From an uncultured Gammaproteobacteria bacterium (GTDB lineage Bacteria; Pseudomonadota; Gammaproteobacteria; SZUA-152), in NCBI GenBank assembly GCA_913009875.1, contig CAJVYS010000001.1, forward strand, positions 20,578-84,577: 64,000 nucleotides of DNA. The letters are read 5' to 3'. Below, one piece after another: positions 1 through 64,000 of the stretch. The translations under genes and the position numbers were made by a program. Every line of letters starts with the position of its first letter. Positions within the stretch are counted from its first letter, which is position 1. The notes below the pieces were generated by a model. That model did not search any database. It was not told where the DNA came from and worked only from the letters and a program-made list of their open reading frames with translations.

Positions 1-596
1 TCGAAATAGGCCTCGTCGACCACCACGATGACCCGTTCCGGCACCGCGGCGATGAAGGTCTGCAATTCATCACCCTGCAGCCAGGTGCCGGTGGGATTGT
101 TGGGATTGGCAATGAAGATCACCCGCGTGCGCTCACTGATCAGCGCCTGCATGGCCTCGAGGTCGTGTCCCCAGTCGTGCGCCGGGGCGACCACCGCCTG
201 CGCGCTGGCGGCCTGAGTGACGATGGGATACATGGCGAAGGCGTGTTCAGAGAACAGCACCTCGTCGCCCGGCTGCACGAACACCCGCACGACGAATTCC
301 AGCACATCGCTGGAGCCATTGCCGAGGGTGATCTGCGCCATGTCCACACGGTGACGTTCACTCAAGGCCTGCTTGAGGGCGAAGCCGTTGCCGTCGGGAT
401 AGCGCGCCAGCCCGGCAAACTCAGCGGCCAGCACCTCACGCACGCGCAGGCTGGGGCCGAGGGGGTTTTCATTGGAGGCCAGCTTGACGATATCACTGAC
501 GCCGTATTCGCGCCGCAGCTCGTCGATGGGTTTGCCCGGCTGGTAGGGCTGCAGGCCACGCACGCCCGGCGTGGCCCACGGTTCAAAACGATTCAT
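1..596 (-). CDS. hisC: Histidinol-phosphate aminotransferase (5' part; runs off window edge)
   Basis: Manual translation from ATG 596: MNRFEPWATPGVRGLQPYQPGKP...KLASNENPLG...LGNGSSD...ANPNNPTG...VVVDEAYFE; follows pheA. Confidence 0.93.
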   Translation of the reverse strand, partial: MNRFEPWATPGVRGLQPYQPGKPIDELRREYGVSDIVKLASNENPLGPSLRVREVLAAEFAGLARYPDGNGFALKQALSERHRVDMAQITLGNGSSDVLEFVVRVFVQPGDEVLFSEHAFAMYPIVTQAASAQAVVAPAHDWGHDLEAMQALISERTRVIFIANPNNPTGTWLQGDELQTFIAAVPERVIVVVDEAYF

Positions 597-654
597 TGTG
601 ACTTCTCTGTTACGACTCTTGTTCTTGCTACACTGGGTGACCGGCGCTGAAAAA

Positions 655-724
655 CCTGTAGGAGCGGCTTTAGCCGCGAAGCGTTGTTTGAGATAATTGT
701 CGCGGCTAAAGCCGCTCCTACAGG
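655..724. repeat. REPIN (REP doublet), family A GTAGGAGCGGCTTTAGCCGCGA
   Basis: Perfect 25-bp inverted repeat 655-679 / 700-724 with GTAG motif. Confidence 0.85.
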
Positions 725-793
725 TTGAACTTACCACCATTATCACAGAACTAAATAATTTGGTGGGAGATACCCAGCCTACGAATTGTTTGT

Positions 794-1873
794 TTACAGT
801 ACCGCCTTGGGGTAGGAGCCCAGCACCTTGAACATGGGTGAATCCGTCTTCAGGGTCTCCAGTGCGCGGGCCACCGACTCGTCCCGCAGATGACCGTTGA
901 TGTCGATAAAAAACACATATTCCCAGTTAGCCAGGCGTGAGGGCCGAGACTCGATGCGGCTCATGGAAATGCCGTTGCGCTCAAAGGGCGACAGCAGACG
1001 ATAGAGTGCACCGGGGCGGTTTGGCGTTGATACCAGCAATGAGGTCTTGTCATCGCCACTGGGCGGAACCTCCTGCGTACCGATGACCAGAAAACGCGTG
1101 GTGTTGTCTGGGTTGTCCTCGATCTTGGCTTCAAGCACCGGCAGACTGTAAATGTCGGCGGCCGTCTCGCCGGCAATGGCAGCGGCGCCCTCCTCCACAG
1201 CAGCGCGGCGCACGGCCTCGGCATTGGAGCTGACGGAGACCCGCTCCACTTCCGGCAGATGTGCATCGAGCCATTCACGACACTGTGCCAGCGACTGCTG
1301 ATGGGAGTAGATCTTTTTTATGTTATGACGATCGCGGCCAATCAGGTGGTGATGGATACGTAATTCCACCTCACCACAAATAGCCAGCGAGGAGCGCATG
1401 AACATGTCGAGGGTGTGATTGATCACGCCTTCGGTGGAATTCTCCACCGGCACCACGCCAAAGTGGGCACTGCCCGCCTCCACCTCACGGAACACCTCGT
1501 CAATGGCGGCCATGGGGCGGGTGTGCACGGAATGCCCAAAATGCTTCAGTGCCGCGGCCTGGGTAAACGTGCCCTCGGGGCCGAGGAAGGCCACGCTGAG
1601 TGGTTGCTCCAAGGCCAGGCAGGCGGACATGATCTCGCGGAACAGGCGCGCCATTTCTTCACCGGGCAACGGGCCCTGGTTGCGTTCCAGCACCTTGCGC
1701 AATACCTGCGCCTCGCGCTCGGGGCGATAGAAGAGCACCTCCTCGCCCGTCTGCTCGGCCTGCTTGATCTGCGCCACTTCCTGCGCCAGTGCAGCGCGTT
1801 CGGAGATCAACTGCTGGATCTCCGCGTCCACGGCATCGATGCGTTTGCGAATCTCGTCCAGTCTGTCGCTCAT
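794..1873 (-). CDS. pheA: Chorismate mutase/prephenate dehydratase (P-protein)
   Basis: N-terminal CM domain (IRKRIDAVD...RE), LGPEGTF, NTTRF, ACT domain with ESRP. Confidence 0.97.
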   Translation of the reverse strand: MSDRLDEIRKRIDAVDAEIQQLISERAALAQEVAQIKQAEQTGEEVLFYRPEREAQVLRKVLERNQGPLPGEEMARLFREIMSACLALEQPLSVAFLGPEGTFTQAAALKHFGHSVHTRPMAAIDEVFREVEAGSAHFGVVPVENSTEGVINHTLDMFMRSSLAICGEVELRIHHHLIGRDRHNIKKIYSHQQSLAQCREWLDAHLPEVERVSVSSNAEAVRRAAVEEGAAAIAGETAADIYSLPVLEAKIEDNPDNTTRFLVIGTQEVPPSGDDKTSLLVSTPNRPGALYRLLSPFERNGISMSRIESRPSRLANWEYVFFIDINGHLRDESVARALETLKTDSPMFKVLGSYPKAVL

Positions 1874-1893
1874 TACTGCCAGCCTATTTTGTT

Positions 1894-3057
1894 TCAGAGT
1901 GCACGCACGGCCAGTACGCCGTCGATGGCTTCGATATTTTTCACTACCGAACCGGCCACTGGCTGATCGACATCGACCAGGGTATAGGCCAGATCACCGC
2001 GCGACTTGTTCAGCATGTCGACGATGTTCAGCCCGGCATCGCCCAGCGCGGTGGAGATCTGCCCGACCATGTTGGGCACATTGGAATTGACGATGGCGAT
2101 GCGATAGCCATCGGTGCGCGACATGAACACCTCGGGGAAATTGACGGAGTTGCGAATGGTGCCGTTTTCCAGATATTCACGCACTTCGTCGGCGACCATG
2201 ATGGCGCAGTTATCCTCCGCCTCTTGCGTCGAGGCACCCAGGTGCGGCAGGGTGATCACGCGCTGATGACTTTTCAGCAGGTTACTGGGAAAGTCGCACA
2301 CATAGGCGTAAACCTTGCCTTCGTCGATGGCGGCGCACACCGCCTCGTCGTCGACGATGCCGCCGCGGGCGAAATTGAGAATCACCACCTTGTCTTTCAT
2401 GATCTTCAGGCGTTCGACATTAATCATGTTCTTGGTGGCGTCGACGAGCGGCACGTGAAAAGTAACGAAATCCACATTGGACAACAGGTCGTCCACACTG
2501 GCTGCCTTTTTAACGTTAGACGATAACTCCCATGCGCCCTCCACCGTGATGCCGGGATCGAAGCCGATGACGTTCATGCCCAGTGACACGGCGGCGTTGG
2601 CCACCTGCCGGCCGATGGCGCCAAGGCCGATGACACCGAGGGTACGACCCGGCAGCTCGAAACCGCCAAAGTTCTTTTTACCCGCCTCGACCTGCTTGCC
2701 GATGCTCGCGTCGTCACCCTCCAGATTGCGGGCGAAGTCCCAGGCCGGACAGATGTTGCGCGCCGCCAGCAGCATGCCGGTCAGCACCAGTTCCTTCACC
2801 GCATTGGCATTGGCGCCGGGGGCGTTGAACACCGGGATGCCCATGGCGCTCATTTTATCGACGGGAATATTATTGACCCCGGCACCGGCGCGGCCCACGG
2901 CCTTCAGCGTGAGCGGGATCTCCATGTCGTGCATCTTGAAGGAGCGCAGCAGGATGGCGTCCGGATGCTGGATCTCGGAAGCGATTTCGTACTGGTCGCG
3001 CGGCAGGCGTTCCAGACCGGCGATAGAGATATTGTTCAGTGTGAGAATTTTATACAT
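1894..3057 (-). CDS. serA: D-3-phosphoglycerate dehydrogenase with C-terminal ACT domain
   Basis: GRAGAGVNN, GLGAIG, NFARG, LPHLGAST motifs; likely start MYKILT at 3057 (ORF-track extension comes from a REP). Confidence 0.93.
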   Translation of the reverse strand: MYKILTLNNISIAGLERLPRDQYEIASEIQHPDAILLRSFKMHDMEIPLTLKAVGRAGAGVNNIPVDKMSAMGIPVFNAPGANANAVKELVLTGMLLAARNICPAWDFARNLEGDDASIGKQVEAGKKNFGGFELPGRTLGVIGLGAIGRQVANAAVSLGMNVIGFDPGITVEGAWELSSNVKKAASVDDLLSNVDFVTFHVPLVDATKNMINVERLKIMKDKVVILNFARGGIVDDEAVCAAIDEGKVYAYVCDFPSNLLKSHQRVITLPHLGASTQEAEDNCAIMVADEVREYLENGTIRNSVNFPEVFMSRTDGYRIAIVNSNVPNMVGQISTALGDAGLNIVDMLNKSRGDLAYTLVDVDQPVAGSVVKNIEAIDGVLAVRAL

Positions 3058-3088
3058 CGGTACCCATCCAGGTTTTTGACACGATTTC

Positions 3089-3153
3089 GTAGGGTGGGCA
3101 CTGCCCACCATGACCGTTCAGATTCCCTTGCTGGTGGGCGCTGCCCACCCTAC
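3089..3153. repeat. REPIN, family B GTAGGGTGGGCACTGCCCACC
   Basis: Inverted pair 3089-3110 / 3132-3153 between serC and serA. Confidence 0.85.
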
Positions 3154-3164
3154 AGCTCTTTAAT

Positions 3165-4253
3165 TCAGCCGTTGCGCTTTTCGAAATCGGCCATAAAGGC
3201 GATCAGTGCATCCACGCCTTCTTCCGGCATGGCGTTGTAGATGCTGGCGCGCATGCCGCCCACGGAACGGTGGCCCTTGAGGGTGACCAGGCCGGCCTCT
3301 TTAGCCTCGCTAAGGAAGGTCTTATCCAGCTCGGCATCTGCCAGGGTAAAAGGCACGTTCATCCACGAACGGCAACCGAGATCCACCGGGTTGCCATAAA
3401 AGCTGGATGCATCGATGGCAGCATACAGCTTGCCGGCCTTGCGCTGGTTGATCTCGGCCATGGCCTTGAGCCCGCCCTTCTGCTTGATCCAGTCGAACAC
3501 CAGGCCGGCCAGATACCAGCCATAGGTCGGCGGCGTGTTGTACATGGAACCGGCGTCGACGTGGGTCTTGTAATCGAACATGGCGGGCGTGCCGTCCCTG
3601 GCATTGCCGATCAGATCCTCACGAACGATGACCACGGTCAGCCCGGCGGGGCCGATATTTTTCTGCGCACCGGCGTAGATGATGCCGAACTTCGACACAT
3701 CAATGGGACGAGACAGAATCGTCGACGACATATCTGCAACTAGCGGTATGTTGCCAGTGTCAGGAATATAGGGAAACTCCACACCTTCGATGGTCTCGTT
3801 GGGCGTGTAGTGCACGTAAGCGGCATCAGGGCTGTGCACCACGGCATCCTCGACGGGCACGCTGGTGAACTTACCGCCACGCTCGGTATCCGCCACCACC
3901 GTGACCTCAGCGAAGCGTTTGGCCTCGGCGATGGCCTTCTTCGACCAGGAGCCGGTGCGGTAGTATTCCGCTTTGCCTTTGTTACACAGCAAATTCAGCG
4001 GCACCATGGCGAACTGGCTGGAGGCACCGCCCTGTAAAAACAGCACCTTGTAGTTGGCGGGAATCGCCATGATCTCACGCAGATCGGCCTCGGCCCGTTC
4101 CGCAATGGACACGAATTCCTTGCCACGGTGACTCATCTCCATCACCGACATGCCCGAACCGCGCCAGGATAGTATCTCGCCTCCGGCCTTTTGTAGGACA
4201 TCCAGCGGCAGCATGCCAGGGCCAGCACTGAAATTATATTTTCTTGTCTCCAC
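3165..4253 (-). CDS. serC: Phosphoserine aminotransferase
   Basis: YNFSAGP, LQGGAS, YAGAQKNIGPAG, GHRSVGGMRASIYNA. Confidence 0.97.
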   Translation of the reverse strand: METRKYNFSAGPGMLPLDVLQKAGGEILSWRGSGMSVMEMSHRGKEFVSIAERAEADLREIMAIPANYKVLFLQGGASSQFAMVPLNLLCNKGKAEYYRTGSWSKKAIAEAKRFAEVTVVADTERGGKFTSVPVEDAVVHSPDAAYVHYTPNETIEGVEFPYIPDTGNIPLVADMSSTILSRPIDVSKFGIIYAGAQKNIGPAGLTVVIVREDLIGNARDGTPAMFDYKTHVDAGSMYNTPPTYGWYLAGLVFDWIKQKGGLKAMAEINQRKAGKLYAAIDASSFYGNPVDLGCRSWMNVPFTLADAELDKTFLSEAKEAGLVTLKGHRSVGGMRASIYNAMPEEGVDALIAFMADFEKRNG

Positions 4254-4295
4254 CTCAACTACTCCTGCTTTTTCGGATTTTCAAATCATTTATCT

Positions 4296-4374
4296 GTAGG
4301 AGCGGCCCCTCAGGCCGCGATGTTTTTTCTCGCCATGGGCGGGTCATCATCGCGGCCTGAGGGGCCGCTCCTAC
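4296..4374. repeat. REPIN, family A variant GTAGGAGCGGCCCCTCAGGCCGCGATG
   Basis: Perfect 27-bp inverted repeat 4296-4322 / 4348-4374. Confidence 0.85.
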
Positions 4375-4389
4375 GGGGAATGGTGGCAT

Positions 4390-7032
4390 TTATTCGTTTT
4401 CGCTGCCCTCTCCCTCTACACCCTCTACTCTATTGTCAGATTCATTGGTCTCGGCTGACGCATTATCGCTACCCCCCTCATCACCTTCGTCCTCATCATC
4501 ATCCTGTTCGACGATGCGCTGCATGCCCACCAGCTTCTCGCCCTTGGTGAGGTTGATGAGCTTCACGCCCTGGGTATTGCGGCCCAGCACGGAGACCTCG
4601 GCGACGCGGGTGCGCACCAGGGTGCCACGATTGGTGATCAGCATGATCTCGTCATCGTCCTGCACCAGCACGGCGCCCACCACGGCGCCATTGCGCTCGT
4701 TGCTCTGGATCGACAACACACCCTGCCCGCCACGGCCGTGGGCCGGGTACTGATCCACGGCGGTGCGTTTGCCATAGCCGTTTTCCGTCGCTGTGAGTAC
4801 ACAGCCTTCGCTGGCGATGATCAGCGAGATCACTCGCACACCCTCGGCCAGTCGTACGCCGCGCACACCACAGGCGGTGCGGCCCATGGCACGCACATTG
4901 CTTTCATTGAAGCGGATGACCTTGCCGGCACTGGTAAACAGCATGACATCGCGCTCGCCGTCGGTGATGTCCACACCCACCAACTGGTCGCCTTCACGCA
5001 GATCGATGGCGATGATGCCGTTGCTGCGCGGGCGCGAGAAGTCCTGCAGCGAGGTCTTCTTCACCGTGCCATTGGCGGTGGCAAAGAAGATGTTCTTGTC
5101 GGCCTCGTACTCGCGGATCGGCAGCACCGCGGTAATGCGTTCCCCCTCATCCAGCGGCAACAGATTGACAATTGGCTTGCCGCGCGCGCCACGGCCGGCC
5201 TGCGGCAATTCATAGACCTTTTTCCAGTACACCTTGCCGGCGCTGGAGAAGCACAGGATGGTGTCATGGGTACTGGCGATGAACAGCTGGTCAACGAAGT
5301 CCTCTTCCTTCATGGCCGTGGCGGACTTGCCGCGGCCACCGCGACGCTGGGCGCGATAATCGGCCAGCGGCTGAGCCTTGGCATAGCCTTCGTGGGAAAG
5401 CGTGACCACCACATCTTCCTCGGTGATCAGGTCTTCGAGGCTGAGGTCGAGATGGGTTTCGAGGATCTCGGTGCGACGCTCATCGCCGTACAGCTCCTTC
5501 ATGGCCTGCAGCTCTTCGCGGATCACCTCCATCAGGCGCTCGATGCTGCCGAGGATCTCCAGCAGCTCGAAGATAGTCGCCAGCAGCTCTTCGTATTCGC
5601 CGAGAATCTTGTCCTGCTCGAGACCGGTGAGGCGGTGCAACCGCATCTCCAGGATCGCCTGGGCCTGGGTGTCGGAAAGGTGGTAGCTGCCGTCGATAAA
5701 GCCGAAGGCCTTGTCCAGCCCGTCCGGACGTGAAGACTCGGCACCGGCACGCTCCAGCATCTGCACCACCACGCCCGGCTCCCAGCCGGTGGCCATCAAG
5801 CCTTCTTTCGCCGCCGCCGGGTTGGGCGCGGCCTTGATCAGGACGATGATCGGGTCAATGTTGGCCAGCGCCACCGCCAGACCTTCGCGGATGTGCGCCT
5901 TTTCGCGCGCCTTGCGCAGGTCATAAATGGTGCGGCGGGTGACCACGGTACGGCGGTGATCGATAAAGGCCTGCAGGATCTGCTTGAGATTGAGCAGGCG
6001 CGGCTGACCGTCCACCAGCGCCACCATATTGATGCCAAACACGGTCTGCATCTGGGTCTGCTGGAACAGGTTGTTGAGCAGCACCTCGGCCACTTCGCCG
6101 CGCTTCAGATCCACCACCATGCGCATACCGTCCTTGTCGGACTCGTCGCGCAGCTCGGAGATGCCCTCGATCTTTTTGTCTTTCACCAGCTCGGCGATCT
6201 TCTCCACCAGGCGGGCCTTGTTGACCTGATATGGCAGCTCGGTGACGACGATACGCTGGCGACCGTTGTCGTCGGTTTCGATCCCGGCACGCGCACGCAT
6301 CACGCAGCGGCCGCGGCCGGTGCGGTAGGCCTCGTGAATCCCGCGCACGCCGTTGATAAAGCCGGCGGTGGGAAAGTCCGGGCCGGGGACGTATTCAAGC
6401 AGGGCCGTGATATCCAGGTTGGCATCGTCGATCAGCGCGAGGATGGCGTTGATCACCTCGGTAATATTGTGCGGCGGAATATTGGTGGCCATGCCTACGG
6501 CGATGCCGGAGGAGCCGTTGATCAGCAGGTTGGGGATCTTGGCGGGAAAGACCGCAGGTTCGTGCTCGGATTCGTCGTAGTTGGGGACGAAATCCACCGT
6601 TTCCTTATCGAGGTCGGCCAACAGCTCGTGGGCAATCTTGGCCATGCGCACTTCGGTGTAACGCATGGCGGCGGCGGAATCGCCATCCACCGAACCGAAG
6701 TTACCCTGCCCGTCCACCAGCATGTAACGCAGCGAAAAGGGCTGCGCCATGCGCACGATGGTGTCGTACACCGCCGAGTCGCCGTGCGGGTGGTATTTAC
6801 CGATCACGTCACCGACCACACGGGCGGATTTCTTGTAGGCCTTGTTCCAGTCATTGCCCAGCACGCTCATGGCGTAGAGTACGCGGCGATGCACGGGCTT
6901 GAGGCCGTCGCGCACGTCCGGCAGGGCGCGCCCGACGATGACACTCATGGCGTAGTCCAGATAGGACTGCTTCATTTCCTCTTCGATGTTGACCGGGAGG
7001 GTTTCTTTGGCGAATTCTGTGCTATCTGTCAT
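4390..7032 (-). CDS. gyrA: DNA gyrase subunit A
   Basis: [33 protein letters not shown], GyrA-box QRRGGRG, acidic tail. Confidence 0.99.
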
Positions 7033-7304
7033 AGGTGTCCAGTGATACGCGAGTGGAACGCCAGCCTCTTATTGTTGTTTGCCACACGTCGAGCAAAAAC
7101 GGGCTGATCTGCTGATTCATGCAAGCAAGCGCTTCAGCGCCTTTTTAATCGCGAAATCATACCACACCGCGCACCCTACGGCACACGCATAAAACCCGCC
7201 AAGACCAGCACAGAGACCGCCACCGACAGCATCTGTGTGGAAAACGGCCAATTTGGAGCTTGTCCAAAAAAACACATCGGCACCATGCCGCCATGAACAG
7301 CGCG

Positions 7305-7385
7305 GTAGGATGCGGTGAAGAATGAACCGCATCAATCGCGCAAAGTTTCTCGACAGATGCGGTTCGCAGGCTCACCACATCCTAC
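7305..7385. repeat. REPIN, family E GTAGGATGCGGTGAA...GAACCGCATC
   Basis: Imperfect inverted pair 7305-7333 / 7356-7385; related half copies at 26805 and 30218. Confidence 0.75.
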
Positions 7386-7835
7386 TGCACTCAACACAAA
7401 GTTTTCTATTGATATTCCCGTACCCTCGGCGACAAAACGTACGACTGTCGGTTTCTTTTACACCCGCATCCACCCGTCTAGATCTCACCAAGCCCACACA
7501 GTTACCAATGAAATCAGGCATTCACCCATGACAACAATGATTTGAGTCCGCATTAGTCGCCCATAACAACGTCGGAAAAACTTACACCACAACCACAACC
7601 ACAAGAATCAACAACTTAGTGATCTGGCGCAAATGTTGCTTGTAGGAAATCTTGATCGTAATTAACGAATTAGAAATAGCAAAAATAATAACGAAGACTT
7701 GAAAGCCATGCAGCAGAGATGACTACCCGCCATCCGCACGGATTTAGCGAGGCTTGCACACAGGCGCGGCGGCACCACACAAACGGTGTGCGGCCAACGA
7801 CAAATTATTCAGCACGTACAAAGGAAGGTCGAACC

Positions 7836-7994
7836 ATGAAACAAACAACCATCCAGCAAATACTCTGGGGCGTGCTATTCACGGGTTTTCTGGGGGCCGC
7901 CAATGCGGCAGAGTTTGACATCGACGTTTTGTTTGACGGCGTCGATGCCAACCCGGGTGACGGCGCCTGCGCCACAGCAAGTAGGTTGGGGTGA
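7836..7994 (+). pseudogene. 5' fragment of a secreted CSLREA-like repeat protein, truncated at a REPIN
   Basis: Signal peptide (MKQTT...AANA) then DGVDANPGDGACATA, the usual lead-in to the CSLREA motif; frame runs into GTAGG REP at 7981 and stops. Confidence 0.6.
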
Positions 7995-8149
7995 ATGTTT
8001 TTTATGAACCCCAACATGCCAGAACAACAATACGCCTCAAAAACCATGCTCAAGCCACCACAAACAAATTCACTTCGATTTTCAAAGCCAAAAAATATCC
8101 ACATTCCAAGTTATGAACGTGCTGGGGTTCGTGCCTCACCCCAACCTAT
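7981..8149. repeat. Long REPIN, family C (GTAGGTTGGGGTGA...ACCCCAAC), left copy of a direct repeat
   Basis: Inverted REP ends with an approx. 100-bp spacer; closely similar, spacer included, to 11437-11610. Confidence 0.85.
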
Positions 8150-8276
8150 CGAGCTTTGCCATATGAACCAGATCCATTTCGTCTACGCGCTCATGCAACG
8201 AAATCTGAGGAAAGAAAAACCGGATCCATGAAAGATCGCCGCAATAATTAAGTATTGTGAACCCTTATTTTTCAAT

Positions 8277-8714
8277 CTACCCTTGATCATTCAGTACAGA
8301 GGCTTGCTCCGCCTCCCACTTTGTTTCTTTTGATACTTTTTTTAACGAACTAAGCAACATTTCAAAAGATGTTTTCATCATCAGATTTCCAGAACTCTCA
8401 TCGATATACTGACACATATCCCAATCTTTTTTGGCCGATTCCTCGATTCTCTCACAACTGGAAATCTCCCGATTTATTTCAGCCACAAGACTCTCAATGA
8501 AATATTTTTCTGCATTCCGATAGTCTGGATCACTCCCTTCGGCAGAAACAAGTGTTGCTGAATTCTCATGCTTAAAGACTAATGTAATATTGTATTTACA
8601 ATACTTCCGTTCTGCTGAAGCCACTATAATTGTGGCTCCTTTTAAACATAGCGATATACGATAAAGAGTCTTGTTTAATATTTTGGTAAGAGACAGATAA
8701 TTTCTGGGATTCAT
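8277..8714 (-). CDS. Hypothetical protein (AT-rich)
   Basis: 145-aa ORF whose start overlaps the stop of the upstream gene (ATGA); no recognised motif. Confidence 0.55.
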   Translation of the reverse strand: MNPRNYLSLTKILNKTLYRISLCLKGATIIVASAERKYCKYNITLVFKHENSATLVSAEGSDPDYRNAEKYFIESLVAEINREISSCERIEESAKKDWDMCQYIDESSGNLMMKTSFEMLLSSLKKVSKETKWEAEQASVLNDQG

Positions 8715-10345
8715 TCTTCAACCTCTAATAACGCCTCTAGCTCTTGAGTCTCATCCCATTGATTTTTAGATATCACTTTCTGCAGCTTAACTTCCCCATG
8801 AATCTCACAGACTGCATCTTCTATTTCTTCCAAAGTGACTCTAAAAAACTCTCTTCGGCAATTCACCTTATTCACGCGACGTTTTTCAAACCGTTTATGA
8901 AGTTTTCTTTCTAGTCCAGGGGCATCCTCACTTTGGATTATTCCATGCACATCAAAGAAAAATGGAACCGAGGCATCGCCTAGTTCTTTTACTCGATCCA
9001 TCGGCTCAAGACGCCTCGTCATGCCTATTTTGTATATTTCATCCCCAAACGAACCTTTATTACTGATTATATAAACATATCCAGAACGTGTGAGTTGAGC
9101 CATCGACAGGGCCCTTTCTTTTTCATTTACCGCAACCTCCAACAAACGTTTTAACCGGCCTATTTCTTCATTAAGAATGCCAATCTCTTCGCCTGCTTTA
9201 TTCTTTAAATCTTCTTCAGCAAACCTTAAAGCATTAGCATACTCTTTCTCCTCCTTCTCCCTATCCTTGACAAATTCTTCAATTTCTTTCTGAACTCTAT
9301 TTTCTTCACGAATGCTTTCCTGAATATATCTTTGTTCCTCTTTTTCAAACCTAACTTGAAGGTGGTATCCAAATACAAGCTTAAGCTCTTCTAAACGTAG
9401 CTTTAAATATTCCCTCTCAATACGAATGAAGTTATCTTCGCTATACTTATTTATTCTGGAAAACCATTTTTCAATTTTCTTATGCATTGAAACGTAATTT
9501 GAATGCTTAACATTACCAATAATATTGTCAACCTCTGCATTGAACGCAATCAACATAAATTTTGCTGCTCTATTCTGGCGAGCTTTGCCAGCCCGCAAGC
9601 TATAATTCCATTCGATATCACCAAACTGTTTCCAAGCTTTCTTTTCTTTAATAAAGAATCTTTGAAGAACCTTATTATCATCAATCATTCCTCGAACTTG
9701 GTCACTCCCCATGCCATCAAATTTTTGTATGTTTTCGGATATACTTCCAATCTCATCATAATACTCAACTTCGAGGTTTAAATTGGAAAGCTCCGATTTC
9801 TTTCTATTCACATCATTGCTTAGAGAATTGATAGTGTCTTGAATTTTCTCAAGATTTTCCGGCAGCATTATCTCCTTTAATTTTTTAATACTCTCCAGTT
9901 GTTTTTCTTTTTCCACCCCAGACTGTTTTAGGGTAATATTTTCCTTAAGAAGGTCATTGAGTTTTTCATCAATCTCCAAGGATTTACTTTCTTTTTCTAC
10001 CCCAGACCGCTTAAGGACAGTATTTTCTTGAAGCAGATTGTTAAGCTTTCCTTCAATCTCTAAGAATTTACTTTCTTTTTCTGCCCCAGACCGATTTAGA
10101 TCAACGTTTTCTTGAAACAGATCATTAAACTTCCCTTCAAACTCCAATAATTTACTTTCTTTTTCTGCCCCAGACCGCTTAAGGACAGTATTTTCTTGAA
10201 GCAGATTGTTAAGCTTTCCTTCAAACTCCAATAATTTACTTTCTTTTTCTGTCCCAGACCGCTTAAGGACAGTATTTTCTTGAAGCAGATTGTTAAGCTT
10301 TCCTTCAATCTCTAAGAATTTACTTTCTTTTACGAGTCCTAACAC
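8711..10345 (-). CDS. DUF4041 / T5orf172 (GIY-YIG-like, MUG113) domain protein with N-terminal coiled-coil repeats
   Basis: C-terminal GYVYIISNKGSFG..YKIGMTRR..RVKELGDASVPF.FDVH...LE..LH......REFF; RBS AAGGAGA upstream. Confidence 0.85.
   Translation of the reverse strand: MLGLVKESKFLEIEGKLNNLLQENTVLKRSGTEKESKLLEFEGKLNNLLQENTVLKRSGAEKESKLLEFEGKFNDLFQENVDLNRSGAEKESKFLEIEGKLNNLLQENTVLKRSGVEKESKSLEIDEKLNDLLKENITLKQSGVEKEKQLESIKKLKEIMLPENLEKIQDTINSLSNDVNRKKSELSNLNLEVEYYDEIGSISENIQKFDGMGSDQVRGMIDDNKVLQRFFIKEKKAWKQFGDIEWNYSLRAGKARQNRAAKFMLIAFNAEVDNIIGNVKHSNYVSMHKKIEKWFSRINKYSEDNFIRIEREYLKLRLEELKLVFGYHLQVRFEKEEQRYIQESIREENRVQKEIEEFVKDREKEEKEYANALRFAEEDLKNKAGEEIGILNEEIGRLKRLLEVAVNEKERALSMAQLTRSGYVYIISNKGSFGDEIYKIGMTRRLEPMDRVKELGDASVPFFFDVHGIIQSEDAPGLERKLHKRFEKRRVNKVNCRREFFRVTLEEIEDAVCEIHGEVKLQKVISKNQWDETQELEALLEVEE
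9911..10330 (-). repeat. Intragenic tandem repeat, 5 x 84 bp (28 aa KESKxLExEGKLNNLLQENTVLKRSGxE)
   Basis: Directly visible in protein and DNA. Confidence 0.9.
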
Positions 10346-10515
10346 AATCTCTCCTTAAAAACATAACCTCACCAACAGCCAGCAACCCAAATCTAACACC
10401 ACCAAGAAAGGGAGCCAAGATCACACCTGCGCTTCGATAATATTCCTTATTACGCATAGCATCGAACTCAGCCAAGGAATCTCGCGTTGCAGCCTGCACC
10501 GAATAAAATGTAGCG

Positions 10516-11291
10516 TTATACATATTTGATATCCATTAGGAATGAGTTTCCAGCAAACTCGGCTCGACCAAGGCGTACATGGCTAAGTGCCGGATCGGAA
10601 AGCAAGGATTTAACGAGAGCATAATCTCCTCCGGAAATTTTCTTTCCCACAATAACTTCCTTGATCAGTTCTCTCGGTATACAAACAACACCCGGCTCAC
10701 GCCGTATAATTCTGTATTCATCCTCGTATTTCCAATGCTTAGATTTTGTTCCTAACACAGACATCACAACATCTACGAACATATGATCTTTGTTTATAGA
10801 GCTTCCTTCGGCTTCGCGCTTGATGTACCGTAATACCACCTCATGGAAGTCCGGCATATCCTTATACGAAACAGGCTGAGAACTAATCAGTTGGTTTGAC
10901 TCCCATTCACTCTCAACAAAATCTTCCATACGTTGCTTATCAAGACCGACGCAAAAACCCGCGTGACCACCGGAATAATGAGACCACATCAGTGGTTCCT
11001 TTTCTGTTAACGAGAACGACAACACTCCAGCTTTATTGGCACGGCCCTCTATGGCATACAACAGCTCATTTTTTCTCCAGTAATCTTGTCGTCTACTTCT
11101 CGTTTCAATACCTCACGTATAGTTTCGTGCATATACTCATCGGCTAATTTCTCAACCATCCTACGCACTCCGTCCGGCGAAAAACTACAATCAAGAGGAT
11201 CATTTAATTGACACGGTTTTGCAAAATATAATTCGCCGCTAGAAATAAGCCGCAAACCAAAACTATTTATATCTCGATATTTATACAGCAT
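10516..11291 (-). pseudogene. DUF2971-family protein split by a single frameshift
   Basis: N-half MLYKYR...NDPLDC (11049-11291) and C-half LMWSHY..GH.GFC...KSKHWKYEDEYR (10516-11061); frames switch at T6 run 11069-11074. Confidence 0.75.
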
Positions 11292-11397
11292 GCACATTGC
11301 CCTATAAGGTATGAAATTTGAATATTGACGCAACTGATCGCCAGATATAAGAAGACGTAAGGCGTATTAGCGGTTAAATCCTTGGTTAAAGAAGCAA

Positions 11398-11427
11398 GTA
11401 GCCTGGGTTGAGCTTGCGAAACCCGGG
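11398..11427. repeat. REP singlet, family F GTAGCCTGGGTTGAGCTTGCGAAACCCGGG
   Basis: GTAG followed by imperfect hairpin, immediately before a family C REPIN. Confidence 0.55.
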
Positions 11428-11436
11428 AAGCAGCAA

Positions 11437-11610
11437 GTAGGTTGGGGTGAATGTTTTTTTATGAACCCCAACATGCCAGAACAACAATCCACCTCAAAAA
11501 CCATGTTCAAGCAATCACAAACAAATCCATTTCAATTTTCAAAGCCAAAAAATATCCACGTTCCGCGTTATGAACGTGTTGGGGTTCGTGCCTCCCTCCC
11601 TCCAACTTAC
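11437..11610. repeat. Long REPIN, family C, right copy of the direct repeat
   Basis: Same orientation and similar spacer as 7981-8149; 3' REP degenerate. Confidence 0.85.
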
Positions 11611-11614
11611 CGAA

Positions 11615-11902
11615 CTAAAATTTCTGTGTCCACCGTCTTCTAGCGTGCGGTACGCGTAAGATTTCAATCCTCTTGTCACGAACCCGATACGGTAAAATGT
11701 AAGGGGTGTGATCAATGACAAGTTCCTTGGTATTTGATATTCGCCCGGGTCTTCCAATGCCCGGCTGTTCGCTTAATAAAGAAACAGCACCTTTGATTCT
11801 CAAAACAACTTGATGAGCAGTCTGGGGGTTGTCCTGGGTAATGTAATCCTTAATCGATTCCAAATCCCGAACAGCCATTTTAAACCAGACAATCCTCATC
11901 AT
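11615..11902 (-). CDS. RelE/ParE family toxin
   Basis: IVW...A..DL..I..YI..DNP..A......I......L...P..GR.G.....RELVI...PYIL.YRV. Confidence 0.9.
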   Translation of the reverse strand: MMRIVWFKMAVRDLESIKDYITQDNPQTAHQVVLRIKGAVSLLSEQPGIGRPGRISNTKELVIDHTPYILPYRVRDKRIEILRVPHARRRWTQKF

Positions 11903-12168
11903 GATGGGGGCTGGCTCTCCTGGTCGGTTCCCCAGGTTTCCATCCAGGCCATGACGATATCGTTATCAACAAATTGATCCGGGCCCGCAGAATCGGCTTC
12001 AGCCACGGCTTGTTTGATGTCCTGTACCTGCCATTCATTATTCTCCAGGAACAACTTGAGTGCCTGCATGGCCAAATATGACTTTGAGCGATCAGTCGCG
12101 CCTGCCAGGTTTGACAGGCGGTCATTGGTTTCATCATCAAGGCGAAGCGTCATCGTTGTAGTCATCAT
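11899..12168 (-). CDS. CopG/ribbon-helix-helix antitoxin
   Basis: TMTLRLDDE...RL..LA....RSKSYL; overlaps toxin start. Confidence 0.85.
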   Translation of the reverse strand: MMTTTMTLRLDDETNDRLSNLAGATDRSKSYLAMQALKLFLENNEWQVQDIKQAVAEADSAGPDQFVDNDIVMAWMETWGTDQESQPPS

Positions 12169-12269
12169 GATTCTCCTGCGTTCACGTGTATCATGACAAG
12201 CCCGTCAATCAATCAGCTGCGGGGAATTAAACCCCAAGCGATTAAAAGCACCTATTAGGCGACATCTTC

Positions 12270-12536
12270 TCAACTGGCCTTTCGATGGCTATTCATGTAT
12301 TCACGCAACGCTTGATTGATACGGGTCTGATACTTGTTGCCTTGCTCGCGAAACCATTCCAGCATGTCGGCATCGAGGCGCAATGTTACCTGTTTTTTCA
12401 TGGGCCGATAGAATTTACCCACCTCGGCACCGGCCCAGTCTGTGACCTCTGGAATGTCGGATGTATCAATATCACTATCTGACTGCTTAGCCAGACTGGC
12501 AACTTCCTCTCGCTGTTTTTTATCCGGCTTGTTCAT
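12270..12536 (-). CDS. brnA: BrnA family antitoxin
   Basis: DIDTSDIPE...KKQVTLRLDADML.WFR..G..YQTRINQALR. Confidence 0.9.
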   Translation of the reverse strand: MNKPDKKQREEVASLAKQSDSDIDTSDIPEVTDWAGAEVGKFYRPMKKQVTLRLDADMLEWFREQGNKYQTRINQALREYMNSHRKAS

Positions 12537-12804
12537 ATCTTTGCCTCTCTCGTTTGGTCGCTTTGCGAGCGGAAATAATACGGATTAGCTCGAAGTCATC
12601 CTGCTCGCGGTATGCGTGGGCAACCAGAAGCACCACCACCCCATCCACCAGACCCAAGGTCTGCCAGCGCTCCTCCCCGCACTCGTGCCGGTTCTGCACG
12701 CTGATGGCATGTGGGTCGTCAAACACAAGCCGTGCCGTCTCGAAGCTTACGCCGTGTTTGGCGCAGTTAGTCTTATTTTTAGTTTCGTCCCACGCAAACC
12801 GCAT
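12520..12804 (-). CDS. brnT: BrnT family toxin
   Basis: F.WDE.KN..N..KHGVSF..A..VF.DP......E.R..TLG...RIISARKAT..ER. Confidence 0.92.
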   Translation of the reverse strand: MRFAWDETKNKTNCAKHGVSFETARLVFDDPHAISVQNRHECGEERWQTLGLVDGVVVLLVAHAYREQDDFELIRIISARKATKRERQRYEQAG

Positions 12805-12812
12805 AAGTTGAT

Positions 12813-12835
12813 TGTAGTTACGATAATGTAGTTAC
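12813..12835. promoter_or_regulatory. Putative brnTA autoregulatory operator
   Basis: TGTAGTTAC direct repeat at 12813 and 12827 just upstream of brnT. Confidence 0.4.
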
Positions 12836-12853
12836 ACAAGGTGCTTTTTCATT

Positions 12854-12864
12854 GGGGGGGGGGG
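12854..12864. repeat. G11 homopolymer upstream of brnT
   Basis: Directly visible. Confidence 0.8.
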
Positions 12865-12979
12865 CGTCCCGCTATTCATTAACGATCATGACCAACAATC
12901 ATCAGTCCGCAGGGCTGACAATAGAACCTGCCAGCTCAAGTTCGGTGTGTATTTGAGTGCAGCCCGCGCAGGCAATAAA

Positions 12980-14026
12980 TCAGGCTCTCTCCATCATCGC
13001 CCGCATCCTTTCCGCATCGGGATTCAGCACCACGCCGCGCTCGGTAACGATGGCGTCGACCAACGCTGCCGGTGTGACATCAAAGGCGGGATTCCAGGCC
13101 TCCGCGCCCACTGCTGCAATGCGCTGGCCAGTCAGGTACAGCACCTCATCGGGCGAGCGTTGCTCAATGGTAACGTCGTCACCACAGGTGATGCCCATGT
13201 CCACCGTGGAGGCCGGCGCCACGACCATAAACTTCACCCCGTGGTGACGTGCCAGCACTGCCAGACCATAGGTGCCGATCTTGTTGACCACGTCGCCATT
13301 GGCGGCGATGCGGTCGGAACCGACGATCACCCAGCCCACCTTGCCCTGTTTCATCAGGTGCGCCGCCGCGCCTTCGGCCTGCAGGGTCACGGGGATGCCC
13401 TCCTGCACCATCTCCCAGGCGGTGAGCCGCGCACCCTGCATCCACGGGCGGGTCTCGTCGGCATAGACGTGGGTGATCTTGCCGGCTGCGAAACCGGCCC
13501 GCACCACGCCCAGCGCCGTGCCGTAACCGCCGGTGGCCAGGGCGCCAGCGTTGCAGTGGGTGAGTATCGCGCAGGGGGTCTCGATGAGGGCCGCGCCCAA
13601 TTCACCCATGCGCCGGTTGGCGGCGATATCGTCGTCGTGAATACGCCGGGCCGCCGCCAGCAACGTGGACTCGGGATTGCCATCGATGTCCGCCATCAGC
13701 TCACGCATGCGCTCAATGGCCCAGAACAGGTTCACCGCCGTGGGGCGCGATGCCGCCAGGGTTTGCAGATCTGCCTCGATGGCTGGTTTCCAGCCATCCG
13801 GTGACTGTGCGAAACGCGCCCGTGCCGCCAGCACGATGCCATAGGCCGCCGTGATACCAATCGCCGGCGCGCCACGCACCACCATGTCGCGGATGGCCCC
13901 GGCCACGGCATCGACATCGCCATAGCTCAGATAGGCGACCTCTTGCGGCAGCACGCGCTGATCCAGCAGCTGCAATCTATTCCCCTGCCAGCGTACCGCC
14001 TCCACCGTGTCGGCCTGATCAGTCAT
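12980..14026 (-). CDS. mtnA: S-methyl-5-thioribose-1-phosphate isomerase
   Basis: [45 protein letters not shown]. Confidence 0.97.
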
Positions 14027-14148
14027 GTTGAGTCCTCGTCACTATGAATAATGAAATCCGCAAAAACGGTACATGATAACGAAAGCGCACGGGGACGACA
14101 CCGCCGGACAACTTGCCCCACGCACACCGCAAACGCTATCTTCCCCCC

Positions 14149-15495
14149 ATGCAAACGACACCTGAAACCATCGACACCCTGATCCACGCCCGCTGGGTGA
14201 TCCCGGTCGAGCCCCACGACAGTGTGCTGGATCACCACGCCATCGCCATTCACGAAGGCCGCATCGTCGAGCTGCTGCCCAGCCAGGAGGCTGACGAAAA
14301 GTATCAAGCCGAGGTCGAATACCGACTCGACCGCCATGCCCTGATCCCCGGCCTGGTCAACGCCCATACCCACGCCGCCATGTCCCTGTTCCGCGGCCTC
14401 GCCGACGACCTGCATCTCATGGACTGGCTGCAGAACCACATCTGGCCCGCCGAGGGCAAATGGATCAGCCCGGAATTCGTCGCCGACGGCAGCCGTCTGG
14501 CCATCGCCGAGATGCTGCGCGGTGGTACCACCTGTTTCAACGACATGTATTTCTTCCCGGATGAGACCGCACGCGTAGCCGACAACGCCGGCATGCGCGC
14601 CATGGTCGGCCTGATCCTCATCGATTTCCCCACCGTGTGGGCAGCCAACGCCGATGACTATCTGCACAAGGGCATCGAGGTGCACGACCACTACCGTCAT
14701 CACCCACTGATCCACACCGCTTTCGCTCCCCACGCGCCCTACACTGTATCCGACGACCCCCTGCAGCGCGTGGTCACCTTCGCCGAGGAAATGGACCTGC
14801 CCATTCACATGCATGTGCACGAAACCGCGCACGAGGTCGAGGAAGCCAGCGCCCAAAGTGGCCTGCGCCCCCTGGCGCGCCTCACTCGGCTGGGCCTGCT
14901 GTCGCCACGCCTGGCAGCGGTGCACATGACCCAGCTCAGCGACGGCGAGATCGCCCAGCTCGCCGGCAGCGGCGCCAGCGTGGTGCATTGCCCGGAATCC
15001 AACCTCAAGCTGGCCAGCGGCTTCTGTCCGGTGCAGAAACTGCTCGATGCCGGGGTCAACGTGGCACTGGGAACCGACGGCGCCGCCAGCAACAACGACC
15101 TGGACATGTTCAGTGAAATGCGCAGCGCCGCCCTGCTCGGCAAGGCCGTGGCCGGTGACGCCAGCGCCGTGACCGCCGCCCAGACCCTGCGCATGGCCAC
15201 CCTTGGCGGCGCACGTGCGCTGGGCCTCGACGACACTATCGGCTCACTCACACCCGGCAAGGCCGCCGACATCACCGCCATCAACCTCGGCGCACTGGAG
15301 ACGCAACCCGTCTACCATCCCATCTCACAACTGGTCTACGCCGCCGGCCGCGAACAGGTCAGCGACGTGTGGGTGGCCGGCCGGCATTTACTCAAGGCAC
15401 GTGAACTCACCACGCTCAACCAGACGTCAATCATAGAAAAGGCCCATGCCTGGGCGGAGAAGATTCAAGCCGCCGATGAGCATCTGGGTGATTGA
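14149..15495 (+). CDS. mtaD: TRZ/ATZ family amidohydrolase (MTA/SAH deaminase-like)
   Basis: PGLVNAHTH, HMHVHET, HCPESNLKLASG, GTDGAASNN; divergent from mtnA; likely start MQTTPE. Confidence 0.85.
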   Translation: MQTTPETIDTLIHARWVIPVEPHDSVLDHHAIAIHEGRIVELLPSQEADEKYQAEVEYRLDRHALIPGLVNAHTHAAMSLFRGLADDLHLMDWLQNHIWPAEGKWISPEFVADGSRLAIAEMLRGGTTCFNDMYFFPDETARVADNAGMRAMVGLILIDFPTVWAANADDYLHKGIEVHDHYRHHPLIHTAFAPHAPYTVSDDPLQRVVTFAEEMDLPIHMHVHETAHEVEEASAQSGLRPLARLTRLGLLSPRLAAVHMTQLSDGEIAQLAGSGASVVHCPESNLKLASGFCPVQKLLDAGVNVALGTDGAASNNDLDMFSEMRSAALLGKAVAGDASAVTAAQTLRMATLGGARALGLDDTIGSLTPGKAADITAINLGALETQPVYHPISQLVYAAGREQVSDVWVAGRHLLKARELTTLNQTSIIEKAHAWAEKIQAADEHLGD

Positions 15496-15513
15496 GGTTG
15501 TGGATGCAGCCAA

Positions 15514-15593
15514 GTAGGTTGGGCAAAGCACAGCGTGCCCAACGTTCCGTGCACCCCGTTGGGCACGTCGCTTCGCTCCTTTGCCCAACCTAC
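15514..15593. repeat. REPIN, family D GTAGGTTGGGCAAAG...GTGCCCAAC, 3' flank of RAYT
   Basis: Inverted REP pair ending 10 bp from the RAYT stop. Confidence 0.85.
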
Positions 15594-15602
15594 GGAGGTG
15601 TC

Positions 15603-16139
15603 TTATTCGCAATCGATGCCTTTGATGTTTTCCGGCTCTGTTGTTCCCCAATTTGGGGGGTACCATCCTTTTTGTACGCATCGTTTGAATGAGCTGTATG
15701 GCCATTCACCGGGTGCTTGGGTGTGGCCGTGCCTGACCGGGTTGTAATGGATGTAATCCATGTGTCTTTGCCAATCGTTGTCATCACGGATGATGTGTTC
15801 CCAAAAACGTCTCTGCCAGACTGGTTTTTCCCGCTTGTTATGGCGTGAGGTTGATTGCTGCTCTACGGCACCAACACAACCGCTGCTGAAATAGCGTTTG
15901 ATTCTTCTCCAGCGGGTCGAGTAATCATTGTCGCCTTCCGGCAAACGCCAAAGCGTGTGCAGATGATCGGGCAGGATGACAATGGCGTCGATGGTGAAGG
16001 GGTATTTTTCCATTTCCCTTTTGAAGGCAACCCTCAGGCGATTGATATTCTCTGGAAGCGAGAGGATGTTCTGGCGCCGATAGGTAACGACGGTGAAGAA
16101 GTAGCTGCCACCTTGCTGTTGTGATCTGCGGTATTTCAT
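15603..16139 (-). mobile_element. REP-associated tyrosine transposase (RAYT, TnpA-REP; HUH Y1 family)
   Basis: GGSYFFTVVT, LPDHLH (HUH), WQRRFWEHIIRD, YIHYNPVRHG; flanked by REPs on both sides. Confidence 0.95.
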
Positions 16140-16167
16140 GGTGTTTTGGCATTGTGGGGGGTGGGTT

Positions 16168-16203
16168 GTTGGGCACGTCGCTGCGCTCCTTTGCCCAACC
16201 TAC
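16168..16203. repeat. REP singlet, family D, 5' flank of RAYT
   Basis: GTTGGGCACGTCGCTGCGCTCCTTTGCCCAACCTAC, one mismatch to the REP at 15558-15593. Confidence 0.85.
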
Positions 16204-16233
16204 AGGCGGCGCACAGCGTGCCCGAATAAGGTT

Positions 16234-18120
16234 TCAAAGCTTGTTAATGGCCTTGCAAAGCCGCTTGGCCTGCTTGGGATGGCCATCGAGATAGGCATCG
16301 TGCGCAAGCTGCCAGGCCTGCCACAGGTAGCCTTCGATATCACCATCATCTTCGTCATGGTATTTACGGTGGTGATGATCGTCCTCACCATCAAATTCCA
16401 GTGAGGTGTACCAGCCCAGTTCACCGTGGGCCACGTTCAGACGCAGGGCCAGACACTGTTGCAGCGCGGCACGGCGCTTTTTGTTTTTCCGCCCTTCCTT
16501 GCCTTCCTCGTGCTCATGCCTGCCAAAGAACAGCGCATAGGCCTCGTCCAGCGAGGTAATGCGGGTGTCAAACACGGGGATGGGGAAATAGCCGGCCAGG
16601 ATCTCGGCATCCACCGTGGCAGAACCGTGGCCAGTGACGGCGACGCGGATCTGGCGTTTCCAGAAACCCTTGCCCTTGGGGTCGTTCAGCGGGTCGCTGA
16701 GTTCGTGTGGCAGGGTGTCGGGGGTAACGAAGACGCGGCTGCTGTAGGTCTGCGGCAAACCGCCGGCGCCGGGGTAGATCAGTTCGAGATAATAGGCCGT
16801 CCAGCCGCTCTGCGGTTCATCGACCGTGACCGGGAAGACGCCATTGCCATCCCCCAGCACCAGCTCGGAGGTCCAGGCGGCACCGATGATGTCGCGGCGG
16901 AAGTCGCGTGCCTCGGGATTGGTGGCGCGCCACAGACGGGCCAGCATGGGCGGTGGAGAGGCGACCACGGTCACGCCCTCCTCCGTCGTCTGCCACTCGA
17001 TGGTGGGTCGCGGCAGACCATAGAGGATGCCGGCGTACCAGGTCAGCAGGCTGGCGAGGGCATCATCCACACTGCCATCCGGGCTGCTGAGGGAGTGGTC
17101 GGTATTGGGCACGTAGCGGATCAGGTTTTCGCCCCGCAGCTCTTTGAAATAGAAGCGCGCCGAGTCCGGCGGGAAGAACTGATCACCGGTGGAATTGAGC
17201 AGAAACTTGGGGCGGTCCAGGCGCGGCAGGTAGCTGTAGGGATCGACTACCTGCAGCAGGTCCTGCCCCTCGGGGGTGCGCACCCGCCGCACGATGTCGT
17301 AGTCCACATAGGGCTGCACGGCCTCGGCATAGAAACCATAGGCGCGGTAATGGTGCTCGATGTGCGGCGCAACGTTGAGAAAGTCGATGACGCCGGGGCT
17401 GATGGCGCGCACCCTCGGGTCGACCACCGAGGTCAACCAGGTGATGGCGCCGCGCTTGGAAAAGCCGACGATGACGAAGTCATTGACCAGGCGTTCCGCC
17501 ACCATGGGCGTGACGGCCTGCACCGTGTCCATGGCGCGCACCACGCTTTTCACCATCGGCAGATACACCGGCCAGGAGAAGTCGCCGGTGTCCATGGCCT
17601 TGTCCCAGGAATAGGCCACCAGTGAATCCTCCTGCAGCCCCTCGTCGGCATCTGGAAACACCAGCGGCTGGTTGGGCACCTGGGAAATGACGGCGACGAT
17701 GGAGTTGCTGGCCAGGGCGATCTGCGCAGCGAGCTGCAATTCGCCGGCATTCAGATCGGGCAGATCACGGTTGCGCCCGCCGGCGACCATCAGCATGGCG
17801 GTCTCGCTGGCCACCGTGTCGGGAACGATCACCGCCAGCCAGTGGCTCCACAGTTGGCGGTCGACCTCGTCATCGCTGCGCCAGCGCTGTGAGGTCATGG
17901 AGAAGACGTGGGCGCTGTAGCCGGCCCCCGGCAGGCTGGCGAAGTGCTCGAAGCCGTAGGCGGAATCCGGGGCGCTGACGTAGTCGTCCAGGGCGGTCCG
18001 CGGGTCGTCCAGGGCCAGCGCCTGCCCCGCCGGCATGAGTAATCCGAGAGCAAACAGCAGGTCGCGGAAGGCCCGGCCGATCAATGTTTCTCTTTGGTGC
18101 ATCTCTGTCTCCTTGTCCAT
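16234..18120 (-). CDS. PhoPQ-activated pathogenicity-related (PqaA-like) alpha/beta hydrolase with C-terminal extension
   Basis: LDDYV..PDSAY, MTSQRW...W.HWL, GFSKRGAITW, VDPYSY..RL..PK...NSTGDQFF.PD. Confidence 0.85.
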   Translation of the reverse strand: MDKETEMHQRETLIGRAFRDLLFALGLLMPAGQALALDDPRTALDDYVSAPDSAYGFEHFASLPGAGYSAHVFSMTSQRWRSDDEVDRQLWSHWLAVIVPDTVASETAMLMVAGGRNRDLPDLNAGELQLAAQIALASNSIVAVISQVPNQPLVFPDADEGLQEDSLVAYSWDKAMDTGDFSWPVYLPMVKSVVRAMDTVQAVTPMVAERLVNDFVIVGFSKRGAITWLTSVVDPRVRAISPGVIDFLNVAPHIEHHYRAYGFYAEAVQPYVDYDIVRRVRTPEGQDLLQVVDPYSYLPRLDRPKFLLNSTGDQFFPPDSARFYFKELRGENLIRYVPNTDHSLSSPDGSVDDALASLLTWYAGILYGLPRPTIEWQTTEEGVTVVASPPPMLARLWRATNPEARDFRRDIIGAAWTSELVLGDGNGVFPVTVDEPQSGWTAYYLELIYPGAGGLPQTYSSRVFVTPDTLPHELSDPLNDPKGKGFWKRQIRVAVTGHGSATVDAEILAGYFPIPVFDTRITSLDEAYALFFGRHEHEEGKEGRKNKKRRAALQQCLALRLNVAHGELGWYTSLEFDGEDDHHHRKYHDEDDGDIEGYLWQAWQLAHDAYLDGHPKQAKRLCKAINKL

Positions 18121-18362
18121 GATGGCTGATTGTAGTTATGGCGAGGCCAAGCGTCCCGCATCCGGATGGCCCGGTCAAGGAGGAAATGGGCTGCCATGCC
18201 CCAAAAGAACACATACAGACCACAGGGGATATGTCTGTTTCGAGACAGCCAGCGTCGATTTGTGGCATTATGCGCGCCTCGTTTTACCTCTCCCAGCCCG
18301 CCAGCCGTTGGTGCGGCTCCCCGGGTATTGCCAATCAACACGCTCCAATCGGTATCAATACA

Positions 18363-19946
18363 GTGCTAGCAACCGCAAATATCACCATGCAATTCGGCGC
18401 CAAGCCGCTCTTTGAAGACGTCTCCATCAAATTCGGCGACGGCAATCGTTACGGCCTCATCGGCGCCAATGGCTGTGGCAAATCCACCTTCATGAAGATC
18501 CTAGGCGGTGATCTGGAACCCACCGCCGGCAACGTCTCCAAGGACCCCAACCAGCGCATCGGTAAGCTGCGCCAAGACCAGTTCGCCTACGAGGAATTCA
18601 GCGTGGTCGACACGGTCATCATGGGCCACGAGGAGCTGTGGAAGGTCAAGGCCGAGCGTGATGCTATCTACGCCAACCCGGACATGAGCGAGGAAGACGG
18701 CATTCGCGCCGGTGAGCTGGAGGCCGAATTTGCCGAGATGGACGGCTACACCGCCGAGACCCGCGCCGGCGAACTGCTGTCCGGCGTGGGCATCCCCGTC
18801 GAGCAGCACTACGGGCCCATGAGCGAAGTGGCACCCGGCTGGAAACTGCGGGTGCTGCTGGCGCAGGTGCTGTTTTCCGATCCCGACATCATGCTGCTGG
18901 ACGAGCCGACCAACAATCTGGACATCAACACCATCGGCTGGCTGGAAGGCGTGCTCAACGAACGCAACTGCACCATGATCATTATTTCCCATGACCGCCA
19001 CTTTCTAAACAGTGTCTGTACTCACATGGCGGATCTGGATTATGGGGAAATACGCCTGTACCCCGGCTCCTATGACGAATACATGACAGCAGCAACCCAG
19101 GCCAGTGAACGCCTGCTGTCGGACAATGCGAAGAAAAAGGCACAGATTGCTGAACTCAAGGCCTTCGTCAGCCGTTTCTCGGCCAATGCCTCGAAATCAA
19201 AACAGGCCACCTCCCGCGCCCGGCAGATCGACAAGATCAAACTGGCGGAAGTGAAACCCTCCAGTCGCCAGAATCCATTCATTCGCTTTGAACAAGACAG
19301 GAAACTGCACCGCCTGGCACTGGAGGTTGAGGGTCTGGACAAGCATTTCGGTGAACCGCTGTTCACCGCTCTCAACCTGATGGTGGAAGTGGGCGAACGT
19401 ATCGCCATCATCGGCCCGAACGGGGTTGGCAAATCCACCCTGCTGAAATGCCTGGTCGGTGATTTGCAGCCGGATGCCGGTATTGTGAAGTGGTCCGAAA
19501 ATGTGGAAATCGGCTATTATGCGCAGGATCACGCCACCGATTTCGAAGAAAAAATATCCTTGTACGACTGGATGGATCAGTGGGGTAAGGAAAGCGATGA
19601 CGAACAGGTCATTCGCGGCACCCTGGGCCGACTGCTGTTTTCCCAGGATGACATCAACAAGACCGTTGACGTGATCTCAGGAGGTGAACAGGGCCGCATG
19701 CTGTTCGGCAAACTGATGCTGCAACGGCCTAACATCATGTTGCTGGACGAGCCCACCAATCACCTCGACATGGAATCCATCGAGGCGCTCAATCTGGCGT
19801 TGGAGAACTATCCCGGAACGCTGATCTTCGTCAGCCACGACCGTGAGTTCGTCTCATCACTGGCGACACGCATCATCGAGCTGACGCCAACGGGCATCAT
19901 CGATATCCACGGCGGCTACGAAGAGTATCTGCGCAGCCGAGGTTGA
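18363..19946 (+). CDS. ABC-F family ATPase (YbiT-like)
   Basis: Two Walker A ([16 protein letters not shown]), two LLDEPTN, no TM segments; likely GTG start at 18363. Confidence 0.92.
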
Positions 19947-19950
19947 CCAG

Positions 19951-20072
19951 GTAGGGTGGGCACTTTAATTTAGAAAAGTAGGTTGGGGTGAACGTTTTTT
20001 GTGAACCCCAACATGCGGAGTGACGCCCGACCTCCGAGGTGACGTTGGGGTTCGTTCCTCACCCCAACCTAC
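19951..20072. repeat. Half family B REP (19951-19963) followed by family C REPIN (19978-20072)
   Basis: GTAGGGTGGGCAC then GTAGGTTGGGGTGA...TCACCCCAACCTAC. Confidence 0.8.
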
Positions 20073-20149
20073 GGGCTAGTTTGGTCTTTCCGAATACTGG
20101 GGGTTAGTGGGGATTGGGGTTTTAGAGGCTGCCGGTTACCCGATTAGCC

Positions 20150-20482
20150 TTATTTTTTTCTTACCAGTCGATCAAGCAAAATATCTTCGACGTTTCGATG
20201 CGAGTCAATAACCAACAGCACATAAACTTGAAATTCTGATATGCGGTAAATTACCCGCCAGGGAGGAATTATCAATTCTCGATATTGAAGAATGCCATAT
20301 CCCTTAAGCTCTGGGACAACCCGCCCCCGCTGTGGAGAGGAACCAAGGCTTGAAGTCTTGCTTTTTATTCTTTTAAGGTTATCTTTTGCTGCCGCTGGAC
20401 TATCCGCATGAATGTACTCAAGAATAGATCTCAGATCTTCCCTGGCAATGTCAGCCCAATAAACCTTATATTCGTTTGCCAT
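20150..20482 (-). CDS. RelE/ParE family toxin
   Basis: YKVYW...A.EDL..I..YI..DSP..A......P.RGRVVPEL....YRELI..PWRVIYRI. Confidence 0.9.
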   Translation of the reverse strand: MANEYKVYWADIAREDLRSILEYIHADSPAAAKDNLKRIKSKTSSLGSSPQRGRVVPELKGYGILQYRELIIPPWRVIYRISEFQVYVLLVIDSHRNVEDILLDRLVRKK

Positions 20483-20485
20483 CCT

Positions 20486-20767
20486 TTACGAACCCACCAG
20501 TTTCCCCAGTTCTGAAAATACTTCACTTTGCGTTTTTGATTTTCCATTACGAATATCTTCTTCACCCAGAGATATAAGTTTTAATATCCCTATTGCATTA
20601 CGCATATTTTCATAACTTTCGGGATCTTGAAGCACCGCTCTCGGCTCACCATTTTGGGTAATGATAATTGGCCGATGGGTTTCATTCACCTGCTTCAGCA
20701 TATCGGCAGCCTTGGACTTAAGAAATGATACAGGTTTAATATCAGTGGAAATTTTCATAACAATCAC
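20486..20767 (-). CDS. Phd/YefM family antitoxin
   Basis: DIKPVS.LK..AA..L..V....RPIIITQNGEP.AVL. Confidence 0.9.
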   Translation of the reverse strand: MIVMKISTDIKPVSFLKSKAADMLKQVNETHRPIIITQNGEPRAVLQDPESYENMRNAIGILKLISLGEEDIRNGKSKTQSEVFSELGKLVGS

Positions 20768-20903
20768 CTCAGTCTTTTTACAGTACCATATTAAGACTGA
20801 CTGTCAACTCATCAGAGGATGGCGGAGGTAGGCGACACAGGAATCCAGGAATCAAGGCCGAGGAGCCTATCCTGTCTCCGGGACCGCACAGCATGTGGCA
20901 AAC

Positions 20904-21053
20904 GTGAAGTTGTCCTCGGACGACAGGGATCAGCAGCCAGTTCTGAACGAAGAGCTACTGAAACGAGTCCTGTCACCCGCGAACCTTCACGCAGCCTGGA
21001 AGCAAGTGCGAAAGATCACTGACGAAACGCTCTTGGGCTGGCGCAGCAGATAA
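20904..21053 (+). pseudogene. Probable N-terminal remnant of a group II intron reverse transcriptase
   Basis: Manual frame from GTG 20904: ...EELLKRVLSPANLHAAWKQVR, like the RT0 start of class C intron RTs (LLERIL..DNL..A.KRV); similarity ends abruptly. Confidence 0.5.
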
Positions 21054-21103
21054 GGAGGGCGCGCCTTATGCGCCCACACGGGGCCGCGCGTAAAATTCGC
21101 ATC

Positions 21104-21251
21104 GTAGGGTGGGCGCCGCCCACCCTACTTGGCTGCGCGATAACTTGTGGGAGCGACTTTAGTCGCGAAGATTAAACCAGAATTTTTTCGCGGCTGAAGC
21201 CGCTCCCACCAGTGAGTAGGTTGGGGTGAGCGTTTTTTTGTGAACCCCAAC
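21104..21251. repeat. Mixed REP cluster: family B (21104-21128), A (21147-21209), C (21216-21251)
   Basis: Three distinct GTAG/GTGG hairpin families within 150 bp. Confidence 0.8.
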
Positions 21252-21375
21252 ATGCAGAGTAACGCCGACCTTCGCTCCTCGATAGTTTTTTCCTAACATT
21301 TTGTATTGAACGTCCGTATCAGTCGCCCATTTGCCCCCTTTCATCACCAGCTATTTCAAGGTGTGATACCCGACA

Positions 21376-21909
21376 CTACATAACCAGCACCGGCTCCGCC
21401 CCCTGCCATTTCAGCCGCTGTTGCCACTTTACGGGATCATCGTTGCCACTGTCGAGAATTAGCACGGTCTTGCCGTCCATGATGGCATCGTGCAGCACCT
21501 CAAGGTGTTCCTCAGGAATGCCCATGCGCCGCAGGGCAATGGTGACATGGGTGACGGCGGCACCGCCGGACATCAGGCCGGCGCCGGCGATGGCTCCGGC
21601 AATGGCGTCGACGATGGGCCCGGCGATCAGCAGCGGGCCGACGCCAGGCAGTAGCACCAGGCCGGCGGTTCCCGCCAGCAGCCCGCCGAGCGCGCCCCAC
21701 AGCGCGCCCTGCGTGCCCCAGACCTTGAAGCGTTCTTTCTCGTCCGCGTAGGCGATGCCGAGTACGTCGTCGCCCTGCCCACCGGCGCGGTGCAGGACGG
21801 ATACCTGATCCATGGGGAAGTCGTGTTCGATCATGTCTTCCACGACGGTAAAGGCGCGGCCTTCGTTATCGAATACGCCGGCAACGAAATGTTTTCTGTG
21901 TGCGGTCAT
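21376..21909 (-). CDS. Membrane protein, general-stress/DUF1269-like
   Basis: Gly-rich hydrophobic core GALWGALGGLLAG...PGVGPLLIAGP...ALRRMGIPEE. Confidence 0.7.
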   Translation of the reverse strand: MTAHRKHFVAGVFDNEGRAFTVVEDMIEHDFPMDQVSVLHRAGGQGDDVLGIAYADEKERFKVWGTQGALWGALGGLLAGTAGLVLLPGVGPLLIAGPIVDAIAGAIAGAGLMSGGAAVTHVTIALRRMGIPEEHLEVLHDAIMDGKTVLILDSGNDDPVKWQQRLKWQGAEPVLVM

Positions 21910-21968
21910 AAGAATACTCCTTCGTCATCCAGTTTCAGTTAGTCAGGCATTGATCGTTGACCATCGGC

Positions 21969-24578
21969 TTACGCGATCCCTTCCCTGCGCAGCATGCGGT
22001 AGGTCCAGACCTTCACGGCGTCGTTGATGAGAAACCAGATCAGCGCATAGGCCCAGATCAGCAGTGCATACTCCCAGCCGATGGGGGTAATGAAGATGCC
22101 GTAGACAGCGATCAGGGTGCCGAAGATCTCGGTGCCGAAGGTGGCCCAGAACAGCAGCGGCGACGGCCACGGGCGCTGCCAGAACCAACCCTCCGCGCGC
22201 GTGATATAGAGTGTGCTGTGGCCGGCGATGATCAGCTTGAGGAACAACAGTGTGCGGATCACCTCCTCGTCCATGCCCTTTTCCTGCAGGATGAAAAACA
22301 AGATGAAGGACGACACCACGCCCGTGATGCCTAACACGCTGGAGACGGTCAGCAGCTCACGCATATTCCAGCGTACCGGCGTTTGGTGGATCCTGGTGTT
22401 ATCGTAGGCGATGGCGAGTATCGGGATGTCGTTGAGCAGCGCCAGCAGGATGATCATCAGCGCAGTGATGGGATAGAAATCGAACACAATGATGGACAGG
22501 GTCATGAAGAGGATGATGCGAATGGTCTCCGCAATGCGGAAGGTGGCATAGCTCTTCATGCGCGCAAAGGTGATGCGCGCCTGTTTAATGGCGCTGTTGA
22601 TCACCGACAGGCCGGGGGTGGTGAGGATGATGTCGGCGGCGGCGCGCGCAGCGTCGGTGGCGTTGGAGACGGCGAAGCCGCAGTCGGCCTTTTTCAGTGC
22701 CGGTGCATCGTTAACGCCATCGCCGGTCATGGCGACGATGTGATCACCCTTTTGCAAAGTGTCGACAATGCGGTACTTGTCCTCCGGCACCACCTCGGCA
22801 AAGATGTCCACTTCCTCGATCATCTCGATGATGGCCGACTCATGGGTGTGCACGAATTCCCGCTCCAGCAGACGTGTATCGTAGATTGACTGCACCTCCG
22901 ACATGACCTCGGCGGCAAATTGCTTGGCCTCCTTGGTCGATACGTCACCCTTCAGACGTCGATAGATGGCGGCGGCCAGTGCCTCCGACAGGGCCAGCAA
23001 CTCATTGGAGGTGGTGCCGGACAACTGCACCGAGCGAATGGTGCGCTGCTCCAGCCCCAGTAAGCGGCCAATCTCCTTGGCAATGGCGAGGTTGTCGCCG
23101 GTGACCATCTTCACCCGCACACCGTAGCGTTTCATCTCCTCGATGACCTGACGTGAGTCTTCGCGGGGCGGATCGTAGAGGGGAATCAGGCCGACCAGTT
23201 GCAGCTTTTGGCCGTCATTGTCGCGGCGGCCAACGGCGAGGGTGCGATAGCCCTTGGAGGCCAGCAGGTCGACGGTCTTGTTGAGGTCGAAGGCCACCTC
23301 CTCGTCCAGCTCGGCCATTTCGATGAGCACCTGGGCGGCGCCCTTGACGGCCTGGAAGTGTTCATCGCCGTGAACGATGTTGGCCTCGGTGCGCTTGCGG
23401 ATCGGGTCGAAGGGGGTGAAGTCGAGCTGCCGGTAATCCGCCAGCGGTAGCTGCGGGAAGTGTTCGTCGATGTAGTGGAACAGCGGCAGTTCGATGGGGT
23501 CGTTGTTCTCCAGCCGCGATGCCAGCGCCGCGGTCAGGAACAGTTCCTGTTCGCGGTGCCCATGCAGCACCACCGGCTCGGCGACGCGCATTTCATTGCG
23601 GGTCAGGGTGCCGGTCTTGTCGCTGCAGAAGATGTCAACACCGGCCAGCTCCTCGATGGCGGTGAGCCGCGAGACGATGGCCTGCTTGCGCGCCAGGTTC
23701 ATGGCCCCCACGGCCATGGTCAACGACAGCACAGCGGGCAGCGCGACGGGAATGGCGGCGACGGTCAACACCAGTGCGAAGCGGGCGATTTCCAGAAAGG
23801 GCTCATGGCGGAACAGGGACACCAGCACGATGAGCATCACCAGAACGAGGGTCAGCAGAATGAGGAAGTTGCCGATCTGGATGACCATTTTCTGGAAATG
23901 GCTGCGCTCTTCGAGCTGAGCCTTGGCCACCAGCGAGGCGACGCTGGAAAAATTGGTGCGCATGCCCGTGTTGATCACCACCGCCAGCATCTCGCCCTGC
24001 TTGACGATGGTATTGGCGTAGGCGACCTCGTTGAGCTTCTTGCTCACCGGCAAAGATTCACCGGTGAGGGCCGACTGATCAATGAGCAGGTAATCACCCT
24101 TCAGCAGCTGCACGTCGCCGGGTACGATGTCACCTATTTTCAGTTTGACGATATCACCGGGCACCAGTTCGCGTGCCTCCACGGTGGTGAATTTGCCATC
24201 ACGCAGTACGATAACCTCGATGGCGAGGCGCTGCCTCAGGGCCTTGAGGGCATTCAGCGCGCGGTGTTCCTGGAAGAAATCCAGAGACGCATTGACCAAC
24301 AGCATGACGGTGATAATGGCGAAGTCTTCCCACTTCCGCACGATGGCGGACAGCAACGCCGCCACCTCGATCATCCACGGAATCGGCCCCCAGAAGCGGC
24401 GGAAGATGCGATGCCAGAGCGGCTCCTCGCGCTCCTCGATTTCGTTATAACCATACTGCGCCCGACGTGCCGTGGCTTCGGCCCCGGCGAGGCCGCACTC
24501 GGCATCTGCCTGCAACTGAGCCAGCGTCTCTGCGACGACCTGTTGGGCATAATCATCCGTCGGCTTGTTGAATGTCAT
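21969..24578 (-). CDS. Plasma-membrane-type proton-efflux P-type ATPase (P3A)
   Basis: FWGPIPWMIE, DQSALTGES, IPVALP, CSDKTGTLT, MVTGD, GDGVNDAPAL, LLNDIP; likely start MTFNKP at 24578. Confidence 0.9.
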   Translation of the reverse strand: MTFNKPTDDYAQQVVAETLAQLQADAECGLAGAEATARRAQYGYNEIEEREEPLWHRIFRRFWGPIPWMIEVAALLSAIVRKWEDFAIITVMLLVNASLDFFQEHRALNALKALRQRLAIEVIVLRDGKFTTVEARELVPGDIVKLKIGDIVPGDVQLLKGDYLLIDQSALTGESLPVSKKLNEVAYANTIVKQGEMLAVVINTGMRTNFSSVASLVAKAQLEERSHFQKMVIQIGNFLILLTLVLVMLIVLVSLFRHEPFLEIARFALVLTVAAIPVALPAVLSLTMAVGAMNLARKQAIVSRLTAIEELAGVDIFCSDKTGTLTRNEMRVAEPVVLHGHREQELFLTAALASRLENNDPIELPLFHYIDEHFPQLPLADYRQLDFTPFDPIRKRTEANIVHGDEHFQAVKGAAQVLIEMAELDEEVAFDLNKTVDLLASKGYRTLAVGRRDNDGQKLQLVGLIPLYDPPREDSRQVIEEMKRYGVRVKMVTGDNLAIAKEIGRLLGLEQRTIRSVQLSGTTSNELLALSEALAAAIYRRLKGDVSTKEAKQFAAEVMSEVQSIYDTRLLEREFVHTHESAIIEMIEEVDIFAEVVPEDKYRIVDTLQKGDHIVAMTGDGVNDAPALKKADCGFAVSNATDAARAAADIILTTPGLSVINSAIKQARITFARMKSYATFRIAETIRIILFMTLSIIVFDFYPITALMIILLALLNDIPILAIAYDNTRIHQTPVRWNMRELLTVSSVLGITGVVSSFILFFILQEKGMDEEVIRTLLFLKLIIAGHSTLYITRAEGWFWQRPWPSPLLFWATFGTEIFGTLIAVYGIFITPIGWEYALLIWAYALIWFLINDAVKVWTYRMLRREGIA

Positions 24579-25879
24579 GATTGCCCCCCGCCGGTAAACA
24601 GCCAGCGCCGCTGGCTGAAGAGGACCTCGACCATTATCACTACCGCGTAGATAACCAGCAGTGCATAGAAGACAGCGGGCCGGGACTGCCACAGATAAAC
24701 CAACAACACCCCCAGCGAAACCAGCGACAGAATCATCCCCGCCATGGGTGCGGATGCACGGATACCAATGATCTTGCGCAGCCGCCAGGCAGAGAGATTG
24801 ATGGCGGCGAAGATAAGCAGAAAGGTGGCACTGGCGAAGGAAGAGATCATGGTCAGGTCGCTGGTGTTAACGAATACCAGGGTCACGCCAGTGATGATGA
24901 CCAGACTCGCCCAAGGGATGCCGTTCTGCCGGCGGCGAAAACCAAACACCCTCGGCAGGGCCTTGCTCCTGGCCATTTCACTGCCCAGGCGGGCGGTGCC
25001 GAACAGGGTGGCATTAATCGCCGAGGCAGTGGAAAACAGTGCCGCCAGTCCAATGAGCAGAAAACCGGCCTGACCCAGAAAGGGCTTGGCGGCCTCGGCC
25101 AGTGCATATTCCTTGTAGCGGACGACCTCATCCGGCAGCAGATTGCCCACCGCCACCAACGACACGGTGATGTAGATGAACGTCGTGATAACGATGGACC
25201 ACATGATACCGCGCGCGAGGTTACGCTGCGGATCCTGCATTTCATTGACGGCATTGGGAATCAACTCAAAGCCCTCGTAGGCGACGAAGATCAGCGCCGC
25301 GCCCATCAATACACCACCGATACCCTGATTGAATACCGGCAGCACATAGTCCTCCTTGATGTATATCAGCCCGATGGCGGCGAACAGCAACAGGATCAGC
25401 ACCTTGGCGGTGACGATGATCAGTTCGGTATTGCCGGTCTCGCGCACGCCATAGAGATTGATGCCGAGAAACAGCAACAGGACGAAGGACGCCAGCAGGT
25501 GGTGCATGGCGGGGTCGGCCGTACTGCCCAGCATGGCGGAACCATAGATGCCGAAGGTGAAGGCATACAGGCCCATAGTGCCGATGTAGCCCGCCAGCAG
25601 CAGCCAGCCGCCGATACCGGCGATGGTGGGGTGGGTGAAGGCCTGTTCCAGATAAGTGAAACTGCCACCGTCCGAGCGATAGGTCAGCCCCAGCCGCGCA
25701 TAGGACCAACCGGTCAACAGGGCGATCACACCGCCGAGGGCAAAGGCGATGGGTGCGGCATGGCCCGCCTGCACCATGGCCAGGCCGAGCACGGAAAAGA
25801 TACCACCGCCGACCATGCCACCCACACCCATGGCGATGACCTGTTTGAGGTCCAGTTTACCGTTCGTTTCGGTAGACAT
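24575..25879 (-). CDS. APC family amino acid permease
   Basis: GVGGMVGGGIFS, FVAYEGFELI, about 12 hydrophobic segments. Confidence 0.9.
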   Translation of the reverse strand: MSTETNGKLDLKQVIAMGVGGMVGGGIFSVLGLAMVQAGHAAPIAFALGGVIALLTGWSYARLGLTYRSDGGSFTYLEQAFTHPTIAGIGGWLLLAGYIGTMGLYAFTFGIYGSAMLGSTADPAMHHLLASFVLLLFLGINLYGVRETGNTELIIVTAKVLILLLFAAIGLIYIKEDYVLPVFNQGIGGVLMGAALIFVAYEGFELIPNAVNEMQDPQRNLARGIMWSIVITTFIYITVSLVAVGNLLPDEVVRYKEYALAEAAKPFLGQAGFLLIGLAALFSTASAINATLFGTARLGSEMARSKALPRVFGFRRRQNGIPWASLVIITGVTLVFVNTSDLTMISSFASATFLLIFAAINLSAWRLRKIIGIRASAPMAGMILSLVSLGVLLVYLWQSRPAVFYALLVIYAVVIMVEVLFSQRRWLFTGGGQS

Positions 25880-26020
25880 TCGTGCTGGCTCTGTTGTTGT
25901 TTTTTGATGGCCCCGTTGTCGGGGAATGGCATGTCCATCCTGTGCGCACGGCGCACACTACAGCCGCCCGCGTAGCGTGCGCCGCGCGCACGTCGGCACT
26001 GAAATTACCAATTCGCTACG

Positions 26021-26524
26021 CTAACGCTCGATGTCGATACGCCGTGTCTGATAGGCCTTGGCGATAGGCAGCTTAACGGTCAGTACGCCGCGACGGTATT
26101 TCGCCTTGGCATGGCCGTCATCCACGGGCCTGGGTAGGGGAATGGCGCGCTCGAATTCGCCATAGGCACATTCCAGCAGATGATAACGGCCCTCCGTATC
26201 GCTGCGCTGCCAGTGCTTTTCACCGCGGATCAGCAAGGTGTCGTCGATCACCTGAATATCAAAGTCGTCCGCCTCCATGCCCGGCACCTCAAGACGTACG
26301 ATAAGCTCCTTGCCGGTCTCCTTGATCTCGGCGCCGAGCACGCTCCAGCCAGGCGTCGCCGGCAGCCACTCACTGCCCTGCGCCTGCAAGTCATCATCGC
26401 GCTTCTTCGGCGTGAAGCGGGTCACCGCATTGCGGGCCTTGTCCCACAGCCGGCTCCAGCCCTCAGCCACATTGTCGAGGACGTTCGCAGCACGTTGTTT
26501 GATCGGGTTCAGTATTGCCATCAT
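26021..26524 (-). CDS. Small heat shock protein (Hsp20)
   Basis: V.LEVPGM...DF.I.V....L.IRGEK...ECAYGEFER.IPLP..V....A.A.Y..GVL.V.LP. Confidence 0.92.
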   Translation of the reverse strand: MMAILNPIKQRAANVLDNVAEGWSRLWDKARNAVTRFTPKKRDDDLQAQGSEWLPATPGWSVLGAEIKETGKELIVRLEVPGMEADDFDIQVIDDTLLIRGEKHWQRSDTEGRYHLLECAYGEFERAIPLPRPVDDGHAKAKYRRGVLTVKLPIAKAYQTRRIDIER

Positions 26525-26592
26525 CCACCTCCTGTTTTGCAGATTTCCAATCGAGGGAAAACCGCCCCCGCATTGCCAATGACTATCCTGAT

Positions 26593-26620
26593 AATTGGGG
26601 TTGGCCGCAGGAATATCAAT
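26593..26620 (-). promoter_or_regulatory. Possible sigma32-like promoter for hsp20
   Basis: Minus strand ATTGATA-N13-CCCCAATT resembles CTTGAAA-N13-17-CCCCATNT; weak match. Confidence 0.3.
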
Positions 26621-26760
26621 CGGCCGGAGCGGTTATGTGTAGGGTGGGGGAAGCTCCCCTCGCTTGGCCCCTTCGGGATTTCCCGGCCCGTTTGCTTGGG
26701 TCGGAATCTTGGTATTTAATGGCTGGCGAAAGCCGTGGAGTTTTATTGGGCGGAAGTCAT

Positions 26761-26837
26761 GTAGGGTGGGCACGTTTTGTGTGCCCACGCGGAATTGCTC
26801 GAACGATGCGGTTCGCTACCGTTCATCAGCATCCTAC
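26761..26837. repeat. Hybrid REP pair: family B (26761-26787) and inverted family E (26805-26837)
   Basis: GTAGGGTGGGCAC...GTGCCCAC and GATGCGGTTCGCTACCGTTCATCAGCATCCTAC. Confidence 0.75.
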
Positions 26838-26850
26838 ATAGGCGACTGAA

Positions 26851-27168
26851 TCAGATCCCTGAGACAATCAGATCAATGGCATCAATAAATTCAGATCGAT
26901 AATCTGAAACATTGGCAACTTCGGCGCCCAACAATGTCCTGTCTATCCCGGCAAGTTGTTGCGTGAGAGCTGCGTATTTGACGCCATCAATTTCCACGAT
27001 TGGGCAAAGTTTTGTTATGACCTGCTCTTTTACTACGGAGTATTTTCCGAGCGGGACAACGATGGTTGTGCGAAGCTGGTCCAAAAGATCCGATTGAATA
27101 TCGAGCAGATAGGGGAAGGTCTTTTTCGTTCTGGGATTCTTGTTTTTATAGACGGTAAACTGACTCAT
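26851..27168 (-). CDS. ccdB: CcdB family toxin
   Basis: MSQF.VY.N......FPYLLDIQSDLL..L.T.IVVPL.........L.P...IDG......TQQLAGI. Confidence 0.88.
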   Translation of the reverse strand: MSQFTVYKNKNPRTKKTFPYLLDIQSDLLDQLRTTIVVPLGKYSVVKEQVITKLCPIVEIDGVKYAALTQQLAGIDRTLLGAEVANVSDYRSEFIDAIDLIVSGI

Positions 27169-27410
27169 CAGAAGCGCCTGATGCCATCGCTAAAAACCCC
27201 CTCCTCCTCCACAAAATCGTTATAGACCTGAATCGCCTTTGCGTTTTCCTGAAGCCAGCGTTCTCTTTGTTTAATCTTTATTCGTCTGGCAAGCTCATAT
27301 TCAAGTGTGGCGGAAAGATTGATATTCATCTCGCGCGCCGTTGAAAGCAAGTCGCTGTTTATTGAGACATTTGTTGGTTTCTTGGGGGCTTTGCTGTTGT
27401 AGGCTTTCAT
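27168..27410 (-). CDS. ccdA: CcdA family antitoxin
   Basis: KKPTNVSIN.DLL..AR...INLSA.LE..L.......W..EN..AI..YN.FVE..G.F. Confidence 0.9.
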   Translation of the reverse strand: MKAYNSKAPKKPTNVSINSDLLSTAREMNINLSATLEYELARRIKIKQRERWLQENAKAIQVYNDFVEEEGVFSDGIRRF

Positions 27411-27433
27411 CGTCAGACTTCCGGCAAGGATAC

Positions 27434-27452
27434 TGCGTATAGTCTATGCGCA
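27434..27452. promoter_or_regulatory. Putative ccdAB operator palindrome
   Basis: TGCGTATAG-T-CTATGCGCA, one mismatch. Confidence 0.45.
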
Positions 27453-27582
27453 TGCCGGCTAATGATCAATAATGGGCATCTGAACACGGCATATTAGGTG
27501 GCCGGGTTAATAGGATATCCAGTAACAGGCACTCCTGCCGCTGAATAAACAAGAAAATCGACCAAAATAAGAGCCTGAATTC

Positions 27583-28956
27583 ATGACCGAAGACAAGAAC
27601 ACCGCACGCATCAGCCCCTACGGGCATCTGGACATCCTCTCTCAGGCGGAGGTGAATCTGCTGGTCAAGGCCAGTGGCGCCGATGGCTGTTACGACATCT
27701 TCCGCCGCTGTTCACTGGCAGTGCTCAACGTGGGCAGCGATCTGGATGACACCAAGGAGGTGCTGGAAAAATACCGTGACTTCGACATCCAGGTCATCTC
27801 CCGGGAACGTGGCGTCAAGCTGGAGGTGGAGAACGCCCCGGCCAGCGCCTTCGTCGATGGTGAGATGATTACGGGTATCCGTGAACACCTATTCGCGGTG
27901 TTGCGCGACATCGTCTATGCACGCAACGAGATCGAACTCAGCGGCCGCTTCGATCTAAAGGATTCCAGCGGCATCACCAATGCCGTGTTTCACATCTTGC
28001 GTAATGCCAGCATCATCGAGCCACAAAGCGAGCCGGATCTGGTGATCTGCTGGGGTGGCCATTCCATCAGCCGCGGGGAATACGAATACACCAAGGAGGT
28101 GGGCCACGAGCTGGGCCTGCGTGGATTGAACATCGGCACCGGCTGCGGGCCGGGGGCCATGAAGGGGCCGATGAAGGGGGCCACCATCGGCCATTCCAAA
28201 CAGCGCATCTACAGTGGCCGTTACGTCGGTATCACCGAGCCGGGTATCATTGCCGCGGAATCGCCTAACCCTATCGTCAACGAGCTGGTGATCCTGCCCG
28301 ACATCGAAAAACGCCTGGAGGCCTTCGTGCGCACGGGGCATGGGCTGATCGTGTTTCCCGGCGGTGCCGGCACGGCAGAGGAGATCCTTTATCTGCTGGG
28401 CATTCTGCTACACCCGGATAACGCGGAAATCCCCTTCCCGCTGATCTTCACCGGACCGAAGAGCAGCGAGGACTATTTCCGCCAGATCCACCACTTCATC
28501 GAGCAGACCCTGGGCTTCGAGGCGCAGCAGAAGTACAAGATCATCATTGACGACCCGGCCCTGGTGGCACGGGAGATGCTACTGGGAATGGAGGCCGTGC
28601 GGCAGTTCCGTCGCGCCAATAGCGATGCCTTTTACTACAACTGGATTTTGCATATCGACCGCGAATTTCAGAAGCCCTTCGAGCCGAGCCACGAAAACAT
28701 GGCGCAGCTGGAACTGCACCGCAACCAGGACAATCACCATCTGGCCGCCCACCTGCGACGCGCCTTTTCCGGCATTGTTGCCGGCAACGTCAAGGAAGAC
28801 GGCATCCGTGCCATCGAGGAACACGGACACTTCGAGATCCGCGGCGATGCGGCGATCCTGCAACCATTGGACGAATTGCTCGAATCCTTCGTGCAACAGC
28901 AGCGCATGAAGCTGCCGGGCAAGCAGTATGTGCCCTGTTACAAGGTGATTCGCTGA
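27583..28956 (+). CDS. ppnN: Nucleotide 5'-monophosphate nucleosidase (LOG family)
   Basis: CWGGHSI, GCGPGAMKGPMKGA, GITEPGIIAAE.PN, EKRLEAFVR, FPGGAGTAEE, RMKLP. Confidence 0.93.
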   Translation: MTEDKNTARISPYGHLDILSQAEVNLLVKASGADGCYDIFRRCSLAVLNVGSDLDDTKEVLEKYRDFDIQVISRERGVKLEVENAPASAFVDGEMITGIREHLFAVLRDIVYARNEIELSGRFDLKDSSGITNAVFHILRNASIIEPQSEPDLVICWGGHSISRGEYEYTKEVGHELGLRGLNIGTGCGPGAMKGPMKGATIGHSKQRIYSGRYVGITEPGIIAAESPNPIVNELVILPDIEKRLEAFVRTGHGLIVFPGGAGTAEEILYLLGILLHPDNAEIPFPLIFTGPKSSEDYFRQIHHFIEQTLGFEAQQKYKIIIDDPALVAREMLLGMEAVRQFRRANSDAFYYNWILHIDREFQKPFEPSHENMAQLELHRNQDNHHLAAHLRRAFSGIVAGNVKEDGIRAIEEHGHFEIRGDAAILQPLDELLESFVQQQRMKLPGKQYVPCYKVIR

Positions 28957-29012
28957 GTTGGGGTTAGCGGGCTGTTGGCCACAAAGAGAATGCCTGATTC
29001 ATTCCCTTTTAC

Positions 29013-29161
29013 CGTCCTACCGGCGCAGGCCAGAATCCAGGAAATTCAAAGCACTGGACCCCGTGCTTTCGCCGGGGTGACGAAAGAAAATCGATCAGAG
29101 ATTCCTTAATACCTATTGAAAAACGTCAAATCTCTGGATTCCGGCCTGCGCCGGAATGACG
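29013..29161. repeat. CGTC-type REP cluster
   Basis: CGTCCTACCGGCGCAGGCCAGAATCCAG (29013-29040) inverted to CTGGATTCCGGCCTGCGCCGGAATGACG (29134-29161); third half copy 29054-29082. Confidence 0.75.
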
Positions 29162-29164
29162 AAT

Positions 29165-29593
29165 CTAAGCCTGCGTCTGAGCGCGTTGCTCATCCAGATA
29201 CCAGTCGTAGGAGCAGTCCAGCTGGATGCGCACACGGGTGATGCCTTCAAGGCCGTCGTCGATCATGGTGGCCAACGGGGTGCGGCCATCGAGGCGTCGG
29301 TTGCGGCGGTGCAACCACATAACGGCGGCGCGCTCATTGAGCGGGTTGGCCAGACTCAAAGCCTGCGAGATACCGAGCAGATGCTCGACGCGGGTTACCA
29401 CGTTCTCGTCATTGGGCAGAGTCTTGCCGTTATGGAAGCCCTGTAGCGAACGCGGCTTGGTCGCGGCGGGAAGTCCCAGCAGGTTGATTTTTTCGTGATC
29501 CCCGACGCCCCAGTGGTCGAGTAGAGAAATCATCATACTGGCCAGTGCAGCCTGTTCATCCAGTTTCTCAGTTGTCATGCGTTCCACCCCCAT
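29165..29593 (-). CDS. Xre/MbcA/ParS (DUF2384)-like antitoxin, no adjacent toxin
   Basis: LLDHWG....K..LLGL...RVEHLL.I..AL....P.....A..WL...N....GRTPL..M...G..G..RVR..LD. Confidence 0.7.
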   Translation of the reverse strand: MGVERMTTEKLDEQAALASMMISLLDHWGVGDHEKINLLGLPAATKPRSLQGFHNGKTLPNDENVVTRVEHLLGISQALSLANPLNERAAVMWLHRRNRRLDGRTPLATMIDDGLEGITRVRIQLDCSYDWYLDEQRAQTQA

Positions 29594-29677
29594 GAGGCCC
29601 GTTGCCCCCGTCTGTGTGCATTTATAAATCCTTGATAACGAACCAAGCCTAGCATAATTTCATACTATTTTACTAGG

Positions 29678-30090
29678 TTATGACTGGCGTCTCAGCGGAT
29701 CCTGGCGATAACAGCCAATCAGCTGTTCATAAACTTCTGCACAATAGTGCTGCAACACATTGGGGTACATAAAGAAATACTCGCTGATCACGGCAAAGAA
29801 TTCGGCCGGATGGGTGGTGGCATAGTCATCAATGCAGGCCGCCTCATGATGGAAAACCTGGTCCTGCAGGCGGGCAAAGGCCTGACTCAGCACGGTGGTC
29901 CAGCGCTGCAGGTTCATCTCCGGGTGCAATGGTGGAAAGCCATTGGCGCGTCCGTTCAACATATCCAGCTTGTGCGAAAACTCATGCAGGACGAGATTGC
30001 TCCCTGCCCTGCCGCCCGTCAGCTCCTGCGCAATACTGCCCCATGACAGGATCACCGGTCCGCGCTGCCAGGACTGCCCCATCAAGCACG
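29678..30090 (-). pseudogene. 3' fragment of an MtfA / peptidase M90 family zinc protein
   Basis: GQSWQRGPVILSW, NLVLHEFSHKLD (HExxH), YA.THPAEFFAV.SEYFF; N-terminal half absent. Confidence 0.75.
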
Positions 30091-30217
30091 CCCGCCGCAG
30101 CCGCAGCACCCATGAATGGGCGAAGCAGTTCGTCGACTACGGCGATACGGAGAATTACCGGCAGCGACTAAAGGAATTGCGCCGGGAGTTTCGTCGTTCC
30201 GAACATTGAGAGTGAAC

Positions 30218-30250
30218 GATGCGGTTCGCTACCGTTCACCGGCATCCTAC
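30218..30250. repeat. REP singlet, family E
   Basis: GATGCGGTTCGCTACCGTTCACCGGCATCCTAC, two mismatches to 26805-26837. Confidence 0.75.
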
Positions 30251-30300
30251 AAAAAAGGGGCTGTACCCCGCCGGAAAATGCCCGGATGAGGTACAGCCCC
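30251..30300 (-). terminator. Rho-independent terminator after idrA-like gene
   Basis: 11-bp stem GGGGCTGTACC/GGTACAGCCCC followed by T6 on minus strand. Confidence 0.7.
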
Positions 30301-30322
30301 TGCTGGGTGCCGTCTGCTTGCT

Positions 30323-33034
30323 TTAAGCAGTGAGGTTACGCGGCACGAAGCTCAGACTGTTGAAGGTACTCTTGTACTTGGATTCACCCAGTTTTTTCAC
30401 CTTGGCAATACCAAGCTTGTAGTTGTAGTTGCCGGTAATGATGTCCACCACCGCGCCCTGCAGCGAGTTGGTGGGTTGCCACATGTTAAGGAAGTTGGTG
30501 AACAGTACGCCCTTCTTGATCGCGGGTGTCACAAGCGCCACCGCCGTTACCGCGCCCTTGCCGAGTTCGATGTGCCCCTCTTTCATCAGGGTATCGAACT
30601 GCAGGTGGTTCTTGTAGACGCCGAGGATGGTGTCCTTGAAGGTCGGCACACGTTCGTTGTACATCATCACCAAGTCGCCCGACTCGATACCGCGCGCCGC
30701 GGCATCGTCCGGGTGGATCTCCATGAACTGGGTATCCGCCGGCCAGCGCTGGGCGATATAGGCGCGGCGTTCCGTGTCATCGAAACCCGATTGCCAGATC
30801 TCATTGATGCGGCCATTGGTGTGCCATAGCTCACCATCCTTTGGCTGCAGCCAGTACCAGTAATCGGAGATTAATGACCAGGGATGCTTCTGGAGATTGA
30901 CCTTGCCGGTCTGGCTGTTGAAGTGGGTGTACTTCTTGCTATGGAAATTGGCGCCTCTTGGCCCGTCCACGCCCCACTTTTTCTCCATGTCGGCCTTGGT
31001 CAAGGTGGTGTCATGCAGGCGTTTGGTGCCATGCAGTTCGCCGGTTTCGTAGTTATAGAAGGTGGGGCCCTGAATGCCATCGGTGCCCAGGGAACGCAAC
31101 TTTTCGTGCAGGGTGGTACCCTCGCGATGCGCCGCGACCTTGATCATGTGATAGGCCTTGCGGCTCTTGCGTGAGAAGCGTGACATCTCTTCCGCCACGT
31201 CGCTGGAGTTCTTCCAGTCATAGCCGTCGTAGCCCATGCGCTTGGCCATCTGGGCGATGATCCACCAATCGGGCTTGGCGTCGCCCGGGGCGTCATAGAA
31301 CTTCGAGTACAGGCGCATGCGGCGCTCACCATTGCCGCGCATGAAGTCTTCCTCGCCCCAGGTGGCGGCGGGGAATACGATATCGGCAAAGCGGCTGCCG
31401 ATGGGGTCACGCAGATAGATTTCGTGATTCCACACCACCATGCCACCGGAGTCGGCGCGCTTCTTCAGCGTGTCGATGATCTCCTGCTTGTCGTGCGAGC
31501 GCACCTGGTGAGGGTTGTGGGTCACCATCTGCTCGAAGGCCTGTTGCAGCCCCACGGTGCCGGCCATGGCCTGCACCCAGGTGGTGCCGATAACGTGCGC
31601 CAGACGGGTATGCCCGGATTTCAGCCAGCGGTCGGTGTCCAGTGGGCGCCGGCGTCTGCCCGGTACCTTCTCCGGTGATTTGTTGCGTGGATAGCTGCCG
31701 CCATTCTGACCACCGCGCTGGTGACCACCGAAGCGTCCCACCACCTGACCCGGCCGGCCGCCTGCGCCGCAGGTCGTCGCCAGGGAGGCGACGGCGTTGG
31801 TGTTGGATGTGCCGGCAGACCAATAGGCGCCCTTCTCAATGCCAAAGGAGGCCTTGATCCGCGAACCATCGGCCTTGGGCTTGGCCAGCCACTCGGCCGC
31901 CAGACGGATCTTGTCGGCATCGACGCCGGTGATGCGGGCGGCATTCTCCAGTTTGTACTCGTCCTGTGCCAGCAGCCACTTCTTGTAGCCCTCAAAGCCC
32001 CCGGTCTGAAACTTGCCCCAGGTGGTGCGCCACTGCCAGGGGGTGTTACGGGTGCCCTGGCCGAAACCGGAATTGGTTTCCCACTTGTTGTTGACCCACT
32101 TTTTGATCCATTCCTGATCCTGCCAACCGTTCTCGACGATGATGCGCGTGATCGCGCCCAGCAGCGGTGTATCGGTGCCCGGATAGAGGTCGAGGTGCAG
32201 GCCAACGCCCATTTTCTTGGCATAGGTCAGGCCGGCTGTCTCGCGCGGATTGATGAAGATAACCTTCATGCCACGATCGATGCCCGGCTTGATCCATTGG
32301 GTATAGATGATGGTCTTGGTTTCGTAGGGGTCGGTGCCACTGATCAACAGGGTGTCCGCCGCACCCCAGTCTTCATACGACGGGGCAAAATTGTCGAAAC
32401 CGGCATCACGATAACCCGGAGTGGAGGTCGCCTTGGAGGGCGTGTCGTGCCAGGTCCAGGCCGCGGTATTGACATCGCGGAAGGAGAAACGGGTGATGGC
32501 GTACATGTTTTCCAGAAACTGGTAACCAAAAGTCTTCACAGAATAGGCATTGGCACCATGGGCCTTGATGACATGCTTGCCCACCTCGGCGGCGATATCC
32601 AGGGCGAAATCCCAAGTCACTGGTTGCAGCATGCCATTGATGCGTACCAGGGGGTGCTTGAGCCTGTCCCGTGTCGGCTTGTCGGGATTGTAGACTTTCT
32701 GCGCGATACACCCGCCGCGGATACTGGAGTCACCCTGCAGGTTGACGTACTGGGTGCTCTTGTCGGGCGTGATCACCACATTATGGGGACGCCCTTTGTG
32801 CATCACCACATTGTGCTGAGTCGGCGCCACCCAGTCTTCCATGGCGGCCGAGGGAAAGTCGATGCCGAAGGCATTTTCCGCGGCCTTGGGGCCACCGCTG
32901 GGGGTACCTACCGGCCAGCGATAGACCTTGTAGCCGCAGGCCACGATGCAATAATCGCAGGCGGTGGTCAGCACATCACAATTCTTCGGCGGCAGCGGTG
33001 CATTGTCTTCAGGGATATAATACTCGGTAGTCAT
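30323..33034 (-). CDS. idrA: AioA-like molybdopterin catalytic subunit, probable dissimilatory iodate reductase large subunit
   Basis: CDYCIVACGY (CX2CX3C, [3Fe-4S] type) and SSIRGG, bis-MGD family motifs (GRINEIWQS, EIHPDDA), no own signal peptide, Rieske plus two CCP genes upstream. Confidence 0.82.
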   Translation of the reverse strand: MTTEYYIPEDNAPLPPKNCDVLTTACDYCIVACGYKVYRWPVGTPSGGPKAAENAFGIDFPSAAMEDWVAPTQHNVVMHKGRPHNVVITPDKSTQYVNLQGDSSIRGGCIAQKVYNPDKPTRDRLKHPLVRINGMLQPVTWDFALDIAAEVGKHVIKAHGANAYSVKTFGYQFLENMYAITRFSFRDVNTAAWTWHDTPSKATSTPGYRDAGFDNFAPSYEDWGAADTLLISGTDPYETKTIIYTQWIKPGIDRGMKVIFINPRETAGLTYAKKMGVGLHLDLYPGTDTPLLGAITRIIVENGWQDQEWIKKWVNNKWETNSGFGQGTRNTPWQWRTTWGKFQTGGFEGYKKWLLAQDEYKLENAARITGVDADKIRLAAEWLAKPKADGSRIKASFGIEKGAYWSAGTSNTNAVASLATTCGAGGRPGQVVGRFGGHQRGGQNGGSYPRNKSPEKVPGRRRRPLDTDRWLKSGHTRLAHVIGTTWVQAMAGTVGLQQAFEQMVTHNPHQVRSHDKQEIIDTLKKRADSGGMVVWNHEIYLRDPIGSRFADIVFPAATWGEEDFMRGNGERRMRLYSKFYDAPGDAKPDWWIIAQMAKRMGYDGYDWKNSSDVAEEMSRFSRKSRKAYHMIKVAAHREGTTLHEKLRSLGTDGIQGPTFYNYETGELHGTKRLHDTTLTKADMEKKWGVDGPRGANFHSKKYTHFNSQTGKVNLQKHPWSLISDYWYWLQPKDGELWHTNGRINEIWQSGFDDTERRAYIAQRWPADTQFMEIHPDDAAARGIESGDLVMMYNERVPTFKDTILGVYKNHLQFDTLMKEGHIELGKGAVTAVALVTPAIKKGVLFTNFLNMWQPTNSLQGAVVDIITGNYNYKLGIAKVKKLGESKYKSTFNSLSFVPRNLTA

Positions 33035-33136
33035 AGTGACACCCTCCGGTGATTCTTTTTAGTACCTTAGAAATAATTTTCTGCGCATTTTGTAGAAAAT
33101 TATTTTTTAGTGAAGGTACTTATCCTGTTTATGGGG

Positions 33137-33736
33137 TTACGATTCCAGCAGATTTTTGTGACGGCCAAAGATCAGCCCCATCATGCCTACGGCGTAGATA
33201 TTGTCGCCATCCAGTTCCAGTAGTACCTGGGGCAGGCTTTCGTAAGCCTGGCCCGAGACCACGATGCCATGTCGTCTCAGGTCATAGGTCGACAGATGGA
33301 GCGGACACTGGCCCAGGATGCGGTGCGGGCCTTCGGCCACATAGCTGCCCTGCAGCGGGCCGCCCTGGTGAGAGCAGATATAGTTGAAGGCAACCACATC
33401 CCGCTTCGGGCCGATGCCGCCACCGGCCTGTGCGCCCGCCATCTTGACGACCATGGCGGAAGAATTGGCCAGCTCATCCGGATAATTGAAATCCACCGGC
33501 ACGTTGTCTTTCAGCTCGCTGAGCTTGGCAATAAGCTTGCGGGGGTAACTCACCACCCGCGCCTGGGCCGCCTGTGCGCTGCCCGGAAATAGCGAGATGG
33601 TAATGGTGCTCGCCGCGACTGCCGTGCTGCCACTGTAAAGAAGGAACTGGCGGCGGGTGAGCATAACCTTGTTATGCACCGCGGCTGAACGTTCCTGCTT
33701 CTGCTTGTCTCTCGGTGTGCTTGTATCAGTACTCAT
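33137..33736 (-). CDS. idrB: AioB-like Rieske subunit with Tat signal
   Basis: TRRQFL Tat motif; CSHQG and CPLH Rieske boxes. Confidence 0.85.
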   Translation of the reverse strand: MSTDTSTPRDKQKQERSAAVHNKVMLTRRQFLLYSGSTAVAASTITISLFPGSAQAAQARVVSYPRKLIAKLSELKDNVPVDFNYPDELANSSAMVVKMAGAQAGGGIGPKRDVVAFNYICSHQGGPLQGSYVAEGPHRILGQCPLHLSTYDLRRHGIVVSGQAYESLPQVLLELDGDNIYAVGMMGLIFGRHKNLLES

Positions 33737-33765
33737 TTCTTGCCTCCGATTTCCGTTAGGAACGG

Positions 33766-35031
33766 TTATTTCGCAGCCTGCGCCGCCTCGAGTTCAGCCA
33801 ATGTGAACAGCGGCTTGTAGCCCGGCAGTCTGGGTTTGGCCATCATGATTTTTTCACCCGTGAAGGCTTCCAGGAAGGCCAGAAGATCCTCTTTTTCTTC
33901 ATCGCTCAAATTGAGCTTGGTGATCAACGGGGTCTTGGTCTTGGGGTAGCTGGTGGTGTTGCCTTCCTCATCGAAACCGCCGCGATCATAGAAGTCGATG
34001 ACTTCCTCGAGGGTATAGAACTGGCCCTGTCGCATGTAGGGTTCGGTGTAGCCGATATAACGCAAACTGGGAACCCGGAACTTGCCTTTGTCCCACTTGT
34101 TCTTGTTACGGAAGTACAGGCCGACATCGTCCTTGACCGTGCGATACAGTTCCTCGGTGGCACCCTTGGCATAGTATTCGAAGCGGAAGGTGATCTGTGC
34201 CAGTCCGTCTTCCAACCACCGCCCTGCGCGGGGGACACCGATATTGTAGTAATTTTCATTGGTAGCAAGGGCGCCATTATGACAAAGGATGCAGCGTGCC
34301 TTTCCTTCAAACAACGCCTTGCCACTCACCTGCTGCTCTGTCAGCGCGGAGCTGTCACCCAGAAGATATTTATCCAGTGGTGTATCACGCTGCACCAGGG
34401 TTCGCTCAAAGGCGGCGAGGGCCTTCCAGGCGTTGTTGATGGTGGGCCAGGGTTCACCGAAGGCCTCATTGAAGCGCTTGACGTACTCCGGGATCAGGCG
34501 CAGCCGTGCCTCCATAAGGTCATTCTCGCCGTTACCGGCGACACCGCCCTTGGCGGCGCTGGGTGCTTGCGCCTCCAGGGAGGGAACCGAACCTGCCCAG
34601 AACAACTTGCTGTAATAGGCGGTGTTGATAATGCTCTGGTTGCTGCGCCAGTGCACGGTGCCGGGATAGCCGCGGGAGATGTCTTCCGCCCAGGACCAGC
34701 CCTGCTCCGGGTCATGACAGGTGGCGCAGCTCACCGAGGCATCACCACCCAGGCGGGGATCAAAAAACAGCAGCTTGCCCAGTTCAATCTTGGCCTTCGA
34801 CATGGGGTTGTCAGGCGGAATGGGGGGTTCACCCAAGGGGGCCAGGGGCGGGATCGCCGCTTCCGGGGCCTTGGCAAACGTGCCGGCCATGGCGGGGGTT
34901 GGCCCCACTTGAGACATCCCGCTTGCTGAAGCCGATGGCTTGTCGCCCATGGCCGCCGCAACCGATACCGACAGAGCCGCTGCAACTGTCGTCGCCATTA
35001 TCAGAATAGACGTTTTCTTTAACGAACTCAT
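33766..35031 (-). CDS. idrP1: Di-heme cytochrome c peroxidase/MauG family protein (IdrP-type)
   Basis: Signal peptide, LGKLLFFDPRL, CATCH, CILCH, FRVPSLR; P1/P2 numbering assigned by position only. Confidence 0.75.
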   Translation of the reverse strand: MSSLKKTSILIMATTVAAALSVSVAAAMGDKPSASASGMSQVGPTPAMAGTFAKAPEAAIPPLAPLGEPPIPPDNPMSKAKIELGKLLFFDPRLGGDASVSCATCHDPEQGWSWAEDISRGYPGTVHWRSNQSIINTAYYSKLFWAGSVPSLEAQAPSAAKGGVAGNGENDLMEARLRLIPEYVKRFNEAFGEPWPTINNAWKALAAFERTLVQRDTPLDKYLLGDSSALTEQQVSGKALFEGKARCILCHNGALATNENYYNIGVPRAGRWLEDGLAQITFRFEYYAKGATEELYRTVKDDVGLYFRNKNKWDKGKFRVPSLRYIGYTEPYMRQGQFYTLEEVIDFYDRGGFDEEGNTTSYPKTKTPLITKLNLSDEEKEDLLAFLEAFTGEKIMMAKPRLPGYKPLFTLAELEAAQAAK

Positions 35032-35047
35032 GGCTCTCTCCTAGCGA

Positions 35048-36178
35048 TTAGTTGGGAACATCCAGCCAATTGGCGATTACTTCGTATTCTTTCGGATACG
35101 CTTCGGTCCACACGTGCCGACTGCTGGTCAGCGGTTTGCCGGATAGCGCTAGCAGAAAGGCCACCAGGTCTTTTTGCTCCTGCTTGCTCAGGTCCAGGGG
35201 TTTCATCCTGATGTCCTTGTTGCGGTCGTTATCACCACCACGGTTATAAAAGGCCACGACTTCCGGCAGTGTCTTGATCATGCCGTTGTGCATGTAGGGC
35301 GCGGTGTATTTCAGCTCCCGCAGACTGGGCGTAATGAACTTGCCTATGTCCGACCCATCCGCCTTGTGCTTCTGGATGTGGGCACCGGGGTCACGCTTGA
35401 GGTTCATGTAATTCACGATACCCATGAAATCGGCATAGCCAATGAAGGCCTGATGGCGCGCGGGATCGAGAAACACGTCAAAGTTCTCCTTTACGCCGGT
35501 GTTATATGGCTGGCCGTCGGTGAACATGGGGCCGTTGTGACAGGCGATGCAGCCCGCCTTGCCCTTGAACAGTTCCAGGCCGTGTTTTGCACTGGCCGAC
35601 ATCTGGCCGTCATCAAAAGGCGCCCCTTCCGAGTTCAGGGTCTTGAGGTATTCAGGGATGGCCTTGCGGGCGCCGCCATTGGACGGCTCACCCAGCCCCG
35701 CATCCTTGAACATCTTCACATACAGAGAGTCCTGCTTAAGACGCTCCTGCATGATGCGCATGTCCATGTTCATGATGTAAGATTCGGTAATCATGCCGCG
35801 GGTCACATCATTGAGGTTGGTGCCGATACGCCCGTCATGCATCCACACCGTTTTATGTGCGGCGTTGATCACGCTGGGGGCATTGCGGAAATGCTTGTTA
35901 CCGGGATAACCCTCGGACAGGGCGTCCGGATTGGCAAAGCCATATTCCGGCTTGTGACAGGTTCCGCAGGAGATGGCGGCATCTCCCGACAGACGCTTGT
36001 CAAAGAACAGACGCTTGCCCAGCTCTGCCCTGGCCTTGTTGACTTTGAGGGTCGCTAGCGGGCCAATATCATCGCCTGCTATCGCGACTGGATTCGCCAA
36101 TATCAAACCCATACCCAGGGCTGTTACGAGGAAACCCCTTTTATTCATAAATGGTCTTGTGGTCATTATGCCGGCCAT
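35048..36178 (-). CDS. idrP2: Di-heme cytochrome c peroxidase/MauG family protein (IdrP-type)
   Basis: Signal peptide, LGKRLFFDKRL, CGTCH, CIACH, F.TPSLR..TAPYMHNG; numbering by position only. Confidence 0.75.
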   Translation of the reverse strand: MAGIMTTRPFMNKRGFLVTALGMGLILANPVAIAGDDIGPLATLKVNKARAELGKRLFFDKRLSGDAAISCGTCHKPEYGFANPDALSEGYPGNKHFRNAPSVINAAHKTVWMHDGRIGTNLNDVTRGMITESYIMNMDMRIMQERLKQDSLYVKMFKDAGLGEPSNGGARKAIPEYLKTLNSEGAPFDDGQMSASAKHGLELFKGKAGCIACHNGPMFTDGQPYNTGVKENFDVFLDPARHQAFIGYADFMGIVNYMNLKRDPGAHIQKHKADGSDIGKFITPSLRELKYTAPYMHNGMIKTLPEVVAFYNRGGDNDRNKDIRMKPLDLSKQEQKDLVAFLLALSGKPLTSSRHVWTEAYPKEYEVIANWLDVPN

Positions 36179-36273
36179 TACTATTCCTCCTCAATTGATT
36201 GCGGGCCTCGCCCATGCCCTCAGGGCGAGGACGCATAGTAAATCGATTAAAATCCCTATCTGAACAGGGGGAT

Positions 36274-36290
36274 TGCACAATGCAGGCCAA
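36274..36290 (-). promoter_or_regulatory. Putative sigma54 (-24/-12) promoter for idr operon
   Basis: Minus strand TTGGCCTGCATTGTGCA = GG-N10-GC about 95 bp upstream of first ATG. Confidence 0.55.
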
Positions 36291-36586
36291 ACTGGCCATA
36301 TTACATATTTTCATTTTAAAACATTGGCTTACAGTACATATGTCGAATGTTTCACGGAACAATTTATGAACGCTTTGTTCTATGGAGTCAACCGCAGAGA
36401 CGACTTTGTTCACCCCTCCACGAAATAGCAGGGATATGGGCTGGGATGTCTGTGCAACACGGATCTCACCAGAACGCATGGCAGTCAGCTCACCCGTGTA
36501 GTGTCCTGTTACTTGCTTGTGTTTTGTCATAGCTCCCCTACCCGGATGTCACCTTGGCCTATGCCCTGGATCAGGCTGTGGCCCTA

Positions 36587-38995
36587 TCAGACAACAGCCT
36601 TTCTTTGCCTGCGAACCAACAGCAGACCCATCAGGAATACACCACCGGCAATACCCAGTGGCAAACCATAAACCCTCACCGGATCGACTTCGGCGGGCAG
36701 TACCAGCCAGTACCAAGTGGTCAAGGTATGCTTCGACCCGGCCTCACCATTGCTGCCATCCCAGTCGGCGAAGGACACCGGAATAAAGTCACCCTCATTA
36801 AAGCTCACATCGCCACTGTCACCCCCGTTGCGAGGACGTTTCATCAGCACGCTCCACTGACCATTGTCCCAGCGGCTCTGTACCGAAAGACTGTCATCAC
36901 CCTCTCGAGGCACTATTTTCTGGTTAGGCCCGGAGGCATCCAGCAAGGCACCCCGGGATGCCACAGCGGGTTCCACGCTGCCGGCATTCCAATACCACAT
37001 GGTGGTGGGATGGGCGCCATCGCCATGGCGGAACAGGGGCTTGACCACCACGGGCTTGGTCTTGAATGAATCCTGTTTGGGGAACTGGATCGCAAGGGCA
37101 TCGGAATACAGGGTCAGCTTACTGTCCTGTATCTGTGTCGACACGGCTTCCCCCGGACGGCTGTCGGTACGATCATCCACTTTCATTAAGAAGGCGATCT
37201 CATCCGCGTTGTACAATACCTGCACCGTAATCGAGTCATTCAGTGGCGTAAACAGCCGGTCTTCCTTAATGATGTTGGGCACCAGAGGCAAGGTCACTGC
37301 AGGTGCCGTGTCCCACACCTCATCGGTCAAACTATCCGGCAAGGCACCCTCGATCTTTGCGGCACGCACTACCGGCTCATCACTGGGGGCAGCGGATTTG
37401 TTGCGCAGGCTGTAGACGTAATTGGCAATGTGCCAGCGATCTTCCAGGGAAACGGGATCCTTGTTGCCCTCCTCCGTCGCCCGGTGTGCCGGCATGGGTG
37501 TGCCCGGCACACCGATGGACAGACGTGTATAGATGTTTTTAATGGTCTGTTCACGGACCTTCTCATCCTCGCCAGACACATTGGTGACACGCCAGGTCCA
37601 GGGTTTGGTGAGGTTGCGCGGCCAGAGCCGGTTACCCCAGTCATCCTTCAGTTTTTTACCGGAGGTAATATTGCCGCGACCGGTAATGCCGTGACACTTG
37701 CCGCAAACCTTTTCAAAAACGGGTTTACCCTTGGCCACGGACTCTTCACTGAAAGGAATCTGCGATGCAACGGGTTCCGTGTTGGTAATCTTTTGGTAAT
37801 CCGTTTTCAGATAGCGACCGTCATCATCGAAGAACTCATCATCGGCGTCTTCCGGCGCCCAGGCCGCGGTGGTGTCAAAACCCTTGATCACGGGAATCAG
37901 GCTACGAATCTGCTTGTCGCTCAACAACGTGCTCCACGCCGGCATCGCCGTCCCGTTCAGGCCATGTTTAATGGTATTGAACAAATCATCATCACTTGGC
38001 AGCTCGGTGCCCGGTGAGGTCTTGTATTTGAACAGCGAGAGGGTAAAGTCACGCGGCTTGGGATACATGAGATCGGTGGCAACACCATCTCCCGCCCCCT
38101 GCTCGCCATGGCACACCTGGCAGCGTTGCACATAAACGTCGACACCCATTTGTTGCTTATGGCGCGCACTGACCTTGGACGCCATGCCACTCACCACCTT
38201 GGAGATTTCCGCATCCCACATGCGTGGCACCTGGCCGACATAGTCATAAAGAAAGGTAATCACTTCCCAGGTCTCATTCTCGTTCAGCATCTCGTGCCAC
38301 ACGGGCATGGCGGAATTCCACGGTGTACCCTCTTTGGGCAGGCCCGGGCCACCGGTCGAAATACGCCAGAACAGATAGGCCTCCTGCAACTGGGCAATGG
38401 TACCGACATCCTGGAAGTTGGCCGGCTGGGGACTGAAGCCCAGGGCATAATGACCCTTACCGTCCAACAGATCGCCATGACAGAAGAAACAGTTTTTGTA
38501 ATAGACATCACGCCCCGCCTCGACGATCCCTTCATAGGCCTCCCAGCCTTTGTCCTCATCTTCGGCCATGGTTTTCAAAACCTGTTCGCGCAGCGGATTT
38601 TCCAACTTGGACAAATTGTGGCTTTTGCCGAAGACTCGTAATGAGCCCGGCGGCGCGGGATGTACTTGGCGCAGTTCCACTGGCGCATCCATGGAGGGCT
38701 TGACAAAGCCATAGGTGGTATAACCAACGAGGGCCGGGATGGCGAGCAGGAAACCCCAGCGCACAATCACCAGTCTTGGCTCTCTGAGCACCGCCAGGAT
38801 CGGTGAATTGAATTCTTTCCAGCGCGCCTCATCAAAGGAAAAATACAACAATACACTGACAATGGTAATGATCATGTACTGCACCATCAGCGAACTGGGC
38901 AGCAAGGGTGGAAAGGCATTATCAAAAATCAGGTAGGCGATAATGACGACCAACACAGCCTGCCAAAAAGCGGGAATTTTAATGCCTTTCATCAT
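36587..38995 (-). CDS. Membrane-anchored tri-heme cytochrome c with C-terminal ethylbenzene-dehydrogenase-gamma (EB_dh, heme b)-like domain
   Basis: 3 N-terminal TM helices; CFFCH, CQVCH, CGKCH; W..AP..TLPL...D.LAIQFP...WYWNA...W.V.MKRP...F..WDG; C-terminal TM. Confidence 0.85.
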   Translation of the reverse strand: MMKGIKIPAFWQAVLVVIIAYLIFDNAFPPLLPSSLMVQYMIITIVSVLLYFSFDEARWKEFNSPILAVLREPRLVIVRWGFLLAIPALVGYTTYGFVKPSMDAPVELRQVHPAPPGSLRVFGKSHNLSKLENPLREQVLKTMAEDEDKGWEAYEGIVEAGRDVYYKNCFFCHGDLLDGKGHYALGFSPQPANFQDVGTIAQLQEAYLFWRISTGGPGLPKEGTPWNSAMPVWHEMLNENETWEVITFLYDYVGQVPRMWDAEISKVVSGMASKVSARHKQQMGVDVYVQRCQVCHGEQGAGDGVATDLMYPKPRDFTLSLFKYKTSPGTELPSDDDLFNTIKHGLNGTAMPAWSTLLSDKQIRSLIPVIKGFDTTAAWAPEDADDEFFDDDGRYLKTDYQKITNTEPVASQIPFSEESVAKGKPVFEKVCGKCHGITGRGNITSGKKLKDDWGNRLWPRNLTKPWTWRVTNVSGEDEKVREQTIKNIYTRLSIGVPGTPMPAHRATEEGNKDPVSLEDRWHIANYVYSLRNKSAAPSDEPVVRAAKIEGALPDSLTDEVWDTAPAVTLPLVPNIIKEDRLFTPLNDSITVQVLYNADEIAFLMKVDDRTDSRPGEAVSTQIQDSKLTLYSDALAIQFPKQDSFKTKPVVVKPLFRHGDGAHPTTMWYWNAGSVEPAVASRGALLDASGPNQKIVPREGDDSLSVQSRWDNGQWSVLMKRPRNGGDSGDVSFNEGDFIPVSFADWDGSNGEAGSKHTLTTWYWLVLPAEVDPVRVYGLPLGIAGGVFLMGLLLVRRQRKAVV

Positions 38996-39074
38996 TCACC
39001 CCGTACCAATAATATCGATTTATAGATTTTTTCTTCACCAGCCCTGCGGACACCTGCATTTATCGAGACACTCA

Positions 39075-40223
39075 TTACTTACGTTCCATCAGGAAAGTCA
39101 CCAGCGCATCCAGCTGTGCATCGCTCATTTGTTCGGAAAAGTTAGGCGGCATCACCCCCGAGGGAAAGCCCTTGGCAATAACGGCATTGGGGTCGACAAT
39201 ACTCTGACGAACTTGCCCGGCATCCAGTCGTGCCCCCACATCATCCAGGCCGGGGCCAATCTTTCCGCCACTTCCCCAAATGATGTGGCAGGCCTGGCAG
39301 CCAAACTGGCCGATCACTGCCTTGGCACTACTGCTATCGCCGCCATCATCTCCGTCTGTCGCATGAGTGTCCGGCAGGGATGCCGCGATAGATTTCTTAC
39401 TGTCCACCAAATAGTCCACCAATATATCCAGCTCCTTCACCATCATCTGCTCGGCGAAGTCCTGCGGCATCACACCGGGCGGGAAGCCCTCGGCAATCAC
39501 CACATCAGGGGTGATAATGCCCTGACGGATTTCTTCGCGGGTGAAGCGAGCAACCATCTGATCCAGGTCGGGGCCGAGATCCCCTCCGCTGCCCAGTATT
39601 TTGTGGCAAGCCTGGCAACCATACTTGGCGACTACCTCTTCAATTGTGCCCGCGGGTCCAGCTGCTTCCGGGCTGGCGGTTTCCATCGCCGGCGCCTCTG
39701 TGGGAAGCGTCACCGTCACATCGTGTCCATCCTTGGCCTGAAGGAAGGCAATGATGGCATTGATCTCTATTTCCGAAAGCTCAATCGGCGGTTTATCGAC
39801 CGCCGGCATGGGTGAAATGGTGTCGTTACTTCCCTTCTTACCGAAGCCCTTCACCACGTAGATACCGGGATCGACCATGGATTCATGCAGGTAGGATTCG
39901 GCATCAGTGGCTGAGCCCTTGTAGCGCTCATCCTGCATATGCTGGTTGGCCACCTCCACCATATTGATCGCCAATATATCCGGGGCGCGGCCGAGATCGT
40001 TATGGCACAGGGCACAGGTTCCCTTTCCTGAAAAGAGGGTCTCACCCAGGGCGGCATAAGATTCCACGGTCAACGCCCCCAGATCCACTTTCTGCTCGAC
40101 AGGGGCCTCACCTTCCACCTGTGGCAACAGGTTGGCGACCAGGGTGAACAACAGTGCCAAGGCCAGACTGAAGCCCATACTTTTTGCCAGCACACCGCGA
40201 GGGGCTTTTGTCTTGTTGCTCAT
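39075..40223 (-). CDS. Membrane-anchored tri-heme cytochrome c
   Basis: N-terminal TM; CALCH, CQACH, CQACH; the last two domains are near-duplicates. Confidence 0.9.
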   Translation of the reverse strand: MSNKTKAPRGVLAKSMGFSLALALLFTLVANLLPQVEGEAPVEQKVDLGALTVESYAALGETLFSGKGTCALCHNDLGRAPDILAINMVEVANQHMQDERYKGSATDAESYLHESMVDPGIYVVKGFGKKGSNDTISPMPAVDKPPIELSEIEINAIIAFLQAKDGHDVTVTLPTEAPAMETASPEAAGPAGTIEEVVAKYGCQACHKILGSGGDLGPDLDQMVARFTREEIRQGIITPDVVIAEGFPPGVMPQDFAEQMMVKELDILVDYLVDSKKSIAASLPDTHATDGDDGGDSSSAKAVIGQFGCQACHIIWGSGGKIGPGLDDVGARLDAGQVRQSIVDPNAVIAKGFPSGVMPPNFSEQMSDAQLDALVTFLMERK

Positions 40224-42085
40224 GCGGCCTCTCCTGCCTTTTTAGTCACCGACAATGGTGGCGCCTGTTTGGTATTACTGAGATTGGCGATCCAGAAGAT
40301 AAACAGGACAAAGAGTACAAACATGACAGTAACAATCGTCATCATATTTCCCGCATAACCAATAGTGGGGATAAAATTGTCCGGCGAGTTGTCCTTCATT
40401 ACGGTATACACATGCCAGTGGGTACGCACCGAAGAGCGCACATACCCCATCAGCGCCATCAACCAGGTAAAGGCGATGGGCAGTGCAAACAGGGCGTACT
40501 GGGAACGGTTGCTGACCTGGCCCCAGAAGGATGGCAGGGTCTTGGCCTTGCGATACATGAAGGCATCGATCACGACTCCACTGATAATGACCACCAGGGT
40601 GGACACCACCTGCGTAACACTCGCCCCGACCTTGTACACGGTGTTGGTGAAGTAACCGTAATAGACACCGGCAAAAATGATATTGACGATAGCCACGACA
40701 TAGATTGCCACCATCAGGGCATTGCCGGCCTTCTCCCACGAGACCGTGGCGACCTTGTCCGAGCGCCGGTAAATCTGGAAGGACAGAAAGGTGAAAATGA
40801 GCATCAGATTCACGGCGATGTTCTTGGCCGGCATGATCCCCAGTGGTCCCAGCAAGTGATGATGGCTACCACCCAAGGCGGCGATTTCACCCGAGGTAAG
40901 GATCAGGGTATGCGGCGTCACCCAGATCAGGAAACAGATGACCAGGACGACGGCGATATATTTGATCATCCCCTGGTAACGCTTTGATCCTTCGGTGCGT
41001 GACATGCCAGACCACAAATAGTAGTTACCCGCCATGAGGATGGTGCCGATCAATACTGCCTGAACGATAAACAACCAGGCCAGAATGCCACCCATGGCGG
41101 TAATGCCCATCTGCTGCGAATAGGCGTAGATCTCGGCCATCAGCCAATAACCGGCGAAGGGCAAGGGCAGGAAGGCGAGGATGGCGATGAAGTTGGAGGT
41201 GTAGCCCATCCAGTCATAATGCGCGCGGTCCTCGGCGGTTCGGGCGGCCAGACACTTGTAGGCCGCATAGGCTCCCACCACCGCGCCGCCGAAGGCAATG
41301 TTGGCGATAAACCGATGCAGATTGATGGGGTTCCACAACGGCCCCTTCATGACCTCCCAGATATTGCCGATGACCGCGCCGACCTCATTGACCCCCGAGG
41401 GCGCCATCATGAAGGTGGCCCAGGAGTTGGCCATCACCATCAACGTAGCGCCGACACCATTCAATAACAGACCCAGGGAAATATGTACCCACTTGGCGTT
41501 GCCATAGCGCATGGCATCCCAGCCGTAGTAATAGATGTAAAGCAATATGCTTTCCATGAAGAACAGCATGGCGTAAACCAGCATCTGTGCGCCGAAGGCC
41601 TGCATCAGATAGGCCATTAAATCGGGATAAAGCAGGAATAACGCTAACGCCAGGGTGCCACCGAACAGGGCCGTGATGGAATAGGCGGTAATGCTGATCT
41701 TCATGAACTCGTGGGCCATGTCGTCATAGCGCGCATCACCGGTGGATCGGCCCAGCAGTTCAATCACCAGCACAAAAAGCGGCACCGCCAGCACCAGGGC
41801 GCCGAAAAATAAATGCATTTGCGCGATGATCCAGACAATGGAGCGGCTACTGACGCCGACATCGGGATAATCCTCACGGCCAGGCCGGGGGGCCGGTCTC
41901 AGCTGAAATTCCTGCGCAGAATCAGCACTCTCTGCCGTGGCCACTTCCTCTGCGGCAACTTCACTCGCCACGGCCTCGGGCAACCAGTGAGTCGGCGCCA
42001 TGTCTCCTGACCATAAAAAACCCAGTACGGCGACCACCAACAGAGACAGCAGTATCGGTGACGAGAAATTTCTTGTTTCCTTCAT
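40220..42085 (-). CDS. Cytochrome bd subunit I (CydA)-like orphan membrane protein
   Basis: AQMHLFF (His19-like), ANSWATFM, NLHRFIAN (His186-like), MGYVRSSVRTHW; many TM helices; no cydB nearby. Confidence 0.82.
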   Translation of the reverse strand: MKETRNFSSPILLSLLVVAVLGFLWSGDMAPTHWLPEAVASEVAAEEVATAESADSAQEFQLRPAPRPGREDYPDVGVSSRSIVWIIAQMHLFFGALVLAVPLFVLVIELLGRSTGDARYDDMAHEFMKISITAYSITALFGGTLALALFLLYPDLMAYLMQAFGAQMLVYAMLFFMESILLYIYYYGWDAMRYGNAKWVHISLGLLLNGVGATLMVMANSWATFMMAPSGVNEVGAVIGNIWEVMKGPLWNPINLHRFIANIAFGGAVVGAYAAYKCLAARTAEDRAHYDWMGYTSNFIAILAFLPLPFAGYWLMAEIYAYSQQMGITAMGGILAWLFIVQAVLIGTILMAGNYYLWSGMSRTEGSKRYQGMIKYIAVVLVICFLIWVTPHTLILTSGEIAALGGSHHHLLGPLGIMPAKNIAVNLMLIFTFLSFQIYRRSDKVATVSWEKAGNALMVAIYVVAIVNIIFAGVYYGYFTNTVYKVGASVTQVVSTLVVIISGVVIDAFMYRKAKTLPSFWGQVSNRSQYALFALPIAFTWLMALMGYVRSSVRTHWHVYTVMKDNSPDNFIPTIGYAGNMMTIVTVMFVLFVLFIFWIANLSNTKQAPPLSVTKKAGEAA

Positions 42086-42177
42086 GCCGCTATCTCCACA
42101 ATCTTGAGTCGGGTGTTAAGTACGGCGCCTGGAGGTAGAACCCCAGCACATAGAACCAAAGTTTTCATCGTCATGAT

Positions 42178-42306
42178 TTACTGTGACGGTGTTAAATCAA
42201 GATTCAGAGGCAAGCCCTGCACATTCATGATCAAGTGATCCAATCCATAGAAAAGGATCAGCACCACGGTGAAGGCGATTAACCAGATTTGTAGATTCTT
42301 TCCCAT
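42178..42306 (-). CDS. 42-aa single-TM small protein
   Basis: MGKNLQIWLIAFTVVLILFYGLDHLIMNVQGLPLNLDLTPSQ; purine-rich leader; in operon. Confidence 0.6.
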   Translation of the reverse strand: MGKNLQIWLIAFTVVLILFYGLDHLIMNVQGLPLNLDLTPSQ

Positions 42307-42384
42307 TTGCTTCTCTTGATCTTTACGCGTGAAATATTCCGTCCGCCATAACATGGCGAACACGAATTCTGTTCTCAATCAACG

Positions 42385-42546
42385 TCAACCGTGATGTATT
42401 TCAGCACCGCCGGAATAGATTAGCAGCCACCAGAAAAACACCAGCATCAGAACCAGGATGGTCCAGAACAATTTGGGACCCCAGGTGGTGCCGTCCTGTA
42501 ACTCCGTGGCCTGGGTCTTGTCTTCTTGCTTCCCCGATGCAGTCAT
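42385..42546 (-). CDS. 53-aa single-TM small protein (not in ORF track)
   Basis: MTASGKQEDKTQATELQDGTTWGPKLFWTILVLMLVFFWWLLIYSGGAEIHHG; GGAG RBS. Confidence 0.65.
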   Translation of the reverse strand: MTASGKQEDKTQATELQDGTTWGPKLFWTILVLMLVFFWWLLIYSGGAEIHHG

Positions 42547-42656
42547 GTCGTCTCCACTCGTCGTCGCTACTTAAACCTGCCGCATTGCCGGGAAAGTCCG
42601 GAAGTCGTTATTTTCAGCAGACCCATTCGTCACAGTTGATCCATCTGCCCGAGACA

Positions 42657-42674
42657 TAGCAACATCCAGGCCAT
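42657..42674 (-). promoter_or_regulatory. Putative sigma54 promoter for the bd-like operon
   Basis: Minus strand ATGGCCTGGATGTTGCTA = GG-N10-GC with TTGC. Confidence 0.6.
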
Positions 42675-42995
42675 CTCGTCCATAGCGGTTGAAAACACAC
42701 TGATAGTGCGGCCTTGGTGTTCATTGCCCTGTCCAACAAGCCCTGGCCTGTGGGCCTGAGGCAGGCAAAAAAATGAATACAACGTTCATTTGCGAGGGAT
42801 GGCCGGAACAAAATGATGCATTGGGCACAACGAGTGATATATTGAACGAATCATTCACTGCCAACCTGGCATACCCTACGAATTAAACGTTGCGTTCAAC
42901 TCCAGGACCGATGTTCGTGTCGCAACGGCCTATAAACCAACCGAAGGCCCATACAAGACGGGAATGGAATCCGCTTTTCAGGGCTATATCAGAAC

Positions 42996-43012
42996 TTGGT
43001 ACGGCTTCTGCT
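42996..43012 (+). promoter_or_regulatory. Putative sigma54 promoter for the HEAT/USP/radical SAM operon
   Basis: TTGGTACGGCTTCTGCT, close to YTGGCACGRNNNTTGCW. Confidence 0.65.
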
Positions 43013-43128
43013 ATCCACAAGCTAACGCGATGTGAAACAGCGTCCTGAAACCGGAACACATGCACTTTCTATCTTCATGGGATATCAACGTGACCAGTAT
43101 TCAAAAACCAACGGATTCAAAACGAGAT

Positions 43129-45597
43129 ATGGCTGACAAACAAGACGCAGTGCAAGCCCTCCGCAGGCTGCTCAGCAAGGGCGATGAACTGGATCGTTGT
43201 TGCGCCTGCCGCTCCCTCGGCGTACTGGGGAGCCGTGATGCCGTACAGGCACTGGTCAAACATCTGCGCGATGACGATATCGATGTGTGTATCGATGCCG
43301 CTGAATCCCTGGGACTGCTGGATGATCCGACCGCCGTCGCACCCTTGATCGAATCCTTGCACAATGACTCCGATGGTGAAATCAGGGTCTCCGTCGTCGA
43401 GGCACTGGGACGCCTGGGTGGAGAACAGGCCACGTCAGCGCTGCTGTCACTGCTGACATCCGTGCCGGAAGATACCGACTGGGACGATGATGATGCCTGG
43501 GACAGCAACTGGGACGTCCAGCGCAAGGCCGTGCAGGCATTGGGTTACCTGCATGTCGCCGAGGCCGTTGCCCCCCTCACCACGCTGCTGGACGAAGAAG
43601 ACGCCCTGGTCGACGAAACCGACGTCCTGCTGGCCCTGGCGCGGATTGGTGATGCCGGTGAAGACATCGTCATCCAACGCCTGCAGAACGGCACGACACG
43701 TGAACGCCGGCGTGCGGCCCATGCCTTGGGCCAACCCTGCTCCCCCACCGGCGCCCGTGCCCTGGGTCGCGCCTTGCGAGATCCGGAACCGGAAGTCCGC
43801 GCCGTCGCCGCCGAAGCGCTCGCCAATAATGGCCAGGGCCGCTACCTGGGCGCCCTGCTCCTGCTGTTGCGTGATCCCGCCGACGAAGTGCGCGAAATCG
43901 CCCTGAAGATGGCCAGCAAGCTCAGTTCACAGGTCAATGCCGAACTCGATGTACAACAGCTGTTGCCCCTGTTGGGCGATCCCAGTGCCAGGGTGCGCGC
44001 CGCCGCGCTGCACGCCTTGCAGGGACACTTGCCCGACCCGCTTGATGCCGAAACCCGGGCACGCCTGGTCGGCTTGCTGAGCGATTCCGAGCCCATGGTT
44101 GCCACCGCCGCCCTCCCTCACGCTCCCCGTCTGGAGGATCCGGACGTCGATGCTATCCTGCTCGGTCTGCTGGCCGATGAACAACGGGATCCCGCCGTTC
44201 GACAGCAGGCCGCACTGGCCCTGGGCAATCGCCCACAAACCTCAGAGGAAGTGCTCACGGTCCTGGACAACGCGATCAATGACCATGAACCTGTGGTGCG
44301 CTGGGCGGCATTACAGGCCCTGATGGCCTGTCATAAAAAACAGCCCGATACGACCACTTCCGATGCAGCCCCCGACACAGCACTTGATACAGCTCTCGAT
44401 ACAGTTTTTGATACAGAGAAAGAGAAGCCCGCTGAAGCAGAAGACGAGCCCGCCGCCCCGCTGGCCCGCATTCTCGCCGCATTGCATGGCGAAGCGGGCA
44501 TGGTCACAACAACGCTTGCATCTGCCGAAAGCAGCAGCGGAGACGATCCAATCCCCGAGTCAACGGACGAGACTTCCGTCGACGTTTCTGACGCCCAAGA
44601 AGAAACCGATGCATCAAGCATCAATGAGACCGCACCGGCATCGACCCTCGACGCCATCATGCTGGCCAATACAGAATACGAGCAACTCGACGAAAAGAAA
44701 AAAACCATCACCACGGATGTACTGCCCGAACTGCCAGCCGAGGAAACCGAAGCCTTCCAGGACTTCTATGACATCCTCGCCCGGCAGCGGCATAACAAGA
44801 AAAAGTTCTACCGTGGCAAGAATATCGATATCGAGGCCGATATCCGCCTGCTCAGCGCCCGCGTCCTCGGCGAGTGCAGCCAGCCCGAGGTGGTCGAGGT
44901 ACTGAAAAAGACCATGCTTGAGGATAACCCCGAACTCCAGCAGGAAGCCGTTGACGCCCTCGCACGCCTGGTGCCGGGTACCCCCGGGTTGACAGAAACA
45001 CTGGGACCACTGAACAGCCTTCTGCATATGGGGGCATCCGAACTACGGGTCGCCAGCGCACGCGCACTGGGCGCCCTCGGCAACCTGCCCTGCCTGCCCA
45101 ATCTGCAGGAAAGCCTGCAGGATGAAAATCCTCTGGTACGCAGTCAATCGGTCATGGCCATAGCGCAGATACTGGAACGACACGCCGGCAAGCTGTCATG
45201 GGAACAGCACGCCGACACGCATACCGCCATCCCCGTCGCCAGCGCACGGGCACAAGAAGAGGCCGATACCATCGAACAGACATTGCACGCCCTGTCCGAA
45301 CATCTGGCCGACAGTGATGTGGGCGTCAGCAAGGCCGCCGCTCTGTCGCTGGCAAAACTAAACCCGCTTCTGCCCGGCGGCAAGACCCGTGATGACATCA
45401 TTGAGCGTCTTATTACCGCCGGCTTTGTCGGCGAGGGACGGCAAGCGCGGGAGATGGGCCAGGCCTTACGCGCCCTTGACCCCGGCATGGCCAGCGACAC
45501 ACTGATACACCACCTGGATACCTTGCCATCGAGTATGGAACGACGATTTGTGCTGGAAATGCTGGAAGAAGTCTTCCGCCCATCACAGGCCGCATAG
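43129..45597 (+). CDS. HEAT / PBS-lyase-like repeat protein
   Basis: Many D....VR..A..ALG.L repeats, acidic low-complexity middle; likely start MADKQD. Confidence 0.85.
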   Translation: MADKQDAVQALRRLLSKGDELDRCCACRSLGVLGSRDAVQALVKHLRDDDIDVCIDAAESLGLLDDPTAVAPLIESLHNDSDGEIRVSVVEALGRLGGEQATSALLSLLTSVPEDTDWDDDDAWDSNWDVQRKAVQALGYLHVAEAVAPLTTLLDEEDALVDETDVLLALARIGDAGEDIVIQRLQNGTTRERRRAAHALGQPCSPTGARALGRALRDPEPEVRAVAAEALANNGQGRYLGALLLLLRDPADEVREIALKMASKLSSQVNAELDVQQLLPLLGDPSARVRAAALHALQGHLPDPLDAETRARLVGLLSDSEPMVATAALPHAPRLEDPDVDAILLGLLADEQRDPAVRQQAALALGNRPQTSEEVLTVLDNAINDHEPVVRWAALQALMACHKKQPDTTTSDAAPDTALDTALDTVFDTEKEKPAEAEDEPAAPLARILAALHGEAGMVTTTLASAESSSGDDPIPESTDETSVDVSDAQEETDASSINETAPASTLDAIMLANTEYEQLDEKKKTITTDVLPELPAEETEAFQDFYDILARQRHNKKKFYRGKNIDIEADIRLLSARVLGECSQPEVVEVLKKTMLEDNPELQQEAVDALARLVPGTPGLTETLGPLNSLLHMGASELRVASARALGALGNLPCLPNLQESLQDENPLVRSQSVMAIAQILERHAGKLSWEQHADTHTAIPVASARAQEEADTIEQTLHALSEHLADSDVGVSKAAALSLAKLNPLLPGGKTRDDIIERLITAGFVGEGRQAREMGQALRALDPGMASDTLIHHLDTLPSSMERRFVLEMLEEVFRPSQAA

Positions 45598-45691
45598 CGA
45601 CCCGGGACAGTCAACCCTGATAACGAAAATCCTGAATAAATAGCAAACCCCTCAACAACCCTGAAACAGAGCAAGCTGAAAGGAGCCACAC

Positions 45692-46426
45692 ATGAATAAG
45701 GCACTCACGGTATTTACCCTATTTGCAGCAGCCAGTCTTCCGTTAACGGCCGCAGCCTACAAGGTCGTGGATGTTGCCAACGGCGGCACCATCACTGGAA
45801 AAGTGAATTTTTCGGGAACCGACCCGGCGCCAAAAATCTACGCCATCACCAAGGACACCGATGCCTGCGGTACCGGTGATCGTGAAATTGATTTTGTCCG
45901 CGTCACCAATGGCGCCCTCAATGACACCGTGGTCTATCTGAAAAAGGTAAAATCCGGCAAGGATTTTTCGGCCGACATCAATAACCTCGAGGTCAACCAG
46001 AAGAAATGCGGCTTCATTCCCTTCCTGTCGGTGATGAAAAACAAAGACAAATTAGCGGTGCACAACTCAGACCCGGTGCTGCACAATATCCATACCTACG
46101 AACTTATCGGTAAGGCGAGAAAGACCGTCTTCAACATCAGTCAGCCACCGGAACTCACCGTCATCAAGAAGACCGTCAAGCTCAAGCGTGGCGCTGCCAT
46201 GAAGCTGGAGTGTGATGCCCACGACTTCATGCACGGTTATGTCTTCGTGGCCAAAAACCCCTACTTTGCCGTCGTTAAAGAGGACGGCAGCTTCGTCATC
46301 GACAATGTCCCCCCCGGCAACTACAAGATTGCCGCCTGGCACGGTCTCCTGGGCGAACAAAAGGGCAAGGTCACGGTGGATGCCGGCGGCAAGACCTCCA
46401 TCGATTTCACATTCAAGGGCAGATAA
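45692..46426 (+). CDS. Secreted cupredoxin-like protein with carboxypeptidase-regulatory-like domains
   Basis: Sec signal; HNIH ... CDAHDFM fits a type-1 Cu His/Cys/His/Met set. Confidence 0.7.
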   Translation: MNKALTVFTLFAAASLPLTAAAYKVVDVANGGTITGKVNFSGTDPAPKIYAITKDTDACGTGDREIDFVRVTNGALNDTVVYLKKVKSGKDFSADINNLEVNQKKCGFIPFLSVMKNKDKLAVHNSDPVLHNIHTYELIGKARKTVFNISQPPELTVIKKTVKLKRGAAMKLECDAHDFMHGYVFVAKNPYFAVVKEDGSFVIDNVPPGNYKIAAWHGLLGEQKGKVTVDAGGKTSIDFTFKGR

Positions 46427-46546
46427 TCGCTGGGATCTCTGAATGGATCTGGGCATGACAGGCTGCATGTCCACGATCCATGCCCGCCTCCTTAAACTGC
46501 TCAAGATCAAGTAACACATTGATATTTCAAGAGGAAAATAAATCTC

Positions 46547-46678
46547 ATGGCAAGCTACCGACTTCCCTTCCTGGGCCGGCGTCAGGCCACTGGTTTTGAC
46601 TATCTGGCACTGGTCGGTTTCTCAATCAACATGGCCGTGGTCGCAGTGATTGTCGCCCACTGGCTATCAAACCCATGA
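46547..46678 (+). CDS. 43-aa single-TM small protein (not in ORF track)
   Basis: MASYRLPFLGRRQATGFDYLALVGFSINMAVVAVIVAHWLSNP; GAGGA upstream. Confidence 0.55.
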   Translation: MASYRLPFLGRRQATGFDYLALVGFSINMAVVAVIVAHWLSNP

Positions 46679-46885
46679 AAAGCACCCCTTAATTCTACCG
46701 TTTTGGCAGACATAATTTGCCCTCAAAAGCGCTTTTTCACCGCCAAAATGGATCTATGTCAAAGAAAAACAGCACGATGCGACGGAAAATGGTATCGATG
46801 AAAGTCATGAAAAACCACTGAATGACCTTCATCAAGAGCCTGTTGCACGGCCGGATTTGACATTAATTCACACAGGGCAAGATGG

Positions 46886-49123
46886 ATGAATACGATGAAT
46901 GCACAACTGCAAACCCGCGTTAAACCCAGCACAGAAGAACAAGGGCCACTGCCGCTTCCCGAGTACCACCACATTCTGCTGGCGGTGGACTCATCGGATC
47001 ACTCCAACCGCAGTCTGCAGGATGCCGTGCAACTGGCCGGCCTGTGGAACGCCGACATCACCGGCGCCCACGTCTACGCCGCCAAACTGCACGATGTGCG
47101 TTTCCGCCAAATGGAAGGTGGGCTACCCGAGCAATTCCGCGAAGAAGATGAACTGGAAAGACAGCGCGATGTGCACGATGACCTCATCACCCGCGGGCTG
47201 TCCATTATTACCGACTCTTACCTGGATCATTCCGAACGGCAATGCCAGACGGCAAACCTGACCTTCAAACGCTGCAGCCTGGAAGGCAAGAATTACCGGG
47301 AACTGGCGGCTGAAACCAATAATGGCCAATATGATTTATTGGTTCTGGGCGCACTGGGCTTGGGCGCCGTACAAGGCAGCCGCGTGGGTACCGTGTGTCT
47401 GCGTGTGGTACGTCGCAGCAATATCGACACCCTGGTCATCAAGGAGCCCGGCCGTTCCATCACTGACGGGCCGATCGTGGTGGCCGTTGATGGCTCCAGC
47501 CGGGCCTATGGTGGATTGCTGACGGCATTAGCGCTGGGGGAACAATGGCAGGTGCCGGTCAAGGTCATCGCCGCCTTCGACCCCTACTATCACTACGTTG
47601 CCTTCAATCGCATTGCCGATGTGCTCTCGGAAGAGGCTGGAAAGGTGTTTCGTTTTCAGGAGCAGGAAAAGCTTCACGAGGAAATCATCGACTCGGGTCT
47701 GGCAAAAATTTATCAGGGTCATCTGGAGATTGCCGAGAGCATCGCCCGCGACCACGGCTTCGAGCACGGCTTTGAAACCAAACTTCTGGATGGCAAACCT
47801 CACGACGCCATCGAGAAATACCTCAAAGAGGTGAACCCTTCTCTGCTGGTAATCGGCAAGCTGGGCATCCATGCCGACGCCGATCTCGACATCGGCGGCA
47901 ATACCGAAAACCTGCTCCACAACACCGGCTGCGCGCTGCTAATCAGTCAGCGGGAATTCCAGCCGCGAGTGGAAGTCATTGCCGAATCCACCACCTCCTG
48001 GACCACCCAGGCGGAAGAACGCATGGCCAGGGTACCCGAGTTTGTGCAGGGCATGGCGAAGATGGCTATTCTGCGTTATGCCCAGGAACGCGGTCATACC
48101 GTCATTACCGAAAGCATTGTCGAAGAAGCCACCGCACAGCTATGCCCCGGCCACGCCAAAGAGGCCATGGCGGATATCGTCGCCGCCCACGACGCTGGCG
48201 AGCTGGCGAGAAAACCCATCGAAGAGCTGGTCATGCGCTGGTCGGACGATGCCACGGCGCGCCTGTTGACCATCGACGATTTGCCGCTGCGCGGCAACCT
48301 CAGCATGCGGGCGGAGAAAAAGGCCCGGGTCGAGGGTGCTGAGCGAGTGGAGCTGGTACATATCGCGGCCTTCCTCGATATGCCTGAGCTGGTGAAAGAC
48401 ACCAACCCGCCTCCCGTCGAGGAAACAGTGGCAGCCGAGCCCCGGGCCGACGAGGCACTGAACTGGAACGCCGCCGCCCTTGCCCGCCTGATGCGGGTGC
48501 CCGAAGGCTTCATGCGTGATGCCTGTAAGCAACGGGTCGAAGAATACGCGCACGAAACAGGCGAAACCGACATTACCCTGTCGGTAGCCGAAGCCGGCCT
48601 GCAACGGGCGCGCGAGACGATGATGGCGCAGATGAAGGCCGAACCCGGCAGTGTCCCCGAGGCCGTCGCCAACGCCAAGCCCGGCACCTGCCCGTTCGGC
48701 CACAGCGCCACGGAAGAAACCGCCGAGGACAGCGCCACCCCCTGGAGCGAAGAGGCGAAACAGCGTCTGCAAAAGGTGCCCGAAGGCTTCATGCGCGACC
48801 TCACCCGCCAGCGCATCGAGGCCTATGCGCAGCGCAACGGGATGACGGAAATCACCCCGCAGCTGATCGCCGAGAAATACCGCGAATGGGGCGATGGCTC
48901 GGAAAAACTGCAGCGCCAGCTCGACTGGAGCGACGAGGCCCTGCAGCGCATCGAGCGTATCCCTGACTTCGTGCGCGGCATGGTGGTGAAGGAAGTGGAA
49001 CGTTGCGCCCGCGAGCAGGGCATCGACACGGTCACTCCGGCATCCCTCAGCAAGGCCATGGGCCGCTGGGAGGACATGGGCCAGTTCCATTCCGAGTCCA
49101 ACCCCGATCTCTATAAAGGCTGA
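46886..49123 (+). CDS. Tandem universal stress protein domains fused to five PCP_red-like modules
   Basis: ILLAVDSS..S and IVVAVDGSS USP starts; repeats W...A..R...VP..F.R......E..A...G. Confidence 0.8.
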   Translation: MNTMNAQLQTRVKPSTEEQGPLPLPEYHHILLAVDSSDHSNRSLQDAVQLAGLWNADITGAHVYAAKLHDVRFRQMEGGLPEQFREEDELERQRDVHDDLITRGLSIITDSYLDHSERQCQTANLTFKRCSLEGKNYRELAAETNNGQYDLLVLGALGLGAVQGSRVGTVCLRVVRRSNIDTLVIKEPGRSITDGPIVVAVDGSSRAYGGLLTALALGEQWQVPVKVIAAFDPYYHYVAFNRIADVLSEEAGKVFRFQEQEKLHEEIIDSGLAKIYQGHLEIAESIARDHGFEHGFETKLLDGKPHDAIEKYLKEVNPSLLVIGKLGIHADADLDIGGNTENLLHNTGCALLISQREFQPRVEVIAESTTSWTTQAEERMARVPEFVQGMAKMAILRYAQERGHTVITESIVEEATAQLCPGHAKEAMADIVAAHDAGELARKPIEELVMRWSDDATARLLTIDDLPLRGNLSMRAEKKARVEGAERVELVHIAAFLDMPELVKDTNPPPVEETVAAEPRADEALNWNAAALARLMRVPEGFMRDACKQRVEEYAHETGETDITLSVAEAGLQRARETMMAQMKAEPGSVPEAVANAKPGTCPFGHSATEETAEDSATPWSEEAKQRLQKVPEGFMRDLTRQRIEAYAQRNGMTEITPQLIAEKYREWGDGSEKLQRQLDWSDEALQRIERIPDFVRGMVVKEVERCAREQGIDTVTPASLSKAMGRWEDMGQFHSESNPDLYKG

Positions 49124-49127
49124 CACG

Positions 49128-51149
49128 ATGTCCGACAACGACCTCTTCCTGCTGGCCATCAACCTGACCCGGCGTTGCAATCTGGCCTGTGACCACTGTT
49201 ATCTCGACGCCAACACCCTGCAAAATGGCAGCCCCGACGAACTGAGCCGCGAAGAGGTCTGCCACCTGCTCGATGACATCGCCGCGCGCGGCACCGATGT
49301 GATGGTCGTACTCACCGGCGGCGAACCGCTGATACGCCCCGATCTGGAGCTTCTCATCAACCATGGTAGTCGCCTCGGCCTGTCCATGGTGGTGGGTACC
49401 AATGGCGTCATGCTCACCGACAAACGTGTGCAATCGCTCAAGCTCGCCGGCGCCCTGGGCATGGGTATCAGTGTCGATTCACTCGATCCCCACCAACACG
49501 ATCAATTCCGCGGCCGCAGCGGCGCCTGGGAAAAAACCCTGGCCGGTATCGAGGCCTGCCGCCGTCACGACCTGCCCTTCCAGGTGCACTTCTCCGTCAC
49601 CGAGGCCAACGCCAACGAGGTGCCGGCGATGATCGACTTCGCCCGTGCCAGCGGCGCACGGGTGTTGAACATCTTCTTTCTGGTCTGCACCGGGCGCGGC
49701 GAATCCATGTCCGACATCAGCCCCATCACCTATGAGCGAGTATTGAATCAACTGGTGGCGGCGCAGAGCGAAAACCACGAGCTGATGATCCGCGCCCGTT
49801 GTGCGCCACACTTCAAGCGCATCGCCTATGAACAGGATCCCCAGTCCCCCCTCACCCGGGCCGAGGGCTACGAGGGCGGCGGCTGTCTGGCGGGCATTCA
49901 TTACTGCCGGATTACTCCCGAGGGCGATATCACCGCCTGCCCCTATATTCCCGACAGCGAGGGCAATATCCGCGAAACCCCCTTCTGGCAGACCTGGGAA
50001 GAGTCACCGACCTTCGCCTCGTTGCGTGATCCCTCGTTGAAGGACAAGTGCGGCCAGTGCGAATACCAGAAACTGTGCGGCGGCTGCCGCGCCCGGCCGC
50101 TGGCAATGGGTGGCAACCTCATGGACACCGACCCCTGGTGCAGCTACCTGCCGCAGGGCGGCAAGGTAATCCAACCATTAGTAGAGACCCCCTCGACCAT
50201 CACCTGGTCGCCGGAGGCCGAACAACGCCTGCAGCGCATCCCCTCCTTCCTGCGCAAGATGGTGAAGAAGCGCACCGAGGCCCATGTGCAGGAGTTGGGT
50301 GAACAGCAGGTCACCGTGGCGCACATGTCCACCCTGGCCGCCAAGCGTTTCGGCGATGCCGGACCGCTGGGCATGCCCGATCAGGCCGCCGCCAAATCCC
50401 CCTTCGACGAGGCTAGCAAGGAACTGCCCTGGAGTCAGGAGGCGCGTGAGCGTCTGGCCGGCATGCCGGCCTTTTTGGCCGAGGGCGTGCGCGCCGTGGC
50501 CGAGGACGTGGCCCGCGCCGAGGGTCGTCTGGAGGTCAACATCAAGCTGCTGGACCGGCTGGAGGCCGAGGACCGGCAGGTGCGCCGGTTCGACTGGTCC
50601 AGCGAGGCCGAGGCTGCAGTGGAGGAATGCTTGGCCGACAAGCCCCCCCAGGTGCGCATGTTTGTCGCCCCGGCGCTGGAGGCCGAGGCCGAGCAGATCA
50701 CCAAGAAACGTCGTGCGACCACGGTGGCAGCAGAGGACGTGCAGCAGGCCATGGCCGTCTTCACCGGTGGCGTGGAATGGTCCGATGAGGCCGCCAAACG
50801 GGTCGCCAGTGCCCCTGATTTTGTCCGTGCCGGTATCAAAAAGGCGGCTGAGTTCAACGCCCGCCGGGAAGGTTTGGATGTCATCGGATCCACCGACCTC
50901 ACACGATTCCGCAATCGCGCCATGATGCGCGCGGTGCAGCGCATGAAGGGCTTCGGCATGACCGAACTGAGCTTTGACGCCTTCGATATCGCCAAGGTCA
51001 AGGTGCCGCGCCTGAAGGAAAACCCGGAGGCGGTAAAGCGCTTCAGCAGCATCCGCGAGTTTGTCGATGCACGCGAACACCCCGGAGAACTGCTGGGGCA
51101 GGAGCTGCTGGCGGAGATGAAAGAAAAGTTGAAAGGTAATGTTAAATGA
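49128..51149 (+). CDS. Radical SAM/SPASM protein (AhbC/AhbD/NirJ-like) fused to four PCP_red-like modules
   Basis: CNLACDHC, LTGGEPL; SPASM C..G..YC.ITPEG...C...C..C.Y..LCGGCRAR...DPWC. Confidence 0.85.
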   Translation: MSDNDLFLLAINLTRRCNLACDHCYLDANTLQNGSPDELSREEVCHLLDDIAARGTDVMVVLTGGEPLIRPDLELLINHGSRLGLSMVVGTNGVMLTDKRVQSLKLAGALGMGISVDSLDPHQHDQFRGRSGAWEKTLAGIEACRRHDLPFQVHFSVTEANANEVPAMIDFARASGARVLNIFFLVCTGRGESMSDISPITYERVLNQLVAAQSENHELMIRARCAPHFKRIAYEQDPQSPLTRAEGYEGGGCLAGIHYCRITPEGDITACPYIPDSEGNIRETPFWQTWEESPTFASLRDPSLKDKCGQCEYQKLCGGCRARPLAMGGNLMDTDPWCSYLPQGGKVIQPLVETPSTITWSPEAEQRLQRIPSFLRKMVKKRTEAHVQELGEQQVTVAHMSTLAAKRFGDAGPLGMPDQAAAKSPFDEASKELPWSQEARERLAGMPAFLAEGVRAVAEDVARAEGRLEVNIKLLDRLEAEDRQVRRFDWSSEAEAAVEECLADKPPQVRMFVAPALEAEAEQITKKRRATTVAAEDVQQAMAVFTGGVEWSDEAAKRVASAPDFVRAGIKKAAEFNARREGLDVIGSTDLTRFRNRAMMRAVQRMKGFGMTELSFDAFDIAKVKVPRLKENPEAVKRFSSIREFVDAREHPGELLGQELLAEMKEKLKGNVK

Positions 51150-51157
51150 ATATGCCG

Positions 51158-51241
51158 GTAGGTTGGGGTGAGGTACGAACCCCAACAGCGGCAGTTTGCC
51201 AAAACCTCGATTGTTGGGGTTCGTACCTCACCCCAACCTAC
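51158..51241. repeat. REPIN, family C, inside the operon
   Basis: Perfect 30-bp inverted repeat between radical SAM gene and hemY. Confidence 0.9.
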
Positions 51242-51256
51242 AACTAGAAGTAAAAC

Positions 51257-52675
51257 ATGACCGACACAGACGTACTCATCATCGGCGGTGGAATCTCCGG
51301 CCTCGCCACGGCTTGGTGGCTGGCCCAGGCGGGTGTCTCTGTGCAGGTGTGGGAGGCCGACAAGCGCATCGGCGGCAAGATAAAGAGCCGCCAGCAGGAT
51401 GGCTACCTCACCGAGCAGGCCGCCTCGCTATTGATGAATTTTCGCCCGGAAGTCGCGCAACTGGTGCACGCAGCGGGGCTGGACGAGGTCAAGACCCGGC
51501 GCATCTCCCAGGCCCAGGCACGACGCTATCTCCTCCACCGTGGCCAACTACAGGCCTTGCCGATGCGAATCGGCGGCATGTTGACCTCGCCCCTGTGGAG
51601 TCTGCGCGGCAAATTACGCCTGATGCTGGAGCCCTTCATCCCCGCCGGTAGCCACGATGACGAATCCGTCAGCCAGTTCATCCGCCGGCGGCTGGGCAAT
51701 GAAATGCTGGAAAAGGCCATGGAACCCTTTGTCGCCGGCACCCTGTCGGCAGACCCGGATCTGGCCAGCGCCGGCGCCACTCTGCCCCGTCTGACCACAC
51801 TGGAACGCCACTTCGGCTCCATCACCGCCGGTGTGGTGGCGCATAAACTGCTGCGCCGCCGCACCGCTTGCAGCACCGATACCTTTTCCTTCCGCGGTGG
51901 CATGAGCACACTGGCCAATACCCTGGCATGCACACCCGGCCTGCAGATCCTCTCCAACCGTCGCGTGCAGGAAGTGGCGCCCTGCCGGAATGGCTGGCGT
52001 GTCACTGCGGCAACCCCGGACGGAGAACGCAGCCTCACCGCCACACACGTCATCATGGCCACACCGGCACCGGCGGCGGCAAACCTGCTGGCATCGGTGG
52101 ACAAAACCCTGGCATCGCTACTGGATGAAATCCGCTATGCGCCACTGGCGGTGTTACACATGGGGCTGGAACGCGCAGATATCGAACACCCACTGGACGG
52201 CACCGGCTTCCTCACGCCACGATGCGAGCAGCAACCCTTTTCCGGCAATCTGTGGATGAGCAGCCTGTTTGCGGATCGCGCCCCGCAAGACAAGGCCCTG
52301 CTCACCACCTACCTTGGCGGTGCCCGCCAACCCGAGGCCGCCGCCTGGAGTGACGCCCGCCTGGTCGACGAGAGCCTGCGTGCGCTGACACCGCTGCTGG
52401 GACTGAAGGGCAGTCCTGTGATGGTGCGCATCGATCGCCACGCCCAGGCCCTGCCCCTCTACCATGGTGCCCATATGGCGCGGGACCGGAGTATCAGCCA
52501 GCAACTGCGCGCCTTGCCCGGTCTGCATGTCGAAGCCAATTATCGGGGTGGTGTATCCGTACGTGATCGCATTGCCCGTGGCCGCTCATTGGCGCGCCAC
52601 ATCTGCACACAATTGCAGACAAATACGCGGGGCCTGTCAGCGGATACCCTGATTTCACTGCCCGCGAATCGTTAA
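51257..52675 (+). CDS. hemY: FAD-dependent protoporphyrinogen/coproporphyrinogen oxidase (HemY type)
   Basis: IIGGGISGL, EA..RIGG.I, RRRLG.E......PFVAG..S.DP, FRGGM..L, GTGFL.P, LPLYH. Confidence 0.85.
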   Translation: MTDTDVLIIGGGISGLATAWWLAQAGVSVQVWEADKRIGGKIKSRQQDGYLTEQAASLLMNFRPEVAQLVHAAGLDEVKTRRISQAQARRYLLHRGQLQALPMRIGGMLTSPLWSLRGKLRLMLEPFIPAGSHDDESVSQFIRRRLGNEMLEKAMEPFVAGTLSADPDLASAGATLPRLTTLERHFGSITAGVVAHKLLRRRTACSTDTFSFRGGMSTLANTLACTPGLQILSNRRVQEVAPCRNGWRVTAATPDGERSLTATHVIMATPAPAAANLLASVDKTLASLLDEIRYAPLAVLHMGLERADIEHPLDGTGFLTPRCEQQPFSGNLWMSSLFADRAPQDKALLTTYLGGARQPEAAAWSDARLVDESLRALTPLLGLKGSPVMVRIDRHAQALPLYHGAHMARDRSISQQLRALPGLHVEANYRGGVSVRDRIARGRSLARHICTQLQTNTRGLSADTLISLPANR

Positions 52676-52796
52676 TCGTCAAAACCGCCAGCAGGGTATT
52701 GCGGGCGTTGCGGATCTTGCCAATAGCCTCCACTATTGGCGGCAATGCCGGCTGGTACCGGCATCGATCAGAAACCCATTGATGGAGAACCGAAGC

Positions 52797-53132
52797 ATGG
52801 CCATACCGAAACAGGCCAACCTCCCGCAACCCGCCGCACCCTATCTTTTTCTGCGTGTTACCGGGGCGGTATTATTGATCATGCTGCTGATTTCGGTATG
52901 GGCTAGGTGGTACGGTCAGCAGGTCTCCCTGCCGCGTTACTGCGAGGATCCGCAGGGCACAGTGCAACACCTCGAAAAGGTATTGGTGGAAAAACGTCCT
53001 GCCGGCGATGAGGCGCGCCGCCCCTACATTATTGCCGCCAAGATACTCTTTCTTTTACCGCGTCATCCGGAAGAAGGACAGACGGCCTATCTCACTCGCA
53101 TCCGCACCCACATCCAGGATACCTGCCGGTGA
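52797..53132 (+). CDS. Small membrane-anchored hypothetical protein
   Basis: One TM, periplasmic part with two Cys; stop overlaps kinase start (GTGA). Confidence 0.6.
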   Translation: MAIPKQANLPQPAAPYLFLRVTGAVLLIMLLISVWARWYGQQVSLPRYCEDPQGTVQHLEKVLVEKRPAGDEARRPYIIAAKILFLLPRHPEEGQTAYLTRIRTHIQDTCR

Positions 53133-55723
53133 ACACGAGCATTCAGAGTCGTGATCGCCCCCCCGCCCTGAGCGGACGCTTTCTGCTGATCTTTCTACCC
53201 CTGAGCACCCTGCTGGTCGCCATCGGCGTCAGTCATTACTACGCCGAGATGCGGCTGGCACGGGTCAGTCTGGAAAGCAATGAAATACAAAACGTGGCAC
53301 TGGCACAAAAAGGAATTACCAGTGAGATGCGCGCCGTCATCTCCGACCTCACCTTCCTCGCCAAACTCAATGAACTCTGGGGCCTTTTGGATGACCCCAA
53401 CAATAACTCCGCGCGCCAGAACCTGTCGCAGGAATTTCTCTACTTCAGCGAGAAAAAAGGTATCTATGACCAGATCCGTTTTTTGTCGGCGGACGGCATG
53501 GAAATCATCCGCATTAATTACAACCAGGGTCAGCCGCACATCGTTGGGCAAGATCAATTACAAAACAAGGGTGATCGATATTACTTTAAAGAGGCCATGG
53601 CACAAGACATCGGTGGCGTCTATATGTCACCTTTCGACTTGAATGTCGAAGATGGGCAAGTTGAAAACCCCTTTCGGCCGGTGATTCGCTTCGCCACTCC
53701 TCTGTTCAATAGTCAGGGAGAAAAAAAAGGCGTGTTGATGTTCAACTTCCGTGGTGAACGACTGCTGCAGAGTTTTCATCTGGCCGCCCCCAATATCGAT
53801 GATCACCTCAACCTCATTGATACCAAAGGCTACTGGCTCAGCGGCCCCCGCCCGGAAGACGAATGGGGGTTCTTTATGGGACGAAAACGTTCATTTGCTG
53901 AAACCTTTCCCGCTGCCTGGCAACGGATATTGAACGAAAACAGTGGCGGCTTCGTCACGGAAGAAGGCTTGTTCACCTTTTCCACCATCTACCCCATGGT
54001 CTCGGTCATGGAATTTTATGCCAATGCCGGTATGGGGTCGATCTCCTCAATCTTCGATGGCTATCAGGACACCAACCCCCGTTTTTGGAAAACCGTTTCA
54101 CATGTTCCAACCTCAATTCTGAATACCGCTTCGCAAAACTTTTTTCGCCAAAATCTCTTGCTCTATTCACTGGCGGGTCTTTTTTTACTGGCAGGATCCT
54201 TTATCGTTGCCCAGGCAGGCATTCGCAAACAACTCGAAGAGGCGCAAAGAAGCTTTGAACGCCGCTACCGTGACACACTGAAAAACATGCAATTGTCGGC
54301 AGTCACCCTGGATGCGGAGGGTCTTATTACCTTCTGCAATGATTGCCTTCTTAAATTGACAGGTTGGCGGCGAGAAGAAGTTATCGGGAAAAACTGGTTT
54401 GATCTTTTTGTGACACCACAGGATCGGCAACAGGCACATACTTCCTTTGCGGAAATTATCAACGGCAATGCCTCGCCACACACGATTGAAAGCCATATTG
54501 CGACGAAGTCCGGCGAGACATTACTCTTTTCCTGGGCCTCCACTCTCTCTTTCAGCCGTCTTGGAAAAATATCCACACTGACCAGCATTGGCCAGGACAT
54601 TACCCTGCAGAACGAGCATGAAGAACGCCTGCGAAAATTGTCCCGAGCCGTCGAGCAAAGTCGAAACTCGGTGATGATTACCGACATCGACGGTCATATT
54701 GAATATGTCAATCCGCGCTTTAGCGAGGTGACGGGCTACAGCGCCGAAGAAGTGACTGGCAAGACACCGAGACTCTTCAAATCCGGAGAGACCAGCGACA
54801 CGGATTATGACCAACTCTGGAAAACCATCATCCAGGGCAATGAATGGCGTGGTGTGTTCCACAATCGCAAGAAAAACGGTGAGTTCTATTGGGAAGATAC
54901 CCTGATCTCCCCCATACGCAATGAACAGGGTGAAATCACCCATTTTCTCGCCATCAAGGAAGACATCACTGAGCATGTGCGGCTAAAAGAGGAGGTAGAA
55001 GAACGCAACCGGGAACTGGCAAAAAACCAGACACTGACAGCCATGGGACGAATGGCCACCATGATTGCTCATGATCTGCGCAACCCGCTTTCCTCCATCA
55101 AGATGACCTTGCAGATATGGGGAAAGCGTGCCGAGGGGGACTGGGGTGAAGAGGCTGCAGAGATGAAACAAATCTCACTGGATCAGGTACGCTACATGGA
55201 AACCATTCTCGCCGACCTGTTGACCTTTGCTCGCCCCGACGCCCTGAGTCCGGAGTGGCTGGATGTAAAAAAGCTGCTCACCAGTGCCATCAATACCACA
55301 CAAAAGGAGCTACAAGAACGCGGCGCCAGGATCACCGTGGACTACCAGCCACAGCTACCGACGGTACATGGCGATGCCACCAAATTACGGCAGGCATTCA
55401 GTAACCTGATCACAAACGCCCTGGACGCTACCGACGACGTAAACCACGTTCCGCAAATCCGCATCCGCGCCTTAATGGAGGTTAATGACGCGACACCGGC
55501 AATTCGCATTGATATCTGCGACAACGGTGGCGGTATCGAGCCGGGGCTGAATGGCAAGTTGTTTGAGCCATTCTTCACCACTCGCGCCAAGGGCACGGGT
55601 CTGGGCCTGCCCATTGTCAAGCGCATCCTCGACCAGCATCATAGCCAGATCAGCTTGCACGCAAACAAGAGTGGCGGCACCTGTGCCAGTGTCACCTTAC
55701 CGATAGGACCCATTGAGTCATGA
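53129..55723 (+). CDS. Sensor histidine kinase (periplasmic Cache-like, 2 PAS, HisKA, HATPase)
   Basis: Two TM, YDQIRFL..DG.E.IR, PAS repeats, AHDLRNPL, NLITNA, DNGGG, FFTTR.KGTGLGL. Confidence 0.93.
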   Translation: MNTSIQSRDRPPALSGRFLLIFLPLSTLLVAIGVSHYYAEMRLARVSLESNEIQNVALAQKGITSEMRAVISDLTFLAKLNELWGLLDDPNNNSARQNLSQEFLYFSEKKGIYDQIRFLSADGMEIIRINYNQGQPHIVGQDQLQNKGDRYYFKEAMAQDIGGVYMSPFDLNVEDGQVENPFRPVIRFATPLFNSQGEKKGVLMFNFRGERLLQSFHLAAPNIDDHLNLIDTKGYWLSGPRPEDEWGFFMGRKRSFAETFPAAWQRILNENSGGFVTEEGLFTFSTIYPMVSVMEFYANAGMGSISSIFDGYQDTNPRFWKTVSHVPTSILNTASQNFFRQNLLLYSLAGLFLLAGSFIVAQAGIRKQLEEAQRSFERRYRDTLKNMQLSAVTLDAEGLITFCNDCLLKLTGWRREEVIGKNWFDLFVTPQDRQQAHTSFAEIINGNASPHTIESHIATKSGETLLFSWASTLSFSRLGKISTLTSIGQDITLQNEHEERLRKLSRAVEQSRNSVMITDIDGHIEYVNPRFSEVTGYSAEEVTGKTPRLFKSGETSDTDYDQLWKTIIQGNEWRGVFHNRKKNGEFYWEDTLISPIRNEQGEITHFLAIKEDITEHVRLKEEVEERNRELAKNQTLTAMGRMATMIAHDLRNPLSSIKMTLQIWGKRAEGDWGEEAAEMKQISLDQVRYMETILADLLTFARPDALSPEWLDVKKLLTSAINTTQKELQERGARITVDYQPQLPTVHGDATKLRQAFSNLITNALDATDDVNHVPQIRIRALMEVNDATPAIRIDICDNGGGIEPGLNGKLFEPFFTTRAKGTGLGLPIVKRILDQHHSQISLHANKSGGTCASVTLPIGPIES

Positions 55724-57183
55724 ACACGGCGATGAAAGATTTGAGTTCCATAACGGGTACAGAAGACAGGATGTCCATGAGTAAAGGACATATATTAATC
55801 GTTGACGACGATGTCGCCAGCTGCAGAACGCTACAGCTGCATCTGCGCAGTGAAGGCTATGATGTCGACATGGCCCATAGTGTCGACGAAGGATTAGCCG
55901 CGGCTCATGTTCGGCGTCCCGACCTGCTTATTCTCGACATCCGCATGCCGGGCAAGTCCGGCCTGGAAGGACTGCCCGAATTCAAGCAAACCTTCTCCGC
56001 CCTCCACATCATCATGATTACCGCATTCCATGACATGGACAGTACGATCCAGGCCATGCAAAACGGTGCCGAAGACTATATCCACAAGCCCATCGATATC
56101 GATGAGCTGGACAGCACCATCTCTCAGATTCTGGCCCCCGAAGCTCAATCGACGGTGAAAGCAGATCACAATGAACCCATCACTGACGGCAACACCATGG
56201 TGGGTCGTTCACGTGCCATGAAAGAGGTGTTCAAAACCATTGGCCTGGTTGCGTCCAGCCCGGTAACGGTATTGATCACCGGCGAATCCGGCACCGGCAA
56301 GGAACTGGTGGCCCGGGCCACCCACCGTGCAGGACAGAGAGCCGGTGGTGCCTTTGTCGCCATTAATTGCGCAGCGCTGGTCGAAAACCTTCTGGAATCA
56401 GACATGTTCGGCCATGAAAAGGGATCCTTCACCGGTGCAGTGAGCCGTCAATCCGGTAAATTTGAGCAGGCCAACCACGGCAGCATCTTCCTCGACGAAA
56501 TTGGCGAGCTTTCCCTCACCATGCAGGCCAAATTATTACGCGTGCTGCAAGAAAAGGAATTTACCCCGATTGGCGCCAAGACCCCCCAGCGAACCAATGC
56601 CCGTGTTATTGCCGCTACCAATGTGAATCTGGCTGAGCGTGTACGCGAAGGAAGGTTTCGCGAAGACCTGTACTACCGCTTGCGGGTAGTGACCATTCAT
56701 CTGCCGCCACTGCGCGAGCGCCGCGAAGATATCGAAGATCTGGTGCAGACCCTGATTTCGCGCATCAACCAACAAATGCATGCCGGCGTTAAACAGATCT
56801 CCGCCGATGTTATGGAGTGCCTGAAAAAATACGACTGGCCAGGCAACGTTCGCGAATTGTCCAATACGCTGGAAAAGGCGATAGCCCTCTGCCCGGGCTC
56901 GGTCATCACCCGCAATCTGATATCAGATATTTGTAGTTGTGGTACACCCATGGCCGATAGCGACCATCGCCCGCTGACGGAATTAAGCCTGGAAGAAATT
57001 GAAGGTGCTCATGTAAAACGGGTGCTGGAGGCAACCCGCTGGCACAAGGGGCGCGCCTGCGACATCCTCGGCGTCTCCCGGCCACGCCTGCGACGCATGA
57101 TCAAACACTTCGGGCTGACACCACCTGACGGCACGGAAGAGGATGATGATCACGGAGATGAAAATGCGGTATCCCACGACTAG
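55720..57183 (+). CDS. Sigma54-dependent response regulator (REC-AAA-HTH)
   Basis: ILIVDDD, LDIRMPG, GESGTGKE, ESDMFGHEKGSFTGA, WPGNVREL, Fis-type HTH. Confidence 0.95.
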   Translation: MNTAMKDLSSITGTEDRMSMSKGHILIVDDDVASCRTLQLHLRSEGYDVDMAHSVDEGLAAAHVRRPDLLILDIRMPGKSGLEGLPEFKQTFSALHIIMITAFHDMDSTIQAMQNGAEDYIHKPIDIDELDSTISQILAPEAQSTVKADHNEPITDGNTMVGRSRAMKEVFKTIGLVASSPVTVLITGESGTGKELVARATHRAGQRAGGAFVAINCAALVENLLESDMFGHEKGSFTGAVSRQSGKFEQANHGSIFLDEIGELSLTMQAKLLRVLQEKEFTPIGAKTPQRTNARVIAATNVNLAERVREGRFREDLYYRLRVVTIHLPPLRERREDIEDLVQTLISRINQQMHAGVKQISADVMECLKKYDWPGNVRELSNTLEKAIALCPGSVITRNLISDICSCGTPMADSDHRPLTELSLEEIEGAHVKRVLEATRWHKGRACDILGVSRPRLRRMIKHFGLTPPDGTEEDDDHGDENAVSHD

Positions 57184-57254
57184 GAAAATTCGCTTCACCG
57201 CCACCCAGTGAGCACGCTCATTGCACTTATTGCTTGCAGCAAAGAAGGTAGACT

Positions 57255-58238
57255 ATGAAAACACAACTCGTCGACCCATTCGGTAGAAAAGTTGAATACC
57301 TGCGTTTATCCGTAACCGACAAATGCAATATCCGTTGCTTTTATTGTCTGCCAAAGGGATTCAATGACTTTGACTGCGCAAGCCAGCATCTCACCCAAGA
57401 CGAGATAGTCCGTGTCGTGGGCGCCTTTTCCGAATTGGGCGTTCGACGCATTCGCCTCACGGGAGGCGAGCCGCTGGTGAGAAAAGACTTGTGCAAATTG
57501 AGCGCACGCCTTTCCGGTCTACCGGGGGTAGAAGATTTATCGCTCAGCACCAATGCCAGCCTCCTGGCACAACACGCGACGGCCTTAAAAAAGTCTGGTG
57601 TGGCGCGCCTCAATGTCAGCCTTGACACCCTGCAGGCGGATCGCTTTCATGACATCAACGGTGGAAATCTGTCCGATACCCTGGATGGCCTCATGGCTGC
57701 AAAGGCCGCAGGCTTTGCCCCCATCAAGATCAACATGGTGGCCATGAAGGACATCAATGATGATGAGTTTGAAGACATGGTTGCATTTTGTCTTGAACAT
57801 GACTTCACCCTGCGCTTCATCGAAACCATGCCGGTAAGCAGCGCAGGCCGCAATGCCAGTAAACACTACCTCCCGCTACAGGAGATAGAGGACAGACTCA
57901 AGCGCAAGTTTAATCTGATTCCCGGCGTCATGCCCGGTGGAGGCCCGGCCCGTTACTTCCAGGTCAAGGGCACAAGGCTGCGCATCGGTTTCATCACCCC
58001 GATCTCCCAGCACTTCTGCGAAACCTGCAACCGAGTACGCCTGACGGCGACGGGTGCCCTCTATCTTTGCCTGGGTCACGAGCACAAGATCGAATTACGT
58101 CAACAGCTCAGGGATGGCATAAGTGACGAGATGTTAAAGCAATGTCTCATTGACGCACTGACGCTGAAGCCGGAACGCCATTACTTTGAGGAAAGCCCTA
58201 CCCAGGTCGTTCGCTTCATGGCCAAGATCGGTGGATAA
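57255..58238 (+). CDS. moaA: GTP 3',8-cyclase (molybdenum cofactor biosynthesis)
   Basis: LRLSVTDKCNIRCFYC, LTGGEP, RFIE.MP, FCETCNRVRLT..G.L..CL, M..IGG end. Confidence 0.95.
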   Translation: MKTQLVDPFGRKVEYLRLSVTDKCNIRCFYCLPKGFNDFDCASQHLTQDEIVRVVGAFSELGVRRIRLTGGEPLVRKDLCKLSARLSGLPGVEDLSLSTNASLLAQHATALKKSGVARLNVSLDTLQADRFHDINGGNLSDTLDGLMAAKAAGFAPIKINMVAMKDINDDEFEDMVAFCLEHDFTLRFIETMPVSSAGRNASKHYLPLQEIEDRLKRKFNLIPGVMPGGGPARYFQVKGTRLRIGFITPISQHFCETCNRVRLTATGALYLCLGHEHKIELRQQLRDGISDEMLKQCLIDALTLKPERHYFEESPTQVVRFMAKIGG

Positions 58239-58244
58239 TCGTCA

Positions 58245-59810
58245 TCAACCCTCTTGGGCCGGATGAATGCCTAAGCGTTTTAACAGCCGATAAAAATTAC
58301 TCCTGTCCAAGCCAAGGTTCTTCGCTGTAGCCGCAAGGTTGTTGTTATGCGTAGCCAACTGCTGCGTAATGAGATCACGCTGAAAGTGTTCGACGGCTTC
58401 TTTCAAATCCACTTTGGCTTGCAGAGGTGCGGGGCTGTCTTCCGGTAATTCATTGTCTTGCGGCAGATCTACCTTGGAAATATCCAGGTTCGCCAAGGAA
58501 ATAGTAACGAACCGTGACTGACGGCCCTGGGCAGTCACCGCTTTGAGTGCGGCACGGCTTATCAGATGTTCCAGTTCACGTATATTGCCGGGCCAGTCAT
58601 ATTTCAATAATGCTCGCTTGGCATCACTGCCAAGCCGCAACCCAGCGACGCCCAAACGGTATTGATTTTTCTCCAGAAAAAAACCCGCGAGTAACAGTAT
58701 GTCATTGCCCCGTTCACGCAGCGGCGGCACATGTACCGGGTAAACCGTGAGACGATGATAAAGGTCGGCTCGAAAACGCCCCTCAGAGACTTCCCGCCTC
58801 AGGTCACGGTTAGTGGCAGCGACAATGCGCACATCGACTTTGATATGGCGATCACTACCCACCCGCTGGATTTCCCCATTTTGCAGTACACGTAACATTT
58901 TGGCCTGAATCGATAAGGGCAGCTCACCGATTTCATCAAGAAATAAAGTGCCACCGTTGGCCAGTTCAAATTTACCCATGCGGTCGGCAAGCGCACCGGA
59001 GAATGCTCCCTTGACATGACCAAACAATTCGCTCTCAGCGATATTTTCCGGCAGTGCAGCACAGTTAATATAGACCATGGCCTGTTCCGCACGGGCCGAC
59101 AATACGTGTACTTGATGCGCCACCAATTCTTTACCGACACCCGTTTCACCGAGTATCAGTACCGCAAGATCAGACTGGGCAATTACATCAATCTCCCGTT
59201 TAAGTTCAAGCATCTGTGAGCTTATACCCACCATATCTATCTGGCCACCCTCCTCAAGCAGGGTACGGGTTACCTGATTCACCTGCTTTACCCGTGTTTC
59301 CAGGGCGGATATCAGATCAGCTGCTTTTACCGCGGCTTCGCTCAGGCTGATAAAGGTGCGCAGTTCGATGGCACTGATGTCATCAAAGGTGCCCGGACGC
59401 AAGGCATCCATTGTCAATACACCCCAAGGCAAATCGTCGATGTAAAGTGATGCCCCCATGCAGTCATGCACGTCTAGCGGGGTATCGTCCGGTTCCACCA
59501 GGCCATCATAGGGGTCGGGCAAATCTGAGTCCGCAGCAAAACGCACCGGCGTATGCGAATGCAGAATTTTCTCCAGGCGCGGTTGTTCATCCACTCTAAA
59601 GCGGCGCCCCAGAGTGTCATTTGAGAGTCCATCTACCGCCAGGGGGATTAGGCTGTTTCCCTCAAGCTTGAGCAGCGAGATCGCATCCACAGGGAAGATT
59701 TTCCTAAACGCGCTCAATAAACGCTGATATCTCTGCTCTGTGGTTAGCTTGCTGGAAAGGTCTGCAACCACGGAAATCAATGCACTACAAAATTGGGGAT
59801 TGGCTGTCAT
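58245..59810 (-). CDS. norR: NO-sensing sigma54 activator NorR
   Basis: GAF with [22 protein letters not shown] (non-heme Fe ligand positions), [25 protein letters not shown]; likely start MTANPQ at 59810. Confidence 0.9.
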
Positions 59811-59862
59811 TCTAACCTCATAGCTGTCATTTGCACAACATTCACATTGTTGTGATATCAAC
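59806..59862. promoter_or_regulatory. Three NorR-type boxes GT-N7-AC
   Basis: GTCATTCTAAC 59806, GTCATTTGCAC 59826, GTGATATCAAC 59852; first overlaps the norR start codon. Confidence 0.7.
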
Positions 59863-59903
59863 AACAGTAGTGCATAACCCCTTTATAAACAACTAATTAA
59901 TTT

Positions 59904-59921
59904 CTGGCACGAAAAATGATA
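59904..59921 (+). promoter_or_regulatory. Putative sigma54 promoter for nirK operon
   Basis: CTGGCACGAAAAATGATA: perfect -24 element, -12 is GA not GC. Confidence 0.5.
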
Positions 59922-59990
59922 CAGGCAAATAGGGTGAAGTGCGACAGGCGCAAATCACTTATAAACACTATCAATCATAGGAGCAGTTAA

Positions 59991-60932
59991 ATGAGAACGA
60001 ATACGATTGCCTTAATCATGGCCGCGACCACCCTGCTGCCATCGGCGGTGGTAATCGCCAGGACCGTCCAGGTTGAAATTCCTGTTATCGAGAAAAATCT
60101 GGAGGTTGATAATGCAGGCAAGCAGCAGAAGATGTGGACCTTTGGGGGAAAAATCCCCGGCCCACTGGTGCGGGTCACTCAGGGGGATGTGGTTAATTTC
60201 ACCCTGGTCAATCAAAAGGGTAATAAGCAGAGTCATTCCATGGATTTCCATGCCGCCCGGGTGGATGTGCTGGATGAATTCGCCGCCGTCAAGCCCGGCA
60301 AGTCAAAAAACTTTCAGTTCAGTGCGGACTACCCCGGTGTGTTTATTTATCACTGCGGGGCCGAGGCGATGTCAGAGCATATCGCCCGTGGCATGTACGG
60401 GGTCATCATCGTTGATCCCAAAGAGGGCTACAGCGATGACTATCCAAAGCCCGATCGTGAATATGTGATTGTGCAGGGTGACCTGTTTAAAGATGGCACC
60501 AAGCCCAATGACATCACGAAAAATATTGGCAAGGTTGCCAATCTTATCAACGGCAAGGTTTTTCACTATGACCCCGTGCACGATTCCAATGCCAGTCTGG
60601 CACTGGAGTCCAAGCCTGGGGAGCGAGTGAGAATTTTCTTTGTCAATGCACAGATCAATGACAGTGTGGCTTTCCATCCTATCGCAGGCATTTGGGATCG
60701 GGTCTGGGATAACGGCAATCCCAAGAATGTCTCTTATGGCATTCAAACATACGACGTTCCGCCTGCCCATGGTGTGACATTTGATTTGATCAGCCCTGCC
60801 GATCGTCCAACCAATAATGCCCTGGTTGACCATCAGATGAAGAATGCTCTGACTGGTGCGATCACCGTATTAATGAACCATGACGAAGCAGACCCGGAAC
60901 TGGGTCGTAACGGTAATTTAATTCCCCGTTAA
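59991..60932 (+). CDS. nirK: Copper-containing nitrite reductase (short form)
   Basis: HSMDFH, YHC........H...GM, AFHPI, LVDH: all T1/T2 Cu ligands plus catalytic Asp/His positions; Sec signal. Confidence 0.85.
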   Translation: MRTNTIALIMAATTLLPSAVVIARTVQVEIPVIEKNLEVDNAGKQQKMWTFGGKIPGPLVRVTQGDVVNFTLVNQKGNKQSHSMDFHAARVDVLDEFAAVKPGKSKNFQFSADYPGVFIYHCGAEAMSEHIARGMYGVIIVDPKEGYSDDYPKPDREYVIVQGDLFKDGTKPNDITKNIGKVANLINGKVFHYDPVHDSNASLALESKPGERVRIFFVNAQINDSVAFHPIAGIWDRVWDNGNPKNVSYGIQTYDVPPAHGVTFDLISPADRPTNNALVDHQMKNALTGAITVLMNHDEADPELGRNGNLIPR

Positions 60933-60975
60933 TTAGCCAATGCCACGGATGGCTAACCTTATTGAGGACAGGTCA

Positions 60976-61680
60976 ATGATTATTTTCAACAAGTCAATCT
61001 CACTTAGCCTGTTAGCTGGCACTTTGATGTTTGGGCTGGCTCCGGCTTATGTGGCCGCGGCAGAGGCGCAATTTGTTTTAAACAATTGCGCATCCTGTCA
61101 TGTATTAACACAAACTGAAAAGGATACTCTTCAAAGTTATATGTCCAGAAAAGGCCCCGACTTATATTACGCTGGTAATAAATATCGTGAAGCCTGGATG
61201 GTTAAGTGGTTACAGAATCCTCAGAGAATTCGCCCCGGCGGAATGTTTTTTGGTAACCACACCGAGGTAACGGATGAAGGTGATGTCATCAAAGAAGGCA
61301 GCCTTCCTGATCCTGTCCACGTGAAGCTCTCTAAAGAAGATGCACAGGACAGCGCTGCTTACCTGATGACGTTGACAGCAAAGAGTGACTTGCTGGCAGA
61401 GGAAAATTACACACCGAAAAAAATATCCAAACGAATGGGCGCTATGAACTTTAGCAAGTTCAAGGGCTGCTCCTCATGCCATCGTGATCGGCCGGATTAT
61501 GGTGGTGTGTCCGGCCCTGAGCTTTACACGGCTGCCGAACGCTTGCAGGAAAACTTTATGACCTCTTATATCCGCAACCCACAAGTGTGGGAAAGCAAAA
61601 GTCTGATGCCCAACCGGCATTTACCGGACAAGGAGGTTTCCAAACTGGTGGATTATTTAAAACTGCTGGAGGAGAAGTAA
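60976..61680 (+). CDS. Di-heme cytochrome c (NcgB-like)
   Basis: Signal peptide, CASCH and CSSCH; likely start at 60976 with GAGGA RBS. Confidence 0.85.
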   Translation: MIIFNKSISLSLLAGTLMFGLAPAYVAAAEAQFVLNNCASCHVLTQTEKDTLQSYMSRKGPDLYYAGNKYREAWMVKWLQNPQRIRPGGMFFGNHTEVTDEGDVIKEGSLPDPVHVKLSKEDAQDSAAYLMTLTAKSDLLAEENYTPKKISKRMGAMNFSKFKGCSSCHRDRPDYGGVSGPELYTAAERLQENFMTSYIRNPQVWESKSLMPNRHLPDKEVSKLVDYLKLLEEK

Positions 61681-61682
61681 CC

Positions 61683-62045
61683 ATGAAAACTTCAATACTT
61701 GCGCTTACCTTGCTGGCAGCAACCACTGGCAGCCCCGCACTGCTGGCCGCTGATGCAGAAAATGGTCGAACCCTGTACCGAGGTTATTGTGCGCAATGTC
61801 ATGGCCTGGAAGGCGATGGTTTTGGTGTGAATGCCCCGGATATGGAAGTCGCACCCAAGGATCATACGGAGACTGCGGAGATGCAGGCACGTAGCGATGC
61901 CGATCTCTTTAAGGCCATAAAACAGGGCGGCAAGGCCGTGGATAAATCTGTGCTGATGCCCAACTGGGACGCCAACATGAGTGACGATGAGATTCGTGAC
62001 CTGGTGGCCTACCTGCGTGTTCTTTCCAATACAGGAGCTAAATGA
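61683..62045 (+). CDS. Mono-heme cytochrome c (NcgC-like)
   Basis: Signal peptide, CAQCH, LMPNW distal Met; likely start MKTSIL. Confidence 0.88.
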   Translation: MKTSILALTLLAATTGSPALLAADAENGRTLYRGYCAQCHGLEGDGFGVNAPDMEVAPKDHTETAEMQARSDADLFKAIKQGGKAVDKSVLMPNWDANMSDDEIRDLVAYLRVLSNTGAK

Positions 62046-63124
62046 TGAATATACGATACACAAAGGCTCTCAGCTATCTGGGTCTGTTGTTTTGTTTTGG
62101 GGCGGTGAGCATGGGTTCAGCCCAGGCGGAACTGCGTAAATTTGATCTCACCATTGAAGAGGTGGAATTGGAAATTGCACCGGGCTTTAAATCAAAGGTA
62201 TGGGCCTATAATGGCCAGGTTCCTGGCCCGTTACTGCGTGTGAAAGAAGATGATGACGTGGAAATCACCCTGATAAACAATACCACGCTCAACCATACCG
62301 TGCACTGGCATGGTATCCATCAAAAAGGCACCTGGCGAAGTGATGGTGTGCCAGGCGTAACGCAGCTATCTGTTGAGCCGGGTGAAAATTACGTCTACCG
62401 CTTCAAGGCCGACCGCGTGGGCAGCCTGTGGTACCACTGTCATGTTAATGTACCTGAGCATGTAGGGCTGCGTGGCATGTGGGGCCCCATTATTGTCGAT
62501 CCTAAAGATCCGCTACCTATTGAAGAAGAGGTGACCAAAGAGGCCATATTAATGTTCTCCGGGTGGAATTCCGAGGTCGCCATGACTTATGGCAAGGGCG
62601 GTGAGCCAGGGGAAGTTCTGGATTACTTCTCTATCAACGGGAAGTCCTTTCCTCTCACGCAACCGCTACGTGTTAAAGAGGGTGATGTGGTTCGTTTAAG
62701 ACTCTATGGAGCAACCCTCCCGGTGGCATTTCATACCCATGGTCACGATATGTTTGTCACCCATCAGGATGGCCTACCACTGGCTTCGCCCTATTGGGCC
62801 GATGTGGTCGATATCCCCAGCGGTGGGCGTCTGGACGTGATCGTTCGTATGGACAACCCGGGGATCTGGATCAACCATGACCATATCGAACAGCATATCA
62901 GCAACAAGGGTAAGGCTCCGGGTGGCGCGGCACTGATCATTGAATATGAAGGTGTGGAAAAAGATGACTGGTACGTATGGAAAAATAAGGAATTCCAGAG
63001 CGATTTCTACATGAGCGACACGATGGGAAAAGGTTATGGCCTGTTTGACAATGAACTCTTCAAAGGAGATGAAATCAAGGTACAGAGAAGAAAGAAAAAG
63101 AAAGCAAAATCATCTCACGAATGA
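62042..63124 (+). CDS. Two-domain multicopper oxidase (NcgA-like, type C)
   Basis: HTVHWHG, WYHCH....H....GM in domain 1; FHTHGH and HDHIEQH (no Cys) in domain 2. Confidence 0.85.
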   Translation: MMNIRYTKALSYLGLLFCFGAVSMGSAQAELRKFDLTIEEVELEIAPGFKSKVWAYNGQVPGPLLRVKEDDDVEITLINNTTLNHTVHWHGIHQKGTWRSDGVPGVTQLSVEPGENYVYRFKADRVGSLWYHCHVNVPEHVGLRGMWGPIIVDPKDPLPIEEEVTKEAILMFSGWNSEVAMTYGKGGEPGEVLDYFSINGKSFPLTQPLRVKEGDVVRLRLYGATLPVAFHTHGHDMFVTHQDGLPLASPYWADVVDIPSGGRLDVIVRMDNPGIWINHDHIEQHISNKGKAPGGAALIIEYEGVEKDDWYVWKNKEFQSDFYMSDTMGKGYGLFDNELFKGDEIKVQRRKKKKAKSSHE

Positions 63125-63139
63125 GATGCAGCTTGACAG

Positions 63140-63172
63140 CAAGCAGCCCGTCACTCGGGCTGCTTGTTTTTT
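63140..63172 (+). terminator. Rho-independent terminator
   Basis: CAAGCAGCCCG/CGGGCTGCTTG stem then T6. Confidence 0.85.
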
Positions 63173-63267
63173 GTCGATATATTTCATAAGCAATGATAAA
63201 TCAACATATGCTTTTCTCCGCTTATTACACACTATGTGCAGCCTTATATTACTAACGGAAAGAGAAA

Positions 63268-64000
63268 ATGAGAAAAATAATACGAGCGTTACCGGCACTT
63301 TACATGATGTTTGTTTCATCGCATGCATTGGCGCTGGGTGACTCACACCACAAGCATCATAATCATACGAACCAGTTATACAGTCCAATTGGTGTGATGG
63401 ATGATCATTCTCACAAACAAGGTGGATGGATGCTCTCCTATGCTTACAGAACCATGTATATGGAAGGTAATCGTGACGGTGTCAATGATGTCGGCGTTAC
63501 ACAGGTACTGAATGACTTTATGGTATCGCCGACAGAAATGAGCATGCAGATGCACATGTTTGGCGTAATGTACGGAGTGACTGATAGAGTCATGATCATG
63601 GGAATGATGCCATATAAGATGATATCTATGGATCACATCAACCGCATGGGGTCACGGTTTACCACTGAGTCAGAAGGCATTGGTGATGTGAAATTATCTG
63701 GAATCTATACACTGCATGAACAGGGCAGTCAGAAGACTTTACTAAATATCGGCATCGCTCTTCCTTCCGGATCAATTGACGAAAGAGGTGATACGCCCAA
63801 TGGAGAAAAACAAAAACTTCCTTATCCGATGCAGCTGGGATCGGGCACATATGATTTGTTGCCGGGTATTGCCTATGCTGATCAGCGAGGCAGCTGGGCA
63901 TGGGGAAGTCAGCTAAAGGCTACCATTCGCCTGGGCAATAACAACAATGGCTATCGGCTAGGAAATGAATACAACCTAACCCTGTGGGGTGCGCGTAAAA
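63268..64000 (+). CDS. His/Met-rich putative outer-membrane beta-barrel transporter (5' part; runs off window edge)
   Basis: Manual translation: MRKIIRALPALYMMFVSSHALA-LGDSHHKHHNH...SPIGVMDDHSH.QGGWMLSY...MSMQMHM...GIGDV...LPYPMQLGSGTYD; open to the window end. Confidence 0.75.
   Translation, partial: MRKIIRALPALYMMFVSSHALALGDSHHKHHNHTNQLYSPIGVMDDHSHKQGGWMLSYAYRTMYMEGNRDGVNDVGVTQVLNDFMVSPTEMSMQMHMFGVMYGVTDRVMIMGMMPYKMISMDHINRMGSRFTTESEGIGDVKLSGIYTLHEQGSQKTLLNIGIALPSGSIDERGDTPNGEKQKLPYPMQLGSGTYDLLPGIAYADQRGSWAWGSQLKATIRLGNNNNGYRLGNEYNLTLWGARK

What the first reader, a model, noticed from the sequence alone, without database searches (positions are those of the whole stretch)
36274..57183. One sigma54 regulon and a candidate oxyanion sensor
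Seen: GG-N10-GC elements at 36274, 42657 and 42996; the two minus-strand ones share TGGCCTG-x-AT. A Cache/PAS kinase with a sigma54 regulator sits in the island, translationally coupled to a small membrane protein. Established: aio (AioSR) and perchlorate (PcrSR) loci use sigma54 two-component control. Inference: this pair may sense iodate or a product such as HOI or H2O2.
Basis: partly seen in the sequence, partly recalled or inferred. Interest (0 to 1): 0.6.

Follow-up and report, generated by a model that had tools for sequence, protein, structure and literature searches.

The report
Sigma-54 regulon of an iodate-reductase island
Three operons of a mobile respiratory gene island (iodate-reductase genes, an unusual oxidase-like complex and a haem-maturation set) carry the same type of promoter and the same 17-base enhancer, so they look like one switchable unit run by the island's own sensor kinase and activator, although what the sensor detects is still unknown.

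Summary
They face idrP2P1BA, a bd-like/cytochrome c operon and a HEAT/haem-maturation operon that ends in a small membrane protein, a dCache-PAS-PAS kinase and an NtrC-type activator.

New here: each promoter is preceded by a palindrome, TTGAAC-N5-GTTCAA, about 93-114 nt upstream of its -24 element.

- **Conservation.** Of 22 related islands, 21 keep both divergent promoters and 20 keep the palindrome. It is about 44-fold denser there than elsewhere in those loci.
- **idrP2 loci.** 46 of 72 pair the two elements, in discrete spacing classes.
- **Link to the kinase.** Genomes with these elements hold a kinase orthologue (5 of 5 tested); five genomes without them do not (0 of 5).

"One regulon under the island's activator" is therefore well supported by comparative data, though not experimentally.

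"Iodate sensor" is not supported. Orthologous kinase-activator pairs occur in four genomes where no IdrA was found, beside other cytochrome modules. The second PAS domain belongs to the flavin redox-sensor group.

I found no paper naming an idr regulator. This scan has noted the same sigma-54 operon on other DNA (e1-898555, e1-4011681).

The parts
36274..36289 (-). Sigma-54 -24/-12 element A (TGGCCTGCATTGTGCA), promoter of idrP2-idrP1-idrB-idrA
   Evidence: An equivalent site is present in 51 of 72 idrP2 loci (score >=9) and 61 of 72 (>=8).
36366..36382 (.). Enhancer palindrome upstream of A (minus-strand reading TAGAACAAAGCGTTCAT, 2 mismatches to TTGAAC-N5-GTTCAA). It starts 93 nt upstream of the -24 T. 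The 76-nt spacer is 70% A+T.
   Evidence: The same 91-93 or 97-103 nt spacing recurs in related loci.
42658..42673 (-). Sigma-54 -24/-12 element B (TGGCCTGGATGTTGCT), promoter of the small-ORF/bd-like/cytochrome c operon
   Evidence: Present in 21 of 22 class-G loci.
42773..42789 (.). Enhancer-like palindrome 1 (ATGAATACAACGTTCAT, 3 mismatches), 100 nt upstream of B
   Evidence: Conserved in the close relative L055.
42842..42858 (.). Enhancer palindrome 2 (TTGAACGAATCATTCAC, 2 mismatches), between B and C
42883..42899 (.). Enhancer palindrome 3 (TTAAACGTTGCGTTCAA, 1 mismatch), 114 nt upstream of C
42997..43012 (+). Sigma-54 -24/-12 element C (TGGTACGGCTTCTGCT), promoter of the HEAT...kinase-activator operon
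   Evidence: Present in 21 of 22 class-G loci. Identical in the same-genus genome G085.
30323..36178 (-). Target operon 1: idrP2 (35048-36178), idrP1 (33766-35031), idrB (33137-33736), idrA (30323-33034)
   Evidence: Pfam and NCBIfam
36587..42546 (-). Target operon 2: 53-aa and 66-aa membrane ORFs, bd-like subunit (40220-42085), cytochrome c (39075-40223), multihaem cytochrome c with EB_dh domain (36587-38995)
   Evidence: synteny
43060..52675 (+). Target operon 3, front part: HEAT-repeat protein, CarboxypepD_reg-like protein, Usp+PCP_red, radical SAM/SPASM+PCP_red (AhbD/NirJ-like), HemY-like oxidase
   Evidence: No sigma-54-like site scoring 9 or more (one weak site of 8, on the opposite strand) and no enhancer in the internal gaps.
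52779..53132 (+). 117-aa single-pass membrane protein with two invariant Cys (residues 54 and 116). Its stop overlaps the kinase start.
   Evidence: Predicted overlap of 1-13 nt in 22 of 29 orthologous loci.
53129..55723 (+). Sensor histidine kinase: TM, periplasmic dCache (PF21623), TM, PAS, flavin-type PAS, HisKA, HATPase
55720..57183 (+). NtrC-type enhancer-binding protein: REC, AAA+ with GSFTGA, HTH_8 with conserved ...SRPRLRRMI...

Best explanation
The 27-kb island is wired as one sigma-54 regulon.

Three promoters (PidrP2, Pbd-like, PHEAT) are closed-complex sigma-54 promoters. Each has, about 93-114 nt upstream of its -24 element, one or more copies of a 17-bp palindrome, TTGAAC-N5-GTTCAA (fuller consensus TTGAACRAWTYGTTCAA). 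The island's own NtrC-type activator (55720-57183) binds these palindromes when its partner kinase phosphorylates it, and it then remodels the sigma-54 holoenzyme.

The kinase and activator genes lie at the 3' end of the PHEAT operon, with no further promoter-like element in between. The circuit should therefore amplify itself once triggered.

What is shown: the elements, their conservation in place and spacing, and their co-occurrence with the kinase-activator pair. What is inferred: binding, sigma-54 dependence, co-transcription and autoregulation.

The signal. I judge that the kinase does not read iodate specifically. It more likely reads a cue common to the different cytochrome-rich respiratory modules it accompanies. 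The most likely cue is respiratory redox state or low oxygen, sensed through its NifL/MmoS/Aer-like (flavin-type) second PAS domain (about 40%). The periplasmic dCache domain and the two-cysteine membrane partner would add an unidentified periplasmic input. Direct sensing of iodate or an iodine or peroxide product is about 15-20%.
For: Promoters: see the observation check.

Enhancer in the window's genome:
- The palindrome occurs 1-3 times upstream of all three promoter classes in every one of the seven islands first compared.
- In G000 only 142 sites (<=2 mismatches) exist in 3.56 Mb, 35 of them outside ORFs. Three of the window's five lie in the two promoter regions.

Enhancer in related islands:
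- In the 22 class-G loci, 54 sites fall in 33.95 kb of promoter-upstream DNA against 13 in 357.7 kb elsewhere.
- Upstream of idrP2, 46 of 72 loci pair a site >=8 with a palindrome 60-220 nt upstream. The spacings fall in classes of 91-93, 97-103, 134-136, 142-145 and 151-153 nt, which suggests helical phasing.

Link to the island's kinase-activator pair:
- All 8 sampled gammaproteobacterial genomes with a full-length kinase orthologue (of 400, besides G000) carry it inside the same island.
- 5 of 5 genomes whose idrP2 promoter has both elements hold a full-length orthologue (42-71% identity). 0 of 5 genomes of large sulfur bacteria whose idrP2 lacks both elements do.
- Distant bd-like loci without the HEAT gene mostly lack both: 15 of 50 have a site >=9 and 6 of 50 a palindrome.
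- The helix-turn-helix segment WHKG.AC.ILG.SRPRLRRMI is nearly invariant in 40 orthologues and differs from the neighbouring NorR.
- GAFTGA/GSFTGA is intact, and rpoN is present.

Signal:
- PAS2 matches 3EWK (E 1.9e-30), NifL PAS1 2GJ3 (2.4e-19), Aer 8DIK and LOV domains, but lacks the LOV cysteine. It also matches NCBIfam NifL. That these domains bind flavin is recalled, not tested.
- Orthologous pairs sit beside non-idr modules behind the same enhancer (L147, L166, L168).
Against: - There is no transcript evidence. No RNA run holds the stretch, so no start site is mapped and sigma-54 dependence is untested.
- The genome has about 11 sigma-54 activators. Assigning the enhancer to this one rests on co-inheritance, not on binding.
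- The window's own palindromes are weak copies (1, 2, 2 and 3 mismatches). In the 98%-related locus L055 two of them have 3 mismatches.
- The same-genus genome G085 keeps promoters A and C although no kinase, activator or radical-SAM orthologue was found in its 220-contig assembly. Either the assembly misses them or the promoters persist without the pair.
- One class-G locus (L065) has none of the elements. 26 of 72 idrP2 loci lack a palindrome at <=2 mismatches.
- The related loci are not independent: many are Sedimenticolaceae and their relatives.
- The 459-nt gap before the Usp gene could hide another promoter.
- The redox reading rests on sequence likeness of one PAS domain. Six related islands carry an FNR-type box at PidrP2, which would leave oxygen sensing to another regulator and free the kinase for a substrate signal.
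Confidence: 0.68

Rival explanations
1. The pair is a dedicated iodine-oxyanion sensor: the periplasmic dCache domain binds iodate, or the two-cysteine membrane partner reacts with HOI or H2O2, and the regulon is induced by the substrate or its product.
For: - All 8 sampled gammaproteobacterial genomes with the kinase also have IdrA, while IdrA occurs in only 15 of 401.
- Minimal islands in two Moritella genomes and one Motiliproteus genome hold only idrP2P1BA plus HEAT-kinase-activator. L175 and L177 place the kinase and activator directly upstream of idr.
- Invariant R117, K147, R150 and R187 lie in the distal sensor module (secondary structure).
- The partner protein has two invariant cysteines.
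- An FNR-type box at PidrP2 in 6 of 14 related islands would leave oxygen sensing to another factor.
- idr genes are induced in the iodate phase in two isolates (PMC13455634, passages read).
Against: - Four of five further genomes with an orthologous pair gave no IdrA-like match at E<=1e-100. There the pair accompanies bd-like/haem modules or multihaem cytochromes.
- Those copies nest inside the island clade in the kinase tree (FastTree only) and keep the same invariant sensor residues.
- Most of the basic residues also align in the Vibrio GGDEF sensor 2P7J/3LID, so they mark the family, not a ligand.
- No ligand is known for that structural relative in the passages I read (PMC5658362, PMC6050961).
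- The isolates in which induction was shown were not among the loci I retrieved.
Confidence: 0.18
2. The promoters are real sigma-54 promoters, but another activator drives them (a housekeeping NtrC-family protein or the adjacent NorR). The island pair would control only its own operon or something else.
For: - The genome encodes about 11 sigma-54 activators, and NorR lies 1 kb away.
- G085 keeps promoters A and C with no orthologue of the pair found.
Against: - The enhancer and the pair co-occur across classes and gene orders.
- The NorR helix-turn-helix differs.
- No palindrome lies in the norR-nirK spacer.
- Housekeeping activators would not explain why the motif is absent from bd-like and idr loci of genomes that lack the pair.
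Confidence: 0.08
3. The matches are chance or non-functional. The operons use sigma-70-type promoters.
For: - Site A scores only 9 of 12, and C lacks the canonical C of TGGC.
- Sites of this quality are common in the genome (2148 at >=9).
- The sigma-70 pattern scan is at chance level and cannot exclude such promoters.
Against: Place, orientation and enhancer spacing are conserved in dozens of diverged loci while the surrounding DNA is not.
Confidence: 0.03

Closest known systems
AioXSR-RpoN control of arsenite oxidase aioBA (Agrobacterium tumefaciens, Rhizobium sp. NT-26; review PMC7533571, passages read)
   Same: A sigma-54-dependent response regulator and a membrane kinase are encoded beside an AioA-family molybdoenzyme operon that has an RpoN-type promoter. 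A third, periplasm-facing component is encoded just upstream of the kinase.
   Different: - There is no AioX-type periplasmic binding protein gene in the island (Pfam of all island genes). The third component here is a 117-aa single-pass protein of no known family.
- The kinase carries a dCache and two PAS domains.
- The regulon spans three operons with a defined palindrome.
- The enzyme is of the Idr type, with two peroxidases.
- Sequence relationship to AioS and AioR was not tested.
PcrPSR-RpoN of the perchlorate reduction island (Azospira suillum PS; PMC3884062, passages read)
   Same: A horizontally mobile oxyanion-respiration island carries its own kinase, a sigma-54 response regulator, an extra membrane sensor component and a moaA copy. 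rpoN is required there, and an RpoN motif lies upstream of the reductase operon. The signal is unknown there too.
   Different: - PcrS has HAMP and a periplasmic region with no Pfam match, and PcrP is a separate two-PAS membrane protein.
- Here the PAS domains are fused to a dCache kinase, and no HAMP was found.
NtrBC/AtoSC/ZraSR-type sigma-54 two-component systems (NCBIfam equivalogs)
   Same: The activator has the same domain order (REC, AAA+, HTH_8), and the kinase core has the same type.
   Different: All equivalog scores are below the curated cut-offs: NtrC 438.8 against 558.6, AtoC 400.3 against 714, ZraR 378.9 against 760, AtoS 217.5 against 646. The pair is therefore an unnamed subfamily.
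NifL PAS1, MmoS and Aer flavin-PAS redox sensors (PDB 2GJ3, 3EWK, 8DIK)
   Same: The kinase's second PAS domain matches them best.
   Different: Flavin binding is not shown here. Those proteins lack a periplasmic dCache input. That these entries bind flavin is my recollection.

Membership tests
Sigma-54 (RpoN) promoters | GG and GC dinucleotides exactly 10 nt apart in a TGGCAC-N5-TTGC-like context, upstream of and facing a gene | tested here: met
   Sites A, B and C score 9, 10 and 10 of 12. The consensus is recalled.
Sigma-54 (RpoN) promoters | The host encodes RpoN | tested here: met
   PF04552, 229 bits, at G000:C84, open frame of 511 aa
Sigma-54 (RpoN) promoters | Transcription starts about 12 nt downstream of the GC and depends on RpoN | not testable with these tools
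   No RNA run holds the stretch
Sigma-54 (RpoN) promoters | An upstream activator site at about -80 to -200 | tested here: met
   TTGAAC-N5-GTTCAA lies 93-114 nt upstream of each -24 element and is conserved
Bacterial enhancer-binding proteins, NtrC-type response regulators | REC + AAA+ Sigma54_activat with the GAFTGA loop + C-terminal HTH_8 | tested here: met
   PF00072, PF00158 (232.8 bits) and PF02954. The loop reads GSFTGA in the window and GAFTGA or GSFTGA in most of the 40 orthologues aligned (two read GAFSGA; the divergent L175 lacks the motif).
NtrC / AtoC / ZraR equivalogs (NCBIfam) | Score above the curated equivalog cut-off | tested here: not met
   All scores are below the cut-offs
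AioXSR three-component system | An AioX periplasmic binding protein gene next to aioSR | tested here: not met
   No binding-protein domain in any island gene. A 117-aa protein of no known family sits there instead.
AioXSR three-component system | Orthology of the kinase and regulator to AioS and AioR | not tested
   No AioS or AioR sequence was fetched
PcrPSR system | PcrS architecture (periplasmic region without a Pfam match, HAMP, HisKA, HATPase) plus a separate two-PAS protein PcrP | tested here: not met
   The kinase has PF21623 plus two PAS domains, and no HAMP hit. The PcrS and PcrP architecture is taken from PMC3884062 passages.
dCache / double-PDC sensor domains (PF21623) | Periplasmic two-module PAS-like fold between two TM helices | tested here: met
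   PF21623, 97.6 bits. phmmer to 2P7J and 3LID, E 3e-17. AlphaFold model pLDDT 87.3; Foldseek to 3LID, TM-score 0.74/0.80.
Flavin-binding PAS (NifL PAS1 / MmoS / Aer / LOV) | Sequence membership | tested here: met
   3EWK E 1.9e-30, 2GJ3 E 2.4e-19; TIGR02938, 184 bits over its positions 8-128
Flavin-binding PAS (NifL PAS1 / MmoS / Aer / LOV) | Bound FAD or FMN | not testable with these tools
   Needs purified protein

The most novel reading that the evidence does not exclude
The dCache kinase, together with its two-cysteine membrane partner, is the first dedicated sensor of an iodine species (iodate, or the HOI/H2O2 made by its reduction). The TTGAAC-N5-GTTCAA regulon is then the genetic switch for iodate respiration in marine sulfur-oxidising bacteria. 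On this reading, the copies in genomes without IdrA are later re-uses of the pair.
Probability: 0.17. Interest if true: 0.75.

Novelty: new variant of a known kind. Interest (0 to 1): 0.5.

Why it matters
In the papers I could search, no regulator of the idr genes is named. It is known only that they are induced during iodate reduction and held down by nitrate.

This work gives a concrete circuit to test: three promoters, a defined 17-bp enhancer, one activator, one kinase and a small partner protein. The circuit is present in cultured strains named by the search tool: Sedimenticola hydrogenitrophicus SB48 and SN1189, and Moritella dasanensis ArB 0140.

It also shows that the iodate-reductase genes, a bd-like (OR-N-type) complex of unknown function and a haem-maturation set are switched together. 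That argues they work as one respiratory unit.

Finally, it warns against calling the kinase an iodate sensor on synteny alone.

Tried and rejected
- **Transcript evidence.** The look-up of sequencing runs on window 35000-44000 listed 19 DNA holders and no RNA holder. Start-site mapping was therefore impossible and read laying was not used.
- **Complex prediction.** Kinase residues 1-380 with the 117-aa protein gave no verdict (score 0.01). I draw nothing from it.
- **5' leader of idrP2.** An 8-bp GC hairpin lies at 36210-36236, but the leader does not fold better than shuffles (z = -0.29). I dropped it as a feature.
- **ORF 36141-36530 (129 aa).** It would contain promoter A. It has no family hit and is only 56-57% identical in relatives whose IdrP2 is 87-93% identical. 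I read it as non-coding promoter DNA.
- **Internal promoters.** Neither the sigma-70 pattern scan nor the sigma-54 and enhancer scans of the internal gaps of the HEAT operon found anything above chance.
- **Other regulon members in G000.** Only one other intergenic pairing of enhancer and sigma-54 site of score 9 or more lies before a gene (C29, a porin). It was not followed into other genomes.
- **Ligand of the closest solved sensor.** No ligand for 3LID or 2P7J is stated in the passages I read.
- **Validated iodate respirers.** The isolates Denitromonas, Azoarcus DN11 and Pseudomonas SCT did not appear among the 80 best idrP2 loci. Whether they use this circuit is open.
- **Supplements.** I did not open the supplements of the papers cited. 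The bioRxiv supplements of the OR-N paper are closed and may define the OR-N2 subfamily, which I did not test.

Full report
**What is there**

The stretch 30.3-58.2 kb of the window holds three gene strings (Pfam, NCBIfam).

- On the minus strand: idrP2 (35048-36178), idrP1, idrB and idrA. These are two di-haem peroxidases, a Rieske protein and an AioA-like molybdoenzyme.
- Further upstream on the same strand: two small membrane ORFs, a bd-like subunit (40220-42085), a cytochrome c, and a multihaem cytochrome c with an EB_dh domain (36587-38995).
- On the plus strand: a HEAT-repeat protein (43060-45597), a CarboxypepD_reg-like protein, a Usp+PCP_red protein, an AhbD/NirJ-like radical SAM+PCP_red protein, a HemY-like oxidase, a 117-aa membrane protein, a histidine kinase (53129-55723), an NtrC-type activator (55720-57183) and MoaA.

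The kinase start overlaps the stop of the 117-aa gene (GTGA). The activator start overlaps the kinase stop (ATGA). rpoN is present on another contig. The genome has about 11 sigma-54 activators.

**The observation**

The three GG-N10-GC elements are at 36289..36274 (-), 42673..42658 (-) and 42997..43012 (+). They match 9, 10 and 10 of the 12 specified positions of TGGCACG-N4-TTGCW, a consensus I recalled. Each faces the first gene of one string.

On sequence alone they are unremarkable. The genome has 2148 such sites at >=9 and 341 at >=10, of which 58 lie outside my crude ORF map. The simpler pattern TGGC-N8-TGC gives 28 window matches against 17.9 +/- 4.5 in shuffles. Of the window's seven sites at >=10, B and C are two; four of the other five are inside long ORFs and one (7625) is not.

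**Related islands**

A search of 400 genomes of the same class found full-length kinase orthologues (43-54% identity) in 8. In all 8 the kinase lies in the same island with idr, bd-like and HEAT/PCP_red genes (in G287 the idr genes lie on another contig). In six of the islands, the spacer between the HEAT gene and the bd-like operon has two outward-facing sigma-54 elements. Three have one upstream of idrP2.

Reading those spacers side by side exposed a shared inverted repeat, TTGAAC-N5-GTTCAA. It is present in 1-3 good copies upstream of every promoter class in every genome.

In the window the copies are:
- 36366-36382, 93 nt upstream of A.
- 42773-42789 (3 mismatches), 100 nt upstream of B.
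- 42842-42858, between B and C.
- 42883-42899, 114 nt upstream of C.

**Is the palindrome more than chance?**

- G000 has 142 sites with <=2 mismatches in 3.56 Mb, 35 of them outside ORFs. Three of the window's five lie in the two promoter regions.
- I fetched 80 loci around relatives of the bd-like protein. In 22 of them a HEAT gene diverges from the bd-like operon ('class G').
- Of those 22, 21 have a B site >=9, 21 have a C site >=9, and 20 have at least one palindrome. The misses are L065 (no element at all) and L055, whose copies have 3 mismatches.
- In these 22 loci the palindrome occurs 54 times in 33.95 kb of promoter-upstream DNA and 13 times in the other 357.7 kb.
- Among the 50 other loci with enough upstream DNA, 15 have a site >=9 and 6 have a palindrome. 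Several of these are alphaproteobacterial islands with strong sigma-54 sites and a degenerate TTGAAC half-site.
- Distant bd-like loci (Nitrospinae, Deltaproteobacteria, Rhodospirillaceae) lack both.
- I fetched a second set of 80 loci around idrP2 relatives. Of the 72 with >=500 nt upstream, 51 have a site >=9, 61 have a site >=8, and 46 have a palindrome. All 46 pair a site with a palindrome 60-220 nt upstream.
- The spacings fall into classes of 91-93, 97-103, 134-136, 142-145 and 151-153 nt. This fits a requirement for a fixed helical face.
- The pooled sites give the 17-bp palindrome TTGAACRAWTYGTTCAA (n = 47, selected at <=2 mismatches).
- These loci are related to each other, so the counts overstate independence.

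**Which activator?**

The assignment to the island's own activator is an inference from co-occurrence.

1. The pair and the elements travel together through different gene orders. These are the class-G islands; Moritella dasanensis, a Moritella MAG and a Motiliproteus MAG with only idrP2P1BA, HEAT, kinase and activator; a betaproteobacterial MAG (L166) and an alphaproteobacterial MAG (L168) with divergent sigma-54 pairs and palindromes between them; and L175 and L177 with kinase-activator-idr in one line.
2. I chose five genomes whose idrP2 promoter has both elements and five whose promoter has neither; the latter are all large sulfur bacteria, so they form one clade. A full-length kinase orthologue was present in 5 of 5 and 0 of 5 respectively.
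3. The helix-turn-helix segment is nearly invariant in 40 orthologues and unlike that of the adjacent NorR. The norR-nirK spacer has no palindrome.

Against this, the same-genus genome G085 (IdrA 95% identical) lacks the whole bd-like operon. Its promoters A and C sit in one 575-bp spacer, and no kinase, activator or radical-SAM orthologue was found in its 220-contig assembly. This is either an assembly loss or a decaying island.

No sigma-54 site scoring 9 or more, and no palindrome, lies in the internal gaps of the HEAT operon. The kinase and activator are therefore probably co-transcribed from C and self-amplifying. This is inferred, not shown.

**The sensor**

The periplasmic part (residues about 38-345) is a dCache/double-PDC domain.
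- Pfam PF21623 scores 97.6 bits.
- phmmer to the Vibrio parahaemolyticus sensor 2P7J/3LID gives E 3e-17.
- An AlphaFold model built on 34 orthologues has pLDDT 87.3, and Foldseek puts 3LID first with TM-scores 0.74/0.80.

Sixteen columns are invariant in the 34 orthologues. Twelve of them are polar or aromatic residues of the membrane-distal module: R117, E125, N130, K147, R150, Y152, Y165, S167, N172, E174, R187 and N206 (full-length numbering). R117, E125, K147, R150, Y152, R187 and N206 also align with identical residues in the Vibrio protein. They therefore mark the domain family rather than a particular ligand. I found no stated ligand for that structure.

The second cytoplasmic PAS domain matches 3EWK, NifL PAS1 (2GJ3), Aer (8DIK) and LOV domains, without the LOV cysteine. 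As I recall, all of these are flavin-binding redox or light sensors.

The 117-aa partner has one membrane helix and two invariant cysteines in 30 orthologues. Its gene overlaps the kinase gene in 22 of 29 loci by my start calls. In alphaproteobacterial islands a homologue sits directly before the bd-like gene instead.

**What is sensed?**

For iodate:
- All 8 sampled gammaproteobacterial genomes with the kinase have IdrA, while IdrA occurs in 15 of 401.
- The minimal islands hold little else than idr.
- Six related islands have an FNR-type box between the palindrome and the -24 element of PidrP2. That would leave oxygen sensing to another factor.
- idr genes are induced in the iodate phase and held down by nitrate in two isolates (PMC13455634, passages).

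Against iodate:
- Four of five further genomes with an orthologous pair gave no IdrA-like match.
- There the pair accompanies bd-like plus haem modules (L166, L168) or multihaem cytochromes. L147 has a perfect palindrome and a sigma-54 site before an MtrC-like gene.
- Those copies nest within the island clade (FastTree, midpoint root) and keep the invariant sensor residues.

I therefore put direct iodine-species sensing at about 15-20%. A cue shared by these respiratory modules, most simply redox state or low oxygen via PAS2, is about 40%. The rest is unknown.

**Comparison with the known**

The design works like AioXSR-RpoN (PMC7533571, passages) and PcrPSR-RpoN (PMC3884062, passages). In each, an island-borne kinase, a sigma-54 response regulator, a third membrane or periplasmic component and a sigma-54 promoter sit on a molybdoenzyme operon.

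It is not a member of either family by the features I could test. There is no AioX-type binding protein. There is no HAMP and no separate PcrP, and the sensor is a dCache domain with fused PAS domains. All NCBIfam equivalogs (NtrC, AtoC, ZraR, AtoS) score below their cut-offs.

**Is it in print?**

- The idr island paper (PMC8692401) names no regulator for idr in the passages found, and a term search of it found no two-component or histidine-kinase mention; it calls the flanking genes poorly conserved.
- A search for iodate together with sigma-54, RpoN, NtrC, two-component or enhancer-binding returned no listed paper that holds 'iodate'.
- A search on idrA, idrP1, transcriptome and regulation gave no named regulator.
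- The bd-like protein probably belongs to the OR-N group of Murali et al. (bioRxiv 10.1101/2021.01.16.426971, passages). I did not test this.
- This scan has noted the same self-activating sigma-54 operon beside the oxidase and idr genes on other DNA (e1-898555, e1-4011681, e1-4323198).

**Verdict**

The regulon reading is well supported by comparative evidence and extended by a defined enhancer. The iodate-sensor reading remains a minority possibility. This is a new variant of a known kind of respiratory-island control circuit. It is directly testable in cultured strains.

Noticed in passing
L058, L061, L062, L068, L075, L104 (about 190-216 nt before idrP2): An FNR/CRP-type box, TTGAT-N4-ATCAA (0-1 mismatch), lies between the enhancer palindrome and the sigma-54 -24 element of the idrP2 promoter in 6 of 14 class-G islands. 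Background is 0.087 per kb over 1.24 Mb of loci. There is none in the window at <=2 mismatches. A CRP/FNR-family site inside a sigma-54 promoter region is unusual.
   Followed up: partly
window 36141-36530 (-): This 129-aa ORF spans promoter A and its enhancer. It has no family hit and is poorly conserved as protein (56-57%) in close relatives, so it is probably not a gene. Other islands carry SCO1/SenC at this place (plus PCuAC in L078; MoeA and NnrS in L081), which hints that the bd-like complex needs copper.
   Followed up: partly
L041 18330-18904 (G085, same genus): The whole bd-like/cytochrome c operon is missing. The idrP2 and HEAT promoters are fused into one 575-bp divergent spacer that aligns with window ~36.3-36.4 kb joined to ~42.8-43.0 kb. 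No kinase, activator or radical-SAM orthologue was found in that assembly.
   Followed up: partly
G000:C29:19419-19622 (L038 5420-5625): This is the only other intergenic pairing in the genome of the palindrome (TTGAACGGCCCGTTCTA) with a sigma-54-like site of score 9 or more before a gene (TGGTATGAATTCTGCT, very like site C). It lies 44 nt before a Porin_5-family gene, which is followed by a second such gene. These may be an outer-membrane entry route belonging to the regulon.
   Followed up: partly
L147 16502-16712: In a Sedimenticola MAG with no IdrA-like match, a paralogous kinase-activator pair sits next to a cytochrome b561-like gene, an MtrC-like multihaem cytochrome and a NapC/NirT gene. 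A perfect palindrome and a sigma-54 site lie before the multihaem gene.
   Followed up: partly
L086-L102, L116 (alphaproteobacterial islands): A homologue of the 117-aa kinase partner is encoded directly upstream of the bd-like gene rather than next to a kinase. The small protein may therefore belong to, or report on, the bd-like complex.
   Followed up: no
window 4887-4902 (+): A perfect 12-of-12 sigma-54 consensus (TGGCACGCACATTGCT) lies inside gyrA. It is an intragenic site of the kind reported for E. coli sigma-54.
   Followed up: no
window 8000-12000: A low-GC stretch (37-43% against about 58%) holds T5orf172/MUG113+DUF4041 and DUF2971 genes. ParE- and CcdB-type toxin genes and an IS200-like transposase lie nearby. 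This looks like inserted mobile or defence DNA next to gyrA.
   Followed up: no
   Followed up: no

Follow-up and report, generated by a model that had tools for sequence, protein, structure and literature searches.

A CydA-like protein with an OR-N2 residue signature, encoded with c-type cytochromes and without CydB beside an idr-like gene block

What does a relative of the cytochrome bd subunit CydA do when its gene is accompanied not by cydB but by genes for multihaem c-type cytochromes? The question is raised by an operon on the minus strand of the window, the 64-kb stretch of DNA from an uncultured gammaproteobacterium that was analysed here as a whole.

The CydA-like subunit

The 621-residue CydA-like protein (40220..42085, minus strand) comprises an N-terminal helix and about 13 further membrane helices. 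Its sole Pfam match is PF01654 (Cyt_bd_oxida_I), with 67.7 bits against a cut-off of 26.2, spanning residues 80-602 and profile positions 2-413 of 418. HMMER alignments to 5doq_A and 9r2g_A place H91 and H257 at the positions of His19 and His186, bearing out the original prediction that these ligands are kept. The equivalents of His19, His186/Met393, Glu107 (E178) and His126 (H201) are retained in all 80 family sequences compared. As judged from the alignments, the subunit thus keeps the periplasm-side haem sites of canonical bd oxidases, with axial His91 and with His257 paired to Met418. Glu178, His201 and Lys198, residues of the canonical proton-path type, also appear to be kept, together with a new invariant pair, His289 and Asp291; H201 and H289 are both 100% conserved across the 80 members. 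In bd oxidase the equivalents of Glu178, His201 and Lys198 bring protons from the cytoplasm. The putative proton path is assigned here by homology and topology only, and H201 and H289 could alternatively ligate a cytoplasm-side haem.

Canonical CydABX (E. coli 6RKO, Geobacillus 5DOQ) shares with the window the CydA fold in the first helices and small one-helix accessory proteins encoded alongside. In contrast, the window protein has five additional helices, c-type cytochromes as electron partners, no Q-loop (K252, E257) and Tyr in place of Glu99. The Glu445 position carries no Glu, being S551 in the alignment of Murali et al., in agreement with the Ser proposed earlier from a hand alignment, or R550 in a low-confidence hhalign alignment. 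R550 and W557 are invariant in the family and residue 554 is Arg or Lys. The extra histidines to which the original prediction drew attention are conserved across the 80 members (H392 in 96%, H409 and H558 in 100%, H556 in 80%), and a motif scan found no CxxCH in the protein. Conservation peaks in the segment that stands where the Q-loop would be, an invariant periplasmic helix (residues 307-333, PLPFAGYWLMAEIYAYSQQMGITAMGG) that includes Y313, E318 and Y320. Compared with canonical bd oxidase, the losses are the Q-loop that binds quinol, the Glu445 ligand and CydB; the gains are five helices and, on the periplasmic side, three invariant histidines (392, 409 and 558).

The AlphaFold2 model contains 15 helices and is of moderate overall quality (pLDDT 66), with pLDDT below 50 in the loops that carry H392, H409 and H558. 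Its top 10 Foldseek matches in the PDB are without exception CydA chains, in keeping with a CydA fold. The predicted topology fits the positive-inside rule, with 17 Lys and Arg residues inside and 7 outside. In this topology H91, H257, M418, H392, H409 and H558 come to lie at the periplasmic face, whereas K198, H201, H289 and D291 lie at the cytoplasmic one.

Assignment to the OR-N2 subfamily

The residue signature of the OR-N2 subfamily of the bd superfamily (14 TM, H269, N434/M430, S563, H99, Y183, E190, H213, W569, Y197 and Y199; Murali et al. Table S6, bioRxiv 10.1101/2021.01.16.426971) is matched at every position checked. The window counterparts, all invariant, are H257, N422/M418, S551, H91, Y171, E178, H201, W557, Y185 and Y187, at a constant offset of -12 from the reference except for the His19 equivalent (-8). 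The published operon content of OR-N2, several cytochromes c and a membrane-helix-bearing EbdC/NxrC-like haem-b protein, is present as well, and a second CydA or a CydB is absent in both. Residue signature and operon content together assign the protein to OR-N2, as had been anticipated in its description as a cytochrome-c-associated OR-N orphan lacking a quinol site. OR-N2 (Murali, Gennis & Hemp 2021) corresponds to the 'bd-like_3 + alt_NxrC_2 + two cytochromes c' cluster of Nitrospira, Nitrospina and Kuenenia and, under another name, to the 'TO_1' cluster of Ca. Manganitrophus. The family is already known and large, with at least 592 GTDB species, and has never been functionally characterised in the literature.

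No cydB was found in the 64-kb window by six-frame phmmer with E. coli CydB (best E ~1), nor was CydB matched among 1074 ORFs of 80 related loci (best E 0.9), consistent with the original claim; the family HMM matched only the CydA-like gene in the window. These results bear on whether the protein could be a normal, if divergent, quinol-oxidising cytochrome bd with its cydB at another place in the genome. The Pfam CydA family match agrees with such an assignment, which is nevertheless close to refuted by the OR-N2 rather than qOR signature, the missing Q-loop residues and Glu445, the 14 helices against 9, the translationally coupled cytochrome genes in the place of cydB and the lack of cydB in the window and the 80 loci. 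Grouping with canonical CydA and a distant cydB was likewise not seen: the best solved relative stands at E 4e-10, Foldseek TM values are 0.28-0.34, and the search of the window and the related loci found no cydB.

Cytochrome subunits and small proteins

The CydA-like gene is followed by a gene for a membrane-anchored cytochrome c of 382 residues (39075..40223, minus strand; Pfam Cytochrom_C) with an N-terminal hydrophobic helix. Its start overlaps the CydA-like stop codon by 4 nt, and the two genes are translationally coupled. It carries three CxxCH motifs (CALCH70, CQACH203 and CQACH309), atypically, as 70 of 83 family members and OR-N2 cytochromes in general have two. The best solved relative of this c3 subunit is Kustd1711 (7zs0_A, E 8.4e-16), the di-haem cytochrome encoded in the Kuenenia nxr cluster, for which haem potentials of ~+350 mV have been measured (PMC11791136).

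The third gene encodes an 802-residue fusion protein (36587..38995, minus strand) in which a 3-helix mono-haem cytochrome c is joined to a di-haem cytochrome c, an EB_dh (NxrC/EbdC-like haem b) domain and a C-terminal helix, giving three N-terminal hydrophobic helices and one C-terminal. The fusion distinguishes the window from other OR-N2 loci, and in a distant group the halves are separate proteins of ~255 ('f6') and ~550 ('cEB') residues. Its motifs CFFCH169, CQVCH292 and CGKCH431 bring the c-type haem sites of the two proteins to six. The original description of two tri-haem cytochromes in place of cydB holds for the three CxxCH in each protein but missed the haem-b domain of the larger one, a DMSO-reductase-type-II gamma domain at residues 559-756 (PF09459, 65.8 bits). 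The EbdC Met108 position is H657 and that of Lys201 is K755/H756; these ligand positions vary between His and Met across the family, and the His found here differs from the Met/Lys of the EB_dh proteins of OR-N2. The cytochrome domains match the CcoP and CcoO models below threshold. By analogy, in the cbb3-type cytochrome c oxidase (CcoNOP) mono- and di-haem cytochromes c anchored in the membrane likewise pass electrons to a catalytic membrane subunit, but that subunit belongs to an unrelated superfamily and a CuB/haem-copper motif was not demonstrated in the window protein.

Two small one-helix ORFs on the same strand precede the CydA-like gene, are conserved in relatives and are candidate small subunits. 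The first (42385..42546, 53 residues) has no Pfam or NCBIfam match and is found by tblastn at the same position in ~30 loci with 37-81% identity. The second (42178..42378), of 66 residues from a TTG start or 42 from an internal ATG, is likewise found in ~30 loci with 42-77% identity, and Profundibacter amoris has 41- and 42-residue genes called in its place. The three genes and the two upstream one-helix proteins encode an OR-N2-type 'bd-like' respiratory complex, in which the CydA-like subunit is partnered by membrane-anchored high-potential cytochromes with six c haems and one NxrC-like b haem.

Linkage to an idr-like gene block

Downstream of this module, on the same strand, lie two IdrP-like di-haem cytochrome c peroxidase genes (35048..36178, MauG-like, 376 residues, PF03150 at 122 bits; 33766..35031, MbnH-like, 421 residues, PF03150 at 141 bits). 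These are followed by an IdrB/AioB-like Rieske small subunit of 199 residues (33137..33736; Rieske and TAT_signal matches; TIGR02694 at 113.8 bits, cut-off 95.65) and an IdrA/AioA-like molybdopterin large subunit of 903 residues (30323..33034; Rieske_3, Molybdopterin and Molydop_binding domains). The large subunit shares 68-73% identity with its counterparts in Vibrio, Photobacterium, Sedimenticola and Thiodiazotropha and scores only 271 bits against solved arsenite oxidases. A terminator-like hairpin with a T-run (30257..30269, minus strand) follows idrA. The block thus contains the four genes that define the idrABP1P2 island (Yamazaki 2020; Reyes-Umana 2021), from which the window differs by the 5.5-kb bd-like operon and haem-related genes between the HEAT-repeat gene and the first peroxidase gene. 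It differs from OR-N2 loci in that NXR is replaced as partner by a molybdoenzyme of AioAB type (Idr-like) and two di-haem peroxidases, and in that the hosts here are sulfur-oxidising and heterotrophic Proteobacteria.

The original prediction regarded the position beside idr as a testable context. This has become stronger, as the adjacency is conserved across classes and phyla. The idrP1P2BA-like block lies directly downstream of the module in 24 of the 26 loci of the window's clade with enough flank, with both peroxidase genes syntenic, and two Nitrospinota loci link module and idr-like blocks in a different arrangement. In a neighbour-joining tree the idr-linked sequences form one large clade, which carries the specific gene fusion, and a separate Nitrospinota pair. 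A description of this conserved linkage was not found in the searched literature. A SCO1/SenC-like copper-chaperone gene stands between module and peroxidase genes in 9 close loci and is absent from the 64-kb window.

It could be argued that the module serves low-oxygen respiration in general and has no more in common with idr than a regulator and an island, and both are indeed widespread one without the other. The 24 linked loci out of 26, the second, differently arranged linkage in Nitrospinota and the separate clade with its own gene fusion make such a lack of direct coupling improbable.

The direction of the molybdoenzyme reaction also has to be considered. The AioA-like enzyme might oxidise a high-potential donor, iodide or another oxyanion precursor, with the OR-N2 complex as terminal oxidase. 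Such a system would mirror what has been proposed for NXR and the same module in nitrite oxidisers; the module elsewhere accompanies oxidising enzymes (NXR, Mn(II) oxidation), arsenite oxidases are the nearest characterised relatives of IdrA, the IO3-/I- potential (0.72 V) lies below that of O2/H2O (0.82 V), and the searchable papers hold no iodate-reduction test of a module-bearing organism. However, the 68-73% identity of the large subunit extends to Vibrio and Photobacterium clusters without the module. The idrP1P2BA set that defines iodate reducers is shared, and related enzymes of Pseudomonas, Denitromonas, Azoarcus and Roseovarius reduce iodate. With the small energy yield, the sub-micromolar iodide of seawater and a Crp/FNR-type regulator beside alphaproteobacterial clusters that points to low-O2 induction, an oxidative role is considered quite doubtful.

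Promoters, regulators and accompanying genes

A sigma54-type -24/-12 element (TGGCCTGGATGTTGCT, 42658..42673, minus strand) lies upstream of the bd-like operon. The pattern TGGC-N8-TGC[AT] precedes the module in 23 of 65 loci (background 0.097 per kb), including nearly all gammaproteobacterial loci at a similar position. A second element (TGGCCTGCATTGTGCA, 36274..36289, minus strand) precedes the first peroxidase gene by 111 nt; 12 of 24 loci have a counterpart, in most cases 94-125 nt ahead of the gene, with ~1.2 loci expected by chance. No description of sigma54-type promoters on both operons was found in the searched literature. On the plus strand, a PAS sensor histidine kinase (864 residues) and a sigma54-dependent response regulator (487 residues) are encoded at 53129..57183. 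This pair and a HEAT-repeat gene also flank idr in Vibrio, Pelagibaculum and Photobacterium, where the module is missing; in alphaproteobacterial clusters the Crp/FNR-type regulator adjoins instead.

The window's HEAT-repeat protein (43060..45597, plus strand; 845 residues, PBS-lyase-type repeats) is divergently transcribed, and its gene also stands beside idr-less modules (L050, L054, L063, L068 and L070). It is followed on the plus strand by genes for a 244-residue protein with a signal-like N-terminus and a beta-sandwich (CarboxypepD_reg-like) domain (45692..46426; adjoining the module in 22 loci, Nitrospinota included) and a 745-residue protein with Usp domains and four PCP_red (BchB C-terminal-like) domains (46886..49123; travelling with the module in 29 loci, idr present or absent). 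Next come a 673-residue NirJ2/AhbD-like radical SAM/SPASM protein fused to three PCP_red domains (49128..51149; 25 loci), which scores below the 500-bit cut-offs of TIGR04055 (310.7 bits) and TIGR04545 (296.7 bits), and a 472-residue HemY-type protoporphyrinogen/coproporphyrinogen oxidase-like flavoprotein (51257..52675; 18 loci; TIGR00562 at 257.4 bits, cut-off 97.85). MoaA, for molybdenum cofactor biosynthesis, is encoded at 57255..58238 (plus strand). The haem-biosynthesis-like genes accompany the module in several lineages, with or without idr, an association not found described in the searched literature.

The perchlorate reduction island, reportedly described by Melnyk and colleagues in 2011, is said to contain pcrABCD, cld, a quinol dehydrogenase, a di-haem cytochrome, PAS/sigma54 regulators and moaA. 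It would thus resemble the window as a horizontally mobile respiratory island for a high-potential oxyanion that brings along a membrane module for electron transfer, regulation of the sigma54 type and a gene for Moco biosynthesis. Its membrane module, in contrast, is reportedly a NapC/NirT-type tetrahaem quinol dehydrogenase rather than CydA-like, and its O2 is said to be made by Cld and used by the host cbb3 oxidase.

Functional interpretation

A cytochrome-c-linked oxidase and a transmembrane wire, the two roles put forward in the original prediction, are hypotheses already in the literature, and the computation does not separate them. The reading preferred here, tentatively and at somewhat less than even probability, is that the complex acts as a terminal reductase, fed by cytochrome c and consuming protons, and that its cytochromes serve as a wire to IdrAB as well. 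The cytochrome subunits would form a periplasmic electron hub in exchange with the IdrAB-type molybdoenzyme, a periplasmic enzyme whose genes lie immediately downstream. This hub would replace the soluble carrier of module-less idr clusters, for which Vibrio encodes a small cytochrome c and Photobacterium a cupredoxin beside idrA; no CxxCH ORF follows idrA within 0.7-2.5 kb of downstream flank in 15 module-bearing loci (14 and the window). The CydA-like subunit would draw on the same hub as IdrAB and reduce O2, or another small membrane-permeant oxidant arising from iodate reduction, such as HOI or H2O2, at the His91 haem. Because the protons would come from the cytoplasm, this step would be electrogenic, as in bd oxidase. 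In Gammaproteobacteria, the PAS kinase and sigma54 activator of the cluster would presumably turn on both operons together.

In favour of a terminal reductase, OR-N enzymes are regarded in the literature as putative cytochrome-c-oxidising O2 reductases. In a Mn oxidiser that lives aerobically, expression of the equivalent TO_1 cluster ranks at the 98th percentile. Reported intermediates of iodate respiration are HIO and H2O2, and in one model the process generates O2 that is subsequently respired. The SCO1/SenC-like gene of close loci and the haem-biosynthesis-like companions of the module point the same way, though the window has no SCO1-like gene. Against it, no OR-N enzyme has a measured activity, and iodate reduction has been demonstrated only in apparently module-less organisms. 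The module's conservation in anammox bacteria, which are strict anaerobes, speaks against O2 as the universal substrate. Moreover, iodate reductase is an electron sink, as is any oxidase, and electron supply by the module would explain the tight synteny more simply.

Electron supply is the essence of a close rival, judged only a little less probable, that the module is a dedicated quinol dehydrogenase feeding IdrAB. Quinol would be oxidised by the CydA-like subunit at a remodelled site, for which helix 307-333 is the candidate, and electrons would reach IdrAB by way of the b haems of that subunit and then the two cytochrome subunits with their seven haems. The logic would parallel that of NapC, TorC, alternative complex III and the quinol dehydrogenase of the perchlorate reduction island. 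Such a role is consistent with the near-obligate synteny and common sigma54-type promoters with the reductase operon, the lack of a soluble carrier gene where module-less clusters have one, the strong conservation of the Q-loop-replacing segment, and haems of ~+350 mV, as in the Kustd1711 homologue, between quinol and IO3-/I- (0.72 V at pH 8.1). The literature proposes a quinone-pool link for the homologous module beside NXR in Nitrospira, Nitrospina and anammox bacteria, which would also explain its presence in anaerobes. However, every known quinol-binding residue of bd oxidases is missing, none of the tools used found a quinol-site motif, and it is not obvious what the invariant E178, H201 and K198 on the cytoplasmic side would do in a quinol dehydrogenase that faces the periplasm. 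In addition, many modules stand alone, often in tandem duplicate, with no partner reductase nearby. If quinol were the donor, the island would be independent of the host bc1 complex and soluble cytochromes.

The occurrence of the idr-linked module in many marine bacteria offers culturable organisms in which the function of the OR-N2 family may be learned.

Gene organization and heme content

The CydA-like protein (621 aa; 40220-42085, reverse strand) is encoded immediately ahead of a 382-aa cytochrome c (39075-40223, reverse strand), whose start codon region overlaps the preceding stop by 4 nt, and of an 802-aa EB_dh-cytochrome protein (36587-38995, reverse strand). Each of the latter two carries three CxxCH motifs. 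The 802-aa protein also contains an EB_dh/DMSO-reductase-type-II gamma domain, the heme-b subunit fold of ethylbenzene dehydrogenase and NxrC, and has three N-terminal hydrophobic helices and a single C-terminal one. Two small ORFs, of 66 aa (42178-42378) and 53 aa (42385-42546), were called upstream on the same strand. The ORFs, the Cyt_bd_oxida_I match and the 3 + 3 CxxCH motifs agree with the original prediction, whose account of the bd-like genes is correct. Its inventory of six c-type heme sites stands; a seventh heme domain, of b type, and the small proteins are to be added to it.

The 382-aa cytochrome has a homologue in Kustd1711 (E 8e-16), a di-heme cytochrome of the Kuenenia nxr cluster whose hemes were measured at about +350 mV (PMC11791136). 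For PDB 6H5L, the best solved relative of the di-heme part of the 802-aa protein, a search gave no useful description.

A CydA fold without CydB

Cyt_bd_oxida_I (PF01654) is the sole Pfam/NCBIfam match of the CydA-like protein, at 67.7 bits against a cut-off of 26.2. The phmmer program aligned it with solved CydA chains (9r2g_A, E 4.1e-10; 5doq_A, E 1.3e-08). A profile of the family matched E. coli CydA in hhalign with a probability of 92% in local mode, in which only the N-terminal 200 residues align confidently; global mode gave nonsense. An AlphaFold2 model of moderate quality (pLDDT 66) comprises 15 helices, and its ten best Foldseek matches in the PDB are CydA chains only (E 2e-5 to 1.6e-3), at low TM-scores of 0.28-0.34. 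The loops that hold H392, H409 and H558 have pLDDT values below 50, and heme or copper geometry is not derivable from this model. PDB searches turned up solved structures neither of OR-N proteins nor of IdrAB.

Cytochrome c genes occupy the place where cydB would sit. A six-frame phmmer search with E. coli CydB found no CydB-like sequence in the 64-kb window (best E ~1), and none of the 1074 ORFs of 80 related loci is CydB-like, as the prediction of a CydA without CydB had it. The family HMM matches one gene only in the window, the CydA-like gene itself.

Membrane topology

Of the 15 predicted helices, residues 308-326 are best placed in the periplasm, which leaves 14 membrane passes, the number characteristic of OR-N2 proteins. 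This topology fits the positive-inside rule, with 17 Lys and Arg residues inside and 7 outside; otherwise the counts are 8 inside and 16 outside. As in bd oxidase, the Met393 equivalent and the counterpart of the GRQPW loop then fall in the periplasm. In the resulting model H91, H257, M418, H392, H409 and H558 would lie toward the periplasmic side and K198, H201, H289 and D291 toward the cytoplasmic side, with E178 predicted in the lower half of helix 3.

Conserved residues and assignment to OR-N2

In an alignment of 80 relatives from genome contigs, 175 positions are conserved in at least 97% of sequences, among them seven histidines (91, 201, 257, 289, 392, 409 and 558). HMMER alignments to solved bd oxidases equate H91, present in 99% of the 80 sequences, with Geobacillus His21 and thus E. 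coli His19, and H257, E178 and Y171 with E. coli His186, Glu107 and Glu99, respectively. Further hydrophobic helices follow helix 6 at the place of the Q-loop, where the profile alignment has no confidence; the quinol-binding residues, Lys252 and Glu257 of the Q-loop among the canonical ones, are all reported missing in such proteins. The Glu445 position falls on S551, or on R550 or G547 depending on the alignment used, and no Glu is found nearby. Because confident alignment is confined to the N-terminal 200 residues, the Glu445 assignment rests on the published alignment and on this absence of a nearby Glu.

The OR-N2 subfamily is defined by Murali et al. (bioRxiv 10.1101/2021.01.16.426971; Table S6) for TKS59798.1 by 14 helices, H269, M430/N434, S563 at the Glu445 position, H99, Y183, E190, H213, W569, Y197 and Y199. 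The corresponding residues of the window protein are H257, M418/N422, S551, H91, Y171, E178, H201, W557, Y185 and Y187, each present in at least 97% of the 80 sequences and matched to the signature by a constant offset rather than by direct alignment to TKS59798.1. A typical OR-N2 operon comprises several cytochromes c and an EbdC homologue (Murali et al., supplement), and the window operon likewise contains multiple cytochromes c and an EbdC-type domain, with no second CydA. Residue signature and operon content together identify the window complex, as judged from its sequence, as being of the OR-N2 type, and bear out its initial placing among the cytochrome-c-associated OR-N orphans. It is the same thing as the cluster of bd-like oxidase, alternative NxrC and two cytochromes c of Nitrospira, Nitrospina and anammox bacteria, and as the TO_1 cluster of Ca. 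Manganitrophus.

Two other assignments were rejected. A canonical qOR1-4 bd oxidase with a distant cydB is contradicted at the Q-loop, at the Glu445 and Glu99 positions and by the lack of an adjacent cydB; membership of the OR-C family is contradicted by the 621-aa protein itself, which has no CxxCH of its own.

The neighboring idr-type operon

A 408-nt gap (36179-36586) separates the 802-aa gene from a second row of genes on the reverse strand, which encodes two di-heme cytochrome c peroxidase-like proteins (PF03150; 35048-36178 and 33766-35031), a TAT-exported Rieske subunit (33137-33736) and a 903-aa AioA-like molybdopterin subunit with a 3Fe-4S Rieske_3 domain (30323-33034), and ends in a terminator-like hairpin 3' of the molybdopterin gene (30257-30269, reverse strand). 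The pair of Rieske and AioA-like subunits is that expected of Idr, and two cytochrome c peroxidase genes in the cluster are what separates Idr from Aio (Reyes-Umana 2021). Together these four genes are the set by which the iodate reduction island is defined. The large subunit, a putative IdrA, matches proteins of Vibrio, Photobacterium and Sedimenticola at 68-73% identity and scores only 271 bits against solved arsenite oxidases (AioA). Vibrio spp. and Sedimenticola thiotaurini are listed as carriers of the iodate reduction island (Reyes-Umana 2021).

Roseovarius azorensis, Notoacmeibacter and Aliiroseovarius are absent from the 120 best matches of a search with the Roseovarius-type protein, which makes it probable that those aerobic iodate reducers that have been tested are without the module. 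The searched literature, which covers few subscription journals, yielded no iodate reduction test of any module-bearing organism and no work tying "bd-like" to iodate, or idrA to cydA, ubiquinol oxidase, ethylbenzene dehydrogenase or NxrC.

Distribution and synteny

The CydA-like protein belongs to a large known family in which it is unexceptional: a search at E <1e-5 matched more than 4,700 protein clusters, and relatives are encoded in at least 592 GTDB species. The best 120 of these matches are 73-98% identical, and the named sources among them are mostly sulfur-oxidizing Gammaproteobacteria (Thiodiazotropha, Sedimenticola, Thiolapillus, Parabeggiatoa). L001, a contig from an uncultured Ectothiorhodospiraceae MAG, encodes a protein of 98% identity, and its organism is presumably a near relative of the source.

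For the neighborhood analysis, the ORFs of the window and of the 80 loci were all grouped into families by clustering (loci are denoted by L numbers). The CydA-like, cytochrome and EB_dh-cytochrome genes are never separated. Within the close group, comprising loci with at least 62% identity to the window protein and counted where at least 7 kb of downstream sequence is present, the peroxidase-peroxidase-Rieske-molybdopterin block directly follows the module in 24 of 26 loci. The two exceptions, both from Parvularculaceae (L025 and L026), stand alone among the close relatives of the module in lacking idr; downstream of the module they encode a 504-aa protein and one of 926 aa, the latter with a cytochrome c domain at its C-terminus and a large N-terminal part without assignment. 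A neighbor-joining tree places the close group in one clade with gamma- and alphaproteobacterial branches. Cultured Profundibacter amoris, whose genome is complete, has the whole arrangement, with genes for a Crp/FNR-type regulator and a ferrochelatase upstream. On a separate branch, the module and idr blocks of two Nitrospinota loci (L073, L079) are joined divergently, which is an independent arrangement.

The reverse case was found by searching from the molybdopterin subunit. In Vibrio sp. VB16 (L082), Pelagibaculum spongiae (L083) and Photobacterium (L086), module-less clusters carry a HEAT gene, a PAS kinase, a sigma54 regulator and then the peroxidase-peroxidase-Rieske-molybdopterin block. 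A carrier gene adjoins idrA in two of these three, encoding a small cytochrome c in Vibrio and a cupredoxin in Photobacterium; in the module-bearing loci none follows idrA within the short flanks present. That module and idr are merely co-located, as the wide occurrence of each without the other would allow, appears improbable beside their adjacency in 24 of the 26 close loci.

In the distant group the 802-aa protein is represented by two genes, the idr block is absent and modules often occur two in tandem, an arrangement that recalls the duplication of bd-like_3 and bd-like_4 in Nitrospira. The whole module (CydA-like, di-heme c, mono-heme c and EB_dh cytochrome) is tandemly duplicated in L050, L054, L063, L068, L070 and L079. 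Six loci from Magnetococcales, Mariprofundaceae and others (L056, L057, L062, L072, L074, L080) carry cytochrome b/PetD-like genes near idr-less modules, together with a protein of ~596 aa with a CuA-like motif (CSHFCGPLHLEM), as judged by eye.

Promoters and accessory genes

Sigma54-type -24/-12 elements (TGGC-N8-TGC[A/T]; background 0.097 per kb per strand) precede both operons of the window on the reverse strand, one upstream of the small-protein gene (42658-42673) and the other 111 nt 5' of the first peroxidase gene (36274-36289). Across related loci the element was found upstream of the module in 23 of 65 and upstream of the first peroxidase gene in 12 of 24, mostly 94-125 nt before the gene. 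The cluster also encodes a PAS histidine kinase and a sigma54-dependent response regulator. Given these elements at both operons and the kinase-regulator pair, the two operons are likely co-regulated in the gammaproteobacterial version.

The kinase, the regulator and MoaA are encoded on the side divergent from the module, together with a PBS-lyase-type HEAT-repeat protein and a 244-aa beta-sandwich protein. Three further genes there (46886-52675, forward strand) encode a protein with Usp and four PCP_red domains, a radical SAM/SPASM protein with three PCP_red domains and a HemY-type protoporphyrinogen oxidase-like flavoprotein. The radical SAM protein is closest to NirJ2 and AhbD, at 311 and 297 bits, which are under the 500-bit cut-offs; the flavoprotein scores 257 bits, over its cut-off. 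This trio accompanies the module with or without idr, and besides the window occurs in L037, L050, L063, L069, L070, L072, L075, L077 and L078. Ferrochelatase replaces it in alphaproteobacterial clusters, and HemL is found in some loci. These observations suggest a dedicated route of tetrapyrrole supply or modification.

In nine close loci (L005, L007, L009, L011, L013, L015, L018, L019, L047) a SCO1/SenC-like copper-chaperone gene with a CPDICP motif lies between the EB_dh cytochrome and first peroxidase genes. It is absent from the window, where the 408-nt gap holds nothing beyond the sigma54-type element and a 129-aa ORF that is not conserved. These repeated associations with genes of tetrapyrrole synthesis and copper delivery, of which no mention was found in the searched literature, suggest that a special cofactor is required by the complex.

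Other loci of the window

Scans of the window with Rfam and for tRNAs gave no match, and in particular no Moco riboswitch. The stretch at 8000-12000 has a GC content of 0.37-0.43, compared to about 0.57 elsewhere, encodes a 544-aa protein with DUF4041 and T5orf172/MUG113 domains and a DUF2971 protein, and looks like a horizontally acquired islet. At 58245-63124 a NorR-like GAF-domain sigma54 activator on the reverse strand faces a row of genes for a two-domain cupredoxin protein (313 aa), a di-heme cytochrome c (246 aa) that clusters with the cytochrome family of the module, and a 360-aa multicopper protein of NirK-like domain composition.

Possible mechanism

Existing hypotheses consider the OR-N2 complex either as an O2 reductase that oxidizes cytochrome c or as a bridge from a periplasmic high-potential enzyme to the quinone pool. 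The tight coupling to the reductase operon and the missing soluble carrier favor a role in electron supply, which could be that of a dedicated quinol dehydrogenase, a reading rated as less likely than not but as a close rival of the preferred one. Anammox bacteria, which are anaerobes, carry the module too, and this speaks against O2 as its sole substrate. The His19 ligand and the cytoplasm-side equivalents of Glu107 and His126, all invariant, favor a catalytic, proton-consuming heme site, as do the SCO1-like gene and the heme-related genes. The reading preferred here, tentatively, combines an electron hub with a terminal reductase: the cytochromes of the module would trade electrons with IdrAB, and the CydA-like subunit would electrogenically reduce O2 or an oxidant arising as a by-product, either HOI or H2O2. 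In published models of iodate respiration, O2, HIO and H2O2 figure as products or intermediates.

The electron flow may also run the other way, in an oxidative system with iodide or another donor. Such a system, which is considered improbable, would parallel the pairing of NXR with this module that has been proposed for nitrite oxidizers. Its most specific form is a longer shot still: the module-linked "Idr" clade would be an iodide-oxidizing respiratory system in which the AioA-like enzyme and the two di-heme peroxidases oxidize iodide towards iodate, with the OR-N2 complex as dedicated terminal oxidase. In a less radical variant, the CydA-like protein would be an electrogenic HOI or peroxide reductase. 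Such a reductase might act through a copper site formed by the three histidines 392, 409 and 558, or through a modified heme, which might be the product of the linked NirJ/AhbD-like and HemY-like genes. If true, the iodide-oxidizing reading would name an enzyme system for marine iodate formation.

Significance

The finding is real and was correctly interpreted, and the CydA-like protein is a new member of a known, uncharacterized family. Three features go beyond the searched literature: a subclade linked to idr and marked by a gene fusion, the promoters shared between the operons, and the heme and copper accessory genes. A special cofactor, if needed, would matter for expressing the complex. 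Published models of iodate respiration pass electrons through bc1 and a soluble cytochrome, and describe an island of four genes; among marine carriers a large proportion have an island of about 28 kb, with its own membrane complex, heme-related genes and regulators.

The bd-like complexes of the OR-N type rank with the most strongly expressed respiratory genes in nitrite oxidizers, anammox bacteria and Mn oxidizers, and their activity has never been measured, one cause being that the hosts are slow-growing and not genetically tractable. Here the module occurs in a recognizable subclade, inherited with an iodate-reductase-type operon, in cultured Proteobacteria, namely Sedimenticola hydrogenitrophicus, Profundibacter amoris and Aestuariirhabdus. 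These carriers make OR-N2 function an ordinary problem of knock-outs and enzyme assays. The main value of the three features named above is practical, since culturable Proteobacteria permit direct tests both of OR-N function and of the electron path of iodate respiration.

What the first reader, a model, noticed from the sequence alone, without database searches (positions are those of the whole stretch)
46886..51149. Nine PCP_red-like modules spread over a USP fusion and a radical SAM fusion
Seen: the approx. 45-aa motif W...A..R...(V/I)P.F.R......E..A...G...(I/V) occurs five times after two USP domains and four times after the SPASM domain, in genes 4 bp apart. Established: this motif resembles the C-terminal PCP_red domain of BchB/ChlB, a small helical domain in tetrapyrrole-reducing complexes. 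Inference: repeated docking modules that assemble a USP (nucleotide-sensing)/radical SAM tetrapyrrole-processing complex. I know of no characterised example.
Basis: partly seen in the sequence, partly recalled or inferred. Interest (0 to 1): 0.8.

Follow-up and report, generated by a model that had tools for sequence, protein, structure and literature searches.

The report
PCP_red module arrays on haem-synthesis proteins
Two adjacent genes, a stress-protein fusion and an AhbD-like haem-making radical SAM enzyme, each carry a string of small helical modules otherwise known from the chlorophyll enzyme BchB, and this uncharacterised gene pair is conserved next to a protoporphyrinogen-oxidase gene in many sulfur- and iron-oxidising bacteria.

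Summary
ORF 46886-49123 is two Usp domains plus five PCP_red modules. ORF 49128-51149 starts 4 nt later and is a radical SAM/SPASM core plus four PCP_red modules and a separate conserved 73-aa C-terminal domain. Seven modules reach the Pfam PF08369 cut-off on their own. The two diverged ones (A2, B3) are recovered by profile-profile comparison. The modelled modules superpose on the solved BchB PCP_red domain.

The radical SAM core falls in the AhbD/NirJ2 clade. It carries the published eight-cysteine AhbD SPASM motif exactly, but scores below the NCBIfam equivalog cut-offs. A HemY-type oxidase gene follows.

In 44 related loci, the USP-PCP_red gene lies directly upstream in 41 and HemY downstream in 36. 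The cassette usually sits beside a cytochrome bd-like/cytochrome c/EB_dh cluster or an arsenite-oxidase-like (iodate-reductase-like) cluster.

Each module position is conserved among orthologues but differs from the other positions, and the linkers are not conserved.

My best reading is an accessory terminal haem-synthesis cassette whose PCP_red strings act as docking or hand-over modules. The domain assignments are shown. The docking role, the substrate and the role of the USP protein are inferred. I found no paper describing this architecture. I rate it a new variant of a known kind, of moderate to high interest.

The parts
46886..49123 (+). Gene A: tandem-Usp protein with five PCP_red modules (745 aa; alternative start 46895 gives 742 aa)
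   Evidence: ORF. Pfam Usp 93.2 bits (2 stretches) and PCP_red 174.6 bits. More than 3000 homologues with the same Pfam pair.
46964..47443 (+). Usp domain 1 (aa 27-186), with G-2x-G-9x-G-T at aa 155-169
   Evidence: Pfam best stretch 27-186. Motif found by regex. Weak PDB matches to Rv1636 and an M. smegmatis USP.
47468..47950 (+). Usp domain 2 (approx. aa 195-355); its motif is degenerate (G-2x-G-9x-G-G)
   Evidence: Second Usp stretch. UspE-like match at 277-353. Relaxed regex. The boundaries are approximate.
47990..48148 (+). PCP_red module A1 (aa 369-421)
   Evidence: 53.2 bits alone. 0.82 mean identity among orthologues.
48230..48388 (+). PCP_red module A2 (aa 449-501), diverged; it lacks the P-x-F turn
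   Evidence: 18.4 bits alone. hhalign 95.7%, E 9.5e-9 against the canonical modules. 0.59 identity among orthologues.
48455..48613 (+). PCP_red module A3 (aa 524-576)
   Evidence: 44.0 bits. Aligns to ChlB 455-504 of 2xdq_B.
48734..48892 (+). PCP_red module A4 (aa 617-669)
   Evidence: 50.9 bits.
48917..49075 (+). PCP_red module A5 (aa 678-730)
   Evidence: 54.5 bits. Aligns to Asr4154, 2l09_A.
49128..51149 (+). Gene B: AhbD/NirJ2-clade radical SAM/SPASM enzyme with four PCP_red modules and a C-terminal domain (673 aa)
   Evidence: ORF. Pfam. NCBIfam NirJ2 310.7 and AhbD 296.7 bits, both below the 500 cut-off. More than 2000 homologues.
49158..49640 (+). Radical SAM core (aa 11-171) with CX3CX2C at C17/C21/C24
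   Evidence: Pfam Radical_SAM 86.6 bits. Motif. The cysteines are invariant in 50 homologues.
49800..50141 (+). Full SPASM region (aa 225-338) with eight cysteines: C225, C253, C271, C308, C311, C317, C320, C338
   Evidence: Regex match to CX20-33CX17CX36-37CX2CX5CX2CX17-35C. That motif is reported for the AhbDs of methanogens and sulfate reducers in PMC10452713. All eight cysteines are invariant in 50 homologues.
50196..50354 (+). PCP_red module B1 (aa 357-409)
   Evidence: 58.7 bits. This is the only module kept in the short-tail variants. Matches 2kru_A.
50421..50579 (+). PCP_red module B2 (aa 432-484)
   Evidence: 32.5 bits, exactly at the cut-off. 0.73 identity among orthologues.
50586..50762 (+). 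PCP_red module B3 (aa 487-545), diverged, with two insertions
   Evidence: 20.8 bits. hhalign 87.8%, E 3.3e-6. Its position is conserved in all orthologues.
50769..50927 (+). PCP_red module B4 (aa 548-600)
   Evidence: 34.7 bits. 0.80 identity among orthologues.
50928..51146 (+). Conserved helical C-terminal domain (aa 601-673); no family assignment
   Evidence: No Pfam match (protein 10). 0.74 identity among orthologues. Not a PCP_red module. Stand-alone proteins of four modules plus a ~75-aa extension of unverified identity exist.
51257..52675 (+). HemY-type protoporphyrinogen/coproporphyrinogen oxidase (472 aa)
   Evidence: TIGR00562 257.4 bits, above the 97.85 cut-off. PDB matches: 1sez 203 bits, 2ivd 194, 3i6d 155. 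Directly downstream of gene B in 36 of 44 loci.
46547..46678 (+). Conserved 43-aa hydrophobic ORF between the 244-aa periplasmic gene and gene A
   Evidence: tblastn finds it at the syntenic position in many loci, down to 37-55% identity. A 38-aa gene is called at the same place in L004.
43060..45597 (+). HEAT/PBS-lyase-like repeat protein (845 aa), first gene of the plus-strand block
   Evidence: HEAT_2 209.8 bits and HEAT_PBS 60 bits. Weak NblB/CpcE-like hits. Present in 22 of 44 loci.
45692..46426 (+). Predicted secreted 244-aa protein with a CarboxypepD_reg/fn3_3-like C-terminal domain
   Evidence: Present in 22 of 44 loci, including idr-like loci that lack the bd-like cluster.
52779..53132 (+). 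Conserved 117-aa protein with one hydrophobic helix; overlaps the kinase start by 4 nt
   Evidence: No family hit. Present in 22 of 44 loci, between HemY and the kinase.
53129..57183 (+). PAS sensor histidine kinase and sigma-54-dependent response regulator
   Evidence: Pfam. ORF and translation. Present in 23 of 44 loci.
36587..42085 (-). Divergent respiratory genes: cytochrome bd subunit-I-like protein (621 aa), cytochrome c (382 aa), and a cytochrome c + EB_dh haem-b protein (802 aa)
   Evidence: Pfam. Within 10 kb of the cassette in 24-25 of 44 loci, spanning Gamma-, Beta- and Alphaproteobacteria and a Dehalococcoidia MAG.

Best explanation
Genes A, B and HemY form a conserved cassette with short gaps or overlaps between the genes. 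I read it as an accessory terminal branch of haem synthesis.

Shown:
- Gene B is a three-cluster radical SAM/SPASM enzyme of the AhbD/NirJ2 clade.
- HemY is a flavin porphyrinogen oxidase.
- Both A and B carry strings of autonomously folding PCP_red modules (about 50 aa, strand-helix-helix-strand-helix) joined by unconserved linkers.
- Every module position is conserved among orthologues yet differs from the other positions.

Inferred:
- Gene B oxidatively decarboxylates the two propionates of a coproporphyrin-type tetrapyrrole to vinyl groups without oxygen. The substrate would be either Fe-coproporphyrin III, as for AhbD, or coproporphyrinogen III.
- HemY performs the six-electron ring oxidation.
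- The PCP_red strings are position-specific docking or hand-over modules. They would hold the enzymes, and possibly the intermediates, together so that reactive porphyrin(ogen)s are passed on rather than released.
- The catalytically silent tandem-USP protein uses the same kind of modules to join or gate that assembly according to nucleotide status.
- The cassette supplies haem to the haem-rich respiratory modules encoded beside it, namely the bd-like oxidase with c-type cytochromes and an EB_dh haem-b protein, or the AioAB-like enzyme with two di-haem peroxidases. These share a locus with a sigma-54 two-component system.
For: - Domain identities.
- Fold: in the tail-only AF2 model (pLDDT 82) a module superposes on the solved BchB PCP_red domain 2kru (TM 0.74 on the target, rmsd 1.3 A) and on Asr4154, 2l09.
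- AhbD signature: CX3CX2C plus the exact eight-cysteine motif of PMC10452713, invariant in 50 homologues. The closest untailed relatives are 41-44% identical proteins from methanogen and Clostridia MAGs. One of these (Moorellales) passes the NirJ2 equivalog cut-off.
- Synteny: USP-PCP_red lies upstream in 41 of 44 loci and HemY downstream in 36 of 44. Gaps are mostly -14 to +20 nt. This holds in Gamma-, Beta- and Alphaproteobacteria and, for the USP-rSAM pair, in a Nitrospinota MAG.
- Beads-on-a-string design with specific beads: identity among orthologues is 0.41-0.82 per position against 0.17-0.34 between positions, and 0.15-0.30 in three of the four linkers measured. A1, B2 and B4 are about as conserved as the catalytic cores.
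- The tail looks like a separable unit. Stand-alone arrays of 2-6 modules exist, some with four modules plus a ~75-aa C-terminal extension like the tail of gene B in layout. Short-tail forms keep only B1.
- The modules have no conserved Cys, His, Met or Tyr, so they are unlikely to ligate metal or haem iron directly.
- Neighbourhood: the bd-like cluster is present in 24-25 of 44 loci. The idr-like cluster is present in L027, L033, L034, L037, L042 and the window.
Against: - No interaction, binding or activity was tested.
- Gene B scores 296.7 (AhbD) and 310.7 (NirJ2) bits against cut-offs of 500, so equivalence of function is not established.
- No ferrochelatase or other haem gene recurs in the 44 neighbourhoods. 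A coproporphyrin-dependent route would therefore need an enzyme encoded elsewhere.
- HemY needs oxygen in the characterised cases (my own knowledge), while AhbD-type enzymes are oxygen-independent. The pairing is therefore not obviously coherent.
- The full-length AF2 model has pTM 0.50 and gives no fixed placement of the tail on the core.
- Ferrigenium keeps genes B and HemY without gene A upstream.
- These proteobacteria would be expected to have the ordinary protoporphyrin pathway as well (my own knowledge, not tested here), so the need for a second branch is unexplained.
Confidence: 0.45

Rival explanations
1. The PCP_red modules are tetrapyrrole carrier or buffer domains, not protein-docking modules. 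Each module would bind one porphyrin(ogen) or coproheme. The tail of gene B would hold substrate and product, and the USP protein would be a nucleotide-gated five-site porphyrin or haem buffer or chaperone that delivers the product to apo-cytochromes.
For: - The domain occurs only in tetrapyrrole settings where context is known: BchB/ChlB and here next to AhbD-like and HemY enzymes.
- The conserved residues are W, F, P and Arg. These could stack on a macrocycle and pair with propionates.
- Stand-alone arrays, and a fusion to a haem-oxygenase-like domain plus a rubredoxin-like domain, exist.
- The number of modules varies (1-4 on gene B, 1-6 on gene A), as expected for capacity rather than for a fixed complex.
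Against: - No conserved His, Cys, Met or Tyr is available as an axial ligand.
- A roughly 50-aa three-helix module is small for a porphyrin pocket.
- Strong position-specific conservation fits distinct partners better than nine equivalent ligand sites.
- No binding data exist for 2kru or 2l09 as far as I could find.
Confidence: 0.22
2. The cassette works in the protoporphyrin-dependent order. Gene B would be an oxygen-independent coproporphyrinogen III decarboxylase, a functional analogue of HemN drawn from the AhbD clade. HemY would then oxidise protoporphyrinogen IX, and the housekeeping ferrochelatase would finish. This is a rival only about substrate and order; it says nothing about the role of the modules.
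For: - The gene order B then HemY matches that pathway order with no missing step.
- No ferrochelatase gene appears in any neighbourhood.
- HemY scores higher against the plant and Myxococcus protoporphyrinogen oxidases (203 and 194 bits) than against the B. subtilis enzyme, which acts on coproporphyrinogen (155 bits) (the substrate assignments are from my own knowledge).
- The hosts are Proteobacteria, which use the protoporphyrin route (PMC13564367).
Against: - Characterised AhbDs act on Fe-coproporphyrin III (PMC10452713).
- The eight-cysteine motif is exactly that of AhbD.
- The difference in HemY scores is modest and not diagnostic.
Confidence: 0.2
3. The cassette makes or modifies a specialised haem for the neighbouring bd-like oxidase or the EB_dh haem-b subunit, for example a step towards a d-type or otherwise modified haem, rather than ordinary haem b.
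For: - Linkage to the bd-like/cytochrome c/EB_dh cluster recurs across classes and in a Dehalococcoidia MAG.
- Gene B is a distinct subfamily below both equivalog cut-offs.
- The wider AhbC/AhbD/NirJ group includes haem d1 enzymes.
Against: - The cassette also occurs with the idr-like cluster alone (L027, L033, L034, L037) and with neither cluster (Ferrigenium).
- Nothing in the sequences points to hydroxylation or other d-type chemistry.
Confidence: 0.08
4. The repeats are a chance or low-complexity resemblance with no shared origin with PCP_red.
For: Two of the nine modules fall below the Pfam cut-off when scanned alone.
Against: - Whole-protein E-values are 3.5e-52 and 1.5e-31.
- Seven modules pass the cut-off individually.
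- The other two are recovered by profile-profile comparison.
- A modelled module superposes on 2kru at 1.3 A.
- The layout is conserved in hundreds of orthologues.
Confidence: 0.01

Closest known systems
AhbD (haem b synthase; 'NirJ2' in Firmicutes), characterised from Methanosarcina barkeri and Desulfovibrio vulgaris
   Same: - Radical SAM CX3CX2C motif.
- Full SPASM region with the same eight-cysteine spacing.
- Best NCBIfam matches run over the whole core.
- 35-44% identity to archaeal and clostridial untailed relatives.
   Different: - Scores about 60% of the equivalog cut-offs.
- Carries a 320-aa tail of four PCP_red modules plus a C-terminal domain, whereas the untailed relatives found here are 337-347 aa.
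- No ahbA, ahbB or ahbC-like neighbours; it is paired with HemY and a USP protein instead.
- Found in Proteobacteria, where the 2026 review does not place AhbD.
C-terminal PCP_red domain of BchB/ChlB (DPOR) and the stand-alone Asr4154 of Nostoc (PDB 2kru, 2l09, 2xdq)
   Same: - Same Pfam family.
- Same fold in the model.
- Conserved W...A..R...P.F.R...E..A...G pattern.
   Different: - Here there are four or five copies on flexible linkers, not one copy at the end of a nitrogenase-like subunit.
- The match to the BchB models covers only their C-terminal ends, with whole-protein scores of 63-109 bits against cut-offs of 490-912.
- The function of the domain is not established even in DPOR, as far as the papers I could read show.
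Coproporphyrin-dependent haem pathway of Gram-positive bacteria, with AhbD replacing ChdC
   Same: A HemY-family oxidase together with an AhbD-type decarboxylase, without the rest of the sirohaem route (PMC13564367).
   Different: - That pathway is described for Gram-positive bacteria and needs a coproporphyrin ferrochelatase. None is linked here.
- No PCP_red tails or USP partner are described there.
HemN/HemW family: radical SAM tetrapyrrole enzymes and haem chaperones with a C-terminal helical HemN_C domain (an analogy from my own knowledge; HemW is named in PMC13495026)
   Same: A radical SAM tetrapyrrole protein whose extra C-terminal helical part is thought to handle the tetrapyrrole or its delivery to respiratory enzymes.
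   Different: - A different radical SAM subfamily and an unrelated C-terminal domain.
- A single domain, not an array.
- No homology was tested or claimed.
Tandem universal stress proteins (the UspE type; the Rv1636 class of nucleotide-binding USPs)
   Same: - Two Usp domains.
- ATP-type glycine motif in domain 1.
- Weak matches to Rv1636 and an M. smegmatis USP.
   Different: - Fused to five PCP_red modules.
- Locked in synteny with a haem enzyme.
- The UspE model scores 20 bits against a cut-off of 227.

Membership tests
PCP_red (Pfam PF08369) | Each module scores at or above the gathering threshold (32.5 bits) | tested here: met
   Seven of nine modules pass alone, one of them (B2) exactly at 32.5. 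A2 and B3 fail alone (18.4 and 20.8 bits) but match the canonical-module profile at 95.7% and 87.8%.
PCP_red (Pfam PF08369) | Fold of the solved domain (2kru, 2l09) | tested here: met
   Top Foldseek hits of the tail model are 2kru (TM 0.74 on the target, rmsd 1.3 A, 52 columns) and 2l09 (TM 0.66, rmsd 1.7 A). E-values are weak (0.05-0.16) because the domain is small.
DPOR subunit B (BchB/ChlB; TIGR01278, NF002789) | Nitrogenase-like catalytic body; whole-protein score above the equivalog cut-off | tested here: not met
   104.8 and 109.4 bits against cut-offs of 490 and 509. [quoted passage not shown] No nitrogenase-like domain is present.
AhbD haem b synthase (TIGR04545) / NirJ2 (TIGR04055) | Radical SAM CX3CX2C motif | tested here: met
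   C17, C21 and C24, invariant in 50 homologues.
AhbD haem b synthase (TIGR04545) / NirJ2 (TIGR04055) | Full SPASM motif CX20-33CX17CX36-37CX2CX5CX2CX17-35C (PMC10452713) | tested here: met
   Exact match from C225 to C338.
AhbD haem b synthase (TIGR04545) / NirJ2 (TIGR04055) | Whole-protein score above the curated equivalog cut-off (500 bits) | tested here: not met
   296.7 and 310.7 bits. Of the relatives scanned, the untailed Methanoregulaceae protein also stays below 500 and the Moorellales protein passes NirJ2 at 517.6.
AhbD haem b synthase (TIGR04545) / NirJ2 (TIGR04055) | Genomic association with the sirohaem-dependent route (ahbA/B/C) | tested here: not met
   No such genes recur within 10 kb in 44 loci. 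Whole genomes were not searched.
AhbD haem b synthase (TIGR04545) / NirJ2 (TIGR04055) | Converts Fe-coproporphyrin III to haem b with SAM | not testable with these tools
   Needs an enzyme assay.
Universal stress protein (PF00582), nucleotide-binding class | Usp domain above the cut-off, plus the G-2x-G-9x-G-[ST] motif | tested here: met
   Usp 93.2 bits against a cut-off of 24, two stretches. The motif is at aa 155-169 in domain 1. Domain 2 has G-2x-G-9x-G-G.
HemY-type protoporphyrinogen/coproporphyrinogen oxidase (TIGR00562) | Whole-protein score above the cut-off; FAD amine-oxidase fold | tested here: met
   257.4 bits against a cut-off of 97.85. Amino_oxidase 176.4 bits. Full-length matches to 1sez, 2ivd and 3i6d. 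Which porphyrinogen it oxidises was not resolved.

The most novel reading that the evidence does not exclude
PCP_red would be a general, so far unrecognised adaptor module of tetrapyrrole metabolism. Arrays of position-specific modules on an AhbD-type synthase and on a nucleotide-sensing USP protein would build a regulated haem assembly line. That line would channel porphyrin intermediates and hand finished haem to particular respiratory complexes (bd-like OR-N-type oxidases, iodate-reductase-like enzymes) in sulfur- and iron-oxidising bacteria. The single copy in BchB/ChlB would be the reduced remnant of the same docking function.
Probability: 0.2. Interest if true: 0.75.

Novelty: new variant of a known kind. 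Interest (0 to 1): 0.62.

Why it matters
**An unstudied domain.** PCP_red has been known only as the unexplained C-terminal piece of BchB/ChlB and as a few structural-genomics domains.

**A large family.** Here it is the repeated building block of two abundant protein families. About 1825 cluster representatives at 50% identity match the module profile. These families are tied to the last steps of haem synthesis in ecologically important chemolithoautotrophs: tubeworm and clam symbionts, Gallionellaceae, Thiothrix and Sedimenticola.

**If the modules dock or carry tetrapyrroles,** this would give a handle on how reactive porphyrin intermediates are channelled and how haem reaches particular respiratory enzymes. 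Both questions are poorly understood in bacteria.

**Pathway distribution.** It would also place an AhbD-type enzyme in Proteobacteria. Current reviews assign AhbD to archaea, sulfate reducers and some Gram-positive bacteria.

**Testability.** The system is easy to test, because the modules are small, soluble and already have NMR structures.

Tried and rejected
- **Literature.** Ten full-text searches found no paper on PCP_red outside DPOR, on this fusion, or on the cassette.
- **A recollection that failed.** I remembered Emerson et al. 2013 as describing a conserved iron-oxidiser cluster with these genes. The paper's text does not bear that out.
- **Role of the domain in DPOR.** The DPOR-related papers I could read do not state a role for the BchB C-terminal domain. 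Moser 2013 is not held. I recall that it reaches across to the other half of the tetramer, but that remains unverified.
- **A tenth module.** The conserved C-terminal 73 aa are not a PCP_red module (hhalign 10%).
- **Extra haem genes nearby.** Clustering all ORFs of 44 loci found nothing recurrent beyond the window's own gene set. The unlabelled clusters are short ORFs that I take to be spurious frames overlapping real genes, which I did not check.
- **Sigma-54 promoters.** The scan gave 28 matches against 45.9 expected by chance. The near-match upstream of gene A has the wrong spacing. Candidates at 42997-43012(+) and 42658-42673(-) are noted but unsupported.
- **Cupredoxin idea for the 244-aa protein.** It has a C-x2-H-x2-M motif, but nothing in the PDB supports the idea by sequence.
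- **Full-length AF2 model.** pTM 0.50, with no reliable placement of the tail on the core. Its Foldseek hits only recover generic SPASM enzymes.
- **Pfam scan of all 148 PCP_red representatives at once.** It was replaced by a local domain census and a scan of ten unusual members.

Full report
**What is in the sequence**

Two plus-strand ORFs occupy 46886-49123 (745 aa) and 49128-51149 (673 aa). The first ends with TGA at 49121-49123. Four bases later the second starts, with an AAAGG 9 nt upstream of its ATG. This spacing is compatible with translational coupling.

Pfam gives the first protein two Usp domains (93.2 bits) and PCP_red (174.6 bits, E 3.5e-52). It gives the second Radical_SAM (86.6 bits), SPASM (26.6 bits) and PCP_red (108.6 bits, E 1.5e-31).

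I located nine W-anchored modules and scanned each alone against PF08369, whose cut-off is 32.5 bits:

| Module | Bits |
|---|---|
| A1 | 53.2 |
| A2 | 18.4 |
| A3 | 44.0 |
| A4 | 50.9 |
| A5 | 54.5 |
| B1 | 58.7 |
| B2 | 32.5 |
| B3 | 20.8 |
| B4 | 34.7 |

The two weak modules are conserved at their positions in the orthologues. Their orthologue profiles match a profile of the seven canonical modules at 95.7% (E 9.5e-9) and 87.8% (E 3.3e-6).

The last 73 residues of the second protein are highly conserved (0.74 identity among orthologues). They are not a PCP_red module and match no Pfam family.

**Fold**

Single modules align by sequence to ChlB residues 455-504 (2xdq_B), to the NMR structure of the BchB PCP_red domain (2kru_A), and to the stand-alone Nostoc protein Asr4154 (2l09_A).

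A tail-only AlphaFold2 model (323 aa, 50-sequence alignment, mean pLDDT 82) shows four strand-helix-helix-strand-helix units followed by a helical C-terminal domain. Its best Foldseek matches in the PDB are 2kru (TM 0.74 on the target, rmsd 1.3 A over 52 columns) and 2l09 (TM 0.66). After these come AAA+ lid domains, which are generic small helical bundles.

The full-length model has pLDDT 72.9 and pTM 0.50. It gives no dependable placement of the tail relative to the catalytic core. Its PDB matches are ordinary SPASM enzymes such as PqqE, SkfB, SuiB and anSME.

**The catalytic partners**

The radical SAM core matches NCBIfam NirJ2 (310.7 bits) and AhbD haem b synthase (296.7 bits) best. Both matches run over the full length of the models, and both are below the equivalog cut-off of 500.

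The core has CX3CX2C at C17/C21/C24. It also has eight further cysteines, C225 through C338, that fit exactly the motif CX20-33CX17CX36-37CX2CX5CX2CX17-35C. That motif is reported for the two-auxiliary-cluster AhbDs of methanogens and sulfate reducers (PMC10452713). All of these cysteines are invariant in 50 homologues.

The closest untailed relatives in a scan of one genome per species are 337-347-aa proteins of Methanoregulaceae, Methanospirillum and Moorellales, at 41-44% identity. Methanosarcinales relatives are at about 35%. The Moorellales protein passes the NirJ2 cut-off; the methanogen one scanned does not. I therefore place the enzyme in the AhbD/NirJ2 clade as a distinct subfamily, not as a proven AhbD.

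The next gene (51257-52675) passes the protoporphyrinogen oxidase model TIGR00562 (257.4 bits against 97.85). It scores somewhat higher against the tobacco and Myxococcus enzymes (203 and 194 bits) than against the Bacillus subtilis enzyme (155 bits). That is a weak lean towards protoporphyrinogen as substrate.

**Distribution and synteny**

Both fusion proteins have thousands of homologues with the same Pfam composition. They come from MAGs and genomes of Gallionella, Ferrigenium, Sideroxyarcus, Sulfuricellaceae, Thiothrix, Candidatus Endoriftia, Sedimenticola, Thiodiazotropha, Acidiferrobacterales and tubeworm symbionts. Many A/B pairs share a contig.

I compared the window's proteins with 81 fetched loci and clustered all ORFs of 44 non-redundant loci that carry the enzyme.

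| Neighbour | Loci of 44 |
|---|---|
| USP-PCP_red gene (directly upstream) | 41 |
| HemY (directly downstream) | 36 |
| cytochrome c/EB_dh protein | 25 |
| cytochrome bd-like gene | 24 |
| cytochrome c | 24 |
| PAS kinase | 23 |
| sigma-54 regulator | 23 |
| HEAT protein | 22 |
| 244-aa periplasmic protein | 22 |
| 117-aa protein | 22 |

Several points qualify these counts:
- Two of the three loci without the USP gene (L010, L031) are cut at a contig end.
- The third is Ferrigenium, where chemotaxis genes lie upstream.
- Some other counts are lower bounds, because several loci are cut by contig ends.
- Intergenic distances are mostly -14 to +20 nt.

An arsenite-oxidase-like large subunit, its Rieske subunit and two di-haem peroxidases accompany the cassette in Halieaceae and Rhodobacteraceae loci that lack the bd-like genes. 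All but the large subunit also lie next to it in Aestuariirhabdus. The window has both sets. No ferrochelatase or other haem-pathway gene recurs.

**Architecture of the module strings**

The layout is conserved. In the 120 closest homologues of each family, my seven-module profile detects three strong modules in 119 of the gene B proteins. B3 mostly falls below the threshold but keeps its position. The same profile detects four or five modules in 118 of the USP proteins.

A short-tail form of the enzyme (about 420 aa, only B1) occurs in Woeseia, Halieaceae, Rhodobacteraceae, Rhizobiaceae, Aestuariirhabdus and a Dehalococcoidia MAG. A Nitrospinota MAG has three modules on the enzyme and one on the USP protein.

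| Region | Identity |
|---|---|
| Same module position, among orthologues | 0.41-0.82 |
| Different module positions | 0.17-0.34 |
| Linkers (three of the four measured) | 0.15-0.30 |
| Catalytic cores | 0.75-0.77 |

A1, B2 and B4 are about as conserved as the cores. This is the signature of old, functionally differentiated beads on flexible string, not of recent repeat expansion. Across the nine modules only W and A are invariant. Arg, Pro, Phe, Glu and Gly are common, and there is no conserved Cys, His, Met or Tyr.

A profile search of 1.84 billion cluster representatives found 1825 proteins with E of 0.001 or less. The best 150 fall into three groups:
- USP fusions.
- AhbD-like fusions.
- Stand-alone arrays of two to six modules. 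Some of these have four modules plus a C-terminal extension of about 75 aa, the same layout as the tail of gene B. I did not compare those extensions with its C-terminal domain.

A few members add rubredoxin-like inserts or a haem-oxygenase-like (Haem_oxygenas_2) domain.

**Interpretation**

Shown:
- The domain identities.
- The AhbD-type cluster motif.
- The HemY assignment.
- The tight and wide synteny.
- The bead-on-string design.

Inferred:
- The cassette is an accessory terminal haem branch.
- Its enzyme decarboxylates propionates of a coproporphyrin-type tetrapyrrole.
- The PCP_red strings are docking or hand-over modules that assemble the enzymes and the USP regulator.
- The product feeds the neighbouring haem-rich respiratory systems.

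I prefer docking over direct haem binding for two reasons. No axial-ligand residue is conserved, and each position has its own conserved surface. The carrier reading remains a live rival.

The substrate is open. The AhbD motif argues for Fe-coproporphyrin III. The gene order, the missing ferrochelatase, the proteobacterial hosts and the mild PgoX-like lean of HemY argue for coproporphyrinogen III.

What the domain does in BchB/ChlB could not be established from the papers available. My recollection of the Rhodobacter structure is that it crosses to the opposite half of the tetramer near the substrate pocket. I did not verify this.

**Comparison with the literature**

A 2026 review of haem biosynthesis places AhbD in archaea, sulfate reducers and some Gram-positive bacteria with the coproporphyrin pathway. 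It does not mention fusions of this kind (PMC13564367).

The neighbouring bd-like protein fits the quinol-site-less OR-N type families described by Murali and colleagues. I base that on its length and its neighbours only, and that work does not mention the cassette.

Full-text searches for PCP_red, PF08369 or combinations of the cassette's components returned nothing relevant.

**Verdict**

The family, the co-occurrence and the tetrapyrrole context are right. Docking and complex formation are untested.
- This is a new variant of known kinds: an AhbD-clade enzyme and a tandem USP, each extended by an array of a domain known from DPOR. It is widespread and uncharacterised.
- Interest is moderate to high, because the system is abundant, sits at an unsolved point (handling and delivery of haem intermediates), and is directly testable with small soluble domains.

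Noticed in passing
window 30323-36178 (-): An arsenite-oxidase-like large subunit (TIGR02693 405 bits against a cut-off of 359), its Rieske small subunit (TIGR02694 113.8 against 95.65) and two di-haem CCP/MauG-type peroxidases form one minus-strand run. From my own knowledge, this four-gene arrangement is that of iodate reductase (idrA, idrB, idrP1, idrP2), not of a plain arsenite oxidase. Related sets accompany the cassette in Halieaceae, Rhodobacteraceae and Aestuariirhabdus loci.
   Followed up: partly
window 36587-42085 (-): This stretch encodes a 621-aa cytochrome bd subunit-I-like protein (67.7 bits), a 382-aa multi-haem cytochrome c, and an 802-aa protein with two cytochrome c domains plus an EB_dh haem-b domain. 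It looks like a quinol-independent bd-like (OR-N-type) oxidase module. It is the most frequent neighbour of the cassette, in 24-25 of 44 loci.
   Followed up: partly
window 46547-46678 (+): A 43-aa ORF with one hydrophobic helix lies in the 460-nt gap before the USP gene. It is conserved at the same position in many loci, down to 37-55% identity. It may be a real small membrane protein. A CydX-like small subunit of the bd-like oxidase is one untested idea.
   Followed up: partly
window 45692-46426 (+): This 244-aa protein has a signal-peptide-like N-terminus and a CarboxypepD_reg/fn3_3-like C-terminal domain. Its N-terminal half has H-x-x-H and C-D-A-H-D-F-M, a blue-copper-like C-x2-H-x2-M spacing. 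No PDB sequence match supports a cupredoxin. It travels with both the bd-like and the idr-like neighbourhoods.
   Followed up: partly
window 52779-53132 (+): A 117-aa protein with one hydrophobic helix and no family match. It overlaps the start of the PAS histidine kinase by 4 nt and is conserved between HemY and the kinase in 22 loci. It may be an accessory of the sensor.
   Followed up: no
loci L023-L037, L042, L043 (e.g. L042:10987-12243): A short-tail form of the AhbD-like enzyme (about 420 aa, a single PCP_red module) occurs in Woeseia, Halieaceae, Rhodobacteraceae, Rhizobiaceae, Aestuariirhabdus and a Dehalococcoidia MAG. It usually still follows a USP-PCP_red gene that carries 2-5 modules.
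   Followed up: partly
proteins P0284, P0248, P0252: Other PCP_red architectures exist. One has three modules plus a rubredoxin-like domain plus a haem-oxygenase-like (Haem_oxygenas_2) domain. Others are USP-PCP_red proteins with rubredoxin-like inserts. Many stand-alone arrays of 2-6 modules also exist.
   Followed up: partly
window 8001-12000: A low-GC stretch (0.37-0.43 against about 0.57 elsewhere) carries a 544-aa DUF4041 + T5orf172/MUG113 protein and a DUF2971 protein. It looks like a foreign insert between housekeeping genes (gyrA at 4390-7032, an IF-2B-family gene at 12980-14026).
   Followed up: no
window 21969-24692 (-): A 907-aa P-type ATPase scores 899 bits on the plasma-membrane proton-efflux (type IIIA) model, above its cut-off of 615.5. 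To my knowledge this type is uncommon in bacteria.
   Followed up: no
window 57255-63124: Downstream lie MoaA (57255-58238) and a GAF + sigma-54 activator on the minus strand (58245-59864). Two multicopper-oxidase-like proteins follow (59991-60932 and 62042-63124, the latter with a NirK-like two-domain layout). MoaA follows the two-component genes in the closest gammaproteobacterial loci. That fits molybdenum-cofactor supply for the AioA-like enzyme.
   Followed up: no
window 42658-42673 (-) and 42997-43012 (+): Two GG-N10-GC sites, each with two mismatches to the sigma-54 consensus, face the divergent operons. Window-wide, however, such matches are fewer than chance expects (28 against 45.9), so they carry no statistical weight.
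   Followed up: partly
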